Below, one piece after another: positions 1-64,000 of a stretch of DNA of 64,000 nucleotides; positions within the stretch are counted from its first letter, which is position 1, and every line of letters starts with the position of its first letter. Position numbers and translations under genes: made by a program. This DNA comes from an uncultured bacterium (lineage in GTDB: Bacteria > Patescibacteriota > Minisyncoccia > Phycocordibacterales > PALSA-1337), in contig CAIMDG010000001.1 in the NCBI GenBank assembly GCA_903839725.1, forward strand, positions 3,558 to 67,557. The letters run 5' to 3'. Under the pieces are notes generated by a model that was not told the DNA's origin, did not search any database, and saw only the letters and a list, made by a program, of their open reading frames with translations.

Positions 1-610
1 GTACATCTTACGTAAGAATATACCGACGTTATATTCAGCAAATTGAATGTATTCAAGGAGATTTTGAGGTGTACGAACTTTGATAGCTGGAGTAACAGCC
101 ATAACTTCAGGATTACTGAAATAAGGAAGCATCCGTTGTAATGCTTCTGGGTGTACAAATGAGTCCGCATCCAAACAACTGATGAGATCACTTGTGCTGT
201 GTTCAATGCCAAAATTGACTGCAGTATGCTTGCCACCATTTTCCTTATGAAATATTTGAACACGTGGATCATTTCTATATTGTTCGAGATATGACCAGGT
301 ATTGTCTGTACTTCCATCGTCAACAGCCATGATTGAAAGTTTGTCAGCAGGATAATTCATGCTCTTCAAAGATTCGATAGTGCCAATGACCGTTGCTTCT
401 TCGTTGAAACAAGGAACAATGACGGTCACTGTAGGGTAGTTGATCGGTGTTGGGGAGCTACCAGACGCTTGCGCCACAACAGTGAGTTGTGCCCGTTTCT
501 TCTTTTGCTGTGCATCGTAGTACTCGAAAAGGGTGATTATCAAAAAAATCTGCACATAGAGTGAGATAAATAAGAATGTGTGTACAGATATAGACGCCAA
601 AGAGAGCATA
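1..610 (-). CDS. Family-2 glycosyltransferase, N-terminal part (gene continues beyond window start)
   Basis: Minus-strand translation from ~610 downward gives MLSLASISVHTFLFISLYVQIF...TVIVPCFNEEATVIGTIESL...MAVDDGSTDNTWSYLEQY...GGKHTAVNFGIE...LDADS. This is the classic GT2 DxD/DDGSTD N-terminal Rossmann region. The ORF is open to position 1. Confidence 0.7.
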
Positions 611-661
611 TGTCCTACTAGCATACGGTATATTCGATGTTTTTTCAATCTTTTATATTCA

Positions 662-785
662 GAACGGCACAGGAGGTGTGTGTACTCATTTTGTGCAGAA
701 GTTTGTAAACATCGAGGTAAGCGGTGTAATGTACATGTCTCTAAACTTCTGCACAAAATGAGTACACACACCTCCTGTGCCGTTC
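662..785. repeat. Palindromic hairpin element copy 1: ~43-bp perfect inverted arms (662-704 / 743-785) around a 38-nt loop
   Basis: Seen directly. Arm gaacggcacaggaggtgtgtgtactcattttgtgcagaagttt matches its reverse complement exactly. The loop gtaaacatcgaggtaagcggtgtaatgtacatgtctct is conserved in the copies at 24661-24790 and 29476-29603. Confidence 0.85.
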
Positions 786-832
786 TTCGTTAAAAGATGA
801 AAAACATCTAATTTTCTGCTAAAGTATGTGAC

Positions 833-1543
833 ATGAACCCAGATCAGAAAGGCCATCTTCACCCGATAACACAGGTTATTCGAGAAATATACCCATTATT
901 CCAAGGATTGGGTTTTTCTATTGCTGATGGGCCAGAATTGGAAGATGAGTTTCATAACTTCGACGCCTTGAATGTTCCCAAGGATCACCCAGCTCGTGAC
1001 ATGCAAGATACGTTTTGGATCAAGAATTCAAAAGGCGATGCTGGTCAACGACTTGTTTTGAGAACACACACGTCTCCGGTACAGATTCGATATATGGAGA
1101 CGCACCAAGCGCCGATCCGCATTCTTGTCCCTGGAAAAGTATTTCGTAATGAAGCGACTGACGCTACACATGAAGCACAATTCTTCCAGACAGAAGGGTT
1201 GTATGTTGATACACACGTTTCTTTGGCGCATTTGAAGGGGACACTTGAGGCTATGTTCAAGAAACTATTTGGTGATGATGTTGAGATTCGTTTTGTACCG
1301 AGCTTCTTCCCATTCACGGAGCCAAGTGTTGAAGTACATATGCGTTGGAAGGGTAAGTGGCTTGAAATGGGTGGCGCAGGACTCGTCAATCCGGTAGTTC
1401 TCAAAGCTGCAGGAATTGATCCTGCTAAGTGGCAAGGCTATGCGTTCGGTTTTGGCCTTGATCGTATCGCTATGCTCAAATTTGGCATTGATGATGTGAG
1501 ACATTTGTATACAGGTGATTTGAGATTGATAAATCAATTTTAA
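833..1543 (+). CDS. pheS: Phenylalanine--tRNA ligase alpha subunit (short form lacking the N-terminal coiled-coil region)
   Basis: FNFDALNVPKDHPARDMQDTFWI and the GLDRIAMLKFGIDD class-II motifs are present. An in-frame TAA at 809-811 prevents a longer N-terminus. Confidence 0.9.
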   Translation: MNPDQKGHLHPITQVIREIYPLFQGLGFSIADGPELEDEFHNFDALNVPKDHPARDMQDTFWIKNSKGDAGQRLVLRTHTSPVQIRYMETHQAPIRILVPGKVFRNEATDATHEAQFFQTEGLYVDTHVSLAHLKGTLEAMFKKLFGDDVEIRFVPSFFPFTEPSVEVHMRWKGKWLEMGGAGLVNPVVLKAAGIDPAKWQGYAFGFGLDRIAMLKFGIDDVRHLYTGDLRLINQF

Positions 1544-1545
1544 GT

Positions 1546-3498
1546 ATGAAAATTTCCTACAATTGGCTCCAAAACTATTTTGAGAAACCACTTCCAACTC
1601 CAGAAAAACTGAAGGATGTATTTGATTTTCATTCATTAGAAGTTGAAGGATTTGATGAGGTAATGGATTCATCCCTGCCTGCGCAGGCAGGAGAAAAAGT
1701 AACTGAAACAGTTTTTGATATTAAAGTACTCCCCGATCGTGCGCATTTTATGTTGTCGCACAAGGGTGTAGCTGAGGATTTGTCAGTACTCTTAAATATG
1801 CCTTTGAAAAAGAGCGAGATTCCACCTCCACCAGCTCCAACTATTGCGACTGCACCACATATAACTATTCAAGACCCTCAATTCTGTCGTCGTTATGTAG
1901 GCCAATATGTTGAAGGGATTACTGTAGGCGAGTCACCGGCATGGATACAAACATATCTTGAAGCAGTTGGTGGTCGCCCGATCAATTCTATTGTTGATGC
2001 GACGAATATAACGATGTTCAATATAGGTCAACCATTACATGCATTCGATGCTGACAAGGTAGTTGGAGATATCGTCGTGCGAACTGCGACTGATGGTGAA
2101 AAGATAACACTACTCGATGGTGCTGAAGTTATGTTGAAGGCTGGTGAATATGTCATTGCTGATACTGAAGGACCTCTCGCTATTGCTGGAGTAAAAGGTG
2201 GTAAGCGTGCAGAAGTATCTGCTTCAACAACAAAGATTATCGTTGAATCTGCGAATTTTGATCCAACAATAGTTCGTCGTACATCAACTCGTCTCAATCT
2301 TCGCAATGAATCTTCAAAACGTTTCGAAAATGAAATTACTCCCGAGCTCACTCTCCAAGGTATGAGCGATATGATGGCTTTGGTCAAAGAATTGTGTCCA
2401 CAAGCGAAATGGGGACCTGTTGTCGATATATATCCTACCAAAGCACAACAGACTGTTATTGCTTTCAATCCTGCATATATCGAAGAACGATTGGGTGTGA
2501 AGATTCCTGAGACTGATATAAAAAATATCCTTGAAAGGAGTGGAATTGCTATTGATTCGAAGTGGAACCTCACCATTCCATTCAAACGCCTCGACCTCAT
2601 CATCCCTGAAGATATTGTTGAAGAAGTTGGTCGTGCATATGGACTTGAACATATAACTGGAATACTTCCACCACAGACAGAAAAGCCTGTTGAAGTATTG
2701 TCTACGTACTATCTGTCAGAAAAGATAAAGAATATTCTTGCTGGTATAGGTTTTTCAGAAGTAAGTTTGTATGCACTGGTCGCAAAAGGGGATATTGAAA
2801 CGTCATATCCATTGGCACGTGATAAAGCATTCCTTAGAAAAAATCTTGCTGACAACATGATGGCATGTGTGGAGAAAAATGCATTGAATGCAGATTTGAT
2901 AGGTCTTGAGGCAGTAAAGGTATTTGAAATTGGTCATGTATTTTCTAAGGGTGGAGAGACCATTTCACTATCACTTGGTGCCGCTCAGATAAAGAAGGTC
3001 AAGGGATTTAAGCCAGAACAAATTATCACTGAGGCTATTCAAGCCTTGAATGAAGGGCTTGCAGTAACTATTGCCGTACCAAAAAATACTGTAAAAGGGA
3101 ACTATGTTGTGTGTGAAATAAATTTGAGTGAACTCGTGAAGTCATTCAAGTCGAGCGAATCATATTCTGATTTGAATTTTGGCAGTACATCAGAAAATCG
3201 TTATAAGAAAATATCACCATATCCATTTATGGTCCGTGACATCGCAGTATTTGTACCTGAGGGTGTTCAAGATACTGCGGTCTGGGAAGTTGTCCAGCAA
3301 GGTATAACTGAATCAAAAGCTAATGATTTACTTGTACGTCATGCACTTTTTGACACATTCAAGAAAGATGGAAAGACGTCATATGCATTCCGTTTAGTAT
3401 TTCAATCAATGGAGAGAACACTTACTGACGATGAAGCCAATGGAATCATGGAAAAGATTTACACAGGAATGAAAGTGAAGAATTGGGAGGTGAGATAA
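1546..3498 (+). CDS. pheT: Phenylalanine--tRNA ligase beta subunit (650 aa, compact)
   Basis: Canonical PheT N-terminus MKISYNWLQNYF. It starts 3 nt after pheS. B3/B4 and B5 domain-like regions are recognisable. Confidence 0.9.
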   Translation: MKISYNWLQNYFEKPLPTPEKLKDVFDFHSLEVEGFDEVMDSSLPAQAGEKVTETVFDIKVLPDRAHFMLSHKGVAEDLSVLLNMPLKKSEIPPPPAPTIATAPHITIQDPQFCRRYVGQYVEGITVGESPAWIQTYLEAVGGRPINSIVDATNITMFNIGQPLHAFDADKVVGDIVVRTATDGEKITLLDGAEVMLKAGEYVIADTEGPLAIAGVKGGKRAEVSASTTKIIVESANFDPTIVRRTSTRLNLRNESSKRFENEITPELTLQGMSDMMALVKELCPQAKWGPVVDIYPTKAQQTVIAFNPAYIEERLGVKIPETDIKNILERSGIAIDSKWNLTIPFKRLDLIIPEDIVEEVGRAYGLEHITGILPPQTEKPVEVLSTYYLSEKIKNILAGIGFSEVSLYALVAKGDIETSYPLARDKAFLRKNLADNMMACVEKNALNADLIGLEAVKVFEIGHVFSKGGETISLSLGAAQIKKVKGFKPEQIITEAIQALNEGLAVTIAVPKNTVKGNYVVCEINLSELVKSFKSSESYSDLNFGSTSENRYKKISPYPFMVRDIAVFVPEGVQDTAVWEVVQQGITESKANDLLVRHALFDTFKKDGKTSYAFRLVFQSMERTLTDDEANGIMEKIYTGMKVKNWEVR

Positions 3499-3505
3499 TA
3501 AAAGC

Positions 3506-3537
3506 CACCGGAGAAATGTCCGATGGCTTTGCCCAGT
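3506..3537 (+). terminator. Probable rho-independent terminator after pheT
   Basis: Imperfect hairpin aaagccaccgga...tccgatggcttt directly downstream of the pheT stop. Confidence 0.4.
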
Positions 3538-3547
3538 AATTGAATTA

Positions 3548-3964
3548 CTAGGCTACGTTTTGGGGTGCGAGGTTCTCCTCGATCACCTCATGAAATAAGG
3601 TGCGGAATGTTTCCAGGACGCGGTTGAATGAGACCTGTTGTTCATTCGCGAACTCACTCAATTGTCCGCGGAATTGCGTATTGTGACGCTGGTTCTGAAC
3701 AAGGGTTTTGCACAGTAACCATGCGATTTCTCCAGCCCGCTTTTCTTTGAAGCTGTTATGCAGATTGTTGTTCAATACCGCATTGTGAAAACGGTGGATC
3801 TCCCCGTGGGGAATCCCAGTCTTTTCCTCAAGCGTCTTACAGGCACGTCTTGATTTTTCGCTGTTGGGATTCTTGAAGGTGATGCGAATCTTGAGGCTGA
3901 TAATGATTACAGCCATTTGGCGCAACTCCTCGTCTGTCATGGTTCTTTTCATAATTTCTTTCAA
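3548..3964 (-). CDS. Hypothetical protein (138 aa)
   Basis: Intact ORF in an AT-rich segment between pheT and gyrB. No recognisable motif. Confidence 0.4.
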   Translation of the reverse strand: MKEIMKRTMTDEELRQMAVIIISLKIRITFKNPNSEKSRRACKTLEEKTGIPHGEIHRFHNAVLNNNLHNSFKEKRAGEIAWLLCKTLVQNQRHNTQFRGQLSEFANEQQVSFNRVLETFRTLFHEVIEENLAPQNVA

Positions 3965-4071
3965 AAGCCAAGCCTGTGCCTGGCGAACAATTTTTTACAT
4001 ATATAACACACGAATTGTGCTATTGTCAATGTATATAAAAACACCACTTCCTGGGGAAGTGGTTGAGTGAA

Positions 4072-4437
4072 TTATTTGCATTTGTAAGTGACACGAATCT
4101 CGCGAACACTACCCGTGTCATCTTTGAGAAAGAAAAGTTCTTGTTTTCTTCCTTTCTGATCTGTGGCCGGGACTCGAGATGAGACTGTTGTGCCGAAAGC
4201 GACAATAATTTCTTCTGAATATAGTGTGATGCGCCGAGACACATGATGCTTCGGAATCTTTTTCTTTGATACGCAAGGAATCAAATTGATTGTTAACCAT
4301 TCAGTTTTTGGTGAAGGTTGTCCAGAAATGTCTTTTTCGAGAAATAATAGTCCGTGGACTTGCCATCGTTTTCTCGTGTCTTGAAAATGTGCCCGACAGT
4401 CAGAACTGATAAGTACCCTAACTTCCCCAAGGTTCAT
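4072..4437 (-). CDS. Hypothetical protein (121 aa)
   Basis: Intact ORF co-oriented with 3548-3964. No recognisable motif. Confidence 0.35.
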   Translation of the reverse strand: MNLGEVRVLISSDCRAHFQDTRKRWQVHGLLFLEKDISGQPSPKTEWLTINLIPCVSKKKIPKHHVSRRITLYSEEIIVAFGTTVSSRVPATDQKGRKQELFFLKDDTGSVREIRVTYKCK

Positions 4438-4632
4438 AAATCCTCCTATGCAGTTAATTGTTTGTCTGGAATATATTCTCTACCTCTATTTGATATATGT
4501 CAACAAAATAAGGCTCAAATACAGAACATTTCCCCAATTCGTCAATAGCTTTATGTTCATAATTTTGCTATAATTATGAGGTAAAAATTAAGTAGAAATT
4601 GTCTTATACAAAGAGCTCAACCTCTTCATTTT

Positions 4633-6756
4633 ATGTCTGAAAAACCCAAGCCAACTAAAGCAAAAAAAGAGAATAGTTACAGCGCCGATTCGATTCAGGT
4701 CCTTGAAGGGTTGGAACCAGTTCGCAAGCGCCCCGGTATGTACATTGGTACGACTGGACCAGACGGCTTGCATCATTTGATCACAGAAATTTTCGATAAC
4801 TCACGTGATGAAGCGATGGGTGGTTTTGCCAATGATATTGAAATTGCGCTTCTTCCTGGAAATAGAGTTCGTGTTGTCGACAATGGCCGTGGTATCCCTG
4901 TCGATATCCAAAAGCAGACCAAGGTATCAGCTCTCGAAACAATCATGACCGTTCTTCACGCCGGAGGTAAGTTTGGTGGTGAAGATAGTGGATACAAAGT
5001 TTCAGGAGGTCTTCACGGTGTGGGTGCTTCAGTGGTGAACGCTCTTTCCGTATATACACAAGTTATCGTACACAAAGATGGTGGGGTATACATGCAGGAA
5101 TATTCTCAGGGCAAACGCAAGGCTGCGGTGAAGAAGATTGGCTCTTCAAAACTCCATGGAACTATCGTTACATTTGAACCAGATCCCATTATTTTCAAGG
5201 AAGGCGTGATATTCGATTGGAATCGTGTCGTAAATCACATGCGTCAACAGGCATACCTCGTTCCAAGTTTGCGCATTTCAGTGATCGATGCACGCAATCA
5301 AATCTCTGGTTTTGGCTCAGACAATGAAATTTTCTATCTTCGTGAGACTGGAGTTGATGCACCATCATTCACATTCTATTTTGAAGGAGGTCTTTCATCG
5401 CTTGTTCGATTTACGAACCAGTTGATCAAGCCAATTCACAAAAATATTTTTTATGTCGAGAAGAAGGTTGAAGGCGTTGAGTCTGTAGAAGTTGCTTTGC
5501 AGTATGCTGACGACGTGTCTGGACGTATTCTTGGCTTTGCGAACAATATCAATACACCAGAAGGAGGTACTCATGTGACCGGATTCAAGACCGCACTTAC
5601 ACGTACACTCAATACCTATGCCAAGAATAACAATATGGCCAAAGGTGACGGCGATACATTCACTGGAGATGATGCTCTCGAAGGATTGACCGCTGTTGTT
5701 TCGGTGAAGCTCCGCGAAATACAATTCGAAGGTCAAACCAAGGCAAAACTTGGTTCGATGGAAGCGCAGGGTGCTACCGCCAATGTATTTGGTGAAGCAT
5801 TTGCAATGTTCCTTGAAGAGAATCCTGATGATGCACGCAGTATCATCAACAAGGTTATTCTTGCCATGAAGGCTCGTAAGGCTGCGAAGGCTGCAAAGGA
5901 CTCTGTGCTTCGTAAGGGTGCACTCGAAGGTATGACACTCCCAGGCAAGCTTGCTGACTGTCAGTCAAATGATCCGAAAGAATCAGAACTCTTCATTGTG
6001 GAGGGAGATTCTGCGGGAGGTACTGCCAAGCAAGGTCGCGATCGCAAATTCCAAGCTATTCTCCCACTTCGTGGAAAGATTTTGAATATTGAACGTGCTC
6101 GTCTCGATCGTATGCTTGGTTCAGAGCAGATCAAGAACCTCGTGCTCGCATTCGGTACAGCTATTGGTGATACTTTTGATATTACCAATCTTCGCTATCA
6201 CAAGATTATTCTTGCAACAGATGCCGACGTTGACGGTGCTCACATTCGTACACTTATTTTAACTCTGTTATTTAGATATTTCCGCCCACTCGTTGATGCT
6301 GGTCATATATTTATTGCACAGCCACCATTGTATAAGGTGAAGCGTGGTAAAGAGATTCTTTATTTCTATAGTGATGAAGAAAAGTTTAAAGCTCTTGGTA
6401 AAGATGTTGACGAGGCTGCTATGGCGGAAGCTGAGAATGCAGGAATGGAAGATGATAAGGATCGCATGCTCGATGCTGCAGGTGCTGATAAAAATGTTAA
6501 GGCCGAAGAAACTGAGGAGGTCAATACCAAGAAGGCTCCAAAGATTTCAATTCAACGCTATAAAGGTCTTGGAGAAATGAACCATGATGAGTTGTGGGAA
6601 ACTACTATGGATCCGATGAGACGTATTCTTCGTCAGGTGACAGTAGATGATGCCATTGAAGCTGATAAGGTCTTCGATATGCTCATGGGTGATGATGTGC
6701 CTGCAAGAAAGTCATTTATTCAGTCGAACGCTAAGTTGGCGAATCTCGACATTTAG
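4633..6756 (+). CDS. gyrB: DNA gyrase subunit B
   Basis: LEGLEPVRKRPGMYIGTT, the GHKL ATPase region, EGDSAGG, and the QRYKGLGEMN Toprim/tail motifs are present. Confidence 0.9.
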   Translation: MSEKPKPTKAKKENSYSADSIQVLEGLEPVRKRPGMYIGTTGPDGLHHLITEIFDNSRDEAMGGFANDIEIALLPGNRVRVVDNGRGIPVDIQKQTKVSALETIMTVLHAGGKFGGEDSGYKVSGGLHGVGASVVNALSVYTQVIVHKDGGVYMQEYSQGKRKAAVKKIGSSKLHGTIVTFEPDPIIFKEGVIFDWNRVVNHMRQQAYLVPSLRISVIDARNQISGFGSDNEIFYLRETGVDAPSFTFYFEGGLSSLVRFTNQLIKPIHKNIFYVEKKVEGVESVEVALQYADDVSGRILGFANNINTPEGGTHVTGFKTALTRTLNTYAKNNNMAKGDGDTFTGDDALEGLTAVVSVKLREIQFEGQTKAKLGSMEAQGATANVFGEAFAMFLEENPDDARSIINKVILAMKARKAAKAAKDSVLRKGALEGMTLPGKLADCQSNDPKESELFIVEGDSAGGTAKQGRDRKFQAILPLRGKILNIERARLDRMLGSEQIKNLVLAFGTAIGDTFDITNLRYHKIILATDADVDGAHIRTLILTLLFRYFRPLVDAGHIFIAQPPLYKVKRGKEILYFYSDEEKFKALGKDVDEAAMAEAENAGMEDDKDRMLDAAGADKNVKAEETEEVNTKKAPKISIQRYKGLGEMNHDELWETTMDPMRRILRQVTVDDAIEADKVFDMLMGDDVPARKSFIQSNAKLANLDI

Positions 6757-6782
6757 TCCACTGGTTTTGTACAATAGAAGCG

Positions 6783-7260
6783 ATGCAAATACGCAAATGC
6801 ATGCGAATGACGCGAATAAACGCATCCTTTTATTATGGTTCATCAAGAATCAAAGGTTATTTATCCAGAACTCTCCTATGTTATTACGGGGGTTTGTTTT
6901 GATGTACATAATCAAATAGGAAGATTTGCAAAAGAAAAACACTATGCAGATTTGCTTGAGGATCAATTAATAGAAAGAAAAATAATATATAGTAGAGAAC
7001 ACATTATTCCTAATACAGGCGACAGAATCGATTTTCTTATTGATGAGAAGATTATTGTAGAAATAAAAGCAAAGACACTGATAGTAAAACAAGACTATTA
7101 TCAAACTTAAAGATATTTACATGCTACTAACAAGAAATTAGGTTTATTGGTCAATTTCCGTAGTCGTTATTTGAAACCTATAAGAGTAATTAATGCCGAT
7201 ATACACTAAATAAGGATGCGACGTATTCGCGTCATTCGCAGGCATTTGCGTATTTGCATC
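6783..7260. repeat. Cassette bounded by 46-47 bp imperfect inverted repeats (6783-6828 and 7214-7260) enclosing the GxxExxY gene
   Basis: Left arm is GATGCAAATACGCAAATGCATGCGAATGACGCGAATAAACGCATCC. The reverse complement of the right arm is GATGCAAATACGCAAATGCCTGCGAATGACGCGAATACGTCGCATCC, giving ~41/46 identity. Confidence 0.8.
6835..7203 (+). pseudogene. GxxExxY-family (PD-(D/E)XK-like) protein gene interrupted by an in-frame TAA at ~7108-7110
   Basis: LSYVITGVCFDVHNQIGRFAKEKHY...RIDFLIDEKIIVEIKAKTL...QDYYQT*RYLHATNKKLGLLVNFRSRYLKPIRVINAD. The family-typical C-terminus (YLKAT..LGLLINF...RV.N) continues in the same frame after the stop. Confidence 0.6.
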
Positions 7261-7261
7261 G

Positions 7262-7726
7262 TTATACTGTCTTCACTTTCAACCTTGCCTGCTTCTTCTT
7301 ATCCAACTTAGGAAGTTTCAAAATAAGTAACCCATGCTTCTCGACAGCCTCAGCTTCATCGACATCTATCTCTTCAGGGAGCTGAATAGAACGAGAGAAT
7401 GAACCCCAGTAGAGCTCACGGACGTAGTAGTCTTCTTCTTTGACACTGCGCTCTTCTTCACGTTTACCATTGATGGTGACCATGTCGCGGGTGATAGAAA
7501 TATCGAGGTCTTCAGGGCGTACGCCAGCTATCATACTCTTGATGATGATCATGTCACTTGTCTGGTAGATATCAACAGTGAGTTCGGCATCCTTATCACT
7601 TTCTTCTTCTATCCACGAAACTGCTTCCTTGTCAGAAGATTTTTTTGAAAGTTTTGTTTCACCTTCCTCATTCATGCGAACTGTTCCTGTTAAGCGTTCA
7701 AAAAAGGTTCGTGTATCTTTTGCCAT
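7262..7726 (-). CDS. Hsp20/alpha-crystallin small heat-shock protein
   Basis: The alpha-crystallin domain ITRDMVTINGKREEE...YYVRELYWGSFSRSIQLPEEID...EKHGLLILKLPK is present. Confidence 0.85.
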   Translation of the reverse strand: MAKDTRTFFERLTGTVRMNEEGETKLSKKSSDKEAVSWIEEESDKDAELTVDIYQTSDMIIIKSMIAGVRPEDLDISITRDMVTINGKREEERSVKEEDYYVRELYWGSFSRSIQLPEEIDVDEAEAVEKHGLLILKLPKLDKKKQARLKVKTV

Positions 7727-7762
7727 AATAATGATGTGATTAGACGCGTAATTGTTTGATAA

Positions 7763-8461
7763 TTATACACCAGACTGTAACTTTCTCATATGCACAGCTT
7801 TTACTTCTTCAAATAGAATAATAAGGAGTACTACAGCACCCCAAATCCAACCAAATGTGCGAAGTGTTTGTTCGGTAGTTGCATTGAGTATTGAAATATT
7901 GAATAAGAAGTGAATAGTTATTGCCGCAATAACTCCGAGGCACGTTGCTGCCAACTTTACGAAACGTCCGTAGTAGTACACATATCCGATAGCAAAACCA
8001 ATAGAAGCAGAGCTTACGATATGTAAAAGTGTTGATCCGATAAAGCGCATATTTCCTGTAATCAAGCCTCGGGTAACCTCTCCGTTCAGTAAGGGGTCCA
8101 TAATGAAGAATGTATTTTCCAATGCAGCAAAACCGAGAGCAACAACAATACAATATATCATCGCATCGATAGGTTCTCTATTTTGCGTAGAGTGAAGGGC
8201 AAGAATGGCGACAACCATGAGCTTGAGTAGCTCCTCAACTGCCGCCCACAGGGCATACTGGATATTTGTATCAGCTATAACTTCAGAAATATATTTTTCG
8301 GTAAATCCAGCAATGATAACTGAGAACATTCCTGCAAAGAATAGGAATGCAATCAGTGAGCGTGGTTGTGCGTGAGAGTCTTCACGAAGCCAGAAAAAAA
8401 GCCAGATGAGAGAGGGGAGTATTCCGGCTACTGCGGCGTAAAAGAATGAACTTACAAGCAT
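7763..8461 (-). CDS. PrsW-like intramembrane metalloprotease family membrane protein
   Basis: Multi-TM protein with an EELLK (EExxK) motif and downstream His-containing TM motifs typical of the PrsW/CPBP superfamily. Confidence 0.45.
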   Translation of the reverse strand: MLVSSFFYAAVAGILPSLIWLFFWLREDSHAQPRSLIAFLFFAGMFSVIIAGFTEKYISEVIADTNIQYALWAAVEELLKLMVVAILALHSTQNREPIDAMIYCIVVALGFAALENTFFIMDPLLNGEVTRGLITGNMRFIGSTLLHIVSSASIGFAIGYVYYYGRFVKLAATCLGVIAAITIHFLFNISILNATTEQTLRTFGWIWGAVVLLIILFEEVKAVHMRKLQSGV

Positions 8462-8638
8462 ATTACATGTAATTATACGACAAAGATGAGTTGTGTCCTA
8501 TTCTTGACAAAAGCCCAATTTGTTGCTATACATAAAACTAGTTCCAAGTTCTGAATCTTGTACGAAATAAACTCTTGAGCAAGTGTCGCTCGCGCGACCG
8601 GTTTATTGAATATGGGGTTCTACAACTGAATAAAACAA

Positions 8639-9694
8639 ATGAAAAAAACATTGAGCGTTATTGCCCTGGCATTGTGCCTTGGCAGTAGCAAAACTGTCTG
8701 TGCGGCAACCTCGTCTGTGCCCGACATAACCGTCCGTTACTTCATCGTTACGGCCCCAACATCTCCCAGCAATTCGCTGTGTCTCCAGAATGTCATGGAC
8801 TATGTGGACAAGGGCGGCGTGACTGGACTGATTCCGACTGGTTATGCCAACGATCCGTTGGCACTCTATCAGCCGCATATCCTGCGGGTAAGTGACTTCA
8901 TCTACACTCCATCCAACTACTTCCTCCACGACGCAACAAATGGACCGACCGGTCCCTTTGCTACTGCTAACGGCGGTCGCATCGGCTGGAGTTGCGACTG
9001 GAAGTGTCGGACGCCATTCTATGCGAATGAAATCAACTTTGGGTGCGATAGTGATGAACCGGCACATTCGCTGTATTACATCGGCAACATTGCCACGAAT
9101 ACAGCAAACGGACTGGCTCTGACGTTCTCTTCGACACTCCGCGGTGAACTCTGGGACGCGAATGGAAAACCAATCGCGTGGTATTACAACGGCGAAGCTG
9201 TTGCGACCCACCCAGTCAATCGGGTGATTTGCCTCATTCGTGAGGGTTACTATGCAGCCAACACGAATCAAGTCGTGCTCGATCTCAACTACTTCAAGGG
9301 GCATCACCCCATGAAAGCCTGCGTTCAGTTTTATATGAACAACGGGCAAAGTGGGGGATTGTGCATGGACAGTCGTCCGTGGTTCGGTCTGACAGGGGTT
9401 ACCAATCATATTGGAGTTTACGCCCTCGAATGCCAGCGCCAACTTGGGCTGACATACACCATTCAAGGGGTTCCTGAAAATATGAACCCGCCTCAGTTGT
9501 GGGAAAACCTATATTCTGGGGTTGGTGACAGTTTCAGCTTCGTTGGTCCGTATTACCCCAATGGGTTCTTCCGGGCCTTCGAGGGAACGGTCATCATACC
9601 GCCCTCCCCGTCTGTGCAGACGTCGTTTGTATCAAAGGCTGCGTCAGCCTGGAAACCGTCGGTTCAAATCTCCAACGGTTCCCAGGATGAGTAA
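8639..9694 (+). CDS. Secreted Cys-rich hypothetical protein (signal peptide), encoded in a GC-rich island
   Basis: N-terminus MKKTLSVIALALCLGSSKTVCAA. Local GC is clearly higher than in the flanks. The antisense ORF 8603-9466 is judged spurious. Confidence 0.55.
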   Translation: MKKTLSVIALALCLGSSKTVCAATSSVPDITVRYFIVTAPTSPSNSLCLQNVMDYVDKGGVTGLIPTGYANDPLALYQPHILRVSDFIYTPSNYFLHDATNGPTGPFATANGGRIGWSCDWKCRTPFYANEINFGCDSDEPAHSLYYIGNIATNTANGLALTFSSTLRGELWDANGKPIAWYYNGEAVATHPVNRVICLIREGYYAANTNQVVLDLNYFKGHHPMKACVQFYMNNGQSGGLCMDSRPWFGLTGVTNHIGVYALECQRQLGLTYTIQGVPENMNPPQLWENLYSGVGDSFSFVGPYYPNGFFRAFEGTVIIPPSPSVQTSFVSKAASAWKPSVQISNGSQDE

Positions 9695-9874
9695 TTCATT
9701 TGGCTTGAAAAGATTCACAACCCCTTGCTGGCAACAGCAAGGTGTTTTTTATAGTATGTTGACACGTAATCTGAAGCAGGGTAAGAGTGTAGATAGATTG
9801 ACAATTAGTATATGTTGTGATAGGGTATCAACCTACATAGCCTAAACAGGTTTTATAATAATTAATACAAATTT

Positions 9875-10711
9875 ATGAATATTTCATCAAAGATAATCAA
9901 AATCTCAGTTCTCGGTATAGCTTTTGCCGCATGTGCGCCAATGGTTTTTGCTCAGTCATCTGATTTTGTCCCTTCATTGGGTCCAGCTAACAATTCTGAA
10001 GCAGGTGCAACATTGGTCCCCACAAATCCTGGCTCAAATGATGCTGAAGGAGGTGTGACTTTGGTCCCAACTACTGGTGGCCAGAATGGTACCGAAATCC
10101 CCGTTACTGCTCCAGTAGTAGATGTTCCAGTCGTTACAACTTCTAGTGGAGGCGGTAGTTATACTGGAGGAGGCTCGTTTGCTCCTAGTGCTCCTATTAT
10201 TCCTGCAGGTACTTCATGTCCTTTGATTACTTCATTCATGTCACTCGGTGCAACTAATAATGGTGCTGAAGTTGCAAAGCTTCAAGCATTCTTGAATAGT
10301 TCTGAAAATCTCAATGTTGATGTAAATGGTATTTTTGATCAAAAGACTTCAGATGCTATTAGTTCATTCCAGCTCAAATATCGTGCAGATATACTCGGTC
10401 CATGGGGAGCAGCAGTTCCTTCAGGTCGCGTCTATATCACTACACTAAAGAAGATTAATGAACTCGCATGTCAGTCACCACTCACATTGTCAGCTGATGA
10501 ACTTGCTATCATCAATACATTCAAGAATCGTTCTACAACAGGAACATCTACTTCAATCATTGGTGAAAACGGAGGCACAACAAATGCATCTAGTTCAGCT
10601 TCAACTTCTCAGGAATTCGGTTCTAATGGAACAGGAAATTCAAACACAGCAGCAGCTGCTAATACATCAGTATTCGGTCGCTTCTGGAACTTCGTGAAGA
10701 ATCTCTTCTAA
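9875..10711 (+). CDS. Secreted low-complexity (G/T/S-rich) protein with a peptidoglycan-binding (PG_binding_1-like) domain
   Basis: Signal peptide MNISSKIIKISVLGIAFAACAPMVFA. The PG-binding pattern LQAFLNSS...VNGIFDQKTSDAISSFQLKYRADILGPWGAAV is present. Confidence 0.6.
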   Translation: MNISSKIIKISVLGIAFAACAPMVFAQSSDFVPSLGPANNSEAGATLVPTNPGSNDAEGGVTLVPTTGGQNGTEIPVTAPVVDVPVVTTSSGGGSYTGGGSFAPSAPIIPAGTSCPLITSFMSLGATNNGAEVAKLQAFLNSSENLNVDVNGIFDQKTSDAISSFQLKYRADILGPWGAAVPSGRVYITTLKKINELACQSPLTLSADELAIINTFKNRSTTGTSTSIIGENGGTTNASSSASTSQEFGSNGTGNSNTAAAANTSVFGRFWNFVKNLF

Positions 10712-10722
10712 TATATAGCCTG

Positions 10723-10754
10723 AAAAATCCCGCATACAATATGCGGGATTTTTC
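10723..10754 (+). terminator. Rho-independent terminator
   Basis: Perfect hairpin aaaaatcccgcat acaat atgcgggattttt immediately after the stop at 10711. Confidence 0.7.
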
Positions 10755-10777
10755 TATGCATTCGTTAAATTAAGAAA

Positions 10778-10873
10778 CACCCTTCACGGCACAACTTTCT
10801 TCCGTCGCCTGCGGGCGCTAATCGCTGGCTACCCATCCTCGGCGCACTACAGAAAGTTGTGCCGTGAAGGGTG
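10778..10873. repeat. GC-loop hairpin element, copy A: 23-bp perfect stem around a 50-nt GC-rich loop
   Basis: Stem cacccttcacggcacaactttct / agaaagttgtgccgtgaagggtg. The loop tccgtcgcctgcgggcgctaatcgctggctacccatcctcggcgcactac is the reverse complement of the core of the loop at 20511-20584. Confidence 0.8.
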
Positions 10874-10883
10874 CAAACTCAAT

Positions 10884-12176
10884 TTATATACCTAACTTTT
10901 TGGTACCGTCAGCCTTCAAGGGTTTCGTATGTGTTTGAGTATCTAGTGCACCAGCAAGAGCAATCATAAGAGCATTGTCACCAGAAATATGTTGATTGGG
11001 CATGTATAGAGGAATACTGTATTCATCCGCTATCACCTGGAATCGTTTTCGAAGAAGATGGTTCGCGCTAACACCACCACCGATGATGATTGTCTGGGCA
11101 CCTGTCTGCTCTATGGCTGCACGAAGCTTCGTTTCGAGGGTTTCTGCGACTGCTTGCTCAAACTCGTAAGCCAGGCCTTTTTTGAAGGTTTCTGAAAGGG
11201 GTCCTGTTGCATTTGATGCTTCACGGACCGCATAGAGTACTGCTGTTTTGAGTCCTGAGAATGAAAAATCAAGGTCCTTACTATTGATCATTGGTCGAGG
11301 TAGTTTGACAGGTGAAGGGATCTTTTGTTCCCAGGCTTCATGGGAGTATTTTGATATATGAGGTCCGCCAGGATATGGTAGTCCAAGAAGTCGTGCAGCT
11401 TTATCGAACGCTTCTCCAACAGCATCGTCCTTTGTTTGGCCGATAATTGAATAGTGCATGCCTGATTCAACATTGACCAATTCAGTATGACCGCCGCTGA
11501 TGAGAAGAGCGATTGCAGGGAATGCGAGAGGTTTGAGTTTTTGCCATGTGCCGTAGGGAACATCAGTTTGAAGTAGTGAACCAACGACGTGTCCTTCCAT
11601 GTGATTGACGGGAATGAGAGGAACATTCCACAGGTCGGCAAGAATTCGTGCGAAGCTGATACCGACCCAAAGTGCAGGTTCAAGGCCTGGACCTTCGGTG
11701 ATTGCGATTGCATCTATGGGAAGTTTTTCTTTCAAAAAGTCAGCGTGTGATATTGATTCAATGAGGTCAGGATTGGAAACTTGCAGAGTTGGGCGGAATG
11801 AGTCGATGATTGTATTGAAATGTGTATCAGTATCGACGTCACCCGAGACAGAAATATCTTCTGAGCGGATTCGCGCACGCTCCGCTACAATCCGCTCAGA
11901 AGAATTTCCATCCCGGGTAACGTCTCGCTGAGAACCGATTTCCCTTAATGTATCTTTTGAATCAATGATAAGCTTGTGGAGTAAAGGTACAATATTTTTA
12001 CCATGTTCACGTTTTGCGAGAGTAGGAAAGACTCCACCATATGCACTATGAAGATCTGCCTGAGAATGTACTAACGATGAAATAACTCGGCACTCGAGTT
12101 GAGTACCAGTTCCACGTGTTTCTATAAATGCGAGTGCTGTATCGTCACAGCTTGTTTCGATGCCGAGAATTATCAT
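10884..12176 (-). CDS. tsaD: tRNA N6-adenosine threonylcarbamoyltransferase (Kae1/TsaD family) with a ~70-aa internal insertion
   Basis: MIILGIETSCDDTALAF start. Conserved HMEGH and GGGVSANHLLR motifs are present. The ORF track extends to 12242 (TTG), but those 22 codons overlap tRNA-Val, so the ATG at ~12176 is preferred. Confidence 0.85.
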   Translation of the reverse strand: MIILGIETSCDDTALAFIETRGTGTQLECRVISSLVHSQADLHSAYGGVFPTLAKREHGKNIVPLLHKLIIDSKDTLREIGSQRDVTRDGNSSERIVAERARIRSEDISVSGDVDTDTHFNTIIDSFRPTLQVSNPDLIESISHADFLKEKLPIDAIAITEGPGLEPALWVGISFARILADLWNVPLIPVNHMEGHVVGSLLQTDVPYGTWQKLKPLAFPAIALLISGGHTELVNVESGMHYSIIGQTKDDAVGEAFDKAARLLGLPYPGGPHISKYSHEAWEQKIPSPVKLPRPMINSKDLDFSFSGLKTAVLYAVREASNATGPLSETFKKGLAYEFEQAVAETLETKLRAAIEQTGAQTIIIGGGVSANHLLRKRFQVIADEYSIPLYMPNQHISGDNALMIALAGALDTQTHTKPLKADGTKKLGI

Positions 12177-12182
12177 GTAAGT

Positions 12183-12258
12183 GGTGCGCGATACAGGATT
12201 CGAACCTGTGACCCTTCCCACGTCAAGGGAATGCTCTACCAACTGAGCTAACCGCGCG
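12183..12258 (-). tRNA. tRNA-Val (anticodon GAC), CCA encoded
   Basis: GCGCGGTTAGCTCAGTTGGTAGAGCATTCCCTTGACGTGGGAAGGTCACAGGTTCGAATCCTGTATCGCGCACCA. Acceptor, D, anticodon (loop TTGACGT) and T arms all pair. Confidence 0.85.
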
Positions 12259-12448
12259 ATTTTCCTTTCCCAAGGAAAATCGGATCGAGTAATTCCTGTT
12301 GCGTAAGCAACGGGAATTACGAGACCAGAATTTCCTCTTCCAACTTTGACACTATATCTACGTAAATTACTCTATCAAAAAACTCTTAAAAAATCTATCA
12401 TCTCATGCTAAGATACGTTTACTAATAGTAAGTGTAAATATACTCAAA

Positions 12449-12868
12449 ATGAAAGCATTACATGGGTTCAAAGAGTTTGTATTGCGTGGCAATGTGATTG
12501 ATCTTGCGGTTGGTGTTGTTATCGGTGCCTCATTCAGCGGCCTTGTGACTGCTCTGGTAAAAGATATCATAATGCCTATCGTTGGAGCCTTCGGCAAAGT
12601 ACCCAATTTTTCAAGTCTGTCTTTCGCTATCAATGGTAGTAGATTCATGTATGGAGATTTCTTGAATGTCCTTATTTCATTTCTCTTGGTTGCGGTTGCT
12701 GTGTATTTCTTTGTGGTATTGCCAGTCAATGCGCTTGTTGCTCGTACAAGAAAAGACCCATCTCCGGTGGATTTGAACACAAAAAAATGTTCAGAGTGTC
12801 TAAGTGACATTCCTCTTCATGCAACTCGCTGCGCACACTGCACAACGAAAATATCAAAAACTGCCTAG
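12449..12868 (+). CDS. mscL: Large-conductance mechanosensitive channel with a C-terminal Cys4 zinc-ribbon-like tail
   Basis: Conserved MscL N-terminal motif MKALHGFKEFVLRGNVIDLAVGVVIGASF. The C-terminus is CSECLSDIPLHATRCAHCTT. Confidence 0.85.
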   Translation: MKALHGFKEFVLRGNVIDLAVGVVIGASFSGLVTALVKDIIMPIVGAFGKVPNFSSLSFAINGSRFMYGDFLNVLISFLLVAVAVYFFVVLPVNALVARTRKDPSPVDLNTKKCSECLSDIPLHATRCAHCTTKISKTA

Positions 12869-13869
12869 TACTCAGTAGCACCTGTGACAGTAACTCCTGT
12901 ACGAGTCAGTAATGTCTCGTATAAAGTTGTATGCATAATTTTAATATGAGTAGCATCCTTCACAATTTGAAGTTTGATTACATTTCCTTTCATAACGTCA
13001 GCTGAAAAATATTGGTCAAAGAGAAGATTACCAAGAGAATAATATACTGGCACATCTTCAATCATCTCATATTCTTGAATAACGTGCGGATGAGAACCGA
13101 TAATTGCACCAGCACCTGCAGTTATCAATTCACGGGCTTGTTTTTGTTGTAGGACTGATGAAGTAGTTGCATATTCGGTACCCCAGTGAGGCATAACAAT
13201 AACAAAATATCCCTGGTGTGACAGTCGTTCTACGTCACTCAGAATACGACTAAACCCCGGTTGAAATTGGTGGTAGCCAACAAAAGCAACAGGTATTCCA
13301 TGTTTAGTCACGGTTGCTTCTGTACTTGAGGCATTCCATGGATTACCAAAATATCCAACACCTGCACGAGTGAGTACATCTTGGGTCTCATTGAATCCTT
13401 CTATGCCAAAATTGTCAGTATGATTGTTGGCGAGACTAACAAATGAGATACCAATTCTCGCGAGCAATTCTCCAGTACTTGTTGCAAATGTGAAAGCAAA
13501 ACTTTTTGATGTTGATCCGTTGGCTAAAAGTGTTTTTGAAGAGCTTGAAGTGATGGGACCTTCGAGATTGGCAACGATAATATCAGATTGCTTGAATAGG
13601 GGAATCAGATCAGTGAATAATGAATCATAGCCGTGTTTGTCACCTTGTCTACGTATTGAACGGTCGAGCATGATATCTCCACCGATCAGTATTGTGAGTT
13701 CTGATGATGTTGCTTGAATGTGTGAGGGTATCTTATTGGTATGCTCAGTTTGAATCGCTGTATAGTGTATTCGAGAAGGTGAGTTAGTCACTACTACAAG
13801 GAGTGCAAGAAAAAGAGTGATGCCGATGAGTATCCAGAAAATAGTGAGTGTGTGTTTCTTGAGCGACAT
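12865..13869 (-). CDS. CapA/PGA_cap family metallophosphoesterase (poly-gamma-glutamate capsule CapA-like)
   Basis: Signal/TM N-terminus. ILIGGDIMLDRSIRRQ, GNHTDNFG, MPHWG and GAGAIIGSHPHV are metallophosphatase motifs. Confidence 0.7.
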   Translation of the reverse strand: MSLKKHTLTIFWILIGITLFLALLVVVTNSPSRIHYTAIQTEHTNKIPSHIQATSSELTILIGGDIMLDRSIRRQGDKHGYDSLFTDLIPLFKQSDIIVANLEGPITSSSSKTLLANGSTSKSFAFTFATSTGELLARIGISFVSLANNHTDNFGIEGFNETQDVLTRAGVGYFGNPWNASSTEATVTKHGIPVAFVGYHQFQPGFSRILSDVERLSHQGYFVIVMPHWGTEYATTSSVLQQKQARELITAGAGAIIGSHPHVIQEYEMIEDVPVYYSLGNLLFDQYFSADVMKGNVIKLQIVKDATHIKIMHTTLYETLLTRTGVTVTGATEY

Positions 13870-14023
13870 AGGTTAATTGTCGCTTATTGGGAGATGGAAG
13901 ACAAATTATCTAATACTCGGTGGTTTTTATGTGCCTGTTTCTGTGATCAATTGAAATAGTATTGTAAGAAAGTGGTATTGACATATTCAAATATAAAATG
14001 TAGTATTTTTTTAGATTCGGACG

Positions 14024-15010
14024 TTGAAAACACGCAAATGCCTTCCGAATGTCAGGTATATTGAAGTCCTACAACTCATTGCTTATATGAATACTACTAT
14101 TGCAGATACGGATTCAGCTGTGCAACGTGCAGCTAAAACCGCCGTTCCTGTTGCGCCTGATGCTTTGGCTCAGGTATTTCGGACCGCTGAAAGCGCCCGA
14201 ACCGAGCTCAGCAACCTTTTGCCGCTTGAACAAGGGCAGAAGGAAAAGCTCAACACGGTCGCCCATACCAATACCCACAAAGTGGCGGTGCTCGCAGCGA
14301 TGCAGGCGACTGGCGAAAAATACCTTGAGTTCCCGATGGAACCGATGACGTGGCGTGATGATAAGAAGCTGCCCGAACTCGTGCCGTTCAGTCTGACGCA
14401 AAATTCGGTCATATTTCATAGCTCTGGATTTTCTGAACAGAGTGTTCCGACCTCGGTTCGCGGCCTTTACAAGGACGTGAATCAAACTTTGGCCGGCGCA
14501 CTTGCCACGAAGAATGCAGCTACCAATGCTGCACAAAACAAAATGTGGCTTAAGTGGTGGTTGATGTGTCTGCCGGTCATTGCCCTAATCATGTGCTTGA
14601 TACCTGGGTCCTTCCTCGGTATTGCTGGCAAGATTATTTGGGGCATAATCGCAACAGTTGCTGCATGCGGTGTCACAAACTGGATCACGCAGGTTGTTTG
14701 CGAGAAAAGATACGGGAAGCTCGTCGAGGCCTATCAAGTCAGGGCTAGTTTCGATGGTCTCATTCCCGAAACGATTCGGCAGAAGATTCGTCGCGCAGCA
14801 TCCCTCGGCATCTTCACGGAAATATTCGTTCTTGCGGAAGTTCCGGGCCTTAAAATTGAAGAAGGTCAAGCGCCTCGTCTGGCTCGTGTCGGCGACCCGC
14901 TCGTGATCGGATATGATGGTTCGGGATTCTGGCTTATTGCGGCGTTTGATACATCGCCAGCGGAAGCTATTGCAATGTCAATGACTTTATCTCCTGGCGG
15001 TCAGCGGTAA
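14024..15010 (+). CDS. Hypothetical membrane protein (GC-rich gene; true start probably ~14090)
   Basis: Soluble N-terminal half, then two or three TM helices (MWLKWWLMCLPVIALIMCLIPGSFLGIAGKIIWGIIATVAACGV), then a C-terminal domain. GC is clearly above backbone. Confidence 0.5.
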   Translation: MKTRKCLPNVRYIEVLQLIAYMNTTIADTDSAVQRAAKTAVPVAPDALAQVFRTAESARTELSNLLPLEQGQKEKLNTVAHTNTHKVAVLAAMQATGEKYLEFPMEPMTWRDDKKLPELVPFSLTQNSVIFHSSGFSEQSVPTSVRGLYKDVNQTLAGALATKNAATNAAQNKMWLKWWLMCLPVIALIMCLIPGSFLGIAGKIIWGIIATVAACGVTNWITQVVCEKRYGKLVEAYQVRASFDGLIPETIRQKIRRAASLGIFTEIFVLAEVPGLKIEEGQAPRLARVGDPLVIGYDGSGFWLIAAFDTSPAEAIAMSMTLSPGGQR

Positions 15011-15027
15011 AGTGTCTCAGTGTTCTA

Positions 15028-15058
15028 AGCGGCGAAGTAAACCTTCGCCGCTTTTTTG
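15028..15058 (+). terminator. Rho-independent terminator
   Basis: gcggcgaag taaac cttcgccgc followed by tttttt. Confidence 0.7.
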
Positions 15059-15071
15059 ATAGAGGAATAAT

Positions 15072-15096
15072 AAGATGTGGTAGCCCTACGGGGAAT
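15072..15096 (-). repeat. Duplicated 3'-end fragment of tRNA-Glu (~21-25 nt), putative att/integration scar
   Basis: aagatgtggtagccctacggggaatc at 15072-15096 repeats the tRNA-Glu 3' end and flank (aagatatggtagccctacggggaatc at 15230-15256). Confidence 0.55.
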
Positions 15097-15233
15097 CTCG
15101 CCTTACAGGCGCAGTACAGTCTTCGCGTGGTACTCGCTTCGCTCCGTTCCACATGCTCAGACTTTTCGATTCCCCGCCGCAAGTCGCGCAGGCGACTTGC
15201 TTAGGGACAAGGTTTAGTTTGTTTAACAAGATA

Positions 15234-15308
15234 TGGTAGCCCTACGGGGAATCGAACCCCGATTACCGCCTTGAAAAGGCGATGTCCTAACCGTTAGACG
15301 ATAGGGCC
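15234..15308 (-). tRNA. tRNA-Glu (anticodon TTC), CCA encoded
   Basis: GGCCCTATCGTCTAACGGTTAGGACATCGCCTTTTCAAGGCGGTAATCGGGGTTCGATTCCCCGTAGGGCTACCA. The cloverleaf pairs, with a G-U at 1-72. Confidence 0.85.
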
Positions 15309-15422
15309 CTGCTACGCTGAGGTTTTGTAGGGTAAACTCTATAAAACTCATGCAGTAAAGATATACTAGCATTTTTTGTAAAAATGGCAAAAAATGGTAA
15401 GGTTTATGGATTCAACTAATAG

Positions 15423-15509
15423 GGAAAGGTGGCTGAGTGGTTGAAGGCACCGCTCTCGAAAAGCGGCAGGGGCGCAAGCTCCTCGGGAGTTCAAATCTCC
15501 CCCTTTCCG
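15423..15509 (+). tRNA. tRNA-Ser (anticodon CGA), long variable arm, CCA not encoded
   Basis: GGAAAGGTGGCTGAGTGGTTGAAGGCACCGCTCTCGAAAAGCGGCAGGGGCGCAAGCTCCTCGGGAGTTCAAATCTCCCCCTTTCCG. Confidence 0.8.
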
Positions 15510-15703
15510 CAAAACAATGAGTGAGCATCGCAAACGAATATGTTTTGCGAGAAACTAACAAAGCACCTGCGTGCTTGGGGTATTCACCATATAGTAACTA
15601 TAACTGTCCGTGTCATATATATACTGCTCAGACGGCATACATGTACCTGGGAAGGTTATTGTGACAGGTCGAATATCTACACTATTACTAATTATATAAT
15701 TCT

Positions 15704-16093
15704 ATGAATACATTAAATAAATATTCCAAAGTTTCAGCGATCATTGTCGGGGCAGGTGTTATGCTTGCACTTACTCTAACTTTTATTATTTCTACTCCTC
15801 AAGCTCAAGCCGCTCAATATCCAAATATTATTTTAGGCCAAGATATGGCAGTTGGATCTACCGGTCAGGGAGTCGTTGTTCTCCAAAGTCTTCTCTCGGA
15901 GACAGGTTATCTCATTATTCCAGCTGGAGTTCCATTCGGATACTATGGCTCTCTTACCATGGAAGCAGTAGCTCGATATCAAAATTCTCTCAATATCGTT
16001 CCTTCAAACGGATATTTTGGGGCAATAACCAAGTCAGCAATGTATAGTCACTTTGCAGTACATGGTTGGTTGGATCTGTTGGGTTGGAGATAG
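15704..16093 (+). CDS. Small secreted protein with a peptidoglycan-binding (PG_binding_1-like) domain
   Basis: Signal peptide. GQGVVVLQSLLSETGYLI...GYYGSLTMEAVARYQNSLNIVPSNGYFGAITKSAM matches the PG-binding pattern. Confidence 0.6.
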   Translation: MNTLNKYSKVSAIIVGAGVMLALTLTFIISTPQAQAAQYPNIILGQDMAVGSTGQGVVVLQSLLSETGYLIIPAGVPFGYYGSLTMEAVARYQNSLNIVPSNGYFGAITKSAMYSHFAVHGWLDLLGWR

Positions 16094-16229
16094 TTCGTGG
16101 GTATAGTTTGTGGCATTATAGTCAAAAATACTTTGCAGTAGATACTGTAAAGTATTTTTATATATATTATGTTTTGCTATACTACCTCCACGAAATACAC
16201 GCATTCATGCCTGCCACGTATGAATAAGA

Positions 16230-16772
16230 ATGAAAACAAAATATATAGTTTCGATATGTGCGAGTATATTACTCCTTGTAAGTGTCTGGTACATCGTCCG
16301 TGCTTCTTCAGAAATCTCTATTGATCAGAATGTATATTATCCTGTCACCTACGTGGTCGACGGCGATACATTCAAGGTCTTAATAGGTGGAAAAGGTATA
16401 ACTGTTCGTATGTTGGGTATCAATACACCTGAAACAGTTGATCCAAGAAAGGCTCCTGAATGCTTTGGTCATGAAGCTTCAGATGAAACAAAAAGGTTGC
16501 TAGGAGGTAGGAAGGTGCAATTACATTTCAATCCACATAGGGAACTCAAAGATAAGTATGGTCGCTATCTTGCATACGCTTACCGTGATGATGGTTTATT
16601 CGTGAATGAGGAATTACTTAAGCAAGGTTTTGCTCGAGAATATACATTTGGTACTGCGTATTCATTTCAGCGGGAATTTCGAAATATCGAAGTTGTAGCG
16701 CAGAAAGAAAATAGGGGATTATGGGGTATGTGTGGAGATACAGCTAAAAGATTGGAGAAATCACATGATTGA
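16230..16772 (+). CDS. Secreted thermonuclease (staphylococcal nuclease/SNase homolog)
   Basis: N-terminal TM/signal. SNase motifs VVDGDTFKV, VRMLGINTPE, ECFGHEASDETKRLL and DKYGRYLAYAY are present. Confidence 0.8.
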   Translation: MKTKYIVSICASILLLVSVWYIVRASSEISIDQNVYYPVTYVVDGDTFKVLIGGKGITVRMLGINTPETVDPRKAPECFGHEASDETKRLLGGRKVQLHFNPHRELKDKYGRYLAYAYRDDGLFVNEELLKQGFAREYTFGTAYSFQREFRNIEVVAQKENRGLWGMCGDTAKRLEKSHD

Positions 16773-17151
16773 TAAGAATTTTGATGTATGGAATGATCTT
16801 AAAAAGACTTTACATACATCAGTTAAAAATCATAAATCATTTCACGAAGGTGATATTTGGTGGTGCTCGGTCGGATTAAATGTCGGTTCTGAGCAGGACG
16901 GTAAGAATAATTTGTTTGAACGGCCTGTTATTGTGATTAAAAAAATAAATAATGATCTTGCTATCATTCTTCCTCTCACTTCAATTGTGAAGCGTCCTTC
17001 TTATTATGTTCATTTGGAACATGGCTACGTGATGTTATCACAAGTTCGCTTGATTAGTGCCAAAAGATTCCAACGTTTTATCACGTCAGTATCAAGCAAT
17101 GATTTACTTGATATTAAGAAGAAATTTATTAATATAGTCTTCGATATATAA
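16762..17151 (+). CDS. PemK/MazF-family endoribonuclease toxin-like protein
   Basis: GDIWWCSVGLNVGSEQDGK..RPVIVIKK...LAIILPLTS...VHLE..QVRLISAKRF matches the MazF/PemK fold. The ORF-track start 16732 (GTG) or the ATG at ~16762 both overlap the nuclease gene's 3' end. Confidence 0.7.
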   Translation, partial: HMIDKNFDVWNDLKKTLHTSVKNHKSFHEGDIWWCSVGLNVGSEQDGKNNLFERPVIVIKKINNDLAIILPLTSIVKRPSYYVHLEHGYVMLSQVRLISAKRFQRFITSVSSNDLLDIKKKFINIVFDI

Positions 17152-17301
17152 ATTTCAAAGCCCCATCTTCATGGGGCTTCGCGGCTTCCCTTTATCCAGT
17201 GGAATAATCCAAAGAAGGGTACCTCGGAGGTTACATGCAGTCTTTTCATCCCGTAACCCTTTGTGTTAAAAGTTTAACAAAAATGAGTTGTTTGTCAATT
17301 C

Positions 17302-18228
17302 TTAGTGAGAATGAAGATATGAATAAATATCCTCTAATGCCTTTACTGCATCTCCTACAGCAATATTGTTTTGATGATAGAGACCGTCCGTAACGTCGCC
17401 CGCTGCCCAAATTCCAGTAACAGATGTACGTTGATTGCGAGCGTCGACGACGACGTGGTTGTGTTTGTCTAATGTAACTGTATCTTTTGCAAAATCAGTA
17501 TTGGGAATCGAACCAATTTCGACGAATATACCAGTGACAGGGATTTCAATATCTTTGCTAGATTTTGTATCAGTATATATAAGTGAGTTAACAAATTTGT
17601 CCCCCTTAACCTCCTTGGGTACTGCAAAACTAATTGCTTTCATCTTTGGGTTTGAGAGTACTTTCTCAACAGTACCTGGATCAGCCTTGAATTCGCTACG
17701 TGCCAATAAAGTTACACTCTTACAATATGCGAGTAATTGAGCTGCACTCTCGAAGCCAGCATTTCCTGCACCAACAACAACGACATCTTGGTCTGCATAG
17801 AGTGGTCCATCGCAAGTTGCGCAGTAGGTGAGTCCTTTGTGTTCAAATGTATCAGCACCTTTCACTTCAAGTTTGCGGCGACTACTTCCTGAGACAATAA
17901 GAACAGTTTTCGCAGCATAGACTCCTTTGTTTGTGGTTACATCAAATGCGCTAGAATTTTTGGTGATGTTTTTTGCATATTCTCCATCTTTGAAATCCAT
18001 AATATCTTTACCATATGCTTTGGCATGCTTTTCAAGACTCTGTGACAATTCAAGGCCAGAGATTGCGACTGTACCAACCCAGTTTTCAATCTTCTCTGAG
18101 ACATTACTTTGGCCGAGCCAATCCTTTGTAATGAGGATAGTCTTGAGGCGCTTGCGAGCGGCATATACTGCTGCAGCTGCTCCTGCTGGTCCACCACCGA
18201 TAATTGCGAGGTCATATGTAGTATTCAT
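17302..18228 (-). CDS. trxB: Thioredoxin-disulfide reductase
   Basis: YDLAIIGGGPAGAAAAVYAARK (FAD). Redox-active CATCDG. NADPH-binding VVVVGAGNAGFESA. Confidence 0.9.
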   Translation of the reverse strand: MNTTYDLAIIGGGPAGAAAAVYAARKRLKTILITKDWLGQSNVSEKIENWVGTVAISGLELSQSLEKHAKAYGKDIMDFKDGEYAKNITKNSSAFDVTTNKGVYAAKTVLIVSGSSRRKLEVKGADTFEHKGLTYCATCDGPLYADQDVVVVGAGNAGFESAAQLLAYCKSVTLLARSEFKADPGTVEKVLSNPKMKAISFAVPKEVKGDKFVNSLIYTDTKSSKDIEIPVTGIFVEIGSIPNTDFAKDTVTLDKHNHVVVDARNQRTSVTGIWAAGDVTDGLYHQNNIAVGDAVKALEDIYSYLHSH

Positions 18229-18274
18229 GGGAATATTGTAACAAAAGGGTATTCATTAAGCCATTTTGAAGAGA

Positions 18275-18329
18275 TTGACACTAATCAATAAAATGTGCTA
18301 TAATAGTACCTACGATACACGTGTATCGT
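18275..18329 (+). promoter_or_regulatory. Near-consensus sigma70 promoter (TTGACA-N18-TATAAT) followed by an 18-bp perfect palindrome (putative operator)
   Basis: TTGACA at ~18275-18280 and TATAAT at ~18299-18304. ACGATACACGTGTATCGT at ~18312-18329 is a perfect palindrome. A strong AAGGAGG RBS precedes the ATG at 18369. Confidence 0.55.
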
Positions 18330-18368
18330 GTTCTTTTAAACAAATAAACCATCAACCAAGGAGGTCGT

Positions 18369-19025
18369 ATGTCAGATTCCAAAAAGACGACTGCGGACCT
18401 TGTGTTTGGTTTGCAGATCATTTTGGCTTGGGTTTTTAGTATAGCCCAGGCTCGACAGATGCTCATGAAGGGCACCCAGGGAACAACCATTACATGGTTT
18501 TTATTTTTTGAATTATTCCTGTCCGTCAATTTGTATTTGGCGTATGGGGTATATCAAGAGATAAAGGACCGCAAAACCTTTCAAATTTTGCTGGTCTATC
18601 TCAATTGGGTGCTTCTCATCACGGTTAACCTCGCGATTATCATGTGCAAGGGCACATGGAAAATTGATGACAGTATCGTCTCGATATTTGTTGTCATCGG
18701 AGTCGTTTCGACTCTGTGCGTGGGCTACCGTGGAAGCATCAGAAACACAATCGGGGACCCGGTAACCAAGGGTGTTGCGGCCATTTTCTTCAAGGGCGTG
18801 CCGCAACTATTCATGGGCTATTGCATCTACCGTGACCATGGTGGGACAGGTCTCCACTGGGTTGCACTGGTAGGAGGGCATTGCACGGTGTGCTTGCGCC
18901 TCATGGAGATAACCATGGAAATCCGGAAGATCGGGTGGAATAGGAAACTGAAAGGCCTATTCATCGGGGAAATTGGAAATTGGGGAAGCTGGATAGTTAC
19001 CTCAATAATTTGGATTGCAGTGTGA
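18369..19025 (+). CDS. Hypothetical polytopic membrane protein
   Basis: Intact 218-aa ORF with five or six hydrophobic helices. It is preceded by the promoter/operator above. Confidence 0.5.
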   Translation: MSDSKKTTADLVFGLQIILAWVFSIAQARQMLMKGTQGTTITWFLFFELFLSVNLYLAYGVYQEIKDRKTFQILLVYLNWVLLITVNLAIIMCKGTWKIDDSIVSIFVVIGVVSTLCVGYRGSIRNTIGDPVTKGVAAIFFKGVPQLFMGYCIYRDHGGTGLHWVALVGGHCTVCLRLMEITMEIRKIGWNRKLKGLFIGEIGNWGSWIVTSIIWIAV

Positions 19026-19055
19026 AAACCCGAAGCTTGCTTCGGGTTTTTCTTA
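19023..19055. terminator. Bidirectional rho-independent terminator (between 18369-19025 and ftsZ)
   Basis: aaacccgaagc ttgc ttcgggttt flanked by A/T runs. Confidence 0.65.
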
Positions 19056-19091
19056 TACAAAAAATGACCTCAAGGGTCATTTTTATGTGTA

Positions 19092-20282
19092 TTATTTCAA
19101 TCTTGATCTTCGAAGAAATGCTGGAACTGCACCCCAATCATCATCGTCATCCTTCGTCTCTTTCTTTGGTTCAGTCTTTTCTACAGGCGCTTCTTTCTTT
19201 GATTCAGAAACTGAATTGTAGATCTTGCCTGGTGTAGATGCTGTCTTGTCTGCACTTTTGTTGATAGCGATAGTTGATTCTGTGGAAGTTGATGTTACGC
19301 GTGGTGAAGCTCCTCCAGTAATAGAACCCTCAGGGAAACCAGTAGCGATAACGGTAATCTTGATTTCATTTTTCTTGAGCTTATCATCGCGAACAGTACC
19401 GAAGATAATCTTGGCTTCTGGATCGATAGACTCGGTAATGATCTTTGCAGCATCTTGGATTTCAAACATAGTAAGATCTTCACCACCAGCGATAGAGAAG
19501 AGAACGCCCTTTGCTCCGGCAATAGAAACATCGAGAAGCGGAGAGTTGATGGCGGCCTTGGCAGCTTCGATAGCACGATTCTCGCCTGAAGCAGAACCGA
19601 TACCCATAAGTGCTGATCCGGCATTTTCCATGACGGTACGAATATCAGCGAAGTCGATGTTGATGAGACCGGGAGTGGTGATCAAATCAGAGATACCTTC
19701 AACTGCTTGGCGGAGAATCTCATCACACATAACGAAAGCATTTTTGACTGTTGTTGCTTTGTCGATAGCTGAAAGGAGGCGATCGTTCGGAATAACGATA
19801 ATAGCATCTACTTCTTTCTTGAGATCCTCAAGAGCAGCTTCAGCAATACGACTACGCTGACGTCCTTCAAAGTAGAAAGGTTTGGTAACAACAGCAACAG
19901 TGAGACAACCGAGTTCTTTTGCAATACGTGCAACTGTAGGACTAGCTCCACTACCAGTTCCTCCGCCGAGACCGCAGGTAACGAAAACCATGTCAGCACC
20001 CTTTACTGATTCTTGGATTTCTTCTTTTGTTTCTTCAACTGCACGACGTCCGAGGTCTGGATTCATGCCTGTACCGAGACCGCGAGTGAGATTCTTACCG
20101 ATATGCACACGTTTCTTGGCGAGTGAGCGATGAAGATCCTGAGAATCTGTATTGATCGCCATGAAATCAACTCCACGCACTTTGCTTGCGATCATGTGAT
20201 TGACAGCATTCATTCCTGAACCTCCTACACCAAGAACCTTGATGCGTGCGAATGCTTCGATGTCGGGAGTAATGTTGGGCAT
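19092..20282 (-). CDS. ftsZ: Cell division GTPase FtsZ
   Basis: GVGGSGMNAVNHMI and GLGGGTGSGASP tubulin motifs. C-terminal conserved peptide DDDDDWGAVPAFLRR. Confidence 0.95.
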   Translation of the reverse strand: MPNITPDIEAFARIKVLGVGGSGMNAVNHMIASKVRGVDFMAINTDSQDLHRSLAKKRVHIGKNLTRGLGTGMNPDLGRRAVEETKEEIQESVKGADMVFVTCGLGGGTGSGASPTVARIAKELGCLTVAVVTKPFYFEGRQRSRIAEAALEDLKKEVDAIIVIPNDRLLSAIDKATTVKNAFVMCDEILRQAVEGISDLITTPGLINIDFADIRTVMENAGSALMGIGSASGENRAIEAAKAAINSPLLDVSIAGAKGVLFSIAGGEDLTMFEIQDAAKIITESIDPEAKIIFGTVRDDKLKKNEIKITVIATGFPEGSITGGASPRVTSTSTESTIAINKSADKTASTPGKIYNSVSESKKEAPVEKTEPKKETKDDDDDWGAVPAFLRRSRLK

Positions 20283-20478
20283 AAAGATAAGTTAAAAGTA
20301 AAAAGTTAAAAGGAGTGGCGTTCGTGCCACCTTAATTCTAATAGGACATTAAAAGTTCTACGGACGTACTCGACATGAAGGGGTAGGCCTTCTTTCTTGT
20401 ATGCACTGTATCATATCAAGTTATAGAAGGGGTGCAAGTCGATTTGGTCAATCAGAAGCTTGACAATATGTGGATATT

Positions 20479-20615
20479 GGGAAACGTATCTTTGCAGGAC
20501 ATAACTCTTCGAAGTGCGCCGAGGACGGGTAGCCAGCGATTAGCGCCCGAGGGCGAGCACGGCCTCCACTGGGCAGGCGACGGAGAAGAGTTATGTCCTG
20601 CAAAGATACGTTTCC
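20479..20615. repeat. GC-loop hairpin element, copy B: 31-bp perfect stem around a 73-nt GC-rich loop, in the ftsZ-ftsA intergenic region
   Basis: Stem ggaaacgtatctttgcaggacataactcttc / gaagagttatgtcctgcaaagatacgtttcc. The loop contains gtgcgccgaggacgggtagccagcgattagcgcccgagggcga, homologous (reverse complement) to the loop at 10801-10850, plus a 24-nt insertion. Confidence 0.8.
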
Positions 20616-20626
20616 TAGGACAGTAA

Positions 20627-21808
20627 TTATGGCAAGAATTGTTTGAACCAACGAGAAACTTTTTTCCAGAGATTTTTGAAAAAGGCAGATGTGGTGTCGA
20701 TCTCAGGTCCTTCGTCGGCGTGTGTACCCCAAATACAGAGTCCATAAGCGACTGCCCATGTGGCATCCTTGAAAGAAGACTTACCTTCAGTAAGACCAAG
20801 TGAGCCGATGCGTGAAGGGAGTTTGAGAGCTGCTTTGGCCATCTCGTCAATCATATTCAAGCCAGAACCTCCTCCGGTAATGATGATGCCGGCTGGCAAC
20901 AAACCATTTCTACCAATCTTCTTCAAGTGAGCTTCAACGAGATCAAATATATCTGAAACACGTGCAGATATGATTTCTTCAAGTTTTTTGCGAGGATATG
21001 AACTGCCGGTAATAGCTCCAATCTTAATCTGTTCTGCTTCCTCGAGGGGGACTTTGAGTCCAAGAGCAATGTCATTGGTGATGTCAGTAGAACCAATAGG
21101 GAATACTTCGAGAGAAGTTGGAATATTATTTTCGAATACAGCAATAGATACAGTTTCTGCTCCGATATTGGCGAGTACTGAGCCAGCAATCTTCTGTGTT
21201 TTTGAAAGAGTTACGAAACCAGCGGCAATAGGAGAAGCCATAACATCTTCGACTTCGATACCTGCTTCATTTACAGCAGCAATAAGATCTGACACGTGAT
21301 GATCAAGACAGGTGATAAATAATGTTTTTAATTCAAGCTTATTGCCTGAGAGACCTTCAGGATTGCCGAGTGAAGGGGTTCCATCAACTTTATATTGAAG
21401 AGGTATTGCGTAAATGATGCGACGATTTGCTATGGCTGCCCGAGGAATATCTTTTTCAGCTTGTTCATGCAATTTGGCAACATCGAGATCAGTAATCTCT
21501 GCATCTGCTCGTGATGTCATGATGGAGCTAATAACTACTGTTGAAGCAAGACCGATGCCATTTACTCCGACAAATGCTTTTTTGACTTTGATACCAGCTT
21601 TTTCCTCGGCACGTGATACTGCAAGGCGGATACTGTCTGCAACTTCACGAACATTGGTGACGTATCCATGTCTTAAACCACGTGATTCTGTAGTGCCAAC
21701 TCCTATAATTTTAGGGAACCCTTTGTCAGTCTTTTCTCGTCCATCAGCAATAACCACTTTGATGTGGTATGTTCCGACGTCAATTCCGGTAATGATGTTT
21801 CGAGCCAT
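20627..21808 (-). CDS. ftsA: Cell division protein FtsA
   Basis: MARNIITGIDVGTYHIKVVIA. Actin-fold motifs. C-terminal amphipathic tail. Confidence 0.9.
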   Translation of the reverse strand: MARNIITGIDVGTYHIKVVIADGREKTDKGFPKIIGVGTTESRGLRHGYVTNVREVADSIRLAVSRAEEKAGIKVKKAFVGVNGIGLASTVVISSIMTSRADAEITDLDVAKLHEQAEKDIPRAAIANRRIIYAIPLQYKVDGTPSLGNPEGLSGNKLELKTLFITCLDHHVSDLIAAVNEAGIEVEDVMASPIAAGFVTLSKTQKIAGSVLANIGAETVSIAVFENNIPTSLEVFPIGSTDITNDIALGLKVPLEEAEQIKIGAITGSSYPRKKLEEIISARVSDIFDLVEAHLKKIGRNGLLPAGIIITGGGSGLNMIDEMAKAALKLPSRIGSLGLTEGKSSFKDATWAVAYGLCIWGTHADEGPEIDTTSAFFKNLWKKVSRWFKQFLP

Positions 21809-21810
21809 GG

Positions 21811-21925
21811 GGAGGAGAAGTATGAAGGTATGAAGGAATTAATGTATGAAGGTATGTGGGTATAAAAGTATAAATGTACTACCGTGTATACGGACATACT
21901 TTCATACCTTCATACTTTCATTCCT
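21811..21925. repeat. Short direct and inverted repeats of TATGAAGG / CCTTCATA upstream of ftsA
   Basis: gtatgaaggtatgaaggaattaatgtatgaaggtatg ... catacctt catactttcattcctt. Several copies in both orientations in the ftsA leader. Confidence 0.5.
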
Positions 21926-22333
21926 TTATACTTTAAATTTCTTTCTCACTTCTACTTCTATACTCTCCATTATAGCGCTATGGTCGTGTCCTTTCAAATG
22001 AACACAACCGTGGATAAAGAGAAAAGGAAAGAAATTTTCATATGATCGATCAAATTTCTTTGCTTCTTCCTTTGTTTCTTTGGGAGATATGTATATTTCT
22101 CCTTCGGTTTCTGAAAGAGGGAAACTTAGAATATCAGTTGGAACTTCTTTGTTTCGGTATTGTGTGTTGAGTTTCTGTATATGTGCAGAAGTAGTAATGA
22201 TGACATTCAAGACATAGTCTTTACCAAGAACTTCATCTTTAATAGCCTCAAATGCTACATGAGGTATTTTCTCTTTTGTTTCGTTGGTAAGGGTGAAGTT
22301 GGACATGGATATATTGTATAGGGAAGGATGCAA
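21926..22333 (-). CDS. ybeY: Endoribonuclease YbeY (rRNA maturation factor)
   Basis: FIHGCVHLKGHDHS matches the H-x-x-x-H-x-x-x-x-x-H zinc motif. 135 aa. Confidence 0.85.
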   Translation of the reverse strand: MHPSLYNISMSNFTLTNETKEKIPHVAFEAIKDEVLGKDYVLNVIITTSAHIQKLNTQYRNKEVPTDILSFPLSETEGEIYISPKETKEEAKKFDRSYENFFPFLFIHGCVHLKGHDHSAIMESIEVEVRKKFKV

Positions 22334-22381
22334 TAAGCAAAGAAGGAAAGATATGTTGATCTTTCCTTCTTTGCTTATTTT

Positions 22382-22636
22382 TTATTTCTTTGGTCCTCCA
22401 CGGCGCTCAGGTTTTGCTGGTGCTTTGCCGAGTTTGATGAGTTCAGCCATATCAGCTTTGCGCTTGAGTCCTTCTAAAGTATGCTTTTTAACTTTGTAAG
22501 GAGACTGAGTGCGAGTCGCATAGCGAAGACTGCGTTTGCGTACAATAACGCCAGAACTTTGGACTTTGCGAGTAAAACGGCGCAATGTACTCATTGCGTT
22601 TTCACCTGGATTACGAGTTATTTCTACATTTATCAT
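22382..22636 (-). CDS. rpsU: 30S ribosomal protein S21
   Basis: MINVEITRNPGENAMSTLRRFTRKVQSSGVIVRKRSLRYATRTQSPYKVKKHTLEG follows the S21 pattern (ALRRFKR... E.R.R.FYEKPS.RKR). Confidence 0.7.
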   Translation of the reverse strand: MINVEITRNPGENAMSTLRRFTRKVQSSGVIVRKRSLRYATRTQSPYKVKKHTLEGLKRKADMAELIKLGKAPAKPERRGGPKK

Positions 22637-22692
22637 AGTGGGAAGTATAGTAGCATGGATTTATTTTGTAGGCAAATCCATTGCGGAGTCAT

Positions 22693-23934
22693 TTATTTCT
22701 TATGCCACTTGGTTTCGAGACTCTTCATATGCTTGGCAATGTCTTCGAGAGGAATGATGTTTTGCGCATGAGTATCATTGTCACGAACGATGATAGTACG
22801 TTCAACAGCCTCCTTTTTTCCTACAACGAGGACATACGGAGTATGATATTTTTCGACAGAAGATACTTGGGCAGTGAGGCGGTCTTTTGCGAGAGAAAGG
22901 TGAAGAGGAATCTTTGCATTACGGAGACACTCAATAATTTCAAGAGATATAAGTTTTGATTCAACACCAAGTTGCACGAATGCAGCGATGGGGCGTTTTA
23001 CTTTGGCGAGAGGTTTACGTAATTCAGTCTTGCCTTCTTTGACAAGAAGAGAGATACCTACACCTTGAACATCTCGTTTGATAGCGAGACGCTTAGCAAG
23101 ACCGTTGTAACGTACACCAACTGCAAGAATACGCTGTGCCTTTGCTTTTTCACTTACATCAGAATTGATGATAGTGAATATTGTTTCAGTACAATATTTA
23201 CGATTACCAATGAGACTATTGTTGATAACATACGGAATAGAAAGTTTTTCGAGATATTCAAGTACTTCTTCAAGGTGGCGTCGGCTCGTCTCAGATAAGA
23301 AATCCATTGATCGTGGAGCCTTAGCATTTATTTCTTGAGCATCAGGATTGCGTGAAGCAAGAAGTTCGAAAGGATCTTGTTTCAAGAGTTGTCGGCACGC
23401 AGCAGACATCGTATTGATGTGCTTTCGGTAATATGAAGTCAGTTCACGAGTAAAACGGGCAATTGATTCACGGTCACCAATAGAGTTTATCTCTACAGAT
23501 GTGTTGGTGTAACCTTCTTCAGTGAGCATGGTGCGTGAAGTCTGGATAAGTGTAGCTTCGGCGATTGGTCCAGATGTTCCGAGAATTTCTAGGTCAGCAT
23601 AACGATGATATTTGCCTTTGCGTGTTGAACCACGAGATGGATCCTTGAAGTAAATCATGACCGGTTGTGTCATGGCATGAAGTTGTTGCTCATGATATGT
23701 GCGGATGATGGCAATTTTCTCTTCTACGTGAAGAGGTAAGTGGGCATGGAGTTCAGTTTCATCATCGACATAATCTCCTTCGAGTATATCTTTTGCGGCA
23801 TCAATGTCTTCTTTGGTGATCGTTGGACTCTTCATTGGTACAAAACCATAGTAGGTCGATATTTCACCAATCTTGTCGAGATGTTCGTATGAAATGAATT
23901 TTGATTCTGTCGGTTTTTTATGTGATGCGGGCAT
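22693..23934 (-). CDS. hisS: Histidine--tRNA ligase
   Basis: Class-II motif 2-like (KGKYHRYADLEILG). HisB-like AVGVRYNGL. C-terminal anticodon-binding domain. Confidence 0.8.
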   Translation of the reverse strand: MPASHKKPTESKFISYEHLDKIGEISTYYGFVPMKSPTITKEDIDAAKDILEGDYVDDETELHAHLPLHVEEKIAIIRTYHEQQLHAMTQPVMIYFKDPSRGSTRKGKYHRYADLEILGTSGPIAEATLIQTSRTMLTEEGYTNTSVEINSIGDRESIARFTRELTSYYRKHINTMSAACRQLLKQDPFELLASRNPDAQEINAKAPRSMDFLSETSRRHLEEVLEYLEKLSIPYVINNSLIGNRKYCTETIFTIINSDVSEKAKAQRILAVGVRYNGLAKRLAIKRDVQGVGISLLVKEGKTELRKPLAKVKRPIAAFVQLGVESKLISLEIIECLRNAKIPLHLSLAKDRLTAQVSSVEKYHTPYVLVVGKKEAVERTIIVRDNDTHAQNIIPLEDIAKHMKSLETKWHKK

Positions 23935-23986
23935 ATGATTGTTGCAGAATATGGATAATGTTTATAAATCAAATCTGAATAGGTTT

Positions 23987-24628
23987 CTATTCATGCTCTC
24001 CTGGCCAAAATGCCAAAGCTGAAAGAGGGAACATTCTCACTATAGGTTTTCCTACAATGAACTTCTTGTCGAGTAATCCCCATACGCGAGAATCAGAACT
24101 CTCTGCGCGGTTGTCTCCCATAACAAAATATTCATGGGCACCAACTGATGATCGGTAAGAATCATGTGATGCGTGAGAAGGATCGACGTATGACTGATCA
24201 AGTGTGATGCCTTTTGGATTTTGCTCGTTGGTGATAGTGACTATACCGTTACGAATATCAACGTATTCATTGGGGAGACCAATAATACGCTTTATATAGT
24301 AGACACTTGGGTTGTTGGGATATTCGAATATGATGACATCACCACGTTTTGGTTCGGTGAATCGGTATGTCAAACGATCGACGATCAAAAATTGTCCTGT
24401 TGAAAAAGTAGGATCCATCGAAGCGCCACTAACGATGAATGGTTCTGCGATGAAGTATCTTACCGGGAGTGCAATAACGAGTGCGATGATAATGACTTTT
24501 ACCCATTCAGCAACATTTTGCCAAAAAGTTTTTGCTTGAGGGGAGAGGATAGGCTGATGTGGTTTATTTTTGATATCAGCTGTATCCATAAGTTGCTCTA
24601 TTGTAGTACAAAATGTCATTTGACACAA
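23987..24628 (-). CDS. lepB: Signal peptidase I
   Basis: SGASMDPTF (catalytic Ser box) and GDNRAESSDSR boxes. N-terminal TM. Confidence 0.85.
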   Translation of the reverse strand: MCQMTFCTTIEQLMDTADIKNKPHQPILSPQAKTFWQNVAEWVKVIIIALVIALPVRYFIAEPFIVSGASMDPTFSTGQFLIVDRLTYRFTEPKRGDVIIFEYPNNPSVYYIKRIIGLPNEYVDIRNGIVTITNEQNPKGITLDQSYVDPSHASHDSYRSSVGAHEYFVMGDNRAESSDSRVWGLLDKKFIVGKPIVRMFPLSALAFWPGEHE

Positions 24629-24660
24629 GTATAAAATGAGTGTTTATGTATGTTTTAAAT

Positions 24661-24866
24661 ACAAAACGCGCAGGAGGGGTGTGTACTCATTTTTCTCCCA
24701 TAGGTTAGAGACACTTACATTACACAGCGTACCCCAATGTTTACAACCTATGGGAGAAAAATGAGTACACACCCCTCCTGCGCGTTTTGTGCAGCATCTC
24801 AAATATGTAATCTTCATTAAAATTTGATTCTTTTTTCATCACATCTTCATTTCAGTTTGATATGGT
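24661..24866. repeat. Palindromic hairpin element copy 2 (24661-24790; loop inverted relative to copies 1 and 3) plus ~75-nt conserved leader (24791-24866) upstream of the pilB-like gene
   Basis: Arms acaaaacgcgcaggaggggtgtgtactcatttttctcccataggtt / revcomp. Loop agagacacttacattacacagcgtaccccaatgtttac is the reverse complement of the copy-3 loop. The leader tgtgcagcatctcaaatatgtaatcttcattaaaatttgattcttttttcatcacatcttcatttcag is ~90% identical to 29600-29680. Confidence 0.85.
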
Positions 24867-26000
24867 GTGGACATGAATATGATACACACATCAGTAGTAC
24901 AGGAATTTCCGCAACATCCAGCTACAGCGGTTGAGGCAATAGAAGGTATTCTTGCGTATGCAACTAGTCTGGGATGTTCTGATATTCATATTGATCCGAC
25001 TGACAAATATACCATTGTACGAGTGAGAATTGATGGAACGATCGAAGTGGCAGGAATGGTTACAAAACGACTTCATGATGAGATGATTTCTCGTTTGAAA
25101 ATACTTTCAGGTGCACGCACGGATCTTCATGCATTACCACAAGATGGACGTTGGAAAACAGATATTCTTGGTCGTATATATAATGTCCGAATTTCATTCG
25201 TGCCAACCTATCATGGTGAGAATGCGGTACTTAGACTTTTGCCAACAGATTCAGTTGTTCAGGTTTCATTTGCTAAACTTGGTTTTACTCCGGATATTGT
25301 AAGTATGATTGATAGGGCATTACAACGAACACATGGTCTTATTTTGGTAACGGGGCCCACAGGTTCAGGTAAAACAACCACATTACATAGTTGTCTCGCT
25401 CTCAAATCTCATGAACCTCTCTCGATAATAACTCTCGAAGATCCAGTTGAATATGAGATTGCTGGTATTCGACAGATTCACATACGTCATTCACATGGAC
25501 TTACGTTTGCGCATGGATTGCGAGCATCATTACGACAAGATCCAGATGTCATTATGGTTGGGGAAATACGAGATTCCGAAACTGCCAAAGTTGCGATTCA
25601 TACCGCACTTACTGGCCACTTAGTTTTGTCTACGCTTCATACAAATTCAGCACTCGATGCTATTCCTCGACTTATTGATATGGGAGTTGACGCATATTTA
25701 CTCGCATCAACACTCAAGGTAGTAGTTGCTCAACGTCTGGTAAGAAAAGTATGCGATGAATGCAATGGTAGTGGTTGTGTTGTGTGCCGTATGACCGGAT
25801 ATGTTGGTCGATTAGTTATTGCTGAGGCATACGAAGTTGATGAAGAAATGCAAAAATTACTAATCAAAAAAGCGTCAGTCGCCACATTGCAAGAATATGT
25901 AAATAAAAAAGGATTTCGAAATCTGGCAGATGATGGTAGAGAAAAGATTGAATGGGGAGTCACCACTCAAGAAGAAGTATTACGTGTGCTTTCTGAATAA
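24867..26000 (+). CDS. Type IV pilus/type II secretion assembly ATPase (PilB/GspE family, short form)
   Basis: Walker A LILVTGPTGSGKTTTL. Asp box, His box and the C-terminal tetracysteine CDECNGSGCVVC are present. The ORF-track start is GTG; ATG at ~24873. Confidence 0.85.
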   Translation: MDMNMIHTSVVQEFPQHPATAVEAIEGILAYATSLGCSDIHIDPTDKYTIVRVRIDGTIEVAGMVTKRLHDEMISRLKILSGARTDLHALPQDGRWKTDILGRIYNVRISFVPTYHGENAVLRLLPTDSVVQVSFAKLGFTPDIVSMIDRALQRTHGLILVTGPTGSGKTTTLHSCLALKSHEPLSIITLEDPVEYEIAGIRQIHIRHSHGLTFAHGLRASLRQDPDVIMVGEIRDSETAKVAIHTALTGHLVLSTLHTNSALDAIPRLIDMGVDAYLLASTLKVVVAQRLVRKVCDECNGSGCVVCRMTGYVGRLVIAEAYEVDEEMQKLLIKKASVATLQEYVNKKGFRNLADDGREKIEWGVTTQEEVLRVLSE

Positions 26001-26003
26001 TAT

Positions 26004-27050
26004 ATGACATTACAACGTACATGGAAACGAAGTAACAGCATTATATTTTTTGAAAGTCTTGAATCATATCTATCCGCAGGTTTGTCTCTTGATACTTGTA
26101 TACGGATGATTGGCCAGAGTTCTGCTTCTTACAAGAAGAATGTGTACACTCGTATGAATGAAGTTATTGAAAGGGGAGGATTATTCTCGGATGCTCTTGC
26201 GGAGACTGTTTCGATGCATATAACTACAATACATTTGATTCGTCACGGTGAATCGTCGGGAGATCTATTGAGGAGTATCACCCTCGCACGTTCTTTGTTG
26301 GAACATCAAGATGAGCTTATAAAGAATTGTCTGTCAGCTATGGCATACCCGTGTATTATTGGTTTCTTTGCGATTGTTTTAGTTATTGGTTTGATACGTG
26401 GGGTCATGCCACAAATTATTCCTATGTTAATTGGTTTACATGTGCAACTCCCCATTCTCACTCGCATCGTCATCTCGATGTCAGATATAACTACAAAATA
26501 TGGCTTGTATATAGTATTGGGTATATGTGTTTGCATCTCTTCATTTGTATTCATATATAAAAGATATGAAAAGTGTATGTATATGTGTCACGTAGTAATT
26601 CTCCATATTCCAATTATTGGAAAACTTGTTCGTAGTTATGCCACATCGGTATTTTTACATTCATGTGGGGCACTTCTTGATTCAGGGGTAGGTATTAGTA
26701 AAGCATACCCAAGTACCACTTCGACCATCTCAGTCTTACCGATACGATCCTATATGTCTTCATTTTGTACACGCATAGACAATGGTGCACAGCTCAGTTC
26801 AGTTTTTTATCATAAAGTTTTTCCACCATATATTTCAGCACTCATATCAGCAGGGGAATCATCAGGAACTCTGGGTCAGTCCTGTATTCGTGCCGCCCTT
26901 ATCACCGATCGTAATATGAAGCATTCATTGAAACGACTCACATCTCTTATTGAACCAATCATGATGGTTGGAATGGGTTTGATCATTGGAGCGATTGCTT
27001 TATCAATTTTGATGCCTATTTATGATATTTCAAAAGTACTACAAAAATAA
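26004..27050 (+). CDS. Type IV pilus platform protein (PilC/GspF family)
   Basis: Two GspF-like repeats with TM helices. Follows the ATPase gene in an operon. Confidence 0.75.
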   Translation: MTLQRTWKRSNSIIFFESLESYLSAGLSLDTCIRMIGQSSASYKKNVYTRMNEVIERGGLFSDALAETVSMHITTIHLIRHGESSGDLLRSITLARSLLEHQDELIKNCLSAMAYPCIIGFFAIVLVIGLIRGVMPQIIPMLIGLHVQLPILTRIVISMSDITTKYGLYIVLGICVCISSFVFIYKRYEKCMYMCHVVILHIPIIGKLVRSYATSVFLHSCGALLDSGVGISKAYPSTTSTISVLPIRSYMSSFCTRIDNGAQLSSVFYHKVFPPYISALISAGESSGTLGQSCIRAALITDRNMKHSLKRLTSLIEPIMMVGMGLIIGAIALSILMPIYDISKVLQK

Positions 27051-28452
27051 GTTTTATACTCTATATAATTCAACCATCAATACAAGACGAGGAATACTTT
27101 TGGTTGATATTATCGTGGCTCTTTCTTTGTCAGCTCTTTTTGTGGTACTTATCACTGAATCTTCCATGAATGCTCGTGAGGTGTTTCGTCACGCGCATGA
27201 ACGTTCTGAATTATTGGATATATACGAGACACGCTCAAACGAAATTAGCAGTTTATTGCCATATGGAATATATTCTAAAAATGGTCTGTCAGCCAAGGCA
27301 CGTTGGTATGGTAATGAACGTATTCAAACAGATGTTGAAGTAGAGAGTACTACATCATCTCAAACAGTTATGTTTACGATGGTGCGCACATATCCATTTG
27401 CGCGAATATCAGAGGCTGCAGGAACACCTATGTGTTCAGTTGATTTTCTTGAAGGTTCAAAAAATATAATGATCACCCCAATCTCACTACCAATATCCTC
27501 GTCCATTCTATTGACTCATCTTGAGGTTAGAAATGGTATTGCATACATCTCAGCTGATTCACCCAAAGCTTCGGATGCGGATATATTCGTTGTTGATATA
27601 AGAGAACCACTTCATTCAAGTTTGCTGAGTCAAATAAATACTGGTCCCGGGATAACCTCATTTGTCCTAGCTGGAAATCATATATATGCAGCCGCAGCGA
27701 GTACTGCTGCCCAACTTCATAGCATTCGCCTTGATAGTTTGCAGAGTCTTATTCTTGAAAAGAAATATCAAATTCCGTTACCGTATGCTACTGCAACACC
27801 TCCGTTGGGAAGTAGTATATTTTTTAATAAGAATACAATATATCTTGGCACTGAAAAATGGGATGGTGATGAATTTTTTATTATAGATGCATCTAGTCCA
27901 TCACAGCCCATTACAAAATCAAGTCTCAATATTGATACAAAGATCAATGATATAGCTATTCGAGGTGATCGTGCATACATTGCCGCTTCTGGAGAACAAC
28001 AGATGGTTGTCGCAGATATTCAAGATGTATTGTCTCCTCATATTATTGCTTCATTCGATCCTTCAGGATGGTCTCGACAAGAAGTAAAAGTCATTTCTGT
28101 TTTTGAAGATAGTTTGAATCTTGGACGAACTTCTGGTGGTTTTAATATTGCTCAGGATCATGAATTATTTGCATGGGCCTCAACTTCCTTGAATTGGCGA
28201 CCTGATGTAAGTTCTCATCAATCCGTCGATATTCCTGCTGGCGTATACGGAATCGTTACCAATCGAAATCGTATATATCTAGCGACACGACAGATTGGTA
28301 AAGAATTACAAATATTTGATATGCCATTGTCTACAAGTACGCTTGTTTCGTATGCATTACCAGTTGCGCCACAAGGCATGACATGTGACGGGGATATTAT
28401 CTATGTATTAGGAAAAGGAGCTTCTGTCATATATAAAATTACTAGTAAATAA
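27022..28452 (+). CDS. Large pilin-like protein (N-terminal prepilin-like TM helix, D at +5; tip/minor pilin candidate)
   Basis: RRGILLVDIIVALSLSALFVVLITES resembles a class-III signal and α1 helix. The remainder is beta-rich repeats. Position in the pilus operon supports the call. Confidence 0.45.
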   Translation: MIFQKYYKNKFYTLYNSTINTRRGILLVDIIVALSLSALFVVLITESSMNAREVFRHAHERSELLDIYETRSNEISSLLPYGIYSKNGLSAKARWYGNERIQTDVEVESTTSSQTVMFTMVRTYPFARISEAAGTPMCSVDFLEGSKNIMITPISLPISSSILLTHLEVRNGIAYISADSPKASDADIFVVDIREPLHSSLLSQINTGPGITSFVLAGNHIYAAAASTAAQLHSIRLDSLQSLILEKKYQIPLPYATATPPLGSSIFFNKNTIYLGTEKWDGDEFFIIDASSPSQPITKSSLNIDTKINDIAIRGDRAYIAASGEQQMVVADIQDVLSPHIIASFDPSGWSRQEVKVISVFEDSLNLGRTSGGFNIAQDHELFAWASTSLNWRPDVSSHQSVDIPAGVYGIVTNRNRIYLATRQIGKELQIFDMPLSTSTLVSYALPVAPQGMTCDGDIIYVLGKGASVIYKITSK

Positions 28453-28462
28453 TCTTTTATAT

Positions 28463-28630
28463 ATGGCACATAGAATTAGTCTAAATGGACAACAGGGAAT
28501 TACATTGATTGAAGTCCTCATATACAGCGCCCTTCTTTCTCTATTAATAAGTGGATTTATTAGTTGTGTGTACGGTGTTCATATACAAGATATTAGATTG
28601 ATTGATGAGATTAATGATTCATACAAATAA
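28463..28630 (+). CDS. Minimal type IV prepilin (55 aa; 43-aa mature product, essentially the α1 helix only)
   Basis: MAHRISLNGQQG|ITLIEVLIYSALLSLLISGFIS has a canonical G/ITLIE prepilin peptidase site with Glu+5. Not in the ORF track (<60 aa). Confidence 0.6.
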   Translation: MAHRISLNGQQGITLIEVLIYSALLSLLISGFISCVYGVHIQDIRLIDEINDSYK

Positions 28631-28634
28631 TATG

Positions 28635-28865
28635 AAGCATTATCGTGGTTTTATAGCGCTTATAGCAATAATGACATTGGCCTTAGGAACATTCGCATTT
28701 TCTATTGGAACAATGTCCGTAGCGATGTCATATCGTGATGCTGTATATGCCCGAGAAATAAGAATTCAAAAAAGACTTGATCAGCAGGCATGTCTCGATG
28801 CATTTGAACTTATGAAAGCAAAAGATTATTTCTTTGTTGGAGATTCTAATTGTGGGAAAATGTGA
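28635..28865 (+). CDS. Small pilin-like protein (degenerate prepilin N-terminus)
   Basis: MKHYRGFIALIAIMTLALGTFAFS is pilin-like but lacks Glu+5. The ORF-track start 28602 overlaps the preceding gene. Confidence 0.35.
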   Translation, partial: KHYRGFIALIAIMTLALGTFAFSIGTMSVAMSYRDAVYAREIRIQKRLDQQACLDAFELMKAKDYFFVGDSNCGKM

Positions 28866-28871
28866 TATTCA

Positions 28872-29447
28872 CTAAAATCCAAGTGTGCATGTCATTGCTT
28901 GGGATTCCGGAACTTCCCATGTTGATGTATCAAACTTTATTTCTTTGAGTGTACCGAGTTCCTTATATTTGAGAGATTTATTCTTGAATGCGTAGTCATA
29001 GAGGTCTTTGGTGAGTCTGACATCTTCAATACAATACTTGATGATCTTATCTACTTCACCAGTCCTCCACCATTCTACAGCTTCGAGACCATGTCCAGAT
29101 TTGTTTCTATTGAGTGTAGCTTCTCCGACACTATCAAGTTTGAGACGTCTACCAAGCACTTTTTGAACTTCTCTCATAAGATCGAGACTCTTGATTCGAG
29201 TCAAATCACCAGGGTAATACTTATTAAGAAGAGGTATGTCAAAATGATCACCATTCCAACTAATCAACATGTCCGCTTGTTCCAAAATAACCCAAAGGTC
29301 CTTGAAATCTTTTTCGAGATAACTCGAATATTCATCGGTGAGTGAATCGTGAATACAGACAACGGAAATATCGAGATCTACGGGGTCATTTGAACCAACG
29401 TCTTGGAATATATTTTTAGTTTCAATATCAAAAGTTATTTTTCGCAT
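28872..29447 (-). CDS. DnaQ-like DEDD-family 3'-5' exonuclease
   Basis: Exo I FDIETKN, Exo II WNGDHFDIPLL, Exo III YCIEDVRLTKDLY. Confidence 0.7.
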   Translation of the reverse strand: MRKITFDIETKNIFQDVGSNDPVDLDISVVCIHDSLTDEYSSYLEKDFKDLWVILEQADMLISWNGDHFDIPLLNKYYPGDLTRIKSLDLMREVQKVLGRRLKLDSVGEATLNRNKSGHGLEAVEWWRTGEVDKIIKYCIEDVRLTKDLYDYAFKNKSLKYKELGTLKEIKFDTSTWEVPESQAMTCTLGF

Positions 29448-29475
29448 GGGTAGTATTGTAACATATTGTTTAAAT

Positions 29476-29709
29476 ACGAAACGCGCAGGAGGGGTGTGTA
29501 CTCATTTTCTGTACAAGTTTGTAAACACTGCGGTACGCTGAGTAATGTAAGTGTCTCTAAACTTGTACAGAAAATGAGTACACACCCCTCCTGAGCGTTT
29601 TGTGCACAATCTCAAATATGTAATCTTCATCAAAATTTGATTCTTTTTTCATTACATCTTCATTTCAGCTTGATACGATTGTTGTATTAGTAATGTAATT
29701 ATTTTTTGT
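29476..29709. repeat. Palindromic hairpin element copy 3 (29476-29603) plus conserved leader (29604-~29690) upstream of the major pilin gene
   Basis: Arms acgaaacgcgcaggaggggtgtgtactcattttctgtacaagttt / revcomp (outer ends imperfect). Loop gtaaacactgcggtacgctgagtaatgtaagtgtctct. The leader matches 24791-24866. Confidence 0.85.
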
Positions 29710-30288
29710 ATGAATAATAGAAAAACTCGTATACAGGTTTCGATTCGCATACGTGAAAGAAAGATTAAATGTATTATTCGTGATCCTGTCAGACTTTTTC
29801 ATGCGCGCCACATGAATCACATACAACATATGAGGAATAAGGCTTTTACTTTGATAGAAGTCCTTGTGGTTATTGGTATTATTGCAGTGCTTGCGGCTAT
29901 AGTACTTGTAGCGGTCAATCCTGCACGTCAGTTCAAGTTGGCGCGTGATTCACAGCGTGTGAGTAATGTGAATGCACTCTTGAATGCGATACACCAGAAT
30001 ATGGCAGAGCATCGTGGAATTTTTACTTGCAACGGAGTAGCTCGAACTATTCCGACAAATACAACTCGTGTTCGTGATAGTTCTGTAGGTTCCAGTGAAG
30101 GTGATATTGCATCATGTATTGTGCCGGACTACATATCATCAGTCCCATTTGATCCATTATTAGCTGATGCACACTTTAATTCAACTACAGACTACAATTC
30201 TGAGTATGAAATATTTAAAGATGTAAATGGACGCATAACCGCAAGTTCCACCGGAGAATTAACTCCAACAATATCAGTCACCAGATAG
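29710..30288 (+). CDS. Type IV pilin (major pilin candidate; probable true start ~29830, MRNKAFTLIE)
   Basis: KA|FTLIEVLVVIGIIAVLAAIVLVAV is a classic pilin N-terminus. The cleavage-site residue is Ala rather than Gly. The long ORF-track N-terminal extension is unlikely to be translated. Confidence 0.8.
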   Translation: MNNRKTRIQVSIRIRERKIKCIIRDPVRLFHARHMNHIQHMRNKAFTLIEVLVVIGIIAVLAAIVLVAVNPARQFKLARDSQRVSNVNALLNAIHQNMAEHRGIFTCNGVARTIPTNTTRVRDSSVGSSEGDIASCIVPDYISSVPFDPLLADAHFNSTTDYNSEYEIFKDVNGRITASSTGELTPTISVTR

Positions 30289-30299
30289 CACGTGGTACA

Positions 30300-31271
30300 A
30301 TGGTAGTGATGCATATTACTCGAAAAAATATAGTACTCATATCAACATGTTTGTGTATTCTTGGCGTTATCGCGGGAATTCGACTTGCGTATAGAGAATC
30401 AGATATTACTCCACAGACAACTGTAAAGATTGAAAAAAGTGCACCTGTAGTTGTGGACAATAATAGTACTGTATTAGATTTTAAAAAAGCACCACCATTT
30501 GTTTCTGCAACTACTACAATTAAGACCACTTCAATACCTGCTGCAGATGTGATAACAGCTCGAGCATATCTTGTTGGCGACGTTAAAACAGGGACAATAT
30601 ATTTTGAGAGAAATTCTGTAAAAGCACTACCAGTTGCTTCAATGTCAAAACTAATTACTGCAATTGTGGCGACTGATACACTTTCACCAACTACGACAAT
30701 TACAGTTACTGATTTGAATATGAGTGTCGCTACTGATACATCGAAACTTGCATCGGGTGAAATATTCACCATGCACGAATTGCTGTATCCGATGCTTCTC
30801 AATTCATCGAATAATGCCGCTGAGGCACTTGCGTCAACAACTGATCGTTCCACATTCTTGGCACTGATGAGTAGTTATGCGTGGGAAGTTGGCGCGGCAA
30901 CAGCTTTCTTCGCTGATCCTTCCGGTCTAGATCCTCGTAATGTTGCTTCTGCACAAGATTTATTTTCGCTCTCTCGATATTTGTATAATAATAGACCAGA
31001 TATTCTTGAATTAACTCGTGTTGCAAGTACATCAGTTGCTACAACTACCGAACACGGTGCGCATGTATTTACGAGTATTCACCCATTCATAAAAGATCCT
31101 CGATTCATTGGAGGAAAAACAGGGCATACAACAGAGGCTGGTGATACGATGATGACCCTTATGTATATCAATGATCACGATATTGTATTTATAATTCTCG
31201 GTGCTGGATCAAGTCAACGCGCACATGATACGACTCTGCTTATCAGTTTGGTAGAAAAAGTATTGAAATAG
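30300..31271 (+). CDS. D-alanyl-D-alanine carboxypeptidase (serine peptidase S11, PBP5-like)
   Basis: SxxK (ASMSKL), SxN (NSSNN) and KTG (KTGHT) motifs. N-terminal TM. Confidence 0.8.
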   Translation: MVVMHITRKNIVLISTCLCILGVIAGIRLAYRESDITPQTTVKIEKSAPVVVDNNSTVLDFKKAPPFVSATTTIKTTSIPAADVITARAYLVGDVKTGTIYFERNSVKALPVASMSKLITAIVATDTLSPTTTITVTDLNMSVATDTSKLASGEIFTMHELLYPMLLNSSNNAAEALASTTDRSTFLALMSSYAWEVGAATAFFADPSGLDPRNVASAQDLFSLSRYLYNNRPDILELTRVASTSVATTTEHGAHVFTSIHPFIKDPRFIGGKTGHTTEAGDTMMTLMYINDHDIVFIILGAGSSQRAHDTTLLISLVEKVLK

Positions 31272-31277
31272 ATTACG

Positions 31278-32030
31278 TTACGCGAGCCATTCTCGTATAT
31301 GTTGTGCGGTGTCCTCTGGACCAGTAACAGAAATACAATCAACTCCAGTGGCACGAGCTGGATAATCATTCCCGCCATGGAAAAGTGCGTCTCCAACGAA
31401 GATAATATCGTCTGGTGTTAATTTCAGAATATCTTCAAGCTTGCGAATACCGTATGCTTTATTAACTCCACGTTTAGTTATGTCGACTGAGGTAGTACCA
31501 CCTATACGAGCATCAAATTCAGGTATTTTTTCTTTGAGTATTGCTACAATTTTTTCACGCTTTTCTCTCGTAGGATCCCATGCTTTCTTTTTTTCTAACG
31601 GAGCTTGCTGACCGAGAGCTGAGAAGGTGATTTGTGAACCACGATCCTCGATAAGTTGACCATACGTTTGTTGCGGAGATATATAACCGATTATTTTAAG
31701 GGCATTGTTCAAGGCAAGAATAACTCTCTCTCGTTCTATTTTTGAAAGTTGTTCAGAATATTGTTCTACCCAATCCCCGCGCCAAATATACATACGAGTT
31801 CCAGAAGTAGGGAGAAGAAATAGATTCGTGAAGAACTCTGAAGTATGTGGCAATGAAGTAATGAATTGTGTTTGAAACTGAGGGAATCCACCACCAGAAA
31901 TAATCGCCACTTGTTTTGTTTGCAAAAGTTGAACAATAAGGTCCGCCACTTCTTTCGACATGGAAGATTTACTTGGTGCTAATGTTCCGTCGAGATCGAA
32001 GATAATGAGTTTTTTTGAAGAGATATTCAT
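31278..32030 (-). CDS. Eukaryote-type phosphomannomutase (PMM family, HAD-IIB)
   Basis: LIIFDLDGTLAPSK, ISGGGFPQFQTQ and FVGDALFHGGNDY...GVDCISVTGPEDT closely parallel the eukaryotic PMM1/2 motifs (FDVDGTLT, GGSDF, FGDK..GGNDHEI..PEDT). Confidence 0.75.
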   Translation of the reverse strand: MNISSKKLIIFDLDGTLAPSKSSMSKEVADLIVQLLQTKQVAIISGGGFPQFQTQFITSLPHTSEFFTNLFLLPTSGTRMYIWRGDWVEQYSEQLSKIERERVILALNNALKIIGYISPQQTYGQLIEDRGSQITFSALGQQAPLEKKKAWDPTREKREKIVAILKEKIPEFDARIGGTTSVDITKRGVNKAYGIRKLEDILKLTPDDIIFVGDALFHGGNDYPARATGVDCISVTGPEDTAQHIREWLA

Positions 32031-32033
32031 ATA

Positions 32034-33941
32034 TTATATTTCTAACATCTTCATAAGTTCATTCATGTGGATAGTAGCAACGCCACTGACACTGTCGCCA
32101 GCACCATAGTACATATAGCCTACACCGTTACGGACAACGAAACCGCAAGGGAATACAACATTAGGAACAATACCTGATTGTTCATAGGATTCTTCAGGTT
32201 CGAAAATCGGTGTAGCGGTACGAGCTTTGACGATAGTTGGATCTGCGAGATCGAGTAGAAGTGCACCCACTCGGTATATACCACTCCATGATATGCCGTG
32301 ATACAAAAGCAACCAACCTTTTTCTGTTTTTATCGGAGGAGTTGATATGCCAACTTTCACGCCATCCCACATACCAGGTCGAGGAGTGATAAGTTCGATG
32401 CATGCATTGATACTTTCTTTGCTGAAATCAAGGGATGCAACAAAATCTGCGCAGATACTTTGTTGTACACGGTGAATGACAAGATACTTTCCGTTGACTG
32501 TTTCAGGAAGAATAACGCAGTCTTTGTCGGGAATATGTGCAGGTGTTATAGCTTGAGGCATCAACCATGCACTCCAATTATTTTTGACGAAATCAGTAAC
32601 AGAGATGGAGCTGACCGCAACTCGAGGTATTGATCCATCATAACCTGTGTATGTCATATATATTCTATCTTTGATGAGTGCTATACGTGCATCTTCACAG
32701 CCAAAATTTTCTTGAGAATCACCATTCATCTCAAAAGGAGCTCGAGGGAAATAGATAGGTTTGTCTGAACGTTCATCAATACTAAAACCATCACTCGAAG
32801 TTGCATATCCGACAGTAGAAACGTTTTGTGAGGAAACTGCGCGATATACGATGTGCGTTGTGTCGCCGATATCGATAGCTCCTGGATTGATAGTGCCACG
32901 TGTTTCCCAGAGATTGCCTGGGCGAGGTGCGAGTATTGGGTTGCCTTTGAAACGAGCAAATCCTTTTTGTTCCTTGTCTTCTAATATGCTTGCAAGAAGA
33001 TTATCAAGCGGAATTGTGGCAATAGTACAGTGAGTATCAGCTGCACCATAATAGATTTCAAGAATATTGCCCTTGATGAGTGTACCTGTCGGAAAAATAA
33101 CGTGCGGGACTTGTCCGACATGATCGTAATAGTTTTCAGGAACCATAAACGGTCCTTTGGTACGTCCTAAAATTTTGAGTGGATTGTTCACATCAAGAAG
33201 TACTGCTTCAATACCAAATGCTTGATCAGGTCTTCCATATCTTTGGATATGTGAATAAATCACAAGCCAGCCTTTATCGGTTTTAACCGGCGGAGCACCA
33301 AGTTCTATTTGATCCTCAGGCTTTCGTCTGACATGTACCTTGTGCGCATCAAGATTGTTATACCAATTGTGCCAATAGTCAGGGGACCACATCTCTTCAG
33401 GACTGTTGAATTCAGCGTAACAAATATCTGAAGGTTTACGATCAGTATTCACCGTGACAAGCGCTGACATTTTTCCGTTTATCTTTTCAGGGAACAATGC
33501 CATGGCCTTGGCATTGAATGGCGTTACCAAATGTTTTTCGTATATTGTGTGTAGATCTTTACTCAATGCAACAGCGACTTTGATATTGTCTGCAGAAAAT
33601 GGATATCCGCCGAGACCTGTATAAAAAATATAGTATATTCCATCGATACAGGTTATACGCGGATCCTCACATCCGTATTGGTCAAATTCTGCATCCGGCG
33701 AAATCAATATATGTCTATCGGTGTAACTTACACCATTGTTATTTGAAACTGCATGGCCAATAACAGACGTGCGCATATGTGGCTCCTTCAAAAGATTGGG
33801 ATCTGACATGGCACGATATACAAGGTGAGTTGCTCCATCTTTGATGATAGGACAACCATTGAATGCGGCTGCTGTTTCCCAGTAGTGTTCTCGGAGTGGT
33901 GATAGGACAGGGTTGTATTCAGGGTAGGTAACAGTAAACAT
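32034..33941 (-). CDS. Tandem-domain GH130-family glycoside phosphorylase (mannoside phosphorylase-like, two GH130 domains)
   Basis: Two copies of GH130/DUF377 signatures (QYGCEDPRITCIDGIYYIFYTG, NFGCEDARIALIKDRIYMTYTGY) plus repeated NPGA...VYRA blocks. Confidence 0.7.
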   Translation of the reverse strand: MFTVTYPEYNPVLSPLREHYWETAAAFNGCPIIKDGATHLVYRAMSDPNLLKEPHMRTSVIGHAVSNNNGVSYTDRHILISPDAEFDQYGCEDPRITCIDGIYYIFYTGLGGYPFSADNIKVAVALSKDLHTIYEKHLVTPFNAKAMALFPEKINGKMSALVTVNTDRKPSDICYAEFNSPEEMWSPDYWHNWYNNLDAHKVHVRRKPEDQIELGAPPVKTDKGWLVIYSHIQRYGRPDQAFGIEAVLLDVNNPLKILGRTKGPFMVPENYYDHVGQVPHVIFPTGTLIKGNILEIYYGAADTHCTIATIPLDNLLASILEDKEQKGFARFKGNPILAPRPGNLWETRGTINPGAIDIGDTTHIVYRAVSSQNVSTVGYATSSDGFSIDERSDKPIYFPRAPFEMNGDSQENFGCEDARIALIKDRIYMTYTGYDGSIPRVAVSSISVTDFVKNNWSAWLMPQAITPAHIPDKDCVILPETVNGKYLVIHRVQQSICADFVASLDFSKESINACIELITPRPGMWDGVKVGISTPPIKTEKGWLLLYHGISWSGIYRVGALLLDLADPTIVKARTATPIFEPEESYEQSGIVPNVVFPCGFVVRNGVGYMYYGAGDSVSGVATIHMNELMKMLEI

Positions 33942-33945
33942 GATA

Positions 33946-35076
33946 TTAGTTTATCTTCCCGTATCTGGTGAGCCATTCAAGTAATGCTTGAAGTGGAGTT
34001 TCAGCAACACATACATGTCTATCTCCACCACCGTAATATACGAGAAGGTTACCATTTTTGATAACAGCACCTGATGCATATACAACACCAGCTTTGGAAT
34101 CATTTTCATATGACATATTCGGCTCGAGAATTGGTTTTGGTGAACGATACAAAATGACTGTTGGGTCATTGAGATCAAGGAGCATTGCTCCAAGTTTGTA
34201 TTTGTCCGGATCATTCCTGTCCATAGCATGATAGAGCAATAACCACCCTTTATCTGTTTTGATTGGAGGAGCTCCTGCACCTCTCATCCAATTGTCCCAA
34301 TGTGTAGCACGTCCACCTTTTGGTGATTGGCTAAAAATAGTCTCAGCTGAATATGGATTGCTGAGCGAATCAACATAATCAACCAATATGCGTGGTGATA
34401 TTGAGTGTAATATGACAAATTTTCCTTTTATTTTTTCGGGGAAAATAACCCAATTTTTATTTACTTGTTTTGATGAAGAAATAATTTTTGGTTTTTTCCA
34501 ATTCCAGCGATTGTTACGAAGATCTTTTTCAGAGATTGAAGTAACGCCGATACGTACAGAATTCCAACCTTCAAAAGCTGTATATGTTACGTATATTCTG
34601 TCTTCAATTTTGACTGCACGAGGATCTTCACAGCCAGCCCATCCACCACCTGAACGATGTGCCGTTGGGTCATATGCAAGTGGTCCTTGAACAGTATTAG
34701 GATCTGGCATGCCATATCCTCGACTAGGTTGATATACAGGGAAGCTTGAACGAGAATCAATATGTTTACCGTCTCGACTCGATGCATGACCAATTCTCGA
34801 TACACCATCATCACCAACAGCACGATATAGCAAGTGAACTGTACCTTCGTTGTCAGTCACAGCTGCAGGATTGAATGTGCCACCCGACTCCCATTCTTGG
34901 TGTGGGCGAGGTGACATGATGGGGTTACTGTCGTGACGAGACAAATCTTGTCTATGTGCAGGTTTTTTTCTCAGTAGTGATTGGTGCCAAAAATATGCGA
35001 TGAAATATACAATAAAAAGTATCACAATTGTGAGTGTGATGTTTGTTGGTGTAAGAATTGTGCTGATAAAGATCAT
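33946..35076 (-). CDS. GH130-family glycoside phosphorylase (membrane-anchored)
   Basis: N-terminal TM. GGTFNPAAV..VHLLYRAVG and GCEDPRAVKIEDRIYVTYTAF are present. Confidence 0.7.
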   Translation of the reverse strand: MIFISTILTPTNITLTIVILFIVYFIAYFWHQSLLRKKPAHRQDLSRHDSNPIMSPRPHQEWESGGTFNPAAVTDNEGTVHLLYRAVGDDGVSRIGHASSRDGKHIDSRSSFPVYQPSRGYGMPDPNTVQGPLAYDPTAHRSGGGWAGCEDPRAVKIEDRIYVTYTAFEGWNSVRIGVTSISEKDLRNNRWNWKKPKIISSSKQVNKNWVIFPEKIKGKFVILHSISPRILVDYVDSLSNPYSAETIFSQSPKGGRATHWDNWMRGAGAPPIKTDKGWLLLYHAMDRNDPDKYKLGAMLLDLNDPTVILYRSPKPILEPNMSYENDSKAGVVYASGAVIKNGNLLVYYGGGDRHVCVAETPLQALLEWLTRYGKIN

Positions 35077-35099
35077 AATGGTAAGAAAACAAATAACTA

Positions 35100-35462
35100 T
35101 TAGGTTCGTCCGTATCTATCTTCGAGTCGAATAATGTCATTTTCATCAAATTCACCAAATGCGAGTTCTACAATGATGAGTGGTGAAGTTCCTGACTCTA
35201 GTCTATGTTTCATTCCTCGGGGAATATAACAATCACTATTTGCACCAATAGGAATTCGTGCTTCATCGATTGTTGCAAACCCATCTCCAGAAATCACATG
35301 CCAAAACTCGTCACGATTGTGGTGAAATTGAAGGCTCAGTGTTTCTCCGGGATTCACTTGTAGCAGCTTTACCATCGAGGGACTCTCGTGTTCTTTGGCT
35401 AACCACAATTCTGAGCCCCACGGACGTATGTCACGATAGGGTTTTGGTATTTGTACTGACAT
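35100..35462 (-). CDS. Cupin-domain protein of the mannose-6-phosphate isomerase type (PMI cupin / ManC C-terminal-like)
   Basis: WGSELWLA...KLLQVNPGETLSLQFHHNRDEFWHVISG...YIPRGMKHRLESG...IIVELAFGEFDENDIIRLEDRYGR. Confidence 0.6.
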   Translation of the reverse strand: MSVQIPKPYRDIRPWGSELWLAKEHESPSMVKLLQVNPGETLSLQFHHNRDEFWHVISGDGFATIDEARIPIGANSDCYIPRGMKHRLESGTSPLIIVELAFGEFDENDIIRLEDRYGRT

Positions 35463-35537
35463 TTTATGAGGTAATTATACTATACATACCCATATGCTGG
35501 GTGATTCTCTGTATGTGTATAACTTACGAAATAAGGA

Positions 35538-36296
35538 CTAGGAGTGGTGCGCTGTGGTAGTACCGTGTGATTCGATGAACATTTTTTGATCTTTTGGAAA
35601 AAACCTTTCTGAAATGTGAAATATTGTATAGGTAATGAAAAATGCAGATAGAACGTCGATAGAATAGTGGAAATGACCAAGTAGAACAATGATGCCGAAA
35701 AATAGGGCACTTATCAAAGAGAATATACGCATTGGTCGGTGCTCCCAGAAAACGAGACACATCAAAAATGGTAGTCCGGTATGTCCAGAGAAGAAGAGGT
35801 CGTTACCTGTACTTAAGAAAAAGAAATTACTTATACTATATATTGTATGGAGTACTCCCGTTCCAAATGTATCTATTGGAAACTGGTCAGGAAATGGTCC
35901 GATATGTGTCAGCGTGATGAATAATGAACGGGTGACAATAAATAAAGCGACACTTTTCAAAATAAACGGAACCTTGCGTGGGTCATGAATACAAAAAGCT
36001 GCAATAACTGCCCAGAATATGATAGGACCATACACGAAGTATATATTTACATTCATGGTAGGGAAATTACTCAATATAATATCTGTCACTGAGCTACTCA
36101 CGCGTTCTTGGGCATAGAGAGCGGCGTGATAATTTACTACGAGACTTCCTGCAAAGAGGGCGAGACTCGAAGCAAGTGCCAGTATGAAAGATGGAGTAGT
36201 AGTATGTGTTCGATATCGAGCAATCGTGCGTTTTATAAATGGAATCATATTAGTGAGATATTTTGTAACCAAGAACGATACCGGCCACACCGCCAA
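35538..36296 (-). CDS. PAP2-superfamily membrane phosphatase/phosphotransferase
   Basis: Polytopic. SGHT and HYSIDV motifs (PAP2 C2/C3). Confidence 0.55.
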   Translation of the reverse strand: MAVWPVSFLVTKYLTNMIPFIKRTIARYRTHTTTPSFILALASSLALFAGSLVVNYHAALYAQERVSSSVTDIILSNFPTMNVNIYFVYGPIIFWAVIAAFCIHDPRKVPFILKSVALFIVTRSLFITLTHIGPFPDQFPIDTFGTGVLHTIYSISNFFFLSTGNDLFFSGHTGLPFLMCLVFWEHRPMRIFSLISALFFGIIVLLGHFHYSIDVLSAFFITYTIFHISERFFPKDQKMFIESHGTTTAHHS

Positions 36297-36440
36297 TCGT
36301 ACTTAGAATAATTGATGACATAGAGAACATACTATCACCCCAGAGCGCAGGTACAAACCCTCCAACCGTTGATCCGACAATCATACCAATCCAAATGAAT
36401 GGCCGTGAATTCATGCCCCAAAGTATATCATTAAAGATTC

Positions 36441-37307
36441 GTGCGGTATAATAGTCGCATGAATTACATTCAAGCGATATTTTTAGGAGGATTTCAGGGT
36501 ATTAGTGAGTTATTTCCTATCTCGAGTCTGGGTCACAGTGTTATTATTCCGAGTTTGTTTGGCTGGAATATGTCACAAGCTGATAATACGTTTGTTATTT
36601 TCTTGGTGGCAACACATCTGGCGACAGCACTTGTGCTTCTCGGTTTTTATTACAAAGATTGGCTGCGCATTATTCAAGGTGTATTTCGTTCACTACAACG
36701 AAGAGTCATCGATGAATCTGATGTATATGCAAAACTCGGTTGGCTTATTATAGTAGCTACTATTCCTGCAGGAATACTTGGTTTGTTATTTGAAGATAAG
36801 CTCAAACTTTTGTTTGCTTCACCGAGATCAGCGGCTGTATTTCTCATAGCAAACGGTATTGTTTTGTGGATTATGGAATTATTCCGTGTAAAAAATGTTA
36901 CACGTCAATCAAGTGATCTTGATACTGCTGTTTCAAAACTAACCTGGACGCAGGCTATCAAAGTTGGTTGTGCCCAGTGTCTTTCACTTCTCCCAGGGTT
37001 TTCACGTACAGGTATGTCTATGGGCGGGGGACTTGTTGTCGGTTTGGGTCATGAATCAGCGCTTCGTTTCTCATTCTTACTTGCTGCACCTATCATTTTT
37101 GCCGCAGCAGTCTTGAAATTGCCAGAATTATTGTCGGCAGGGAATGTGGGAGCCGTTGGTCCTATTCTCGTCGGTTCTATCACGTCCGCTATCACCGCAT
37201 ATGCGGCAATTCGTTTTCTTTCAAACTATTTCAAAACAAAAACTCTCAAACCTTTTGCCGTGTATTGTATGCTGTTTGGTATTTTGAGTTTGGTGGTTTT
37301 GTTGTAG
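36441..37307 (+). CDS. uppP: Undecaprenyl-diphosphatase
   Basis: QGISELFPISSLGHSVI matches the BacA/UppP signature. 8 TM. Confidence 0.85.
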   Translation: MRYNSRMNYIQAIFLGGFQGISELFPISSLGHSVIIPSLFGWNMSQADNTFVIFLVATHLATALVLLGFYYKDWLRIIQGVFRSLQRRVIDESDVYAKLGWLIIVATIPAGILGLLFEDKLKLLFASPRSAAVFLIANGIVLWIMELFRVKNVTRQSSDLDTAVSKLTWTQAIKVGCAQCLSLLPGFSRTGMSMGGGLVVGLGHESALRFSFLLAAPIIFAAAVLKLPELLSAGNVGAVGPILVGSITSAITAYAAIRFLSNYFKTKTLKPFAVYCMLFGILSLVVLL

Positions 37308-37324
37308 TTTGGTAAGCTTTTTAT

Positions 37325-38185
37325 ATGAAAGAACGTATTTTCTCACAGGAAAGTGTCGAAAAGCCCCAGAAGGTGCTATTTGAAAGAGTGCCAGAAGTAG
37401 CGACTGCCTATATTAGTATTAACAACGGCGAAAAGAATATTGTATCACTTGAAGTTCTCGGTGAACTGGAGAGTTGTATCGATAGACTCAAAGAAGATGC
37501 TGAAATAAAATACGTTGTTTTTCATTCAGGGAGAATTGTCGGACAGGATTCAGAGGATGTACCTCCAAGAATTAGTTCGGAATATGCTGAGTGTTCTGGA
37601 TATTTTAGTACAGGTGCTCATGTCAGAGAGATGTCTGAATTATCAAAAGAAGAAGCGTTCGAATATTCGAAACTCGGCCAGCGTATTATGAAAAAGATTC
37701 AAGATTTACCACAGACTACTGTTGCAGTTATTCCGCAAGGATTTTGTGTGGGAGGTGGCTTGGAGCTATCTATGTCTTGTACGTATCGAATTGCTCATAA
37801 AGGAAGTGTATTCCAAATGCCAGAAAAGAAATTGAATATTATTCCTGGCTGGAGAGGTACTCAAACATTGCCGTATCATATAGGTGTACAAGAAGCCGAG
37901 GCGTGGATCAATAGTGGTGGTAAAAGTATGAAAGCTGAGAAAGCATATGAATTAGGTCTTATTGATTATCTATATGAAAATCCACTTGGAAATACAAATG
38001 CAATGATTCAGCATGGTATTGATTTTATTTCTAGGTCAAAACACGATCCAGCAAAAATAACTCTCAATGGTAAAAAAATTGAAAATGATGATGACGAAGC
38101 TACACTTTTTGCAGATAGTTGGAATAACGGAACTCCACAGGGAATGATTAGTTTCTTGGAGAAGCAGAAAAAGGCTACTAAATAG
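37325..38185 (+). CDS. Enoyl-CoA hydratase/isomerase (crotonase) superfamily protein
   Basis: VAVIPQGFCVGGGLELSMSCTYRIA and NIIPGWRGTQTLPYHIG form the crotonase oxyanion-hole pattern. Confidence 0.6.
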   Translation: MKERIFSQESVEKPQKVLFERVPEVATAYISINNGEKNIVSLEVLGELESCIDRLKEDAEIKYVVFHSGRIVGQDSEDVPPRISSEYAECSGYFSTGAHVREMSELSKEEAFEYSKLGQRIMKKIQDLPQTTVAVIPQGFCVGGGLELSMSCTYRIAHKGSVFQMPEKKLNIIPGWRGTQTLPYHIGVQEAEAWINSGGKSMKAEKAYELGLIDYLYENPLGNTNAMIQHGIDFISRSKHDPAKITLNGKKIENDDDEATLFADSWNNGTPQGMISFLEKQKKATK

Positions 38186-38474
38186 TATTTTTCTTTCCAC
38201 TTTTGAACCATGCATATGCAAATAGTGCGAGTCCGAGAATAAATGAACCGATTCCGTGTTTTACGTGAATAGTAGCTGAACCTTGGATAAATCCCGGAAT
38301 GATATGGGGAAGTGAACCTGCTGGAATGGTCCAGTATATGATGGCGAGAATGATGAAAAGAATGCCGAGAATAGTAGATATGATGCTGAGGCCTTTGGTG
38401 TTCATGGGAATGTTATTTACTTGTATGGATGTAGTATAGCATTGAGTAAAGTTAAACCCACTGACGCCTAACAT
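38178..38474 (-). CDS. Small hypothetical membrane protein
   Basis: Two hydrophobic helices. Start uncertain. Confidence 0.35.
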   Translation of the reverse strand: MLGVSGFNFTQCYTTSIQVNNIPMNTKGLSIISTILGILFIILAIIYWTIPAGSLPHIIPGFIQGSATIHVKHGIGSFILGLALFAYAWFKSGKKNTI

Positions 38475-38930
38475 CAGTGGGTGACTTGCGATTGATTAAC
38501 CTCCGAACAATGGCGTCCAATGAGTGCACGTTTCAAGGCGTGCGGTCGCCGCTTCAGATATAGAAGTTCCGACGAGGTCGAGCTGGTAAACGATCCACAA
38601 TCCCACCCGATACGAATTCGCGATGTATGTGGTACCAGAACTTTGCCGGGCTTCTTTGTTCGTATTCAGACATCCGACGTGTCTCACCGAAACCACCATC
38701 CCAGTCTGCGCTCGTCAAGGATAGAGGACATGCGTTACATGCACGGATGCACCAACACTTATCCACGGTGAAAGAGAATTGTGGGCAGATTGTTATCCAT
38801 TGTTTGCAACTCATATCGGCAATGGGTTCTGTTAATCCCGCAGGCTTTCTCTCTTATCAAGGCGAAACAACCACAAGCTGAAAATGATTCTCTGCTTTTG
38901 GATATCAAAAGTCAAGTAATTTTTTTAGTA

Positions 38931-39263
38931 TTACTTCTTATGTTTCTCCCCAAAGACTCTCAAATTTTCAATAATAGTATTTAATTCACGTCCTTTTTTA
39001 GTAAGTGAATATTCAACACGTGGTGGTACTTCTGAATATTGTGTTCGTTCAATAATGTTGTGTTCTTCGAGGAATTGAAGCTTCTTGGTGAGGGTACGTG
39101 AACTAACTCCTTCAAGTGATGAAGTGAGTTCACCAAATCTCTTGGTACCAGAACACAGATCACGAACGATCATGAGTGACCATGTATCACCGATAATATT
39201 TGCCGTTCGAGCAACAGGGCAGTCAGTACACATATTCTTGCGTTGTTTCTTGGTTCTGAACAT
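38931..39263 (-). CDS. HxlR-family winged-helix transcriptional regulator
   Basis: CPVARTANIIGDTWSLMIVRDL...RFGEL...VSSRTLTKKLQFLEEHNIIERT...PRVEYSLTKKG. Confidence 0.8.
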   Translation of the reverse strand: MFRTKKQRKNMCTDCPVARTANIIGDTWSLMIVRDLCSGTKRFGELTSSLEGVSSRTLTKKLQFLEEHNIIERTQYSEVPPRVEYSLTKKGRELNTIIENLRVFGEKHKK

Positions 39264-39374
39264 AGGTGCAGTTTCTCATAGGAATATAGAGCTGTCAATA
39301 CTTTACAAAGTAAAGTGAGGTATATATACTGTACTGACCTATTATAAATAATAATTCATTTCTACTATTTAGGA

Positions 39375-40025
39375 ATGACATATATACATATGAAAAATAC
39401 AACAGAAGCATTGATGTGGCGCTATGCCACAAAGAAGTTTGATCCTAGTAAGAAGTTGAGTACAGAACAGCTCGATACTATTCTTGAAGCGCTACGTTTG
39501 TCAGCGTCTTCATATGGTCTCCAGCCATGGAAGTTCATCGTTGTTACCAATCCTGAGATTCGTGCCAAGCTCCGCGCGGCTGCATGGAACCAAGCTCAGA
39601 TTACTGATGCATCACAACTTATTGTACTTGCAGTACAAAAGAATGTTGATGCTGCATACGTCGACCGATTTGTTGCAACAGTTGCAAAGGTCAAGAATGT
39701 ACCAGTCGACGCTCTCAAAGGATATGCAGATATGATGAAAGGCTCTGCCTCATCTCGTACTCCAGAAGGTGTCAAAGAATGGTCTTCACGCCAAGTGTAT
39801 ATTGCACTCGGTACAGCTCTTACAGCCGCTGCTGTTTCAGGCATTGATGCATGTCCTATGGAAGGATTTGATACCAAGCAATTCGATGACATTCTTGGTC
39901 TCGAAAAGTTAGGTCTCGAATCACGTGTCCTCTTGCCAGTCGGCTTCCGCGCTGCTGACGATGAGTCTGCCCAATCTCCTAAAGTACGTTTCAGTAAAGG
40001 AGAAGTAGTTATTGAAGTTAAATAG
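39375..40025 (+). CDS. NAD(P)H nitroreductase family protein
   Basis: RYATKKFDPSKKLS...LEALRLSASSYGLQPWKFIVV. Divergent from the HxlR regulator, a common pairing. Confidence 0.8.
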   Translation: MTYIHMKNTTEALMWRYATKKFDPSKKLSTEQLDTILEALRLSASSYGLQPWKFIVVTNPEIRAKLRAAAWNQAQITDASQLIVLAVQKNVDAAYVDRFVATVAKVKNVPVDALKGYADMMKGSASSRTPEGVKEWSSRQVYIALGTALTAAAVSGIDACPMEGFDTKQFDDILGLEKLGLESRVLLPVGFRAADDESAQSPKVRFSKGEVVIEVK

Positions 40026-40088
40026 TTATTTTCTCAAGATATCCACATGACGAATACATGCAGAACTACTCTGTAGTATAATGATCTT

Positions 40089-40283
40089 ATGGATATACAA
40101 TATAGTACAGATAATAGTTATCAGAGAACTCCCGTTAATAGTGAAGCACATAGTAAGTCAGCCCTTGTTAATTTCCTGATTAACAAACATGTTGCAAAGA
40201 CTGAGGGTCAGGCAAATACTATTTTGATCCTCTTCATTATTGTTGGTTTTGGTATAACTATTTACACTATTTTCAACCGATAA
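40089..40283 (+). CDS. Small hypothetical membrane-anchored protein (64 aa)
   Basis: C-terminal TM helix. Followed by a perfect hairpin terminator aaaactctag attttttc tagagtttt at ~40283-40311. Confidence 0.3.
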   Translation: MDIQYSTDNSYQRTPVNSEAHSKSALVNFLINKHVAKTEGQANTILILFIIVGFGITIYTIFNR

Positions 40284-40340
40284 AACTCTAGATTTTTTCT
40301 AGAGTTTTATTGTTATATGATGCCAGATATGGTATAGTTT

Positions 40341-42398
40341 TTGCTCATGCAGAAAAAACAACATACTAAGAAAAAGCCCCAGAAAGGCCAATCTCACAAG
40401 CCTTCTCCAGCAATCGTCATCACTGGTGTTGTATCAACAACACAGAAAGGTGCTGGATATATCGACAATGAAGATCCTAAAAAAGATTCTATTTACATAG
40501 AACAAGGAACACTCAATACCGCCTTGAATGGAGACACGGTAGAGGTTTCAGTTTCCAAGAAGGCAATTCGTGGAGTTGTACAAGACGTTGGTGTTGTCAC
40601 CAAGGTTATTTCCCGTGCCAAAGATACGTTCGTCGGTACTGTAGAAGAAGGAAAAGAATTCTATTCTATTGTTCCTGATGATAGAAAAATGTATGTAAGT
40701 ATTGTTATCCCTATTACAGAAACCAAACATCTCAAGAAAGATGAAAAGGTCTTGGTCAAATTACTTTCATGGACTGATGCAACAAAGAACCCTACAGGCA
40801 AAGTTATGCGTGTACTTGGAAAAAAGGGCGTGAATGATGTCGAAATGGAATCTATTGTTCTTGAAAAAGGATTTGAAGTAGGTTTTCCAAAAGCCGTTGA
40901 ACATGAAGCAGAGGCCATCGAAAAAAATAAGGAGATTTCAGCAGAAGAAATATCAAAGCGTCGTGATATGCGTACAACGCAGACATTCACTATTGATCCT
41001 TTTGATGCAAAAGATTTTGATGATGCGATTTCATTCAAGCCTCTTCCTGGAGGATTGTATGAAATAGGTGTTCACATTGCAGATGTGTCTCACTATGTTC
41101 GTGAAGGAACAGCGCTCGACGCAGAAGCAGTCAAACGTGGCTGTTCGGTATATCTCGTTGATCGTACGATCCCCATGCTTCCTGAAGTTCTCTCGAATGA
41201 TGTGTGTAGTTTGAACCCACATGAAGATAAGTTGAGTTTCTCATCTATTTTCACTATTGATACAAAGGGAAAAGTTCATTCACGTTGGTTTGGTCGCACA
41301 GTTATGAATTCGACACACCGTTTTACCTATGAGACAGCACAGGCTGTTATAGACGGTAATCCTCAAGCTATCACTGCGTATTCAAGTGATACTCAGACAG
41401 TTGCATCTGCCGAAGCGGGTATGCAGTATCGTGAACAGTTGGTGACCTTAAATGCTATTGCTAAACATCTTCAAAAGGAAAAATTCTCGAAAGGTGCTAT
41501 CGAATTTGAGCAAGAAGAAATCAAATTCCGTCTGGATGAAAAGGGTAGACCTATCGGCGTATACCGCAAGGAACGCTTGGATACACACAAGCTTGTTGAG
41601 GAATACATGTTGCTCGCCAATCGCGAAGTTGGTAAATATATTTATGATTCTATTCAGAAAAAGGGAAAGCGCGATACTGGTTCTATATATCGTATTCACG
41701 ATGTGCCTGATAAAGATAAGATTTTGAATTTGGCCACATTCGTCAAGGCACTTGGCTACAATCTGCAAAATAAAGATGGCGAGGTTACCGCTCATGCCTT
41801 GAACCATCTCCTCGAACAAATCGATGGTACACCACATGAATCATTGATTCGTACAGCGACGATTCGTTCTATGCAAAAAGCTATTTATTCAACCAAGAAT
41901 ATTGGTCACTTCGGCTTGGCATTTGAATTTTATACTCACTTCACTTCGCCGATTCGTCGTTATCCAGACTTGCTTGTGCATCGTGTATTGGCGAAGCATT
42001 TGAATAACGAACCATTCAAGGATACTGAAATTAACACACTCCAACATATCGCTGAAAGTTCAACTCGTCGCGAAATCAGTGCAACTGAAGCAGAGCGCGC
42101 ATCCAAGAAGTTGAAACAGGTTGAATATATGAGTTCTCGCGTGGGCCAGGTATTCAAGGGGACAATTTCAGGAGTAACTCAATATGGTATCTATGTCGAA
42201 GAAAATGAAACCAAATCTGAGGGTATGATCGCTATACGTAATATTGGTTCAGATTATTATGTCTTTGACCAAAAAACCTATTCTATTGTTGGTGAAAAAA
42301 CAGGGGAACGATTCACACTCGGTGATCAGATTACCTTCAAAGTTATGTCGGCCGATCTCGATAAAAAGATACTCGATTTCACTTTGGTAAGAGGATAA
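40341..42398 (+). CDS. rnr: Ribonuclease R (RNB family 3'-5' exoribonuclease)
   Basis: RNB motifs FTIDPFDAKDFDDAIS and HFGLAFEFYTHFTSPIRRYPDLLVHR. C-terminal S1 domain. Confidence 0.9.
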   Translation: MLMQKKQHTKKKPQKGQSHKPSPAIVITGVVSTTQKGAGYIDNEDPKKDSIYIEQGTLNTALNGDTVEVSVSKKAIRGVVQDVGVVTKVISRAKDTFVGTVEEGKEFYSIVPDDRKMYVSIVIPITETKHLKKDEKVLVKLLSWTDATKNPTGKVMRVLGKKGVNDVEMESIVLEKGFEVGFPKAVEHEAEAIEKNKEISAEEISKRRDMRTTQTFTIDPFDAKDFDDAISFKPLPGGLYEIGVHIADVSHYVREGTALDAEAVKRGCSVYLVDRTIPMLPEVLSNDVCSLNPHEDKLSFSSIFTIDTKGKVHSRWFGRTVMNSTHRFTYETAQAVIDGNPQAITAYSSDTQTVASAEAGMQYREQLVTLNAIAKHLQKEKFSKGAIEFEQEEIKFRLDEKGRPIGVYRKERLDTHKLVEEYMLLANREVGKYIYDSIQKKGKRDTGSIYRIHDVPDKDKILNLATFVKALGYNLQNKDGEVTAHALNHLLEQIDGTPHESLIRTATIRSMQKAIYSTKNIGHFGLAFEFYTHFTSPIRRYPDLLVHRVLAKHLNNEPFKDTEINTLQHIAESSTRREISATEAERASKKLKQVEYMSSRVGQVFKGTISGVTQYGIYVEENETKSEGMIAIRNIGSDYYVFDQKTYSIVGEKTGERFTLGDQITFKVMSADLDKKILDFTLVRG

Positions 42399-42583
42399 AA
42401 TCGCGCTATACTATAGTCATGCAATCAACCTTGCAAACAATCGTTATCATTATCATCATCGCTGGTATCGTCTACTTCAATTCTGGAGGCAAGAAAAAAG
42501 ACGACAAAAAAGATGGTAAGAAGGATGATAAGAAGAAATAACTTAGTAATTACTTTACGTAAATGTACTAAGCGCAGAGGTCT

Positions 42584-43097
42584 CTATTCCAAAATAGAAT
42601 ATTTTTTGTGTATGCTAATAGGAAGTCCTGATTTTCTGGCCTTATCAATTGTGTCCTGAGTTCCAACACTATTGTTAACTTGGAATGCATACACTTCATT
42701 AGAATTCTTTACTTCCTCAGTATCTCTCAGGAGGTATTCTTCTTGTGTGATGATTTGATAAGGCATTTCAATCAAGTGTTCAGACTTGAAAGCTTTGAAT
42801 TTTCTAGGAAATAAAGCCAGAATATCTATGTCTTGTGTCGTGATTGGTTTTTTGCACCAGTTTGTATGGTAGTCGGTTATATAATCTTCGAGGTATGCGG
42901 GAATAATTATTTTTAAGGTGTGAACCATCAGGTTTTAGTTTCATTGCTTCATCCATGGCAAAATAATCAACACCAGTAGCTCCTCCTGTGAGAACTCCTT
43001 CACCACGACCTATAACTTCTCTCACTGCTAATCGTACATCAGCTTCAACTTGTGGATTGGTGAGTCTCCATGTGCCTGTGAATAATATCCATTTCAT
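42584..43097 (-). pseudogene. SLOG/DUF2493-like (DprA-like Rossmann) gene split by a frameshift near an A5 run (~42925-42935)
   Basis: N-terminal frame WILFTGTWRL...VLTGGATGVDYFAMDEAM. C-terminal frame HTNWCKKPITTQDIDILALF...SVGTQDTIDKARKSGLPI. The two ORFs overlap by ~125 nt in different frames. Confidence 0.5.
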
Positions 43098-43112
43098 ATA
43101 TAATTTCTTTGA

Positions 43113-43757
43113 TTATTTCTTACCATCTATTTGCCATTGCTGTATTGCGGGAATAGGATCAACGAGCATAATAACATTCAAGGTAAGATTGTCACGTACG
43201 TAGTACGCACAACCAAGTTCCATGGTGATAATGAGTACAATACTGATCCATACCTTCGAGAATGAAGCGAACCAAAATCCGATAGCCATCCATACAATAT
43301 CTGAGACTGAATTGAGAATACTGTCTCCGATGTATCCAGTCGCAATTGTTGCGTCTCGATAGCGATTGATGATAAGAGGGGAATTCTCAAGAATTTCCCA
43401 ACCTGCTTCAATCAGTATTGCAATAACAAGGCGATATTTCTTGGGAAGCTTTTTTGCTACAAGACCAAGGAACCAGTAAAAAATAAGTCCATGAGCTATG
43501 TGCGAGAATGTATATGGATCTGCGATACGCTGTGAATTCTCATTGCTCCATATATCACCATCCCACCAACCAAAGTGTCCATCTGGCCCAAGTGGTGAGC
43601 GACCGAGAAGATATTCAATACAGGCAACGATGACGAGAATACCTATAAAGCTAAGGATTACGCCTTTATGTTCTCGGATGAATCGAGTTATTTTGTGTGT
43701 GTAGCTTTTCATACATTTTATTATAGCCCATGTCATGAATGATTGCAGGAATAACAA
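43113..43757 (-). CDS. Hypothetical polytopic membrane protein
   Basis: Intact 214-aa ORF. Several TM helices. Confidence 0.4.
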   Translation of the reverse strand: MLFLQSFMTWAIIKCMKSYTHKITRFIREHKGVILSFIGILVIVACIEYLLGRSPLGPDGHFGWWDGDIWSNENSQRIADPYTFSHIAHGLIFYWFLGLVAKKLPKKYRLVIAILIEAGWEILENSPLIINRYRDATIATGYIGDSILNSVSDIVWMAIGFWFASFSKVWISIVLIITMELGCAYYVRDNLTLNVIMLVDPIPAIQQWQIDGKK

Positions 43758-43795
43758 AACACCCCAATGCTTATGAGTATTGGGGTGTTTTGTTA

Positions 43796-44074
43796 TTACT
43801 CGAGTTTTTTGTCTATAAGTTCTTCTATTTCTTTTGCGTCAGCTTTGAGAACTTCTGTCGTTGCACCACCAGCTTTCATTTCAAGATATCTGCGTAATCT
43901 ACCCATAACTTCGCGACTGTCTTCTTGATCAGTTATTTTTTCCAAAACTTCGATAGGGGTATCTTGATTAAAAATACCTACTTCAAGAGTATTCTGATCG
44001 TCTGCGGATAACTTCTCAAAAAAAGTTTTTAATGAAAATGATTCCTGTTGATTTATTTTATCGATGTTAGACAT
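43796..44074 (-). CDS. Hypothetical acidic protein (92 aa)
   Basis: Intact ORF. No motif. Confidence 0.35.
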   Translation of the reverse strand: MSNIDKINQQESFSLKTFFEKLSADDQNTLEVGIFNQDTPIEVLEKITDQEDSREVMGRLRRYLEMKAGGATTEVLKADAKEIEELIDKKLE

Positions 44075-44261
44075 AATTGTATTGATTATTGTAAATAGAG
44101 TATAGCGCTTTTTATGAAATGCAGTAACTGTAGTATTATACTACTTTTGTATATATCTGTCAATTCATGTATATATGGCTTGAAATAGAGGTATTTTGAG
44201 ACAATGAGTGAATAATAAAAGCGCATTCTGAGAACAGAATGCGCTGGCGTGAAGTAGATCT

Positions 44262-45770
44262 TCACGAGCCCATCAGATACTGAAGGGCAGTGGCCGCTGA
44301 ATAGGTGTGATCTTCAACTTTCATCAAATGCTTGAGGAAAGAGAGGTCGTCACCCAAAGTAACGATTGCGGGTTCTCCCAAATCACCGAGGCTGAGTGGG
44401 TCAGCAATACCCGGTGCAACTATTGCAGCCGCTGCAATGAGTCCATTGCACAGACAGCGTGCATTCGCAGCATCTTCGAGTGTGCCATGTTTACGGAGAT
44501 AGTTGTCTATCGGTTCCGCGGGACAGCGATAGATGATTGAGTCATCTTCTTTCACGAAAAGTGTTCGGAGATAGCACTGGTTGCAGACTCTCTGACGATT
44601 GTTGAATACGGTTGTATCGTAGAGAGTTCCTGCTATCGGAGCTACTTTGAACGGGAATCCTGTAGGTGATGCTTGCGGATCCGTGCGGATTCGTAGCGCA
44701 TTGTTGAATCCTTGTTTGCGCGCTTCACGAGTGTATTGAGGAGCGAGTCCTGATTCTCGTGAAAGAGCAAACATGGTGCCGACTTGAATTCCCGCAAGAC
44801 CAATTGCACGAACTTTCTGCAATAATTCTGGTGATGCATACGAACCGCCGATCCATATAGGGATTCCAAGCGCTACCATCTTGTGAAGATCCACAACGTC
44901 GCGTTCTCCATAGACCGGTTCGCCGAGATCATTCAAAATGACTGGCTTGCCGCGTGGTGGAGCATTGTGTCCACCTGCAGTTGATGTTTCTGCAACCAAT
45001 CCTTGAATTTTTCCAGTGGCACGTCTGCCGAGAAATACCTCTCCAAGGCTGATTGAAGAGATGATCGGCAAGAATGCCGGCCGTTTGAGTCCGGGGAACG
45101 GTGTTCCGAAGAATTCATTCCAAGAGAACCGTATTGATTGCGGAGCGATTTTCTTTCCCTCAACATCTATAATGTATTCACCTACACCATGTTGTGAAAG
45201 TGAATCCAGAATACCAGGAACTTGCCGAGCTATTCCCGCACCCATAGTGAGGCAGTCTACTCCTGCCATCATGACGCCGACAAAGCTGGCGATATGTGGC
45301 ATCTGCATTTTTTCGAGGAAGTTCACGCTGATCAAGCCATTGTGTCGTATACCATTCTCGTCATGCAGGGCAAGCCATGCCATGGCGAAAGTTGATGCTA
45401 TTGTAAGGCTCGTGAGAAACCGTGATGGTTTGAGCGTGTAAGGAATAACCGTCTTGAAAGGTTTATCCATCGGTATACCACCCTCGACAAAATATTCATC
45501 GAGGATAGGTTGCACATGTTCCTGATAGGGGAACTGGGAGAGTGCCAAGCGATAATGTCCACCAGGATCTCCTCGTTGGAGTATCCGAGTGAGAATGACG
45601 GGAGCTGCGACACCAGAGAAGGTGCCGAGAGCACCACACATCGAGGTGAGGCGTGCGAGAAACGGCGTCGAGACATATGGTCCCATACCGCCTTGAATAA
45701 CTGAGGGTCGATTATCTGTAAACATATGTTTATTTGTCGACGTACGTTGAGACATATTTATTCCGGCCAC
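44262..45770 (-). CDS. Nitronate monooxygenase (NMO)/FabK-like FMN-dependent oxidoreductase family protein with a C-terminal Cys-rich extension
   Basis: VIQGGMGPYVSTPFLARLTSMCGALGTFSG is the NMO/2-nitropropane dioxygenase N-terminal signature. GC-rich. Confidence 0.65.
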   Translation of the reverse strand: MAGINMSQRTSTNKHMFTDNRPSVIQGGMGPYVSTPFLARLTSMCGALGTFSGVAAPVILTRILQRGDPGGHYRLALSQFPYQEHVQPILDEYFVEGGIPMDKPFKTVIPYTLKPSRFLTSLTIASTFAMAWLALHDENGIRHNGLISVNFLEKMQMPHIASFVGVMMAGVDCLTMGAGIARQVPGILDSLSQHGVGEYIIDVEGKKIAPQSIRFSWNEFFGTPFPGLKRPAFLPIISSISLGEVFLGRRATGKIQGLVAETSTAGGHNAPPRGKPVILNDLGEPVYGERDVVDLHKMVALGIPIWIGGSYASPELLQKVRAIGLAGIQVGTMFALSRESGLAPQYTREARKQGFNNALRIRTDPQASPTGFPFKVAPIAGTLYDTTVFNNRQRVCNQCYLRTLFVKEDDSIIYRCPAEPIDNYLRKHGTLEDAANARCLCNGLIAAAAIVAPGIADPLSLGDLGEPAIVTLGDDLSFLKHLMKVEDHTYSAATALQYLMGS

Positions 45771-45905
45771 GGAATAGAGGGATGTCGTAGTGATCTGTAT
45801 TCATCATAACAGAGTGGAGTGTATTTACACAGAATGATATAAAAAATAGCGCTACCGTGAGGCAGCGCTAGGAAGTGGGATACCACAATTTTGTTATTTC
45901 GACGG

Positions 45906-46142
45906 TCAGTTCTTTCTTGTTTTCGAGCGATGGAAGAACATTTCGAAGCCGACGACGGTGAGAAGTGAGATGAAACCTGCCCAATTGAGTAGTTTATCGA
46001 TATCACTTCCCGGACTTACACCTGGTGTAAGCTTGTAGCACAGGAAGAGCAGTGCAACGAAGCTCGGCAGCAGGATGAACAGACCAATCCGATTGATTAA
46101 TGTTGTTGGTTTCATATTAAATCCCATCAATACCTTCACCAA
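45906..46142 (-). CDS. Small hypothetical membrane protein (78 aa)
   Basis: Two TM helices. GC-rich operon context. Confidence 0.3.
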   Translation of the reverse strand: MVKVLMGFNMKPTTLINRIGLFILLPSFVALLFLCYKLTPGVSPGSDIDKLLNWAGFISLLTVVGFEMFFHRSKTRKN

Positions 46143-46629
46143 TCACTTCAAGTTGTTCCTTGAAGATTGCATAGAGAGACAATGGAGGTGTATCACTGGC
46201 TTGGTCGTCAAGACTTGTTTGTCTATGTTCGAGATACAGACTCCGTATCTTCCGTCGAGCTGCGTCGACGAGTTCGAAGTCTTCCAAGTAGTATTGCTCT
46301 CTGTGGAATTTGTTGGCCCATTTGGCATGCCACACTGACATCGGATCAGTGTCTATTTTTACCAATTCGACCCATCCACATTTGCATACCGTGAATGTAA
46401 GTTTGACTGGACGTCTGATGAACCAGCGCCATTTACCCGCAGGACTTCTATAGGAGATTGATTCGTCCTGCGGAAGAAGTATTTTGCAGACCCGTTTGAC
46501 GTCGATGCGGCCACAGGTTTTCTTGCGACACCGCCGAGCGACTTTCTTGTAAAAACGATGGATAGCCCAACAAACTACGAGGATAATGACAGCTATTACA
46601 CTGCCAATGATGGCAAAAAACGTATTCAT
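46117..46629 (-). CDS. Hypothetical membrane-anchored Cys-rich protein
   Basis: N-terminal TM followed by a Cys cluster CRKKTCGRIDVKRVCKIL. Confidence 0.35.
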   Translation of the reverse strand: MNTFFAIIGSVIAVIILVVCWAIHRFYKKVARRCRKKTCGRIDVKRVCKILLPQDESISYRSPAGKWRWFIRRPVKLTFTVCKCGWVELVKIDTDPMSVWHAKWANKFHREQYYLEDFELVDAARRKIRSLYLEHRQTSLDDQASDTPPLSLYAIFKEQLEVIGEGIDGI

Positions 46630-46766
46630 AATCTAACCGCAGTATATATCAAAGAGTCACGTAACGCACGTGCTGTAAACCCTCATGTAAAATGAGTAAT
46701 TGTGTAGTAAAAATGAATAAAAATCCCCGCCGGTAGCGTTGCTACAGGCGGGGGGCGATATTGCTT

Positions 46767-47984
46767 TCAGAATCTGATCCGGCGATAGCCAGACTGACTG
46801 CTGGCTCGCATGGCCCAACGGTTATCGTGCGGGGCGACGATCAGGGTTGAGCGGAGTTGACTCGGGTTTGGCATCCGAAGCAACCAACTCGTGTCCACAT
46901 ACATGCGCCCATCGTATTCACGAAAGACACTGTAATTCGGATGAGTGGACATGAGGACACCTTCCTTGGTCCACGGCCGATCCTGGAACACCTCATAGAG
47001 ATGCAGTGCCGGTTGGCTGTCATCAGTTTGACTCTTGGCGAACTGAACGAATGAGAGCCAATGAATCCACTCGCCGATTTTTTCCCCATTTGCCAAGACG
47101 AAACCGATTGGTTTTTCCTTGGGCTGCAATGAAGAAAGATAGAGGACACGTGACGGTCCCCCAGGAATGCCATAGTGGAGGAATTTTTTGGCATCCTTGG
47201 CGGACATAAGTCCGCTATCATTGAAATTTTCTTGGTAGCCAACTTTGCCGACATCTCCAAGAAACGTGACAAATCTCCGCATACCACCAACTTCGCCGAC
47301 CATGCTGGGGAAGGTGATTGTAGTGCCGTGCGTGAGCACATGTCCCAGATTGATGTTGTCTGGACGTTCATCCGGCAGTTTGATTTTTCTGTTGCCGGCA
47401 GCACAGGAAATCGAGAATTCCTGCGTGGTGTAGTTCACGATGATTGAGAAGATGGGAACACCTCGTCGGATGCAACTGATTGCAGACGTTGCTCCGCTGA
47501 TAGTTGCCGGGTTTCCATACTTTTTCTCCCACAAAGCCAATGTTTTTGGATTGCCGAGAATTTCCCCAATTTTTTTCTTAGGAGGGAATCCGGCAAGGAA
47601 AGCTTTGAGTTGGTTTGAGCGGTCCGTCGGATCGCTGATGAAGACAGTCCGGAACGATTGTGGGTCGTTCGGACGAAACGAATCATTGAAGCGGATGCTT
47701 TTCGAGCCTGCTTCTTCGGTCACCACGACGGCCCCGGCATCATATCGGCCGAGCGCTTCGCAGATGGTGATTTCCGGCGCTGCATCCATGCCGAGCGTGT
47801 CTTTCTTGCCATATTTACTGATCGGACGTAGTGCGTCTTCGACCGTTGAGTGCCGAAAGTCATAATAGGCCTTCAGCGCAGCTTCAATTGCTGCGTTTAA
47901 GTGGGCGATTTCTACACCTTGCATATTGGGGGTCTTTCTGGGTTTAGTGTGATGATATACCACACCAGATTCTTGTTTTGTCAA
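46767..47984 (-). CDS. Divergent inositol-monophosphatase/FBPase (FIG) superfamily phosphatase-like protein
   Basis: VVVTEEAG (cf. IITEESG) and FISDPTDRS (cf. DPLDGT) motifs. No clear WD..GG motif. Extra C-terminal domain. Confidence 0.35.
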   Translation of the reverse strand: MTKQESGVVYHHTKPRKTPNMQGVEIAHLNAAIEAALKAYYDFRHSTVEDALRPISKYGKKDTLGMDAAPEITICEALGRYDAGAVVVTEEAGSKSIRFNDSFRPNDPQSFRTVFISDPTDRSNQLKAFLAGFPPKKKIGEILGNPKTLALWEKKYGNPATISGATSAISCIRRGVPIFSIIVNYTTQEFSISCAAGNRKIKLPDERPDNINLGHVLTHGTTITFPSMVGEVGGMRRFVTFLGDVGKVGYQENFNDSGLMSAKDAKKFLHYGIPGGPSRVLYLSSLQPKEKPIGFVLANGEKIGEWIHWLSFVQFAKSQTDDSQPALHLYEVFQDRPWTKEGVLMSTHPNYSVFREYDGRMYVDTSWLLRMPNPSQLRSTLIVAPHDNRWAMRASSQSGYRRIRF

Positions 47985-48049
47985 GATTCTGATTCAATAC
48001 TAATACTTTGCACGTAAAATGCAAGTAAGAAAAATATGACATGCGCAGG

Positions 48050-48934
48050 CTACTTTTTCTGATCAAAATAGTCGAAAAGTGCCTTGATGCCCGAAAGGTT
48101 ACGCTCCCATTCGATAGAATTGTGAGTTTGGAGTTCTACGGTAATTGCAGGAATATTGATAGAAGCCAACCAGTCATCAGCGGCTCCTGTTGTTGAGTAT
48201 GCATCGAAAGATGTGTTGGAAGAATATTTTGAAGCCTTTGAATATGCATTCATAATATCGAGAGTAGTTGGAAGAATGCCGTGTAGACATTGAGAAGCAT
48301 AAATTGCATTTGACTGACTATGCCAGAAGATAACTGCATCTTGATGGACACGAGTCGTGAATGATTTGAGAGCTATGGATTCAGGTTCTGAAAAGGCAGT
48401 AGCTCCAGCACTGACTATTTTTGTTTGCCACGTGCTTTGTGGTTGCCATTTACAATCAAAGTTGCGATTGAGATCAACTGTATGTGCATTGAAACGACCT
48501 GATGCAAGGATTGTACTACTTGTTGATACGTCTGAGACTACAAAACGACCTTCTTTATTTGTTACTGCATACACTCCGTCCGGATTTGCTGCGGGAATGA
48601 TGGTAACAGTTATATTCTTTGGAATAGTATCTGGGTTTGCTTCGAGATAGTCCATGAATGTATATGCAAGAAGCACGCTATTCCATTCATAGCCACCATG
48701 AATACCACCAACAAAGAGGAGATGGGTTGCACCAGTGCCATACGAATATGCATCAATAGTGCGTCCTTGAAGAGATTTCCCAATGACCACATGTTGTGGT
48801 TCGAGTTGTGCAGGTTCAGTTTGTGTGACAGGTGGAGTCGAACTATGTAAACGTGTAAATACAATTACACTAATACAAAGTATAACGAGGATGATACCGA
48901 TAATAAAATATCGATTCGAGAGGGTAGATCGCAT
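48050..48934 (-). CDS. Secreted M14-family zinc carboxypeptidase-like protein (paralog 1)
   Basis: Signal/TM. GGIHGGYEWNS (HxxE-like zinc site), PAANPDG, DLNRNFDCKW. Confidence 0.65.
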   Translation of the reverse strand: MRSTLSNRYFIIGIILVILCISVIVFTRLHSSTPPVTQTEPAQLEPQHVVIGKSLQGRTIDAYSYGTGATHLLFVGGIHGGYEWNSVLLAYTFMDYLEANPDTIPKNITVTIIPAANPDGVYAVTNKEGRFVVSDVSTSSTILASGRFNAHTVDLNRNFDCKWQPQSTWQTKIVSAGATAFSEPESIALKSFTTRVHQDAVIFWHSQSNAIYASQCLHGILPTTLDIMNAYSKASKYSSNTSFDAYSTTGAADDWLASINIPAITVELQTHNSIEWERNLSGIKALFDYFDQKK

Positions 48935-48939
48935 ATGTA

Positions 48940-49857
48940 TTATTTACCGTAATAGGTAAGTAGTGCCTGGATACCTGCGAGATTTTTTGACCATTCTGTA
49001 TCTGTGTGATTGGTGAGGAGAACACTAATTGCAGGAATGCTATTCTTGGCAAGCCAATTTGTCATATCTCCGGTTGTTGCATAGAAATCAAAACTTTCAT
49101 TGGCAGAATATCCTGAAGCAGATGCATATTTCTTGGTGAGCGTATCTGTTTCTGTAGAAACACCAGTGTGACAATTTGAAGCATATACACCACCAGCCGC
49201 GCTATACCATACTACAACTGCAGCAGGTGAATGCATTTTGATATATGCTTGGATAGCCTGACTTTCTGGTTCAGAAAATGCTTTTGTACCACCACTTACT
49301 GTCTTGTTTTGCCATGTTCCTGATGATTTCCAGTCACAATCAAAGTTTCTGTTGAGATCAACGGTATTGGCATTGAAACGACCTGATACGACAGTGGCAT
49401 CATCTGTTGATACATCTGTTTGTGTGAAATTACCTGTTGTTGTGCCTACAACAGTATTGAGTCCGTCTGGGTTCAATACGGGAATAACAGTAACACTCAC
49501 ATTTGCAGGAATAATTTTGGAATTATTTTTCAAATAACTTATCAGTTGGTATGCAAGAAGAGACGTATTCCATTCATAGCCACCATGAACACCGGCAATA
49601 AAGAGAAGTTCTGTTGTACCAGTACCATAATGATATGCATTGATATCGCGATGTTCTACTGATGTTCCTATCTTCGTGATGGCACTATTTTTTTGTGCAA
49701 CTTGTTGTGTCGAAGTAGCTTTTGATACTGACGTAGTTACTGTAGTAGAAGTCGTATCTGATGTATCTACGGGTATTTGTGCGGGACTTTTAAAGATGAA
49801 ATAGAGGGCGATGATGACGATAACAATAATGCCTGATGTGATAATGGTTTTTTTCAT
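48940..49857 (-). CDS. Secreted M14-family zinc carboxypeptidase-like protein (paralog 2)
   Basis: AGVHGGYEWNT, PVLNPDG, DLNRNFDCDW. Tandem duplicate of 48050-48934. Confidence 0.65.
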   Translation of the reverse strand: MKKTIITSGIIVIVIIALYFIFKSPAQIPVDTSDTTSTTVTTSVSKATSTQQVAQKNSAITKIGTSVEHRDINAYHYGTGTTELLFIAGVHGGYEWNTSLLAYQLISYLKNNSKIIPANVSVTVIPVLNPDGLNTVVGTTTGNFTQTDVSTDDATVVSGRFNANTVDLNRNFDCDWKSSGTWQNKTVSGGTKAFSEPESQAIQAYIKMHSPAAVVVWYSAAGGVYASNCHTGVSTETDTLTKKYASASGYSANESFDFYATTGDMTNWLAKNSIPAISVLLTNHTDTEWSKNLAGIQALLTYYGK

Positions 49858-49999
49858 ACGTTTATATAATTATTTGAGTCTAATAATGTGAGTAATAAGA
49901 TTGATATACCGTATAGGCCGAAGCGTACGAGAACATATTACATAGCTACTTCATATACAAGTATACCACCTCATAATCTACACAAAAAGATGATTCATT

Positions 50000-50314
50000 A
50001 TGTTGAATATGATATATTTTAACCATATGAAATCAGCTGAAGTATTGAGCGCAGATACTGGAACAGAACGTTTATTATTTCAGGATAAAACTGTAGCCCA
50101 GATTAACGAGTGGGTTGAAAATGTAAAAATAGTCATGGCCTCTGAATCTGAAGAAGATCGTTCTAATCCTGATTATGAAATTCGTATGGATGCACTCGAA
50201 AGAGCTATCCAAGAATACACTTCGGCTCCTGTAGACCAAAAAGAAGAAACTGAAAAGATTGTTCAGGAACGTGCACAAGCACTTCTTGATACTTTGAAGC
50301 AAGGTTCTCGATAA
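50000..50314 (+). CDS. Hypothetical protein (104 aa)
   Basis: Intact ORF. Acidic. Confidence 0.3.
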   Translation: MLNMIYFNHMKSAEVLSADTGTERLLFQDKTVAQINEWVENVKIVMASESEEDRSNPDYEIRMDALERAIQEYTSAPVDQKEETEKIVQERAQALLDTLKQGSR

Positions 50315-50346
50315 TACTCTCGTAAGTGAATATATGTAAAAAACCC

Positions 50347-50372
50347 CGTCACGTGAATGACGGGGCTGTAAT
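50347..50372. terminator. Bidirectional terminator between 50000-50314 and purL
   Basis: ccccgtca cgtgaa tgacgggg flanked by A/T runs. Confidence 0.6.
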
Positions 50373-50386
50373 CGTTGATGATGCGC

Positions 50387-53300
50387 TTACTTTCGATGTT
50401 CCATGCACCAGGTTCTGGCGTTTTGGAACATACGGAGCCAAGGTGAAGCATCAAGACTGTGCCAGGATGATGGCATCCATGGCCATTGCCACAAACGGAA
50501 ACAACGTTCAGGGTGTGGCATCATCGCGAGATGACGACCATCTGGAGAGCAGAGCGCCGTGACACCGTCTGGCGAACCATTCGGGTTGTGCGGATACTCT
50601 TCAGTTATTGCACCGTGCGGGTCGATATACCGGAGAGGTGCAAGTCCCTTTCTGCTGACTTCCCGTTGCACTGATGCGTCGGGGTAGATGAGGCGACCTT
50701 CGCCGTGAGCGACCCAGACACCGAGTTTCGAACCTTCCATACCAGTGAGAAGTATTGATGGACTTGGCAGGATTTCTACCTGAGACCATCGGGATTCGAA
50801 CCGGCCGGAAGTGTTGTGAATGAAACGAGGTTGTTTGTCACCCTCGATACCTTTCCACGGAATCCATCCGAGCAGAGCCATAAGTTGGCAACCATTGCAG
50901 ACGCCGAGCGAGAATGTATCCTCGCGAGCGTAGAAACGGTCGAACATATCTTTCAGTTTTGAATTGAAGAGAATAGTTCCTGCCCAGCCTTTGGCGCTAT
51001 CGAATACGTCCATGTAGGAGAAGCCTCCTGCAAAGACGATGCCCTGGAATTGGTCCAGGCTGATCCTGCCTTCAATGAGGTCACTCATTGTGACGTCCCA
51101 TGAAGCAAAACCAGCAGCCGTGAATGCGGCCTGCATTTCCCGATCGCCGTTCGTGCCTTCTTCTCGAAGAACTGCGACCCGCGGTTTGTCTTGTGCGGAC
51201 ATGTGATCGGGAGAAGTGAATGTTGGGCTGAAGGTGATTGCGTATGACCCTGGAGAAGTGAGTCCAGGATAGCTCATCCGAACGAGCATACGCTCCTCGA
51301 TTGCCGATGAACGATTCATCTGCAATTTCTCGATCTCAAAACTGGTAGATTCCCACCAGGTTCTCAAATCGAGAATATCAGTGAATAATACACAGTCAGT
51401 TTTCGTCGAGACGGTGCACGTTTCCTGATTGAGAGTTTTCCCTATTACGAAGAAGGGAATCTTGTGTGATGTGCATATACCGAGAACACGCGTGACTGCA
51501 CTCGTTTTGAGTTCGATGACGAACCCAGCTTCTTCCGAAAATAATTCGGCGAGAGCTGAACGAGCATCGTTGACGTTGATGTCAAACCCGCATCGGCTGG
51601 CCATGCACATTTCGGCGACTGCGGTTATAAGACCGCCGTCACTGCGATCGTGCATTGCAAGGATGAGATCATTGTCGATCATTTCCTGCACCGCAAGGAA
51701 TGCGTTCAGGAGGAGGTTTGGATTATCAATGTCAGGCGATTCATTGCCTAGCTGATTGTATGCTTGGGCCAAAGCTGAACCGCCGAGGCGATTCTTGCCA
51801 AGACCAAGATCAATCAGACAGAGCAAGCTCTTGCCAGGCATTTTGATATCAGGCGTGACCTTCTTGGTAATTTTGGGCACTGGTGCGTAACCTAGCACGA
51901 CCAGTGATCCGGGAGTCTTTACGACTTCACCCTCAATATTCGCTGCCATCGAAAGGCTGTCTTTGCCTCCATCAACCGCTATGTCAAGTTCGATCATGAA
52001 ATCAGACATGGCTTGTGCGGCGTCATAGAGGAGAGCTCCTTCGTGGGGAAGTTTTGCGGGCCACATCCAGTTGGCGCGGCATCGGATGTCTCCGATATGA
52101 CTGATCTTGACTGAGGCCATATTGGTGAGCATTTCTGCCACCGCCATGCGAGCCCCTGCTTTGGGATCAATGAGCATCTTGATCGGCTGTTCGCCGATCG
52201 CTGAAGCAGTTCCGGTCAGACCGAAGTGACTTTGAGCATTGATGCTCACGTTACCAATCGGTATTTGGGCAATGCCACAACATTGTTGTTGCGCAACGAG
52301 CCCAGTAACACTCCGGTCAACTTTGTGCACGAGGAATCCTTTCGAACCGACGTGCGGAAGTTTGAAGACTGCTTCGATCGCTTCGGCTATTGTGATAGCC
52401 GGTAAATCCAAAGGCTTCAGAACCTCAGTCCGCCGTTGTGACGTGAATGTTTTCTGGGGCATATTTGTGAGAATTTGCTCCAGATTCAAGTCCACAGGCG
52501 TCTGCTGATTCGCGGGATCTTCGACGACAACTTTACCGCTGCCGGAAATACTCCCGAGAACTTCACAGTTCACTCGTTCCCGTGCACACATCGACTGAAA
52601 AACTTCGATATGTTCGGGCTTGATGAGAAGACCGTAGCCTTCTTGGAATTCAGCACTCCAGATCTTGAGGACTGACATTGTTTTGTCGCCGAGGACAATC
52701 TTGCGGATATTGATAGTTCCGCCTGATGGTTCGAGCAGTTCAGTGAGAACATTGCTCGGTCCACCGGCACCTTGATCATGGATGCTAGAAATAGGATTGT
52801 TGTCTCCCATTTCGACACAGGCCCGAATGACGCGATTGGCTTTGTTCTCCATCTCGGCGTTGCCGCGTTGAACGGAGTTGAAGTCGAGCGCTTCGGTGTT
52901 TTGACCTTGCATCATGCTTGAAGCACTACCGCCGCCGACCCCGATGGGGTATGCGGGACCTCCGATACGCACGATGAGCATTCCTACTGCAGGTGCGAGT
53001 TTGTCGAGGTGTTCGGAAAACAAATGTCCGACGCCACCACTGTAGAGGATAGGTTTTCGTGCTTCACGCCATTCTTTGCCGATAATTTGGCCAAATGTCC
53101 GAGTGAAGCCCAGTGTGAGCGGTTCACCGAATTGATTGCCATAGCTCGAAACGCCGTTGCTGCCTTCGATAAGAATCTTGAGCGGCGAAGCGTATGCCGA
53201 CGGTTTATTCTGGCCAGCAACTTCACCGGGTATTGTATGTCCCGGAATGAATAGGTTGCCGACAAAATATCCAGCGACGCCGATACCAGTGATGCCACCA

Positions 53301-54253
53301 CGACCGACTGCGGTATTGTCACGAATCCGTCCACCGGCGCCGGTTTGGGCACCAGGGAAAGGAGCGACGAATGTCGGGTGATTGTGGGTTTCTGCAGTGC
53401 AGGTGATATGAACCACCCTTGCTCGCACGCTCAACTCGGAAGGTTTTCCGGGTGTAAGTGGTTGCAATAGAAACGTGTGGAAACCAATGATGGCGCCGGC
53501 ATTGTCCCTGAAGGCAATGAGGCTGGCATTTGGTCCCGCACCAAGATTGGGGTGCAAGCGAACAAGTGATGCATTTCTCGAATATTCCAATGGTGCCTGA
53601 ACAATTTTGAACAAGGTCTTGTCCATCGGAGTTCCATCAATGACAATCCGGCCTTTGAAATACCAGTGCCGGCTATGTTCACTGTTCGCATTGCCGAGTT
53701 GAAAAAGTTCAACGTCGGTCGGATTGCGTTTGAGCAGATCCACGAAGAGTTGATGATAGTAGTCGATGTCTTTGACGTCCATGCCGAGGCCGAGTGTCTC
53801 GTTCACTTCTTGAAGGGCAGTTTTGCCGCGGCCGATGAGGTCGATAACCTTGGTCGGTTCGGGCAAGATGCCTGTGTCGAAGCTCGTGACGCCTTGTTGG
53901 TAGAATTGCTCCGTCATCTTGTCGAATGCGATTTTTGAAATCGCATCAGCGGACGTGCCGTTCATATCGATTCGACGACTACATTCAATGCGCACCACTT
54001 GCGTCAGTCCCATTGACCGACACATGGATACAGCATTCGAAGAAGAGGGAGTTTCGATCGAAAGGCGCGGGCCGATTTCGATGATATTCGAACCTGACAA
54101 AAATGGGGTATAGCGAACCATGTTTGGCTCAAATGTCTCTGCAATGAGCCAGTTGAGCTGAACCAATTGGTTGTCTGAAAGTGGACCTGTGGTTTCGATA
54201 TGGAAACCAGATTCAAGTCCTTCTGCATGTCGACGATATATGTTGTATATCAT
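50387..54253 (-). CDS. purL: Phosphoribosylformylglycinamidine synthase, large single-chain form (with C-terminal glutaminase domain)
   Basis: ~1290-aa protein. FGAM synthetase core. C-terminal GVCNGCQLMALLGWIP (type-1 GATase catalytic Cys). The ORF-track start 54379 is probably too long; MIYNIYRRHAEG at ~54253 fits the family N-terminus. Confidence 0.9.
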   Translation of the reverse strand: MIYNIYRRHAEGLESGFHIETTGPLSDNQLVQLNWLIAETFEPNMVRYTPFLSGSNIIEIGPRLSIETPSSSNAVSMCRSMGLTQVVRIECSRRIDMNGTSADAISKIAFDKMTEQFYQQGVTSFDTGILPEPTKVIDLIGRGKTALQEVNETLGLGMDVKDIDYYHQLFVDLLKRNPTDVELFQLGNANSEHSRHWYFKGRIVIDGTPMDKTLFKIVQAPLEYSRNASLVRLHPNLGAGPNASLIAFRDNAGAIIGFHTFLLQPLTPGKPSELSVRARVVHITCTAETHNHPTFVAPFPGAQTGAGGRIRDNTAVGRGGITGIGVAGYFVGNLFIPGHTIPGEVAGQNKPSAYASPLKILIEGSNGVSSYGNQFGEPLTLGFTRTFGQIIGKEWREARKPILYSGGVGHLFSEHLDKLAPAVGMLIVRIGGPAYPIGVGGGSASSMMQGQNTEALDFNSVQRGNAEMENKANRVIRACVEMGDNNPISSIHDQGAGGPSNVLTELLEPSGGTINIRKIVLGDKTMSVLKIWSAEFQEGYGLLIKPEHIEVFQSMCARERVNCEVLGSISGSGKVVVEDPANQQTPVDLNLEQILTNMPQKTFTSQRRTEVLKPLDLPAITIAEAIEAVFKLPHVGSKGFLVHKVDRSVTGLVAQQQCCGIAQIPIGNVSINAQSHFGLTGTASAIGEQPIKMLIDPKAGARMAVAEMLTNMASVKISHIGDIRCRANWMWPAKLPHEGALLYDAAQAMSDFMIELDIAVDGGKDSLSMAANIEGEVVKTPGSLVVLGYAPVPKITKKVTPDIKMPGKSLLCLIDLGLGKNRLGGSALAQAYNQLGNESPDIDNPNLLLNAFLAVQEMIDNDLILAMHDRSDGGLITAVAEMCMASRCGFDINVNDARSALAELFSEEAGFVIELKTSAVTRVLGICTSHKIPFFVIGKTLNQETCTVSTKTDCVLFTDILDLRTWWESTSFEIEKLQMNRSSAIEERMLVRMSYPGLTSPGSYAITFSPTFTSPDHMSAQDKPRVAVLREEGTNGDREMQAAFTAAGFASWDVTMSDLIEGRISLDQFQGIVFAGGFSYMDVFDSAKGWAGTILFNSKLKDMFDRFYAREDTFSLGVCNGCQLMALLGWIPWKGIEGDKQPRFIHNTSGRFESRWSQVEILPSPSILLTGMEGSKLGVWVAHGEGRLIYPDASVQREVSRKGLAPLRYIDPHGAITEEYPHNPNGSPDGVTALCSPDGRHLAMMPHPERCFRLWQWPWMPSSWHSLDASPWLRMFQNARTWCMEHRK

Positions 54254-54415
54254 AACAATTCTCTTTTGTTTCGGTTTGTGGCTTACAAAAAGCCATACAC
54301 CCAACGTGGGTGGTTTTCTAATGACAATACTACGCAGAAATCGTCTAATTGCAAGAATATGTTGTATAAAAAATCCCATCGTTCGTGAACGATGGGATGG
54401 TCTGCAAAAGCTGAA

Positions 54416-55093
54416 TTATTCGATGTCGCTCGAGTTGATCGCGTATCCGTGTGGACAGATGAGGGAATCAGGGTTTATTCCGTCCCAACTGATACGACCG
54501 TTGACCACCAGATTGGTGATACGTGGCTGATAATAGTGTTCAGCATCATTCACCCGATGCGCAAGCGATTCGGCGGTTTCGTCTTCGTTGATCTTGACCC
54601 GGTAATTCAGAAAGACCGGACCTTGATCGTATTCGGCGGTAACAAAGTGCATCGAAACAGCAGAGTGTGTGATTTCATGACGCTTGAAAGCGGCGATGAC
54701 TGCTTCGTGGACATGGTGTCCATACAATCCTGGCCCGCCAAATTGTGGCAACGGTCCCGGATGAATGTTGAAAACTGTTTTCGAATTGAAGTTGGTGGCC
54801 GGATCAAGTCCAGACACTTTCTTCAGCCAGCCAGAGAGGGCGCAGAAATCTGCTTCCCATATCTGTGCCCAGTGTTGGTATTCTTCACCGGTAAATGGTT
54901 GGTGAAAATACACGAAGGGAATATTGAGTTTGTCGGCCCGCTGCCGCACTCCTCCATGCTCATGGTTGGAAACGACAGCAACGATATTGGCATCGAGTGG
55001 TCCTCCACGTGATGCTGTGACCAATTGTTCAAAACCAGATCCACCACCAGTGGCGGAGCCAGATGCAAATACAAGGATTCGTGGCTTATTCAT
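54416..55093 (-). CDS. purN: Phosphoribosylglycinamide formyltransferase
   Basis: ILVFASGSATGGGSGFEQL, NIHPGPLPQFGG, and Asn/His/Asp catalytic pattern. Confidence 0.85.
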   Translation of the reverse strand: MNKPRILVFASGSATGGGSGFEQLVTASRGGPLDANIVAVVSNHEHGGVRQRADKLNIPFVYFHQPFTGEEYQHWAQIWEADFCALSGWLKKVSGLDPATNFNSKTVFNIHPGPLPQFGGPGLYGHHVHEAVIAAFKRHEITHSAVSMHFVTAEYDQGPVFLNYRVKINEDETAESLAHRVNDAEHYYQPRITNLVVNGRISWDGINPDSLICPHGYAINSSDIE

Positions 55094-55147
55094 AGATTTC
55101 AGTTTTTGAGTTTTTGTCTGTTGGGTAGTATCGGATAAAAGGTTGTT

Positions 55148-55165
55148 TTTTGCAACATGTTTTGC
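55148..55165. promoter_or_regulatory. Imperfect palindrome resembling a gammaproteobacterial PurR box in the purN-purM divergent region
   Basis: ttTTGCAACATGTTTTGCtg (cf. E. coli pur box GCAAACGTTTGC). Weak inference. Confidence 0.2.
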
Positions 55166-55213
55166 TGCTTGCCATTTAGCTATTAAATAGGTAGTTTAAA
55201 TTATGAAAGGTAG

Positions 55214-56383
55214 ATGGGAATTATCCCAAAATTGAAAATTATGAAAAAAAATGAAAAACCGATGACATATGCTGGTTCCGGCGTTGACTATGAAGCTATG
55301 GACCCGTTCAAACGAGCAGCTCAACTGGCAGGCTTAAGCACTGACAAATATGTGGAACGTTTCGGTTTCAAGGTCGTGCCGTGGACTCGGGGTGAGAGCG
55401 TCTTTTTGCTCGAAACCCCTTTGGGTTATTTGGGCCTTGTTATCGAGGGTCTCGGCACCAAAAGTTTAGTTGCTGATTCTCTTGCCGAGCTGGATGAATT
55501 GGCAGCTAAAATGGAGAGTCTTCTGGGCAAATCATTTTACGACAAGGTTGCGCAATGCAATGCAGCTATGGCCTTCAATGATCTCATTACGTTGGGCGCA
55601 TTGCCTTTGATTTATGGACAGTATATTGCTGTTCAAAATTCAGATTGGTTCAGCAATAAAAATCGTTCCATTGATTTAATTGAAGGAACAAGGAGAGCGT
55701 GTATGCTCGCACGTTGCACATGGGGCTGTGGTGAGACGCCGACACTTCGTGGCATCATCGTTCCTGGCACAGTTGATCTGGCAGGTGCAACTATCGGCAT
55801 CGTTCCTTCCAAGGATCGTTTGATTGATCCGGCCAATATCCGTCATGGTGATGCGATTGTCCTTATCGAAAGTTCCGGCATCCACGCCAACGGTTTGAGC
55901 ATGGCACGAGGACTTGCTGACCAATTGCCTGAAGGGTATCTTACATTGCTCAGCAACGGTAAGACGTATGGTGAGACACTGTTGGAGCCAACTCACATTT
56001 ATGTCAGTTTGGTGGAAGATTGTCTCAATCAAGGTGTAAAAATTCATTACACGGTCAATATTACCGGTCATGGTTGGCGCAAACTTATGCGTGCAAACCA
56101 GCCATTCACTTACGTCGTCGAACATCTGCCAACTCAACTTCCTATCTTCGATTTTGTTCAGCAACGTGGTCCGGTCGAGGATGAAGAAGCGTATGGGAAT
56201 CTTAATATGGGTGCCGGCTTTGCACTCTATGTTTCCCCTGATGATGTCGCGAACGTTATCAGGATCGCTGCGGAGCTTGGTTTCAAAGCCTTCCATGCCG
56301 GATACATTGAAGATGGCGATAAGAAAGTCATCATCGAACCCAAAGGTCTGGAATATGCAGGGAAAACCCTTGGGGTTCGTTGA
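55214..56383 (+). CDS. purM: Phosphoribosylformylglycinamidine cyclo-ligase (AIR synthetase); likely start ~55262 (MTYAGSGVDY)
   Basis: AGSGVDYEAM, GLGTKS and PurM-like AIRS N/C domains. Confidence 0.85.
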   Translation: MGIIPKLKIMKKNEKPMTYAGSGVDYEAMDPFKRAAQLAGLSTDKYVERFGFKVVPWTRGESVFLLETPLGYLGLVIEGLGTKSLVADSLAELDELAAKMESLLGKSFYDKVAQCNAAMAFNDLITLGALPLIYGQYIAVQNSDWFSNKNRSIDLIEGTRRACMLARCTWGCGETPTLRGIIVPGTVDLAGATIGIVPSKDRLIDPANIRHGDAIVLIESSGIHANGLSMARGLADQLPEGYLTLLSNGKTYGETLLEPTHIYVSLVEDCLNQGVKIHYTVNITGHGWRKLMRANQPFTYVVEHLPTQLPIFDFVQQRGPVEDEEAYGNLNMGAGFALYVSPDDVANVIRIAAELGFKAFHAGYIEDGDKKVIIEPKGLEYAGKTLGVR

Positions 56384-56536
56384 TTCCATGAAGTTGCGTT
56401 GATTCGCATCACAATTCAGTAACTCTCTGCCAGTGGCGGAGAGTTTTTTAATATGAAAAATCTATTGCTTACGAATATTGAAAATAAAAAATCCGCCCAG
56501 AGGTTCCGGGCGGATGCGTTCTGAAACAGTTCAGAT

Positions 56537-58159
56537 TTACTTGGTGCCGATCTTGGCCGGTTTGGCCTCAATCATCTTGGGCAGGAATTCATGGTGAACT
56601 GCCGCTCTGCAGGCGCCAAGAAATCCTTCGTGGCCGAAGTAAGCTTTGTCGTTCTCGTCGAGTTCGACAGGACTTCCCGGAAGACACTCAATCGAGAGCT
56701 GTGCCGCCAAGTTGTCTTTTTCGGTGGCACCTTCGAAGGCAACGCCAATCACAGGGATTTCGGGATGATCGAGCAAACAGAGTTCACTTTTCACGATTCC
56801 CGGCAAGGCTGCAGCCATTCCTGCACCAGCGATGACGATGTCAGCTTTGGTGAGGACGTCTTTGACAAACTTGCGGAGTTCGGTCGGATTCCGGTGGCAG
56901 CTGATGACACTGATATTTGCTGACGAGACACCGCCCAATAAGACCATTCCTTCGTGGACTTGTGGCAGATCGCTTTCGCTACCGACCACAATTTCGATTC
57001 GGCGTTTCGGAGCTTCGACATTGATGCCCAGTTTCTGACTTTGATATCTTTCGATCTGCATGTCGGTCAAACGCCAGGAAATATAGCGATAGATCCGGGT
57101 AGTCATGTCGATGACTGATGGCCAGACTTCGAGACCGTCCACAAATGCAAGGTCAGTCGGATTTTCTGGATCAAGTCCGTCGGTTACTCCGACACTTTTG
57201 CCCCATTCACGCACATGTTGCTTGTCGAATGAAGGAGGAAGTTTGCCTTTGGCTTGAGCCTTTGCCCAAGCTTTGGCATCCCAAAACCGGCTGGAGTCAG
57301 GTGTGCCTTTTTCGTCGGCGAGGATGATCTCACCACTACGAAACGTGTCCACGCTGAACTCGAACTTCGAGTCAGCCAAGATGATGCCGCATTTCGCTGC
57401 GTGCGCAGAGATTGCACCGGCAACTTGTAAGGACAACCGTTCACGTCTGGCACCGTCGCGTTTGGCCACGGTATCAGCTGGAATGCTTTTGTCATGCCCA
57501 ACAACAGCTTTTGTTGTTGGTGTGTAGAGAGGGTATGGAAGTTTGTTTCCATCAAACAACCCTTTCGGCAATGGATATTCGAAAGCCATGCCGTTTTCCT
57601 TGTAACTTTTCCAACCATTGCCGGTCAGATAGAGACGGACGATGTCTTCGATGTCAGGGGACGGAACGATACGAACCACGGCTGCCCGTTTTTGAAGTTC
57701 CGGATTATTCCACAGTGCCTCCGGCAAAAATTCATCGATGCGGGAGCCGGCGGCGATGAAGTCAGTTTGACAGATGCCGGGCAAAACTTGATTGGTCCAG
57801 AAATGATTCAACGCGGTCAGGATTTGACCCTTGAGAGGAATCAACGTTGGCAGGACGAAATCAAAGATGCTGCAGCGGTCAGAGGCGACGACGAGCATCT
57901 TGTCTTGATGTCCAGGCAATCCATATGAATCACGGACTTTGCCGCGATGGATAAGATTGAGGCCGGGAATGAGGGGTTGTTTCTCGATTACTGACGCAGG
58001 GATGTGAGGCATATGTTTCGGTATTTCATTGTTGGGTGCTTGCATATCTCGCCATGAGGTATGCACTAGTTTCAATACTACATGTATGTATAAAAAAGGC
58101 AAAGATATAAAAACCCCATCGCTCGCGAGCGATGGGGTGGTATGTGGTCGGTTGGTCAA
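56537..58159 (-). CDS. Bifunctional SAICAR synthetase (PurC, long/ADE1-like form) fused to an AIR carboxylase/PurE domain (PAICS-like order)
   Basis: N-terminus LIHRGKVRDSY...DRCSIFDF...TPDSSRFW (PurC). C-terminus IEIVVGSESDLPQV...ISCHRNP...IVIAGAGMAAALPGIV...IPVIGVAFEG (PurE). True start probably ~58045. Confidence 0.8.
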   Translation of the reverse strand: MTNRPHTTPSLASDGVFISLPFLYIHVVLKLVHTSWRDMQAPNNEIPKHMPHIPASVIEKQPLIPGLNLIHRGKVRDSYGLPGHQDKMLVVASDRCSIFDFVLPTLIPLKGQILTALNHFWTNQVLPGICQTDFIAAGSRIDEFLPEALWNNPELQKRAAVVRIVPSPDIEDIVRLYLTGNGWKSYKENGMAFEYPLPKGLFDGNKLPYPLYTPTTKAVVGHDKSIPADTVAKRDGARRERLSLQVAGAISAHAAKCGIILADSKFEFSVDTFRSGEIILADEKGTPDSSRFWDAKAWAKAQAKGKLPPSFDKQHVREWGKSVGVTDGLDPENPTDLAFVDGLEVWPSVIDMTTRIYRYISWRLTDMQIERYQSQKLGINVEAPKRRIEIVVGSESDLPQVHEGMVLLGGVSSANISVISCHRNPTELRKFVKDVLTKADIVIAGAGMAAALPGIVKSELCLLDHPEIPVIGVAFEGATEKDNLAAQLSIECLPGSPVELDENDKAYFGHEGFLGACRAAVHHEFLPKMIEAKPAKIGTK

Positions 58160-59754
58160 TTGACTGACCTCATGATTTCTTTGAGCTTCTGACGACCATG
58201 CTCAGGTATCTGCAGGTCATTCATGTCGAAGAAATACAAGCGCACCATTTGTGGAAATGTCATGATGCTTTCAATTTCCTCAGCATCCTTCGGACGTGCT
58301 TCTGCAAAGGTGCATGTCCTGTTGTTCTTACGAACGAGGAATTTGTGAACACCATTGCCAGTAACTGACTTGAAGGCGTCAATGATGACGACCATTGATG
58401 GGTCAGCATCGAATTCTCGGGCTCGCCTGGTTGCCGAAGCAACGTCAGGATATTCTTCAATCCGTGAATTTTCAAGATTGTGGAATCGTCCCATCATCGA
58501 ATAGGTGCCGAGCACCTCATCAATTTTGCGTTCGATCCAGTAATCCTGTTGTTCGAGGAGTTCCTTGAGAGTAACGAACTTATTCTCGTAAAGGTATTTC
58601 ACAACACCTTTACCGATCAGATATTCAAAGAATCGGCTATACGGGTTGTAATACAAGCCACGGAACATCAAGGCGCGAAGTTTGAGAAACTGAGAAACTC
58701 GGTCGATGTTTCCAAAGACCAGAGAACCTTTGCATAGTCTCGCGCTTTCCCAGAGAGCACATACATATGGATCATTGCTGACGATGTCGGCAACGGTGTA
58801 GAGGTTTGTGTTACGGGCATCTTTCTTCGCTCCCGTTCTCATGAGGTAAGCGTTCACATCGCGGGCTAAGTATGAACTTTTGTCCGCAACGTCGAGAATG
58901 CGTCCAAGCAAGCCCTCTCCGAGAATCGTTTTGACCAAGATGTCTCGATCAATGTTGAAACGCTGACGGTATTCTTCCCATACATCACCGACGAGTAGTT
59001 CTGGAAAGTGTGCGTCTTCGTCGAACATGGCAGGATCGATAAGTTTGACGGAATCACCACCAGCTGGGGTGAGTGCGTCGTGACTGATTCCTGCCGTGTT
59101 CACAATATTCGATGACTGTTCATCCAGCTTGATGTTTGTAGCAATAATATTTGCTACGGCGTGAACATCGAGCACGTGACAATAGCGGGTATGCTCGAAC
59201 ATGAGAGCGCCAACCGAACGGTCGTGCTCCTTGAGAACCGGATCATGCAAGAAGCTCAATTGCTTGATTCCCGAAAGACGATGAAGGTTGAAAACCTGTA
59301 TCGCATCGGACGCCATACCTGTATCAGGTAGAACATAGCCAAAACCCATGAAAGGGAATTTGGGCACTATCGCAAGCGGATCAGTTCCTTCAGTTATTGC
59401 ATAACTGTATCGGAGATATCTGCGAGCAAATGGTGGTAAAGCGTTCATCCAATACGGTTCATATTTTGTATCCAGTAAGTGGAATGGATCTTCGCGCGGA
59501 ATGAAGTGTGAACCAGAGTGGTTCATGGTGAGGTGTAGCATCTCAAGATTGAGTAAGCCAGACCTCCAATCACCCGAATTAAGAGTAGGAATTGTCTTTG
59601 ATTGCGCCAGCTTTTTGAACCAACGCTGTTTGGGCAACCACTTGGCCAATTTGCCAAGATCTTGCGGTCTCAAATTTTTGTTTGAGAGATACGCCACGTT
59701 TCCAACAATGGAAACACCAGCACCGTCATACATAGATTGTATGGAATGTCTCAT
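58156..59754 (-). CDS. HD-domain phosphohydrolase of the dGTPase/SAMHD1-like dNTP triphosphohydrolase type
   Basis: FNLHRLSGIKQLSF (cf. FQRLRYIKQLG), MFEHTRYCHVLDVH (cf. RFEHSLGV), AGISHDALTP (HD). Its stop overlaps the purC-E start region. Confidence 0.6.
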   Translation of the reverse strand: MRHSIQSMYDGAGVSIVGNVAYLSNKNLRPQDLGKLAKWLPKQRWFKKLAQSKTIPTLNSGDWRSGLLNLEMLHLTMNHSGSHFIPREDPFHLLDTKYEPYWMNALPPFARRYLRYSYAITEGTDPLAIVPKFPFMGFGYVLPDTGMASDAIQVFNLHRLSGIKQLSFLHDPVLKEHDRSVGALMFEHTRYCHVLDVHAVANIIATNIKLDEQSSNIVNTAGISHDALTPAGGDSVKLIDPAMFDEDAHFPELLVGDVWEEYRQRFNIDRDILVKTILGEGLLGRILDVADKSSYLARDVNAYLMRTGAKKDARNTNLYTVADIVSNDPYVCALWESARLCKGSLVFGNIDRVSQFLKLRALMFRGLYYNPYSRFFEYLIGKGVVKYLYENKFVTLKELLEQQDYWIERKIDEVLGTYSMMGRFHNLENSRIEEYPDVASATRRAREFDADPSMVVIIDAFKSVTGNGVHKFLVRKNNRTCTFAEARPKDAEEIESIMTFPQMVRLYFFDMNDLQIPEHGRQKLKEIMRSVN

Positions 59755-59906
59755 AATTTTATTTCAACTGTTTGTTTTCTATTTTGAAATTACATCAAAT
59801 ATCGCATATTGTCAAATTATTTTTTGATGTCAATGGTGTAAAAATTTAATATAAAATCGCTCAGAACTTTCGTTACTGGGCGACTGAATCGAATACGACT
59901 TTGAGA

Positions 59907-60650
59907 TTAGGCTTTGAGGCCGAGGACGTCTTGCATGGAATACAGGCCAGGTTCACGGTTGATGACCCACTGCGCAGCGCGTAATGCGCCGGTCGCAAAT
60001 GTGTCACGGCTAGTAGCCTTGTGTGCGAGTTCCACACGTTCGCCGGTATTGGCGAAGATGACTGTATGATCACCGACAACATCACCACCGCGAATGGCAT
60101 GAATGCCAATCTCATTGTGCGTGCGTTCGCCGGTGATACCCTGGCGACCGTGCCGGAGAGCATCCTTGAGTTGCAAATTGCGGACATTACCCAGAATTTC
60201 AAGCAGGGTAGTCGCTGTGCCACTTGGCGCATCTTTCTTGAGACGATGATGCATTTCGATGACTTCGAGATCGAAGTCCGGACCGAGAATTTCCGCGGCT
60301 TTGCGAGTGAGCCAGAAGAGAGTGTTCACACCAGTCGAGAAGTTTGTGGCTTTCACCATCGGAATCTTCTTCGTCTGGTCGATGATGAGCTTGTTTTCTT
60401 CCGCCGTATGGCCGGTGGTGCCGGTTACCAGAGGTTTGTTATTTTCGGCACACAGTTCCGCGATTCGCGGCGTGATGAGATGAGAGCTGAAATCAATCAC
60501 CAGATCGCAATCTCTGATAAAACCAGCATTTGCGAAATCGCTAGTTGCGTCATCAATACGCCAGGCAATCTCCATTTCAGGCGTTTTTGCCGCACATGCA
60601 CTGATCGCTTGTCCCATACGACCACTTGCCCCGACGAGTGTTATTTTCAT
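59907..60650 (-). CDS. dapB: 4-hydroxy-tetrahydrodipicolinate reductase
   Basis: MKITLVGASGRMG. EMHHRLKKDAPSGTA (cf. EAHHRHKVDAPSGTA). GERVELAHKATSRDTFA. Confidence 0.9.
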   Translation of the reverse strand: MKITLVGASGRMGQAISACAAKTPEMEIAWRIDDATSDFANAGFIRDCDLVIDFSSHLITPRIAELCAENNKPLVTGTTGHTAEENKLIIDQTKKIPMVKATNFSTGVNTLFWLTRKAAEILGPDFDLEVIEMHHRLKKDAPSGTATTLLEILGNVRNLQLKDALRHGRQGITGERTHNEIGIHAIRGGDVVGDHTVIFANTGERVELAHKATSRDTFATGALRAAQWVINREPGLYSMQDVLGLKA

Positions 60651-60818
60651 ACGTTTATTCTCCGAGTTAATGAGCTTATCACTGGTATGTGCTCAGTGTG
60701 TCGAGCTTTTGTTGTGGATGCAGTGACACATCCTATGTTTGAAATCTAGTCTTTTTCAGGGAAAAGTCAATGAAAAACCGCCAACAAACTGACGGTTAGT
60801 CATTTGGCTGGCGGTTGG

Positions 60819-61184
60819 TTATATCCGATGTATCCGCATTCTTTTGCCAACGTGTTTGATCACGTCAGCAAGGAAGCGTTCGTAGGAACGACGGATATTT
60901 GGCCCATAGCTGCGAGGTTTTTTTAAATCCAGTGCATGGTGTAATTCGCGCAGAGCTTCCATTGCACGATATTTCCAGGCGTTCGGGAAATATAAACTAT
61001 TCCTCAGGGCCTCCCGACGTTTGCTGATGATTTCGAGATGTGTGCCGTCAACTCCAGGGACATCCCATTTTTCTTTGCCGTCGAGAAAGTTGTGTAGGCG
61101 ATAGGGGTTTTTCTTTCGTGTGCTACTCCATCCATAAAGGAGTGCAACGACCTCTTCGGTGGTGAATGTGGCTTCTTTTTTCAT
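60819..61184 (-). CDS. Hypothetical basic protein (121 aa)
   Basis: Intact ORF. No motif. Confidence 0.3.
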   Translation of the reverse strand: MKKEATFTTEEVVALLYGWSSTRKKNPYRLHNFLDGKEKWDVPGVDGTHLEIISKRREALRNSLYFPNAWKYRAMEALRELHHALDLKKPRSYGPNIRRSYERFLADVIKHVGKRMRIHRI

Positions 61185-61358
61185 AAGTAGTATGTCAAAT
61201 AACTATTGTTATATATATATCATATATTATTGTATATGTCAAATACAATGAAGCTTATAATGTATATGTTGCAAGACTCCCAATACTTTCAAACACTCTT
61301 GAAAAAACAATAATACGTATGAGATAATATAATCATTATTATATAAACAATACGTATT

Positions 61359-61799
61359 ATGACTGAGTCGTTTGATGCATTAGATATGAATAGAAAGTCA
61401 TCGCGCGAAATAGCGGATGAATTTGTACCCGTGGAGGAGATTCCGGATACTGGACAATTAACTCCTCTTGAAGCATTGATTGCAAAAGAATCTCAAGAAC
61501 TAGAGGTAGAGCAAAATGAATCCGAAGAAGGTGTTGATCCTCATGATCTTACGAGAGCTCCTTCATACGTACTTAAGGATACCGATAGCATGGAACAATT
61601 TGCAGATGTGCCCGGAAGTGAAGTTCCTGACAGAACAGCAGAGATTGCAGAAGGAATTGATGGTATTTTGCTAAAAGGTAAAAAGACAGTTGTTGATAGG
61701 ATAAATCAAAGTCATGGTGTAAGAGGGAAAGTTCCTCCAAGCAAAAATCGTATGAGTCAAAAATTGAACAGTGTCGAAGGAAAACCTGGAAACAATTAA
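61359..61799 (+). CDS. Hypothetical acidic protein (146 aa)
   Basis: Intact ORF after a very AT-rich divergent intergenic region (61185-61358). Confidence 0.3.
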   Translation: MTESFDALDMNRKSSREIADEFVPVEEIPDTGQLTPLEALIAKESQELEVEQNESEEGVDPHDLTRAPSYVLKDTDSMEQFADVPGSEVPDRTAEIAEGIDGILLKGKKTVVDRINQSHGVRGKVPPSKNRMSQKLNSVEGKPGNN

Positions 61800-61926
61800 T
61801 ATACAAACAAAAATCGCTCAACACATTGCTGTTGAGCGATTTTTGTTGGGTAACATGATATTGATTTGCATGTACCCATGCACAAGGTATAGTTGAGAAG
61901 TCAGAGGACCTTGAAAATTAAAATCT

Positions 61927-63285
61927 ATGAACAATTATCCCAAACATTATTGTGGCATTTTCGGCATCAAAGGACAGCCGAAGGCGGCAGAATCGGTGTA
62001 TCGTGGGTTATTTGCTCTTCAACATCGCGGTGAAGAGAGTTGCGGTATTGTGAGTTGTGAACCTAGTGCTGAGAAGGTTTCTTTTTACGAGCACAAAGGC
62101 GTAGGACTCGTGTCGCAGGTTATTAGCGAAAGCGTTTTACGTATTCTGAAGGGTTCTATGGCCATCGGTCACAATCGTTACTCGACAACCGGGGGCACGG
62201 GGTTACAAAATGCTCAGCCTCTATCTATTCTCTACAAGAACGGGCGAATCGCTCTGGCTCATAATGGAAATCTTACCAATACGAATGCTTTGCGAACTCA
62301 GTTGGAGCAAAGCGGGGCAGTATTTTTGACAACGACAGACAGTGAAGTCATGTTGCACCTCATTGCCCGTTCGAATGGTTCAATCGAAGAAGCTATTCTC
62401 GACATGATGGATCAAGTCGAAGGGGCGTATTCGTTGGTTATCATGACCGAGGACAAATTGATCTGTGTGCGTGATCCACACGGGTTTCGACCTTTGTCAG
62501 TCGGCATCTTGAATGGTGCACAGATTGTGTCGAGCGAAACGTGTGCATTCGATATTCTCGGAGCACATTTTGTGAGGGATGTTGAACCTGGCGAAATCAT
62601 CGTTTTCAAAGACGGTGAAATTCAAACTCTTAAATCTCGCAAGAAAGCACCTAAAAGTTTGTGTTCATTTTGCGGAATTTACTTTGCGAAACCAGACAGC
62701 TATCTCGAAGGAAGAGACGTATATAGCCTTCGAATTGCCATGGGCAAGAAATTGGCCGAAGAACATCCTTCTATTCAAGCTGATATGGTAATCCCTATGC
62801 CTGATGGCGGTATTTGTGCCGCACTCGGGTATTCGAGAGCAACCGGTTTTCTTTACGAACCGATCCTCATTCGGAATCACTACATTGGGAGAAGTTTCAT
62901 TAAGCCCAGTCAACTCGAAAGACAGATTGCGGCAAACTTCAAACTTAATCTGATTGCAGGATTGGTCAAAGGGAAGCGAGTGGTTATCATCGATGACTCA
63001 ATCGTTCGTGGAGTTACCAGTCAAGCGCGGGTTAAAAAATTCAAAGAAGCCGGCGCGAGTTGGGTGGGTATGCTCATCAGTTGTCCTCCTCATAAACATC
63101 GGTGCCCTTATGGAATCGATTTTCCCGATCGGGAGGATCTCATTGCCAATCAACTGGACCTTGAAGGAATCAGGAAGACTCTCGGTCTTGATTATCTCGG
63201 GTATCTTTCAGAAGCCGGACTCATCGAAGTTCTGGGCGATGGTCACTGCTTGGCTTGCTTCAATGGCAAATACCCGGCAGGTTAA
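61927..63285 (+). CDS. purF: Amidophosphoribosyltransferase
   Basis: MNNYPKHY|CGIFGI has a propeptide before the catalytic Cys (Ntn). The PRTase motif VVIIDDSIVRGVTS is present. Confidence 0.9.
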   Translation: MNNYPKHYCGIFGIKGQPKAAESVYRGLFALQHRGEESCGIVSCEPSAEKVSFYEHKGVGLVSQVISESVLRILKGSMAIGHNRYSTTGGTGLQNAQPLSILYKNGRIALAHNGNLTNTNALRTQLEQSGAVFLTTTDSEVMLHLIARSNGSIEEAILDMMDQVEGAYSLVIMTEDKLICVRDPHGFRPLSVGILNGAQIVSSETCAFDILGAHFVRDVEPGEIIVFKDGEIQTLKSRKKAPKSLCSFCGIYFAKPDSYLEGRDVYSLRIAMGKKLAEEHPSIQADMVIPMPDGGICAALGYSRATGFLYEPILIRNHYIGRSFIKPSQLERQIAANFKLNLIAGLVKGKRVVIIDDSIVRGVTSQARVKKFKEAGASWVGMLISCPPHKHRCPYGIDFPDREDLIANQLDLEGIRKTLGLDYLGYLSEAGLIEVLGDGHCLACFNGKYPAG

Positions 63286-63416
63286 AAGTCGTCGCACATC
63301 TATCGTCAGTCAGTCTCTTGGCCGCCACTCAGTAGTGGTGGCCATTTTATTTGGTGTACAAAAAGAGGCAACGAAATGTTCGTTGCCTTGTAATGAGTTC
63401 AAATTAGCTGCTTCGA

Positions 63417-63878
63417 CTATTTTTGCGGTTCATTGATTCCCATAAGGATCATAGACGGACCATCAATCGGAACATTGAGTCGAACAATGTTCCAATCTTC
63501 GCAAAGCGCGTAATAACCTGTGTGATCCGAGTCCGAAATGTGAGGAAAGCGAATCAAAATTTCAACACCGAGAATCGCTTGCATTGCCCGGATGTGCGAT
63601 CTTTTAAGGTCGATCCGTTGGGTAACTTTTTTCCGGGCTTCAGGGCTATCTTGCTTTTCGACAAGCAGTTGTAGGCGCCCCGTTTCTTCAATTGTTGTCT
63701 TCAGAAGGTTGAACATGCGGATGACTGTGATGTCAGCCACACCAATGATTACTGAACCAGGCGGCGGCGGACATAGCGGATGTGTCCATTCATTTTTGTC
63801 ACTAATGAGCGCCAACTGAAAGTCGTTCATGAAACTACTTGGAGGAGCAGATGATGGTTTCGTGTCCATAGGCTTCAA
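63417..63878 (-). CDS. Hypothetical protein (153 aa)
   Basis: Intact ORF. No motif. Confidence 0.3.
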   Translation of the reverse strand: MKPMDTKPSSAPPSSFMNDFQLALISDKNEWTHPLCPPPPGSVIIGVADITVIRMFNLLKTTIEETGRLQLLVEKQDSPEARKKVTQRIDLKRSHIRAMQAILGVEILIRFPHISDSDHTGYYALCEDWNIVRLNVPIDGPSMILMGINEPQK

Positions 63879-64000
63879 CTATTTTTGGTTTTTGGATAGA
63901 GGTTACTGTTTGGGCCTCTGTTGGCCGTTTCTCAGAAGACACATGATATCCTCAGAGAAACGGCTAACTACCAAAGCTATTTCAAATAACGAATATAGAT

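Follow-up and report, generated by a model that had tools for sequence, protein, structure and literature searches.

Near-perfect intergenic palindromes in a Paceibacteria genome fragment: probable members of a dispersed repeat family

Three palindromes and their flanking genes

The window, i.e., the whole stretch of 64,000 nucleotides analysed here, contains three near-perfect palindromes of 126-130 bp (E1, E2 and E3), in which arms of 44-46 bp surround an asymmetric 38-nt spacer, or loop, that is reversed in E2. Positions, loop length and the reversal of the second copy all agree with the original prediction of a three-copy repeat family. The palindromes and the features around them are the following:

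632-655, no strand: left half of an outer imperfect palindrome around E1 (partner 791-812)
648-643, minus strand: -35 box TTGAAA of the GT2 promoter, inside the left outer half of the E1 palindrome
661-786, no strand: E1, between the GT2 (family-2 glycosyltransferase) gene (minus) and pheS (plus)
661-704 and 743-786: E1 arms, perfect, 44 bp
682-692 and 755-765: invariant 11-mers of E1
705-742: E1 loop, 38 nt, type A, forward
791-825, plus strand: right half of the E1 outer imperfect palindrome (791-812) and pheS promoter
797-802 and 817-825, plus strand: pheS promoter, with -35-like ATGAAA and extended -10 box TGCTAAAGT, whose end is 7 nt from the ATG at 833
24661-24790, no strand: E2, between lepB (minus) and a pilB-like ATPase gene (plus)
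24661-24706 and 24745-24790: E2 arms, perfect, 46 bp
24683-24693 and 24758-24768: 11-mers of E2
24707-24744: E2 loop, 38 nt, type A, reverse complement
24791-24866, plus strand: flank common with E3 (94%), holding a candidate pilB promoter
24858-24866, plus strand: candidate pilB extended -10 box TGATATGGT, 6 nt before the ATG at 24873
29455-29463, minus strand: TGTTACAAT, extended -10 box for the exonuclease gene, outside E3 and with its end 7 nt from the start codon
29476-29603, no strand: E3, between an RNase H-like exonuclease gene (minus) and a pilin gene (plus)
29476-29520 and 29559-29603: E3 arms, perfect over 35 bp, with two mismatches among the outer 10 positions
29498-29508 and 29571-29581: 11-mers of E3
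29521-29558: E3 loop, 38 nt, type A, forward
29604-29679, plus strand: flank common with E2, holding a candidate pilin promoter
29671-29679, plus strand: candidate pilin extended -10 box TGATACGAT

The three hairpins are far above chance expectation. Indeed, the 15-mer GTGTGTACTCATTTT has exactly six exact occurrences in the window, every one in an arm of E1-E3, and with up to three mismatches it finds 9 matches against a mean of 2.6 in shuffled sequences. Folding gives -83 to -97 kcal/mol for RNA (z -14.5 to -17.4) and -54 to -59 kcal/mol for DNA (z -13 to -16.5). The E1 and E3 loops differ at 8 of 38 positions (79% identity), and the E2 loop is of the same sequence type in reverse complement. 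This flip relative to the flanks is real because E2 and E3 have flanks in common on both sides, over 105 nt on the right (94%, outer right arm included) and 45 nt on the left (93%).

With the exception of lepB, the flanking genes examined all possess an extended -10 box of their own that is not part of the element. E1 is separated by 11-12 nt from each of the two neighbouring -35 boxes, and its mirror symmetry covers both -35 regions. The segment 791-825 is 91% identical to the flank of an E1-like copy in L001, which there stands before another aaRS gene.

Related copies and their genomic context

Pattern scans combined with look-ups of individual loci yielded at least 15 copies (13 full or near-full, plus the partial copies EG and L062) from about 10 loci in four related Paceibacteria populations, with covariance-model scores of 108-135 bits; a model built from 13 family members detected no further copy in the window. 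All recovered copies have the same layout. A locus-specific outer arm is followed by an RGGRGG block and, after 3-5 variable nt, by the invariant GTACTCATTTT; a further 6-9 variable nt lead to a short block linked to the loop type and to the asymmetric spacer of 38 nt (39 nt in L061), beyond which the arm is mirrored. The spacer occurs in two main types, A and B.

By sequence comparison, the copies are mosaics, with outer arms specific to the locus and centres (inner arm and loop) common to different loci in either orientation. In particular, E2 and L007 are 0.85 identical in the outer arms and 0.61 in the centres, and the corresponding values are 0.45 and 0.98 for L007 and L033, which lie at different loci. 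Likewise, L066 gives 0.95 and 0.49 with L020b, and 0.50 and 0.95 with L011 at a different locus, which shows that copies exchange centres. Copies also recombine: a hybrid element in L074/L078 joins greA to pheS and marks a chromosomal inversion between E1 and EG, the two parents having an identical 50-nt centre. The arms of the hybrid are non-complementary, and its DNA fold reaches -22 kcal/mol as compared to -56 for E1.

The rpsB site is the one locus comparable across related species with the same flanking genes, and the element is found there in some species and is absent from another. The MFS/rpsB gap is 205 nt long where the element is present and 62 nt long in L069/L070, which lack it; about 17-21 additional nt also differ, so that insertion and deletion are indistinguishable. 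In the species lacking the element, rpsB and MFS are still driven by the same divergent promoters in a back-to-back arrangement.

E1-E3 are thus probably members of a lineage-specific family of dispersed palindromic intergenic repeats of ~126 bp in ultra-small bacteria, the Paceibacteria (Patescibacteria), of a kind comparable to REPINs, ERIC and Correia elements. The original suggestion of a MITE-like, Correia-like element came close, and the repeat family is genuine. On the other side stand the low copy number (3 per 64 kb), the lack of target-site duplications and of fixed element ends in the copies found, and the lack of a transposase or RAYT among the window ORFs scanned.

The gaps that hold copies are intergenic and mostly lie between back-to-back divergent promoters with -10 boxes outside the element. 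Divergent gaps hold all three window copies (3/3, P about 0.01-0.04) and the copies at two other loci of known context, the rpsB site and L033, a preference that may point to regulation and not simply to tolerance. Pilus genes are neighbours at only 2 of about 10 known loci, and a special link to type IV pili is thus not supported.

Exapted cis-regulatory DNA could explain such a preference if the element were extruded as a cruciform by negative supercoiling, or bound by a regulator via the 11-mers or loop blocks, and insulated or coupled both flanking promoters; in that case, selection as well as homogenisation would keep the arms perfect. The distance of 11-12 nt to each -35 box at E1, with mirror symmetry over both -35 regions, fit this explanation, as do the conserved loop blocks, spaced about every 10-11 nt. 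Moreover, the E1 and L001 loops match at 30 of 38 positions, and loop blocks and 11-mer are conserved between species beyond neutral expectation amid saturated flanks, which implies a function that the repeat-family reading leaves unnamed. However, L030 is a copy between convergent genes, EG and L001 have tandem contexts, copies also occur beside 3' ends, the divergent rpsB/MFS promoters occur without the element in a related species, a hybrid with a crippled hairpin persists in nature, and centres of different type and orientation interchange at one locus. A cis-regulatory role is considered rather unlikely. For a dispersed repeat family, the 11-mer, RGGRGG and loop blocks would be recognition sites for a protein encoded outside the window, either transposase-like or DNA-binding; that the blocks kept across species are probably such sites for some protein is the least secure step of the proposal.

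Arm covariation and loop orientation

In an alignment of 13 copies (49 stem pairs, 601 stem cells), 94% of the cells are paired and 37 of the 49 pairs (147 cells) carry two-sided changes, an outcome reached in 0 of 500 shuffles. The arms therefore change on both sides and yet stay complementary, as originally proposed. Only one G·U is found in the inner 40 pairs, such pairs being almost absent over about 600 stem cells, and transversions occur among the compensated changes. E3 and L011 differ at 9 of 44 arm positions, with the substitutions in the perfectly paired part matched on the opposite arm, and single uncompensated intermediates are present in L011 and L066. Since 26-42% of four-fold degenerate sites differ among the strains compared (neutral divergence), the variable arm positions are estimated to diverge at about the neutral rate, and a reading of the arms as hypervariable is not supported. 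Two-sided changes, scarce G·U and neutral-rate divergence point to arm-to-arm copying at the DNA level (template switching) rather than to selection on RNA, close to the 'intra-element homogenisation' first envisaged.

One arm would be copied onto the other as the DNA replicates, likely through a template switch within the strand or through repair templated by the hairpin, and both the near-perfect arms and their apparent covariation probably arise in this way with no need for RNA-helix selection. Template-switch mutations are known to yield compensatory changes of several bases at once, to extend the stem and to invert the loop completely (PMC8794818). With symmetric arms, either loop orientation is possible on a template switch or centre transfer, and the flipped E2 loop is probably the by-product of a switch across the hairpin or of a centre copied from another element. 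We infer template switching from these patterns and not from direct observation.

The extremely stable RNA folds might instead reflect a transcribed hairpin with a long double-stranded stem, such as an RNase III processing or stability site or a bidirectional terminator. An A-tract, a GC-rich stem base and a T-tract, as in bidirectional terminators, are found in E2, E3, L007 and the rpsB-site copies, L030 lies between convergent genes, and L038/EG follow a PBP gene. Nevertheless, the scarcity of G·U and the compensated transversions speak against an RNA helix, T-tracts are missing from E1, L001, L030, L033 and L038, and no Rfam family matched, permissive thresholds included. In addition, the window copies sit upstream of the flanking promoters and should thus not be in those mRNAs. 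A functional RNA hairpin is clearly unlikely.

Solo stem-loop guide RNA units resembling TIGR-Tas would read the 38-nt 'loop' as box C, spacer A, loop, spacer B and box D. Stem-loop TIGR units with palindromic stems around a spacer pair have been described in CPR bacteria (bioRxiv 10.64898/2026.09.09.750476), and the loop is close in length to the 36-nt tigRNA. TIGR-Tas-like systems are common in Patescibacteria. Here, however, the copies are dispersed rather than arranged in a tandem array, their loops are conserved instead of holding diverse spacers, no box C (RUGAUGA)/box D (CUGA) pair surrounds the loop and no Nop-domain ORF was detected in the window, which makes this explanation barely credible.

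The hexamers TTGTAA-N18-TAATGT are present in the loop as originally noted, but their reading as a promoter is unsupported: only 7 of 12 consensus positions match, a promoter scan did not report them, and type B loops lack them and yet replace type A at the same loci. Support for a loop promoter driving the neighbours is further reduced by the external -10 boxes of the flanking genes examined (lepB excepted), by one copy in a tandem context, which points into the 3' end of a PBP gene and away from greA, and by one copy between convergent genes.

The original prediction also raised an invertible promoter switch, in which a recombinase encoded elsewhere would flip either the 38-nt loop alone or all 62 nt enclosed by the inverted 11-mers and redirect the loop promoter to either neighbour, pilus genes included. 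E2 and E3 do differ in loop orientation despite paralogous flanks, the orthologous rpsB-site copy in L066 differs in orientation from those in L061 and L020b, and many assemblies break inside elements. At E2, however, nine informative assemblies (six crossing the element, three reading into the loop) agree with the window, the sole dissent being 10 nt at one contig end (L043/L048), GTGTCTCTAA beside the E2 right arm and right flank, which reads in the opposite orientation; orientation is likewise uniform at E3, E1 and the rpsB-site copy among the assemblies compared. The flipped orthologous copies also differ in sequence and are thus replacements, not simple flips. No recombinase or transposase domain was found in the 59 of 67 window ORFs scanned against Pfam, in line with the earlier statement on recombinases, and, for a conventional invertase, 38-62 bp is a very short segment to bring into synapsis. 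Such a switch is highly improbable, and phase variation of the pilus genes is not demonstrated.

Comparison with known systems

Invertons such as fimS, hin and the invertible promoters of gut Bacteroidales typically have segments of hundreds of bp and much shorter repeats, depend on an invertase and occur in both orientations in a single population. E1-E3 resemble them in the inverted repeats around an asymmetric intergenic segment with promoter-like hexamers, whereas a long segment with short repeats, an invertase and mixed orientations were not found for them.

The signatures of template switching, or quasipalindrome correction, are all present in the E1-E3 family, namely arm copying, stem extension and loop inversion (PMC8794818). 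This is, however, a mutational process rather than an element family, the reported loop inversions are mostly of 4-8 nt as compared to 38 nt here, and the conservation of loop and 11-mer is left unexplained.

Correia elements (CREE/NEMIS) of Neisseria are short, palindrome-ended intergenic repeats that can give promoter parts to their neighbours; they have 26-bp terminal repeats, a TA target duplication and hundreds of copies. Similarly, the mirror symmetry of E1 reaches both -35 boxes, and element and promoter together precede a different aaRS gene in L001. In the E1-E3 family, by contrast, there is no target duplication, the arms measure 44-46 bp and the promoter-like parts are external to the perfect palindrome instead of being carried in the loop.

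ERIC/IRU sequences of enterobacteria are imperfect intergenic palindromes of 127 bp, usually in transcribed regions, with tens of copies or fewer per genome, presence or absence varying between related species and no known transposase. The E1-E3 family is alike in its almost identical size, its long intergenic palindrome, its low copy number, its lack of a known transposase and its presence or absence between related species. It is unlike ERIC in its more perfect palindromes and in its locus-specific outer arms and exchangeable centres, which are not known to have been reported for ERIC/IRU.

REPINs, the RAYT-mobilised REP doublets of Pseudomonas and E. coli, are likewise extragenic hairpins of ~100 nt with two inverted invariant blocks, whose starts are spaced by 71 bp in the GI REPIN and by 73-75 bp in the E1-E3 family; in both, the intervening sequence varies while frequent compensated changes keep the hairpin, and the same loci are occupied across related lineages (PMC3116915). 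Unlike REPINs, the E1-E3 family is low in copy number and no RAYT gene was found for it in the window, its 11-mer lacks a GTAG head and does not form a small palindrome by itself, its most conserved part includes the asymmetric spacer, and its arms are essentially perfect over 44-46 bp. As far as the literature consulted shows, a palindromic family of the REPIN/ERIC/Correia kind would be new for the phylum Patescibacteria.

Three palindromes and the pairing of their arms

Three palindromes, E1, E2 and E3, are present in the window, each with near-perfect arms around a spacer of 38 nt:

E1, arms 661-704 and 743-786: 44 bp, perfect; in the divergent gap between a family-2 glycosyltransferase gene (GT2) and pheS
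E2, arms 24661-24706 and 24745-24790: 46 bp, perfect; in the divergent gap between lepB and a pilB-like ATPase gene
E3, arms 29476-29520 and 29559-29603: 45 bp, two outer mismatches; in the divergent gap between an RNase H-like exonuclease gene and a pilin gene

The hairpins located by the original prediction are real. Besides the arms and spacers, the 15-mer GTGTGTACTCATTTT occurs exactly six times in the 64 kb, always in the arms of E1-E3, and folding energies lie 13-17 standard deviations beyond those of shuffled sequences in both RNA and DNA folds. Compared with E1 and E3, E2 has its spacer in reverse complement and, since E2 and E3 have common flanks on the left and on the right, the predicted flip of the E2 loop relative to its flanks is genuine.

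The compensatory covariation of the arms is equally real. Indeed, in an alignment of 13 copies, 94% of 601 stem cells are paired and both-sided change is found in 37 of the 49 stem pairs (147 cells), a level reached in none of 500 shuffles, and the signal collapses when the partner column is slid. The inner 40 pairs contain a single G·U and the compensated changes include transversions, which is unlike the usual trace of selection on an RNA helix. Four-fold degenerate sites differ by 26-42% between the compared strains, and the arms of E3 and of its orthologue in another strain, L011, differ at 9 of 44 positions, nearly all in variable segments, so that the variable arm positions evolve at an approximately neutral rate; with four-fold sites already that divergent, the description of the arms as hypervariable was dropped. 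In the perfectly paired part of the arm, each E3/L011 substitution is matched on the opposite arm. Change that runs at a neutral rate and is always compensated outpaces what selection could achieve by stepwise compensation, and would be expected if each mutation in one arm were either removed or passed on to the other arm. Intermediates altered in a single arm occur in a few instances, in L011 and in the rpsB-site copy L066, and in several copies the palindrome runs on imperfectly into locus-unique sequence. Template-switch mutation at hairpins leaves three signatures, namely multi-base compensated change, stem extension and complete loop inversion (PMC8794818), and the pattern seen here points to template switching at the arms of this family. 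Thus, of the two causes originally offered for the covariation, selection for the hairpin gives way to homogenisation within the element, which is upheld by the both-sided changes, the near-neutral rate, the near absence of G·U and the single-arm intermediates, and copying at the DNA level fits best.

A conserved RNA helix inside the loop was rejected, as E3 does not retain the CATCG/CGGTG pairing seen in E1. In a scan with Rfam 15 gathering scores were passed by tRNAs only and by nothing at the elements, and a permissive scan returned generic miRNA-hairpin matches of 28 bits against thresholds of 72-75. Homogenisation of arms at the DNA level mimics RNA-type covariation, which calls for caution in covariation-based RNA discovery.

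Other repeats of the window include a second hairpin family of the same design, with a conserved asymmetric centre and locus-specific perfect arms, whose two copies (10778-10873 and 20480-20615) lie in opposite orientation. Its GC-rich core, TCCGTCGCCTGC...GGGCGCTAATCGCTGGCTACCC[A/G]TCCTCGGCGCACT, measures 50 nt in one copy and 74 nt in the other (24-nt insert), is enclosed by locus-specific perfect inverted repeats of 23 and 31 bp, and has no Rfam match. Between ybeY and ftsA, at 21820-21934, tandem 8-nt units (GTATGAAG and variants) make up a 48-nt imperfect inverted repeat.

A dispersed family with exchangeable centres

Genome and metagenome collections were searched with the inverted 11-mer pair, and orthologous loci were then fetched via neighbouring proteins; as the collection scans used the exact 11-mer pattern, diverged copies are under-sampled. 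Pattern scans and orthologous loci yielded 13 full or near-full copies plus partial ones, and a covariance model built from the 13 found no copy in the window beyond E1-E3. Known loci amount to three copies per 64 kb in the window, five in this organism and eight in the related Ga0194062 strain. All copies are extragenic, with invariant inverted 11-mers whose starts are 73-75 bp apart. From the outside in, each consists of an outer arm peculiar to its locus, the block RGGRGG, a variable stretch of 3-5 nt, the invariant GTACTCATTTT (replaced by GTATTCTTTTT and ACACTTCTTTT in two diverged copies), a second variable stretch of 6-9 nt, a short block whose sequence, AAGTTT or GARAAT, depends on loop type, and the loop, which is 38 nt long, or 39 nt in the divergent L061 copy. 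The loop types (A, B and the divergent L061 variant) are mutually alignable in one relative orientation.

The copies occupy divergent gaps at five loci (E1, E2, E3, MFS/rpsB and L033), a tandem setting at two (L001 and PBP2-greA, the latter copy being called EG) and a convergent one at a single locus (L030, comF/tyrS), two further loci being known on one side only; the preference for divergent gaps is modestly significant. The MFS/rpsB gap measures 205 nt with the element (L066, L020, L061) versus 62 nt without it (L069/L070), a presence/absence polymorphism among relatives that is compatible with insertion or deletion. Among relatives at 59-68% PilC identity, L061/L062 has other neighbours upstream of pilB and so offers no empty-site comparison for E2 and E3.

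Most arm-pattern matches in the genome and metagenome collections were rejected as unrelated palindromes with the same 11-mer (Saprospiraceae, Bacillaceae, giant-virus-like contigs), and three viral-collection scans matched only an unrelated AT-rich family. An unrelated AT-rich repeat family (L008, L009, L012-L014, L018, L021, L022, L024, L025, L027, L028, L032 and L039, with L063 and L064 from IMG/VR, one of them labelled giant-virus MAG, GVMAG) has an identical pair of inverted 11-mers, ATTATGTACTCATTTT ... AAAATGAGTACATAAT, spaced 54-64 nt apart, near the 62-64 nt of the E1-E3 family, in up to four copies per kb. The common pair may be a coincidence or a common protein-recognition motif. 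A further hairpin (L003, 823-935), which precedes a mutM-like gene in a Bdellovibrionales-labelled MAG, has arms (GCGTGTACTCATTTT) with 13 nt in common with the family, an unrelated 52-nt loop and a score of 29 bits with the covariance model, and may be a distant relative.

Within the family, identities of the outer arms and of the centres (inner arm plus loop) are incongruent.

Identity of outer arms and centres between pairs of copies
E2 and L007, same locus in two strains: outer arms 0.85, centres 0.61 (type A versus type B)
L007 and L033, different loci: outer arms 0.45, centres 0.98
L066 and L020b, rpsB site in two strains: outer arms 0.95, centres 0.49
L066 and L011, different loci: outer arms 0.50, centres 0.95

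In addition, the rpsB-site loop points toward rpsB in L066 and the opposite way in L061 and L020b. These identities and opposite loops indicate that centres bounded by the 11-mers move between loci in either orientation, making the family a clean natural example of loop inversion and centre exchange between dispersed palindromes.

Recombination between copies is seen directly as well. Among assemblies with a 100% identical PheS, the gene has two different upstream neighbours. Most show the window's order, GT2-E1-pheS; in L074/L078, a 12.8-kb contig (assembly k = 141) from a strain 99.6% identical to the window over pheST, greA is joined to pheS, and the same adjacency is recorded in a second assembly (as adjacency alone, without DNA). 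The junction is a hybrid element with its left arm from EG (seen in L079) and its right arm from E1; these arms are non-complementary, and the DNA fold reaches -22 kcal/mol versus -56 for E1. The loops of E1 and EG are identical (38/38), as are the loop-proximal arm ends, giving 50 nt of identity in inverted orientation, and a single crossover within it would give exactly the greA-pheS junction. Such a crossover implies that the population is polymorphic for a chromosomal inversion, and comparison of L074/L078 with window 1-832 and L079 places the breakpoints inside E1 and the PBP2-greA element. greA and the pilC of the window are each recorded on a 358,670-nt contig, most likely the same one, and the reciprocal GT2-PBP2 junction was not recovered among the fetched loci. 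The family is also a natural example of repeats as chromosomal-inversion breakpoints within a wild population, and it accounts for the tendency of assemblies from these organisms to be interrupted at such repeats.

Three other regions of the window were recorded. Downstream of gyrB (6781-7261), a 38-bp inverted repeat (97% complementary) surrounds a 405-bp segment whose 91-aa ORF (6835-7110), apparently truncated, belongs to the PDDEXK_3 family of PD-(D/E)XK nucleases; the whole may be a small unit capable of moving or of inverting. At 16230-17151, the gene for a staphylococcal-nuclease-like protein and that for a MazF/PemK toxin overlap by 41 nt, with no antitoxin ORF identified for the toxin gene there. 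A purine biosynthesis cluster (50387-63285) encodes a purL-like 1330-aa FGAR amidotransferase, purN, purM-like, a purC-purE fusion and purF-like, at a G+C of 0.45-0.52 versus about 0.40. Patescibacteria commonly lack nucleotide synthesis, which makes such a cluster unusual there, and it may have been acquired horizontally.

Promoters and loop orientation

The original prediction placed a putative promoter inside the loop, and the evidence leans against it. The motif TTGTAA-N18-TAATGT matches 7 of 12 consensus positions and is absent from the promoter-scan output, and loop conservation falls into four blocks about 10-11 nt apart rather than being confined to two hexamers. Type B loops have no hexamers, yet replace type A at the same loci; in the tandem EG copy the loop 'promoter' would aim into the 3' end of the PBP2 gene, away from greA, and the L030 copy sits between convergent genes. 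Moreover, the flanking genes have boxes of their own outside the elements. The organism clearly uses extended -10 promoters, as 18 of 65 genes have TGnTAnnnT in the 75 nt before them, versus 5.2 expected (about 3.5-fold enrichment), a further example being found upstream of 17302-18228. In many cases only 6-12 nt separate the end of the box from the ATG, a spacing that suggests widespread leaderless mRNAs. At the elements the promoters are:

817-825: extended -10 of pheS, outside E1
24858-24866: extended -10 of the pilB-like gene, outside E2
29671-29679: extended -10 of the pilin gene, outside E3
29463-29455, minus strand: extended -10 of the exonuclease gene, outside E3
rpsB site: extended -10 of the MFS gene and of rpsB, outside the element
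GT2: promoter TTGAAA-N17-TATGCT

The automatic start calls of the pilB-like gene (24879) and lepB (24619) may be a few codons off. The rpsB promoter, TTGACT-N17-TGATAAGCT, is conserved in relatives both with and without the element, and in L069/L070, where the element is absent, the MFS and rpsB promoters stand back to back in the 62-nt gap. Given these external promoters, the most likely interpretation of the 72-nt 'leader' common to E2 and E3 is that the pilB operon and the pilin gene have paralogous promoter regions. The elements thus occupy the gap upstream of promoters, either because this space tolerates them or because they act there. The mirror symmetry of E1 reaches over both -35 boxes, and in another species (L001) an E1-like element with the right-hand promoter (46 nt, 91% identical) precedes a LeuRS-like aaRS gene, so that some copies may contribute promoter parts from their outer ends, in a Correia-like manner, and not from the loop. 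Mini-ORFs in the arms (GTG/ATG-TAC-TCA-TTT; ATG-AGT-ACA...) were rejected, as start codons and frames are not conserved between copies.

The flipped E2 loop had also been read as part of an invertible promoter, flanked by inverted repeats, before type IV pilus genes. Independent public assemblies served as a proxy for read mapping. At E2, six assemblies cross the element and three end inside the loop, all oriented as in the window; at E3, two contigs cross fully and two end inside, all in agreement, as are three assemblies at E1 and two at the rpsB site. The sole exception is the first 10 nt of contig L043/L048 (GTGTCTCTAA), which abut the E2 right arm and right flank in the opposite orientation; this end, a lead rather than a result, may derive from a chimera formed by fold-back or from a rare variant with the loop flipped. 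By this proxy, and with this lone 10-nt dissent, coexistence of both loop orientations within one population was not found. A perfect palindrome with a 50-bp stem and a 12-nt loop lies exactly at a contig end of L030 (4720-4831); it is most likely an artefact of assembly or of fold-back, and shows why palindromes at contig ends, including that of L043/L048, call for read-level confirmation. Contig breaks inside elements were discarded as evidence of inversion, as arm sequence common to copies, the E1 x EG structural variant or the difficulty of sequencing strong hairpins could each explain them. As predicted, the window revealed no recombinase: domains of recombinases, integrases or transposases were found in none of the 59 of 67 window ORFs scanned. 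With orientation uniform but for that contig end and no such enzyme among these ORFs, the invertible promoter is not borne out on present evidence, and the finding does not open the question of phase variation of pili.

What probability a switch retains comes from the single 10-nt contig end and from the unexplained conservation of the asymmetric loop. One such reading is a dispersed 'shufflon', in which the 11-mers (GTACTCATTTT ... AAAATGAGTAC) would be crossover sites of a dedicated recombinase encoded elsewhere, each element would be a 62-64-bp invertible and exchangeable cassette, and polarity and type (A/B) of the 38-bp module would tune divergent promoters, including those of type IV pilus genes. 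This is very improbable; if true, it would mean slow phase or type variation in Patescibacteria via an unusually small invertible unit.

The loops of E1 and L001 are identical at 30 of 38 positions, with gene flanks that are unalignable (different species), and conservation of 11-mer and loop across species indicates that some sequence-specific function exists. That a protein recognises them is a guess and the weakest link of the reading; the conservation would imply a binding protein worth finding.

Relation to known classes of elements

Going by the names given to homologues of its PilC and S2 proteins, the organism belongs to the Patescibacteria (Paceibacteria/Parcubacteria). Patescibacteria have small, streamlined genomes, and the literature searched in full text yielded no account of interspersed palindromic repeats forming a family there. 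Several known structures were considered and rejected. Intrinsic terminators have a short GC-rich stem, a 3-8 nt loop and a U-tract downstream of genes; the stems here are 44-46 bp long with a 38-nt loop, the window copies lie between gene starts and T-tracts occur in some copies only, so that a bidirectional terminator does not fit. In TIGR stem-loop arrays, units with box C, box D and varied spacer pairs follow one another in tandem beside a tas gene; the present copies are solitary and dispersed, with conserved loops and no box C/D, and no Nop-domain ORF was found among the window ORFs scanned. Integron attC sites have R''/R' core sites (RYYYAAC / GTTRRRY), extrahelical bases, cassettes and an integrase; here the ends read ACAAAAC / GTTTTGT or AGAACGG / CCGTTCT, stems are perfect without bulges, and there are neither cassettes nor an integrase. 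On inspection, the defining motifs of retron msd, sigma-54 boxes and HUH nick-site loops are absent, and a DNA-uptake sequence was dismissed, the 11-mer being present in the window only inside elements.

The original likening to MITEs and Correia elements holds as to kind, and the presence/absence polymorphism at the orthologous rpsB site is MITE-like. No consistent direct repeat surrounds the 11 copies inspected, the rpsB site having only an imperfect AGAGTAT / GAGATAT flanking repeat, and without target-site duplication the family is not a classical MITE. As for a parent insertion sequence, no transposase was found in the window or the fetched loci.

REPINs carry cognate RAYT (Y1 transposase) genes in the genome, usually flanked by REPs, and number tens to hundreds of copies per genome; no RAYT was found in the 59 of 67 window ORFs scanned, and copy number appears low here (three per 64 kb in the window, five known loci). 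The REP that forms each REPIN end is a short imperfect palindrome with a GTAG-like 5' tetranucleotide head, whereas GTACTCATTTT is not self-complementary beyond GTAC and has no GTAG head, small self-hairpins being found only in some outer flanks (E1, L038). The overall architecture is nevertheless that of a REPIN, two inverted conserved blocks and a spacer forming a long extragenic hairpin. In particular, the GI REPIN has inverted invariant blocks 71 bp apart, a variable hairpin between them and common compensatory changes (PMC3116915), a geometry strikingly similar to the block starts 73-75 bp apart found here. The E1-E3 family is best supported as a palindromic repeat of the REPIN/ERIC/Correia kind, dispersed and specific to its lineage.

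Follow-up and report, generated by a model that had tools for sequence, protein, structure and literature searches.

We favour, with some reserve, the reading that positions 6781–7261 of the 64-kb stretch of DNA analysed here (the window) hold a degenerating copy of a widespread, selfish or mobile inverted-repeat nuclease cassette, which resembles the intervening sequences (IVSs) of rRNA and whose arms act as DNA. Each cassette of this kind would consist of one GxxExxY nuclease gene of about 124 codons within 40–50-bp terminal inverted repeats built of 8–10-nt tandem units, and would be a selfish or mobile element with the architecture of the ORF-bearing 23S rRNA intervening sequences. Arm, ORF and arm have been duplicated together, and at the gyrB/hsp20 junction related Patescibacteria may have the unit, lack it or carry it in flipped orientation.

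The outcome for the genome itself is modest, namely a dead nuclease gene in what is probably a selfish cassette, and neither recoding nor an error. The wider pattern is that a very common 'hypothetical' family, GxxExxY, is packaged between tandem-unit inverted repeats, an arrangement that its cassettes share with genes for the family of rRNA intervening-sequence proteins. The free-living filled and empty sites in close relatives provide a concrete system for testing the origin and mobility of IVSs, and annotators gain a rule for recognising such units and their pseudogenes.

A truncated nuclease gene between two arms

The cassette takes up roughly 480 bases of the 505-nt gap between gyrB and hsp20, which are convergent, and its right arm abuts the hsp20 stop codon (Table 1). 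The core of the inverted repeat (6781–6818 and 7224–7261) is 38 nt long and 97% complementary. When a 1–2-nt indel is admitted, pairing reaches about 6828/7214, giving full arms of about 46–48 nt, and it runs on more weakly to 6774/7266. The preliminary description had drawn 46-bp imperfect inverted repeats at 6783–6828 and 7214–7260 and a GxxExxY ORF within them, between convergent gyrB and hsp20; the computed arms (6781–6828 and 7214–7261), the ORFs and the profile scores confirmed this layout. With up to three mismatches allowed, the arm pattern occurred at these two places only, where no chance match was expected, and no further copy of the arms or of the GxxExxY gene was present within the 64-kb window. 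The interior of the cassette has a GC content of 28.6%, compared with 43–44% in the adjoining genes, and a folding energy of −142.6 kcal/mol was computed for the 519-nt segment, with z = −7.8 relative to shuffled sequences. Promoter-like sites, such as the candidate listed in Table 1, were not above chance in the region (three found, 3.3 expected).

Table 1 Features of the gyrB/hsp20 junction (positions are those of the window)
Feature	Position	Strand	Basis or remark
gyrB, 707 aa	4633..6756	+	ORF; Pfam HATPase_c/DNA_gyraseB/Toprim on identical protein; stop TAG 6754-6756
Promoter-like site TCGACA-18-TACAAT, 10/12	6746..6775	+	Candidate; directly upstream of left arm
Left (5') inverted-repeat arm	6781..6828	+	Tandem units
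Left-arm unit GATGCAAAT	6782-6790		
Left-arm unit ACGCAAAT	6791-6798		
Left-arm unit GCATGCGAAT	6799-6808		
Left-arm unit GACGCGAAT	6809-6817		Followed by AAACGCATCC
GxxExxY PD-(D/E)XK nuclease gene, N-terminal 91 codons	6835..7110	+	D66 and E76-x-K78 kept
Premature TAA	7108..7110	+	Position of a nearly invariant Gln (Q92), within QxxxY helix
In-frame C-terminal remnant, 32 codons and original stop TAA 7207-7209	7111..7209	+	Untranslated
Right (3') inverted-repeat arm	7214..7261	+	Ends one base short of hsp20 stop codon
hsp20, 154 aa	7262..7726	-	Stop TAA 7262-7264, minus strand

Against the model TIGR04256 ('GxxExxY protein', cutoff 35), the ORF scored 37.4 bits as truncated and 70 bits when read through its stop, which bears out the earlier remark that a family-typical C-terminus continues in frame past the TAA near 7108. 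It scored 73.5 bits against PF13366 (PDDEXK_3; cutoff 22), a family that is listed as of unknown function in a Pfam survey (PMC3424549). The window copy reads GRFAKEKHY, with an F in place of the motif G, and thus matches the family model and not the literal GxxExxY string. It has E34, D66 and E76, which are invariant in 118 homologues, and K78, which is nearly so. Given the motif order of the family, D...ExK...QxxxY, the GxxExxY protein is predicted to be a minimal Cas4/RecB-like PD-(D/E)XK nuclease. No solved structure related by sequence was found, and the nearest structures in a fold search were those of Cas4 (4ic1 and 4r5q), followed by tRNA-splicing endonucleases, a domain of the homing endonuclease I-Bth0305I and Hjc; all of these are weak matches, with TM of about 0.5 and E at about 1e-3 or above. 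Defence-system libraries gave weak Cas4b HMM matches only, PHROGs gave two matching families, both of unknown function, and IMG/VR gave only four distant copies, so that carriage by phages is little seen. The top match of a search against representatives (P0241) is a repetitive surface protein and was discarded as a false positive.

The full-length frame of about 124 aa is broken in the window copy by a TAA at codon 92. This TAA is present, and the DNA is identical across it, in at least seven assemblies (L001–L003 and L005–L008) made from different samples with different assemblers; L002 has one difference, and L005 and L006 span the segment from arm to arm. The agreement of so many independent assemblies disposes of the sequencing error that had been allowed for in the preliminary description. 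It is common for short-read contigs to end within the inverted repeat (L009, L010, L004, L011), as they might if a chimeric join at the repeat or a miscalled base had produced the stop, but such breaks are the usual effect of a 38-nt inverted repeat on k-mer graphs, and an artefact of either sort is hardly conceivable given the assemblies that cover both arms.

A Gln occupies the stop position in 10 out of 10 of the closest homologues, which are intact 124-aa proteins, and is nearly invariant among the 118. Since the codon of the orthologues at this position is CAA or CAG, a single C-to-T change explains the TAA, and the fact that 29 of the 32 post-stop codons are identical to the closest intact homologue (P0001) indicates that the nonsense mutation is recent. 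On the evidence of these alignments, the window gene is a pseudogene that arose by a CAA-to-TAA nonsense mutation and is otherwise well preserved. This was the first of the options put forward earlier for the in-frame stop, and it is supported by the Gln of the homologues and by the intact 124-aa orthologues at the same locus. One sample carries G62V at a nearly invariant Gly, which fits relaxed constraint. When the nearest intact homologue was modelled, with good confidence (pLDDT 89), the stop position fell within helix 85–98, which bears the QxxxY motif. Judged by this model, the truncation would cut the QxxxY helix in half and take away the final two β-strands of the sheet; the catalytic D66 and E76-x-K78 would remain in the product, whose predicted fold cannot be complete.

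The ORF is conserved in most GxxExxY cassettes, and copies decay repeatedly. Besides the window copy, stops were found at Q90 (L054), at position 96 (L117) and at K78 (L094), internal deletions in L128–L130, and fragments in L131, L133 and L075. That the stops of L054 and L117 lie in the same seven-codon stretch as that of the window could be taken, together with the preservation of the post-stop codons, as a sign of readthrough or recoding of the TAA, with a full-length nuclease still being made. Both stops, however, hit Gln codons, the easiest one-step route to nonsense, and the remaining decayed copies have their stop or deletions elsewhere. TAA is the commonest stop codon of the window, where it ends 33 of the 54 ORFs of at least 120 aa, hsp20 included, which makes recoding very unlikely; no suppressor tRNA is present among the three tRNAs of the window, and the intact orthologues have a sense codon, CAA or CAG, at the position concerned. 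We therefore agree with the preliminary description in placing recoding far below a pseudogene, and regard it as highly improbable.

Filled, flipped and empty junctions in relatives

The window stems from a Patescibacteria genome (Paceibacteria/Taylorbacteria-like) of freshwater metagenomes. The closest homologues were drawn from 5.8 billion proteins, and all five that were looked up (P0001–P0003, P0005 and P0076) are encoded at a gyrB/hsp20 junction, with arms. Intact 124-aa orthologues lie between gyrB and hsp20 in L012, L014–L016, L135 and L137/L138. L017/L136, whose gyrB is 90% identical at the amino acid level, have the arms where they should be but an ORF that reads in the other direction; recombination of one arm with the other would be expected to flip the interior in just this way. 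Empty junctions were found in the nearest relatives, L139/L140 (gyrB 98.4% identical in amino acids and about 90% in nucleotides; gap between hsp20 and gyrB of 61 nt), the P0124 contig (hsp20 89%; 58 nt), L141/L142 (gyrB 97%; 45 nt) and L145 (hsp20 78%; 8 nt), the last three identities being those of amino acids. No arms are present in any of these 8–61-nt gaps. The cassette is thus polymorphic for presence and absence, with the junction filled in the window, L012, L014, L017, L135 and L137 and empty in L139–L142, the P0124 contig and L145. Since the relatives that lack the cassette also lack the arms, the arms belong to the cassette and are not the halves of a split terminator. The comparison of this junction in relatives, which the preliminary description had proposed, therefore yielded filled, flipped and arm-less empty forms. 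The junction is generally variable; that of L143 is occupied by about 500 nt of other, unrelated sequence.

In L139 and L141, the empty site has a short textbook bidirectional terminator, AAAAAATGCCCC(n)GGGCATTTTT, also given as AAAAAATGCCCCtagaGGGCATTTTTT, which has no similarity to the cassette arms and is missing from the filled alleles. Two geometries had been suggested for the cassette at the outset. The idea of a gene that was dropped into the loop of a pre-existing terminator palindrome is refuted by this short, unrelated terminator, while the second, in which a small mobile cassette has terminal inverted repeats, agrees with the data, given that paralogues are alike from arm to arm and that the empty sites have no arms. 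A resemblance between the L139 empty site and the outer flanks of the window cassette, seen by eye at 24 of 29 positions, was not reproduced in L141 and was dropped.

The identities of the cassette proteins (69–83%) are roughly in step with those of the host hsp20 proteins (71–88%). This tracking of host divergence indicates that the cassette seldom moves, and vertical inheritance together with losses could have produced the pattern. The occurrence of intact orthologues at the same place marks the cassette as an old resident of the gyrB/hsp20 junction and not a recent arrival. Most simply, the cassette resided here for a long time and was lost on several occasions; repeated site-specific gain at the junction may also have occurred. 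There was no sign that a divergent donor had recently contributed the cassette by recombination, as the identity to L139 beside the cassette, at 88–94%, does not fall below the value of about 90% found elsewhere.

These data bear as well on the view that the GxxExxY gene is an ordinary host gene, whose arms serve as the bidirectional terminator or 3' stabiliser of the convergent gyrB and hsp20 and which was later lost by mutation. The agreement of cassette and host divergence, the fact that the arms abut both stop codons and the lack, in the cassette-bearing alleles, of the intrinsic terminator of the empty ones would all be accounted for in this way. However, there is no U-tract or T-run beside the long stem in the window, the terminator scan called only a minor internal hairpin and not the stem itself, and the arms do not have the GC-rich stem plus U-tract on each strand that marks an intrinsic bidirectional terminator. 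The arm–ORF–arm unit, moreover, is found at numerous loci that have no relation to one another, in most cases with co-oriented neighbours; the whole of it has been duplicated, and it forms arrays and carries an ORF that is more AT-rich than its flanks at nearly all loci (see below). We consider a host gene of this sort improbable, although less so than an artefact or recoding. In a cassette of the kind we favour, the arm stem may serve gyrB and hsp20 as a replacement 3' structure, albeit one without a U-tract.

Inverted-repeat arms throughout the GxxExxY family

We surveyed 109 distinct GxxExxY genes of Patescibacteria and Bacteroidota for which both flanks were available, with 222 other ORFs of the same loci and shuffled flanks as controls. 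Inverted repeats in the flanks exceeded the shuffles for 94 of the 109 GxxExxY genes and for only 10 of the 222 control ORFs, with a median paired length of 40 nt around the GxxExxY genes. The arms are composed of tandem units that are spaced 8–10 nt apart and have a fixed polarity: whichever strand the gene is on, its 5' arm reads ...CGAAT/CTAAT/CAAAT, and AAT outnumbers ATT in 80 arms as opposed to 3. The GC content of the ORF was below that of its flanks in 85 of 86 loci (32% versus 43%), and the cassettes are about 10–15 GC points more AT-rich than their surroundings. Two cassettes of a single MAG (L051 and L060) share 85% identity over exactly the length between the outer ends of their arms and cannot be aligned outside, the differences between their arms being insertions or deletions of whole units. 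Hairpins of the same style without an ORF were also seen, at positions 21816–21935 of the window and in L150.

In six orthologues from the gyrB/hsp20 junction, 94% of the arm cells are paired and 12 pairs have changed on both sides. This degree of pairing was reached by none of 500 shuffles, and it collapsed in slid controls. The paired cells and double-sided changes indicate that the two arms are kept alike while their sequence drifts. The mismatches in cassette arms (108 G–U, 133 A–C and 370 transversions) have no wobble bias and give no support to selection for an RNA helix; the absence of a G–U preference points instead to homogenisation at the DNA level. Given that the arm sequence differs from cassette to cassette, even within one array, a single sequence-specific recombinase is argued against, and what is conserved appears from these alignments to be the design of the arms and not a recognition sequence. 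No transposase-type enzyme (DDE, serine, tyrosine or HUH) is encoded, the sole ORF being that of the 124-aa PD-(D/E)XK protein. At 10 well-defined ends, no direct repeat indicative of a target-site duplication was found, and the flanks there tend to extend the inverted repeat by 1–5 nt. The lack of a transposase and of target-site duplications, the cassette-specific arms and the rarity of movement together speak against a simple transposon.

The cassettes are co-oriented with the neighbouring genes in 64 cases versus 3, which suggests that the ORF is expressed by read-through and is perhaps useful to the host. This bias also keeps alive the main rival to our reading, an RNA-level, IVS-like element in which the arms form a double-stranded stem in read-through transcripts and cleavage by RNase III releases or insulates the ORF RNA, the DNA events being by-products. 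Both arms would usually lie within one transcript, the predicted stem is very stable, and the size and energy of the element match those of the Coxiella IVS described below. Pairing could, in addition, gate translation, as the start codon is located 6 nt past the arm or, in 134-aa homologues, inside it, and the combination of idiosyncratic arm sequence and conserved complementarity is what recognition by structure would produce. On the other hand, G–U mismatches are not favoured over A–C ones, most mismatches are transversions, and no Rfam family matches the element. An RNA-level element is accordingly a minority reading in our assessment, to be taken more seriously than the ordinary host gene.

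In the DNA-level reading that we prefer, the arms would recombine with each other, an exchange that homogenises them by gene conversion and can invert the interior. They would delimit the segment that is copied or lost, and they probably mark the unit by folding into a hairpin or cruciform. The predicted nuclease may promote the spread or retention of the cassette, either in the manner of a homing endonuclease or as a structure-specific enzyme. The element would pass through a cycle of fixation, degeneration and loss, with the window copy in the phase of degeneration, where only the hairpin may remain, as a 3' end structure between two convergent genes.

Comparison with intervening sequences and other known systems

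No description of the inverted-repeat architecture of GxxExxY genes was found in the open-access literature searched, and the genomic context of these genes is not treated in the papers within it that mention GxxExxY. IVS-like, nuclease-carrying elements bounded by inverted repeats outside rRNA are apparently an undescribed class, although curators may know the architecture informally.

Several known systems share part of this architecture. Among homing endonucleases, I-Ssp6803I and I-Bth0305I are of the PD-(D/E)XK type. Like free-standing and intron-borne homing endonuclease genes, the cassettes carry a small gene for a nuclease, occupy a precise site in some close relatives but not in others, are AT-rich relative to the host and seem to follow a cycle of fixation, degeneration and loss, and the catalytic domain of I-Bth0305I is among the weak structural neighbours of the GxxExxY protein. 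They differ in having long flanking inverted repeats and no intron or intein, and the same architecture is found in four-helix-bundle cassettes, which encode no nuclease. MITEs, foldback elements and IS elements are similar in that terminal inverted repeats bound a duplicated unit (L051/L060) and that ORF-less hairpins exist, and foldback elements also have arms of tandem sub-repeats. Unlike these elements, the cassettes have no transposase, left no target-site duplication that we could find, do not have an arm sequence in common and are represented by a single copy in the 64-kb window.

Integron cassettes resemble the present ones as units of a single, apparently promoterless ORF, co-oriented and sometimes in tandem arrays, and each has an imperfect inverted repeat of variable sequence whose shape is kept. 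In integrons, one attC hairpin is located 3' of the ORF, whereas here the two halves of the repeat flank it, and no integrase or attI was noticed nearby in an unsystematic look. The GxxExxY protein itself shares the D...ExK...QxxxY order with the minimal nucleases of the Cas4/RecB family and has its best, weak fold matches in 4ic1 and 4r5q, but it is half the size, without an Fe–S cysteine cluster and without a CRISPR context.

The closest parallel is with the IVSs of 23S rRNA. Genes for four-helix-bundle proteins of TIGR02436 (99 bits) are present in the same contigs as the GxxExxY cassettes, are likewise enclosed by tandem-unit inverted repeats and adjoin GxxExxY cassettes in short arrays (L058, L064 and L122/L124/L125). 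The four-helix-bundle (TIGR02436/S23p) family owes its discovery to the intervening sequences of 23S rRNA, whose origin and mobility have been open questions since about 1990. The IVS of Coxiella, 428 nt long, has a terminal stem of 28 bp and folds at −143 kcal/mol; GACAGAT heptamers precede a decaying ORF of about 120 aa, and RNase III excises the sequence (PMC4990558). IVSs are patchily distributed and have long been suspected to be mobile, and in 2016 the origin and function of the Coxiella IVS were still called unclear (PMC4990558).

In common with the 23S IVSs of Leptospira and Coxiella burnetii, the cassette is a unit of 430–500 nt whose terminal inverted repeats form a long stem, with short tandem repeats on the 5' side (heptamers in Coxiella, 8–10-nt ...CGAAT units here), a single, decay-prone ORF of about 120 aa that begins right after the arm with a weak or absent Shine–Dalgarno sequence, and a patchy distribution; the four-helix-bundle genes beside the GxxExxY cassettes share the arrangement. 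The two differ in place and cargo. The window cassette is situated outside rRNA, between two protein genes; no rRNA is present in the window and no rRNA motifs were found in 146 related loci, so a location in rRNA was rejected. Its cargo is a PD-(D/E)XK nuclease (PF13366) and not S23p, and its arms lack an RNA-type mismatch bias.

Taking these likenesses further, we tentatively suggest that the GxxExxY and four-helix-bundle cassettes may together make up a single, widespread and as yet undescribed class of mobile mini-elements, found in Patescibacteria, Bacteroidota and other groups, of which the 23S IVSs would be the copies that landed in rRNA, with the structure of the arms being recognised and the PD-(D/E)XK protein as the acting nuclease. 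What is recognised would then be the pairing of the arms, as a cruciform, a hairpin or dsRNA, and not a shared end sequence. By analogy of architecture, the GxxExxY cassettes may be regarded as free-living counterparts of the IVSs, and not as IVSs in the strict sense.

Decay of GxxExxY gene copies

A population variant (G to T at window position 7019), found in one sample in L002, a sequence of the same locus, replaces the nearly invariant Gly62 of the GxxExxY protein with Val; the gene copy that carries it is already truncated. Further decayed GxxExxY copies were found in L054, L117, L094, L128–L131, L133 and L075, where the gene is reduced to a fragment, has an internal deletion or carries a nonsense codon, at position 90, 96 or 78. 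With the stop of the window copy itself counted in, three of four nonsense mutations lie within the Gln-rich QTQRYLQ stretch.

Variable intervals beside gyrB

The gyrB/hsp20 junction varies in its content. In one related locus (L143) it holds unrelated content of about 500 nt, consisting of a hairpin with 37-nt arms and small membrane-like ORFs, and in another (L145) gyrB and hsp20 lie just 8 nt apart, without a terminator. The pheT–gyrB interval is a further indel adjoining gyrB, being only about 110–170 nt long in the nearest relatives, L139 and L141, and unalignable with the window, where it contains two small minus-strand ORFs of 138 and 121 aa.

Hairpins, additional arms and arrays

In the window, a hairpin of about 110 nt without an ORF, flanked by two minus-strand genes, has arms of repeated 8-nt GTATGAAG units in a style like that of the cassette arms, and it may be an 'empty' cassette. 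The window also holds three copies of a palindromic element of about 130 bp (core CGCAGGAGGGGTGTGTACTCATTTT ... AAAATGAGTACACACCCCTCCTGCG), each with a plus-strand gene immediately downstream; the element had no match in Rfam at the gathering threshold.

Three IMG/VR contigs carry additional arm copies in the order arm, complementary arm, ORF, complementary arm; in one of them (L150) the filled cassette is immediately followed by an empty arm–loop–arm hairpin. In L027 and L030, the right arm of the GxxExxY cassette pairs additionally with a third arm that lies 0.7–1.2 kb further downstream; these two arms bracket an unrelated ORF, 223 or 333 aa long. In four other loci, two or three cassettes, of GxxExxY and of the four-helix-bundle family (TIGR02436, the 23S rRNA intervening-sequence proteins), form a short array in which every cassette is enclosed by its own tandem-unit inverted repeat, different from that of the others.

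Coordinates of the features described
Feature	Sequence	Position
Palindromic element	Window	661–786
Palindromic element	Window	24661–24790
Palindromic element	Window	29476–29603
Hairpin without ORF	Window	21816–21935
Two ORFs between pheT and gyrB	Window	~3548–4437
gyrB/hsp20 junction	L143	3459–3961
gyrB/hsp20 junction	L145	3471–3480
Additional arm copies	L147	1915–2421
Additional arm copies	L148	1807–2397
Additional arm copies	L150	1825–2490
Pairing with third arm	L027	3386–4143
Pairing with third arm	L030	3387–4623
Array	L064	1030–3560
Array	L122	100–2400
Array	L053	1840–3420
Array	L058	1879–3400

What the first reader, a model, noticed from the sequence alone, without database searches (positions are those of the whole stretch)
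10778..20615. Second hairpin family: long perfect AT-rich stems (23 and 31 bp) clamping a shared GC-rich ~50-nt core, one copy sitting between ftsZ and ftsA
Seen in sequence. 10778-10873 and 20479-20615 have unrelated stem sequences but homologous loops (core ccgtcgcctgc..gggcgctaatcgctggctaccc[a/g]tcctcggcgcact). The two are in opposite orientation, and the ftsZ-ftsA copy carries a 24-nt insertion. A 60-70% GC structured core in a ~40% GC genome, preserved while the stems differ, suggests the core is functional. Candidates are a small ncRNA or protein-binding module, or a mobile element that inserts into pre-existing hairpins or duplicates its target as an inverted repeat. Its placement inside the normally tight ftsA-ftsZ junction and next to tsaD/tRNA-Val is unusual.
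Basis: seen in the sequence. Interest (0 to 1): 0.55.

Follow-up and report, generated by a model that had tools for sequence, protein, structure and literature searches.

The report
Dispersed palindromic repeat family of CPR bacteria
The two hairpins are copies of a previously undescribed family of small non-coding palindromic repeats. The family is scattered through the genomes of ultra-small "CPR" bacteria, is gained and lost as whole hairpins between close relatives, and sometimes sits in frame inside a protein gene. Each copy has an almost invariant GC-rich tip on fast-changing but nearly perfectly paired arms.

Summary
Perfect hairpins at 10778-10873 (23-bp arms) and 20480-20615 (31-bp arms) carry the same about 50-nt, 68% GC core in opposite orientation. 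Copy 2 has a 24-nt insert.

- **Family:** Pattern scans plus a covariance model found more than 40 further copies. All named genome records are CPR/Patescibacteria (Paceibacterota, Taylorbacteria, Saccharibacteria). Rfam, phage, plasmid and viral searches found nothing.
- **Conservation:** The core is 92-98% identical between copies, the arms about 45%. Arms stay 97% Watson-Crick paired, and inner helices covary.
- **Indels:** A near-isogenic relative (L050) lacks both window copies and has no empty stem. A third copy is a 96-nt in-frame insertion in tsaD, absent from its closest relative.
- **Position:** Copies abut stop codons. Orientation is random relative to the abutting gene and to GC skew. 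No U-tract, target duplication or ORF was found.

Best reading: a selfish palindromic repeat like Rickettsia RPE, ERIC or MITEs, with an unusual architecture and an unknown mobilising enzyme.

The parts
10778..10873 (.). Copy 1: perfect hairpin with arms 10778-10800 and 10851-10873 (23 bp) around a 50-nt core. It begins 10 nt past the tsaD stop codon and lies between tsaD and the terminator of the convergent gene.
   Evidence: (117.8 bits); absent from near-isogenic L050
10801..10850 (+). Core of copy 1, top strand TCCGTCGCCTGCGGGCGCTAATCGCTGGCTACCCATCCTCGGCGCACTAC. It comprises a 3x3 internal loop, helix P2 (GTCGCC/GGCGCAC), a covarying closing pair and the apex.
10817..10834 (+). 18-nt apex GCTAATCGCTGGCTACCC, the most conserved part of the family
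10766..10886 (.). Possible outer extension of copy 1. A 9-bp helix TAAATTAAG (10766-10774) / CTCAATTTA (10878-10886) lies across a small internal loop and contains the tsaD stop codon (10884-10886). The segment absent from L050 is about 133 nt, that is, larger than the perfect hairpin.
   Evidence: present in the MFE fold, not in the centroid: weak
20480..20615 (.). Copy 2: perfect hairpin with arms 20480-20510 and 20585-20615 (31 bp) around a 74-nt core. It lies 11 nt downstream of the ftsA stop and 197 nt upstream of the ftsZ start.
   Evidence: (86.3 bits); absent from L050; identical in three independent assemblies of the same species
20511..20584 (-). Core of copy 2 (top strand on the minus strand)
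20550..20573 (-). 24-nt insertion CCCAGTGGAGGCCGTGCTCGCCCT, located between P2 and the closing pair. It can form an extra small stem-loop. L001:3785-3926 has a different insertion of roughly 26-29 nt at the same junction.
20527..20544 (-). 18-nt apex of copy 2
10884..12176 (-). Context: tsaD. In relatives (L044/L045, L014/L018) the same family sits in frame inside this gene's loop between GGHTELV.IE and Y.IIGQTKDD. The window's tsaD has the empty site at about 11450-11465.
20627..21808 (-). Context: ftsA
19092..20282 (-). Context: ftsZ

Best explanation
The two hairpins are members of a previously undescribed family of non-coding palindromic repeat elements, about 95-140 bp long, found in Candidate Phyla Radiation (Patescibacteria) bacteria.

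**Anatomy**
- Each copy is one long hairpin.
- Its tip is a GC-rich, non-palindromic core of about 50 nt that is almost invariant across CPR classes. The core consists of a pyrimidine-rich 3x3 internal loop, a 5-6-bp helix, one closing pair and a 22-nt apex.
- Its arms are 20-37 bp. They diverge quickly between copies but stay almost perfectly Watson-Crick complementary.

**Behaviour (shown)**
- The element is gained or lost as a complete hairpin, in either orientation.
- It lands mainly within about 25 nt of stop codons, and occasionally in frame in a tolerant protein loop of TsaD.

**Mechanism (inferred)**
- It behaves as a selfish, non-autonomous element comparable to Rickettsia palindromic elements, ERIC and MITEs.
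- The conserved core is the part recognised, in folded single-stranded or cruciform form, by a trans-acting enzyme not yet identified.
- The arms are kept complementary by a DNA-level process in which one arm templates the other, such as replication template switching at quasipalindromes or a hairpin intermediate. Selection on one RNA strand is not the likely cause.
- For the host, the main consequence is probably a very stable hairpin added to 3' ends of transcripts, or a 32-35-aa loop insertion in TsaD.
For: **Family and distribution**
- The core 20-mer occurs at 7 sites in GTDB genomes. The six records that name a taxon are CPR: Paceibacterota x2, Saccharibacteria x3, Taylorbacteria x1. The seventh is an uncultured bin.
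- The 18-mer occurs in 31 true metagenome loci.
- A covariance model found 7 further diverged copies.
- Every complete copy is a long hairpin.

**Gain and loss as a unit**
- L050 has FtsA 99% identical and flanks about 95% identical, yet lacks both window copies. Its spacers are 214 versus 344 bp and 42 versus 172 bp, and there is no empty stem.
- L044 and L054 also lack the copy at the tsaD 3' end, so gain in the window lineage is the most parsimonious reading.
- L044/L045 carry a copy inside tsaD as an in-frame 96-nt (32-aa) net insertion, absent from their closest relative L054.
- L014 carries one in the same TsaD loop, read from the other strand.

**Conservation pattern**
- Core identity is 92-98%, against about 45% for the 20 arm bases next to the core.
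- Arm pairs are 837 Watson-Crick, 16 C.A, 4 G.U and 2 other.
- All 22 outer-stem pairs show double changes.
- Inner helices are 99.4% paired, with 5 pairs and 26 cells of double changes. None of 500 shuffles reached this, and the covariation score was 0.003-0.013 in slid-register controls against 0.195 observed.

**DNA-level rather than one-strand RNA constraint**
- G.U pairs make up only 0.5% or 1.9% of arm pairs, depending on the strand read.
- Orientation is random relative to the abutting gene (13 versus at least 15) and to local GC skew (11 versus 12).
- The intragenic L044 copy has a degenerate core but 25/25 perfect arms.

**Position**
- About 28 of 36 copies abut a stop codon, with a gap of -15 to +27 nt.

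**Not a known RNA or terminator**
- Rfam gives nothing at the gathering threshold or at E<=10.
- Only 1-2 of 34 copies have a T-tract after the stem.
Against: - No mobilising enzyme, no autonomous parent element, no conserved termini and no target-site duplication were found. Transposition as such is therefore inferred from presence/absence, not shown.
- The flanks right next to the two window insertions are more diverged from L050 than the surrounding DNA. The copies could have arrived by recombination with a divergent allele rather than by transposition.
- The two window copies differ strongly in their arms although both look recent. This requires several co-existing source lineages or very fast arm turnover.
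- Covariation in the inner helices and the extreme conservation of the apex would also fit a host-selected structured nucleic acid.
- Mismatches are skewed 16:4 towards G.U on the bottom strand. This could hint at an RNA read from that strand, although the copies are not phylogenetically independent.
- Copy 2 is identical in the four assemblies of the species (the window plus three), so no ongoing activity is visible.
Confidence: 0.6

Rival explanations
1. A host-beneficial structured RNA motif in 3' UTRs. The long stem protects or processes the mRNA 3' end, and the conserved apical domain binds a conserved CPR protein or RNA. Copies spread because they are useful.
For: - Location directly after stop codons.
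- Covariation in the inner helices and an invariant apex.
- Variable-length insertion at one junction, as in variable arms of structured RNAs.
- Bias of 16 G.U versus 4 on one strand.
Against: - The core is in sense orientation to the abutting gene in 13 copies and antisense in at least 15. A transcript would therefore carry complementary, different apical loops.
- In the window, the strand favoured by G.U counts is antisense to ftsA/ftsZ for copy 2.
- G.U pairs are far rarer than is usual in RNA helices (own knowledge), despite heavy arm turnover.
- The core alone does not fold better than shuffles (z +0.4 to +0.8).
- Two copies lie in frame inside a CDS, on opposite strands.
- Both window copies are absent from a near-isogenic strain at two housekeeping loci.
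- No Rfam family matches.
Confidence: 0.2
2. A DNA-level cis element with a host function. It would be a cruciform or hairpin carrying a protein-binding apex, used for example in nucleoid organisation, replication or recombination. A role linked to the DnaA-box-like motifs nearby is possible.
For: - Independence from orientation.
- Watson-Crick-only arms.
- The motif TTATCCACA/TGTGGATAA lies 3-26 nt from the hairpin base in about 13 of 36 copies and is enriched about 6.7-fold near hairpins.
- Two copies are next to dnaA and dnaN. This assignment was read by eye from the N-terminal translations and was not checked against a family library.
Against: - The box is a general intergenic motif. 11 of 12 exact copies are intergenic, and several are far from any hairpin.
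- The box is present at the ftsZ-upstream site in L050 and L044, which lack the hairpin there.
- Presence/absence between near-identical strains, and insertion inside a CDS, are hard to reconcile with an essential chromosomal function.
- Only two copies occur in the 64-kb window.
Confidence: 0.1
3. One reading: a roughly 50-nt mobile core that inserts into the loops of pre-existing host hairpins (terminators), or that duplicates its target as an inverted repeat.
For: - The genome does contain long perfect terminator-like hairpins (22332-22379, 61806-61847).
- The distal 3' arm of copy 2 (AAAGATACGTTTCC) resembles the L050 empty-site sequence AAAGCCGCGTCTCC at 10 of 14 positions.
Against: - None of the three empty sites has a stem without a core.
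- In L044 versus L054, 98 nt including the entire palindrome replace 2 nt.
- Arms are homologous between copies at different loci, with similarity decaying gradually outwards, including the most distal bases.
Confidence: 0.05
4. An invertible DNA switch (inverton). The perfect inverted repeats are recombination sites, and the core flips between two orientations.
For: - Both orientations occur at equal frequency.
- The tsaD copies in L044 and L014 sit in the same loop in opposite orientation, with partly similar arms.
Against: - The inverted repeats are not conserved between copies, whereas an invertase would need a conserved site.
- Four assemblies of the window species (the window plus three independent assemblies) have copy 2 in the same orientation.
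- The core contains no promoter-like element that I could see by eye.
Confidence: 0.04

Closest known systems
Rickettsia palindromic elements (RPE)
   Same: Both are palindromic non-coding repeats of about 100-150 bp, dispersed in small, reduced genomes. Both are found in intergenic DNA and inserted in frame in housekeeping protein genes at sites that tolerate an extra loop. In both, the mobilising enzyme is unknown. (The RPE properties are from PMC10969869, and my own knowledge of Ogata et al. 2000.)
   Different: - There is no sequence relationship, and the host phylum is different.
- RPE families are conserved along their whole length. Here only the apex is conserved and the arms turn over while staying paired.
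- In-frame copies are the minority here (2 loci of about 42, both in one TsaD loop), whereas they are frequent for RPEs.
ERIC / IRU (enterobacterial repetitive intergenic consensus)
   Same: Both are imperfect palindromes of about 127 bp in transcribed intergenic regions, often at 3' ends of genes and in either orientation. Both are conserved across genera, have variants with insertions at fixed internal sites, are occasionally intragenic, and have an unknown mechanism of spread (PMC10969869).
   Different: ERIC arms are conserved in sequence. There is no GC-rich non-palindromic apex of the kind seen here. ERIC belongs to Gammaproteobacteria.
MITEs such as Correia, RUP, BOX and QMITE
   Same: Both are short and non-autonomous, have terminal inverted repeats that make transcripts fold into hairpins, are polymorphic between strains, and can sit in 3' UTRs (QMITE2) (PMC10969869).
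   Different: MITE terminal repeats match those of a parent IS and are conserved between copies, and direct target duplications flank them. Neither feature is seen here.
REP / REPIN elements mobilised by RAYT (own knowledge)
   Same: Both are extragenic hairpin-forming repeats at 3' ends of genes. Recognition of a folded single strand by a trans-acting enzyme is the model I infer here.
   Different: - REP stems are conserved and carry a 5' GTAG.
- REPIN loops are the variable part, the reverse of this family.
- REPs show strand and orientation bias. Here orientation is random.
Integron attC sites (own knowledge)
   Same: Both are imperfect palindromes of 57-141 bp directly after ORFs, in which structure rather than arm sequence is conserved.
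   Different: - attC sites have conserved R boxes at the outer ends, extrahelical bases and a variable tip.
- They occur in one orientation, in arrays next to intI.
- Here the tip is conserved, the arms are perfect, copies are solitary and occur in both orientations.
GC clusters and double-hairpin elements of fungal mitochondrial genomes (own knowledge)
   Same: Both are GC-rich palindromic mobile clusters in AT-richer genomes, found in intergenic DNA and in frame in genes.
   Different: Those elements are organellar and unrelated in sequence, and the whole element is GC-rich. Here only the apex is GC-rich.

Membership tests
Any Rfam RNA family (ribozymes, sRNAs, cis-regulatory RNAs) | Score at or above the family's gathering threshold | tested here: not met
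   The gathering-threshold scan of the whole window found only three tRNAs. E<=10 scans of both hairpins returned only low-scoring miRNA-precursor models, which match any long hairpin.
MITE | Terminal inverted repeats conserved between copies and matching a parent IS | tested here: not met
   Arms are perfect within a copy but only about 45% identical between copies. No parent IS was seen in the loci held. Whole genomes were not searched.
MITE | Direct target-site duplication flanking the insertion | tested here: not met
   Three filled/empty junctions show no clear direct repeat.
MITE | Short, non-coding, multi-copy, and polymorphic between related genomes | tested here: met
REP/REPIN-RAYT | Conserved REP palindrome with a 5' GTAG, and doublets forming the hairpin | tested here: not met
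   Stems are variable. GTAG at the bottom-strand core edge occurs only in some copies, while others have GGAG or GACG.
REP/REPIN-RAYT | A RAYT (Y1 transposase) gene in the genome | not tested
Rickettsia palindromic elements | Sequence membership in one of the RPE families in Rickettsia | not tested
   No RPE sequences were compared, so membership by sequence was not examined. All named hosts here are CPR, a different phylum. The resemblance is in behaviour only: in-frame insertion.
Integron attC | R''/R' boxes (RYYYAAC/GTTRRRY) at the outer ends, extrahelical bases, and arrays in a single orientation next to intI | tested here: not met
   There is no conserved outer box. Arms are perfect with no bulges. 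Copies are solitary and occur in both orientations.
Intrinsic (Rho-independent) terminator | GC-rich stem followed by a U-tract | tested here: not met
   At least 5 T in the first 8 nt after the stem was found in 1 of 34 copies on one side and 2 of 34 on the other. A canonical terminator with a T-tract sits separately at about 10723-10753.
Inverton (invertible promoter switch) | Both orientations present within one population | tested here: inconclusive
   Four assemblies of the species (the window plus three) all have the same orientation. No read-level data are available.

The most novel reading that the evidence does not exclude
The element propagates through a single-stranded intermediate that carries only one arm plus the core. 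The covarying inner helix of the core folds the 3' end back onto the arm and primes synthesis of the second arm (self-primed fold-back copying).

Every new copy would then be born as a perfect palindrome, and only one arm would be inherited. This would explain three features together: fast arm divergence with near-perfect complementarity, the conserved pairing at the base of the core, and the lack of target duplications. It would be a mode of DNA mobility not described for bacterial repeats, carried out by an unidentified CPR enzyme.
Probability: 0.1. Interest if true: 0.85.

Novelty: new variant of a known kind. Interest (0 to 1): 0.6.

Why it matters
- **Genome biology of CPR bacteria.** They have tiny, streamlined genomes and are thought to carry few mobile elements. 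A repeat family that crosses CPR classes with a nearly invariant core points to genetic exchange, or to a shared trans-acting enzyme, across the radiation. That it is gained and lost between near-identical strains, and can sit inside an essential tRNA-modification gene, shows that intergenic and even coding DNA is being remodelled by selfish hairpins.
- **A tractable mechanistic question.** The conserved tip on fast-evolving but perfectly paired arms is the reverse of REPINs and differs from MITEs, RPEs and ERIC. It offers a way to ask how palindromic repeats are recognised and how their arms are kept complementary, which is still unanswered for ERIC and RPE.
- **Practical consequences.** These hairpins break assemblies: Logan contigs end inside the arm, and the contig behind L003 starts inside a core. 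They can also create spurious small ORFs or inflate protein lengths (TsaD of 403 versus 436 aa).

Tried and rejected
- **Rfam:** scans at the gathering threshold and at E<=10 gave no family.
- **Core folded alone:** no more stable than shuffles, so thermodynamics alone does not mark it as a structured RNA.
- **BLAST of the core against phage and plasmid records:** only chance matches of 19-27 nt.
- **Viral contig scans:** no true copy. The five 18-mer hits are coding sequences unrelated to the family.
- **Profile of the three open reading frames through the core against 5.8 billion proteins:** one 74-aa hit only. The E<=10 limit makes this test too insensitive to count in-frame copies.
- **Terminator hypothesis:** rejected, because there is no T-tract.
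- **attC hypothesis:** rejected on anatomy.
- **Strand-specific single-stranded-DNA insertion of the IS200/IS605 or REP type:** disfavoured by random orientation relative to GC skew. Later flipping could mask a bias.
- **Core insertion into pre-existing hairpins, and inverted target duplication:** rejected at three filled/empty sites.
- **Flip-flop inversion:** looked for in independent assemblies and not seen.
- **DnaA-box-like motif as part of the element:** rejected, because the motif is present at the empty site in L050 and L044.
- **Literature searches for a prior description in CPR:** found none.
- **P0123 DNA (possible stem-only derivative):** not retrievable.

Full report
**1. The observation**

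Both hairpins exist as described. Copy 1 has perfect 23-bp arms (10778-10800 / 10851-10873) around a 50-nt loop. Copy 2 has perfect 31-bp arms (20480-20510 / 20585-20615) around a 74-nt loop.

The loops are the same sequence in opposite orientation, 49/50 identical. Copy 2 has an extra 24 nt at 20550-20573. A 22-mer from the core occurs exactly twice in the window and never in 100 shuffles. Folding z-scores are -8 to -12.

The core is 68% GC (counted from the sequence), in a window averaging about 42%. Pfam confirms ftsA (20627-21808, minus strand), ftsZ (19092-20282, minus strand) and tsaD (ending at 10884, minus strand).

One part of the description is wrong. The stems are not unrelated. They align with about half of the positions identical, and each difference is matched on the other arm.

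**2. It is a family, and the family is specific to CPR bacteria**

- An exact 20-mer from the core hits seven places in the 185,579-species genome collection. The six records that name a taxon are Candidate Phyla Radiation: Paceibacterota (two copies on one contig), Saccharibacteria (three copies on two contigs) and Taylorbacteria. The seventh is an uncultured bin.
- An 18-mer hits 36 metagenome loci, of which 31 are true copies.
- A covariance model built from 35 copies found seven further copies that lack the exact 18-mer. One has a different insertion of roughly 26-29 nt at the same junction as window copy 2. One has a partly deleted apex.
- FtsA homologues place the window genome among Paceibacteria/Parcubacteria.
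- Rfam, phage records, plasmid records and viral contigs contain nothing related.
- Text searches found no description of such an element in CPR bacteria.

**3. Anatomy from 36 unique copies**

Every complete copy is a hairpin of 78-136 nt. From the outside in, the parts are:
- arms of 20-37 bp;
- a conserved, pyrimidine-rich 3x3 or 4x4 internal loop (TCC / TAC or TCC);
- a 5-6-bp helix (GTCGCC / GGCG-C-AC);
- a short junction;
- one closing G:C pair;
- a 22-nt apex containing the invariant GCTAATCGCTGGCTACCC.

Conservation falls off from the core outwards. Core identity between copies is 92-98%. The 20 arm positions next to the core are only about 45% identical.

Yet the arms are 837 Watson-Crick pairs against 16 C.A, 4 G.U and 2 other mismatches. 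All 22 outer-stem pairs show double (compensated) changes.

The inner helix and closing pair covary cleanly (U:A 25 / G:C 9 / A:U 1; G:C 24 / C:G 10 / A:U 1). They are 99.4% paired. None of 500 shuffles reached the observed values, and slid-register controls were 15-60 times lower. The intra-strand fold is therefore what is preserved.

**4. Where copies sit**

- About 28 of 36 copies abut the 3' end of a gene, with a gap of -15 to +27 nt from the stop codon.
- The core is in sense orientation to that gene in 13 cases and antisense in at least 15.
- Orientation is also unrelated to local GC skew: 11 positive and 12 negative among loci with clear skew.
- Only 1-2 of 34 hairpins are followed by a T-tract, so they are not canonical intrinsic terminators. 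In the window a normal terminator lies separately at about 10723-10753.

**5. The hairpin comes and goes as a unit**

*The window versus L050.* Contig L050 has FtsA 99% identical and surrounding DNA about 95% identical to the window. It lacks both copies. Its ftsA-ftsZ spacer is 214 bp instead of 344, and its tsaD-to-neighbour spacer is 42 bp instead of 172. Neither empty site contains a stem without a core.

*The tsaD 3' site.* The segment missing in L050 is about 133 nt, somewhat larger than the perfect hairpin. It includes a weak outer helix that carries the window's tsaD stop codon. More distant relatives (L044, L054) also lack this copy, so gain in the window lineage is the most parsimonious reading.

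*The ftsA-ftsZ junction.* It is variable in this clade. Relatives have ydjM there (L044, L053), three genes (L048), or a short spacer (L047).

*Stability within the species.* Three independent assemblies of the window species carry copy 2 unchanged and in the same orientation.

**6. In-frame copies inside tsaD**

The model hit in L044/L045 lies inside the tsaD coding sequence. A net 96 nt (32 codons, SRSSIISSGLRALIAGHQSSTVEDDTTPAVLK) sit between ...ELVKIESDQH and YTIIGQTKDD. They are absent from the window, from L050 and from L054, the closest relative of L044.

Against L054, 98 nt including the entire 25-26-bp palindrome replace 2 nt, with no direct repeat. This copy has a degenerate core but perfect arms.

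A more distant genome (L014/L018) has a copy in the same TsaD loop, read from the opposite strand (...PRMGSQRLAPAG...).

This loop is a general insertion hot spot. Among the 113 sequences where the flanking motifs could be located (of 123 aligned: 120 homologues plus L044, L014 and the window), it is 10-11 residues in about 40% and 14-50 residues of unrelated sequence in the rest.

Three of the six reading frames through the core are open (hand translation; consistent with the three stop-free frames).

**7. Interpretation**

The following fit a selfish, non-autonomous palindromic repeat of the kind represented by Rickettsia palindromic elements, ERIC and MITEs (for their properties):
- a multi-copy, dispersed distribution;
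- presence/absence between near-identical genomes;
- insertion in either orientation at the few places a compact genome tolerates, namely just past stop codons and in a surface loop;
- in-frame copies;
- a nearly identical core across CPR classes whose proteins are far more diverged.

The architecture differs from all of those. The conserved part is a non-palindromic apex, not the arms. I infer that the apex, presented on a hairpin or cruciform, is what a trans-acting enzyme recognises.

Three findings argue that arm complementarity is maintained at the DNA level and not by selection on one RNA strand:
- G.U pairs are almost absent;
- orientation does not matter;
- the intragenic copy with a decayed core still has perfect arms.

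Replication template switching at quasipalindromes is an established process that converts imperfect inverted repeats into perfect ones (PMC7202029). It is the most economical explanation, but it was not tested here. Among closely related copies, 74 arm differences are compensated and 43 are one-sided, so intermediates do exist.

**8. What remains open**

- No enzyme, parent element, conserved terminus or target duplication was found.
- The DNA immediately flanking the two window insertions is unusually diverged from L050. Arrival by recombination rather than transposition is therefore possible.
- A host-selected RNA or DNA function cannot be excluded. I give these rivals 0.2 and 0.1.

**9. 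Verdict**

This is a real, non-chance feature. It is a new variant of a known kind: a palindromic repeat element with a reversed conservation pattern, in a phylum where none has been described. Interest is moderate to high (0.6). The mechanism of spread, and the process that keeps the arms perfect, are the valuable open questions.

Noticed in passing
window 20469-20477; L001, L005, L009, L016, L017, L028, L033, L037-L039, L041 near their hairpins: A DnaA-box-like motif (yTGTGGATAAc / TTATCCACA) lies 3-26 nt from the hairpin base in about 13 of 36 copies. With at most one mismatch, its density is 1.78/kb within 150 nt of hairpins against 0.27/kb elsewhere. Of 12 exact 9-mers, 11 are intergenic, and 7 of those are near a copy (hairpin positions compared by hand). 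The motif is present at the ftsZ-upstream site even in relatives that lack the hairpin, so it belongs to the host, not to the element. In the window as a whole it is not above chance.
   Followed up: partly
window ~11450-11465 (empty site) and TsaD homologues P0122-P0241: The TsaD loop between GGHTELV.IE and Y.IIGQTKDD is an insertion hot spot in Paceibacteria. It is 10-11 aa in the basal state and up to 50 aa of unrelated sequence in about 60% of the 113 aligned TsaD sequences where it could be located. The P0123 loop (QHSRGDITPPILK) looks like the L044 hairpin with its apex deleted.
   Followed up: partly
window 11857-11903: A perfect 15-bp inverted repeat with a 17-nt loop lies inside the tsaD coding sequence. 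It falls within a 26-36-aa segment (…SSERIVAERARIRSEDIS…) that is absent from TsaD of L044 and P0122. Similar 'SER..AERV' peptides occupy the other TsaD loop in P0152 and P0154. This looks like a second, unrelated family of in-frame palindromic insertions.
   Followed up: no
window 661-786, 24661-24790, 29476-29603: The other ('first') hairpin family consists of palindromes of about 130 nt. Their 52-54-nt arms are conserved between copies and 91-94% complementary. This is the classical MITE-like pattern, in contrast to the family studied here.
   Followed up: no
window 20283-20626 compared with L044, L047, L048, L050, L053: The ftsA-ftsZ junction is highly variable in this clade. It holds a ydjM gene in L044 and L053, three genes in L048, and spacers of 185-214 bp in L047 and L050. 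The roughly 190 bp upstream of ftsZ, including TTGACA...ATATGTGGATATT, are conserved between the window, L050 and L044.
   Followed up: partly
window 21818-21934 and 22332-22379: An imperfect palindromic, repetitive AT-rich stretch (GTATGAAGG-type units) lies between ftsA and ybeY. A perfect 21-bp hairpin with a 6-nt loop lies just upstream of ybeY. Long perfect hairpins are common in this genome's intergenic DNA.
   Followed up: no
L064, L065 (Logan contigs), L003: Contigs end or begin inside the hairpin: at the inner end of the 31-bp arm in L064 and L065, and inside the core in L003. The element breaks short-read assemblies.
   Followed up: no
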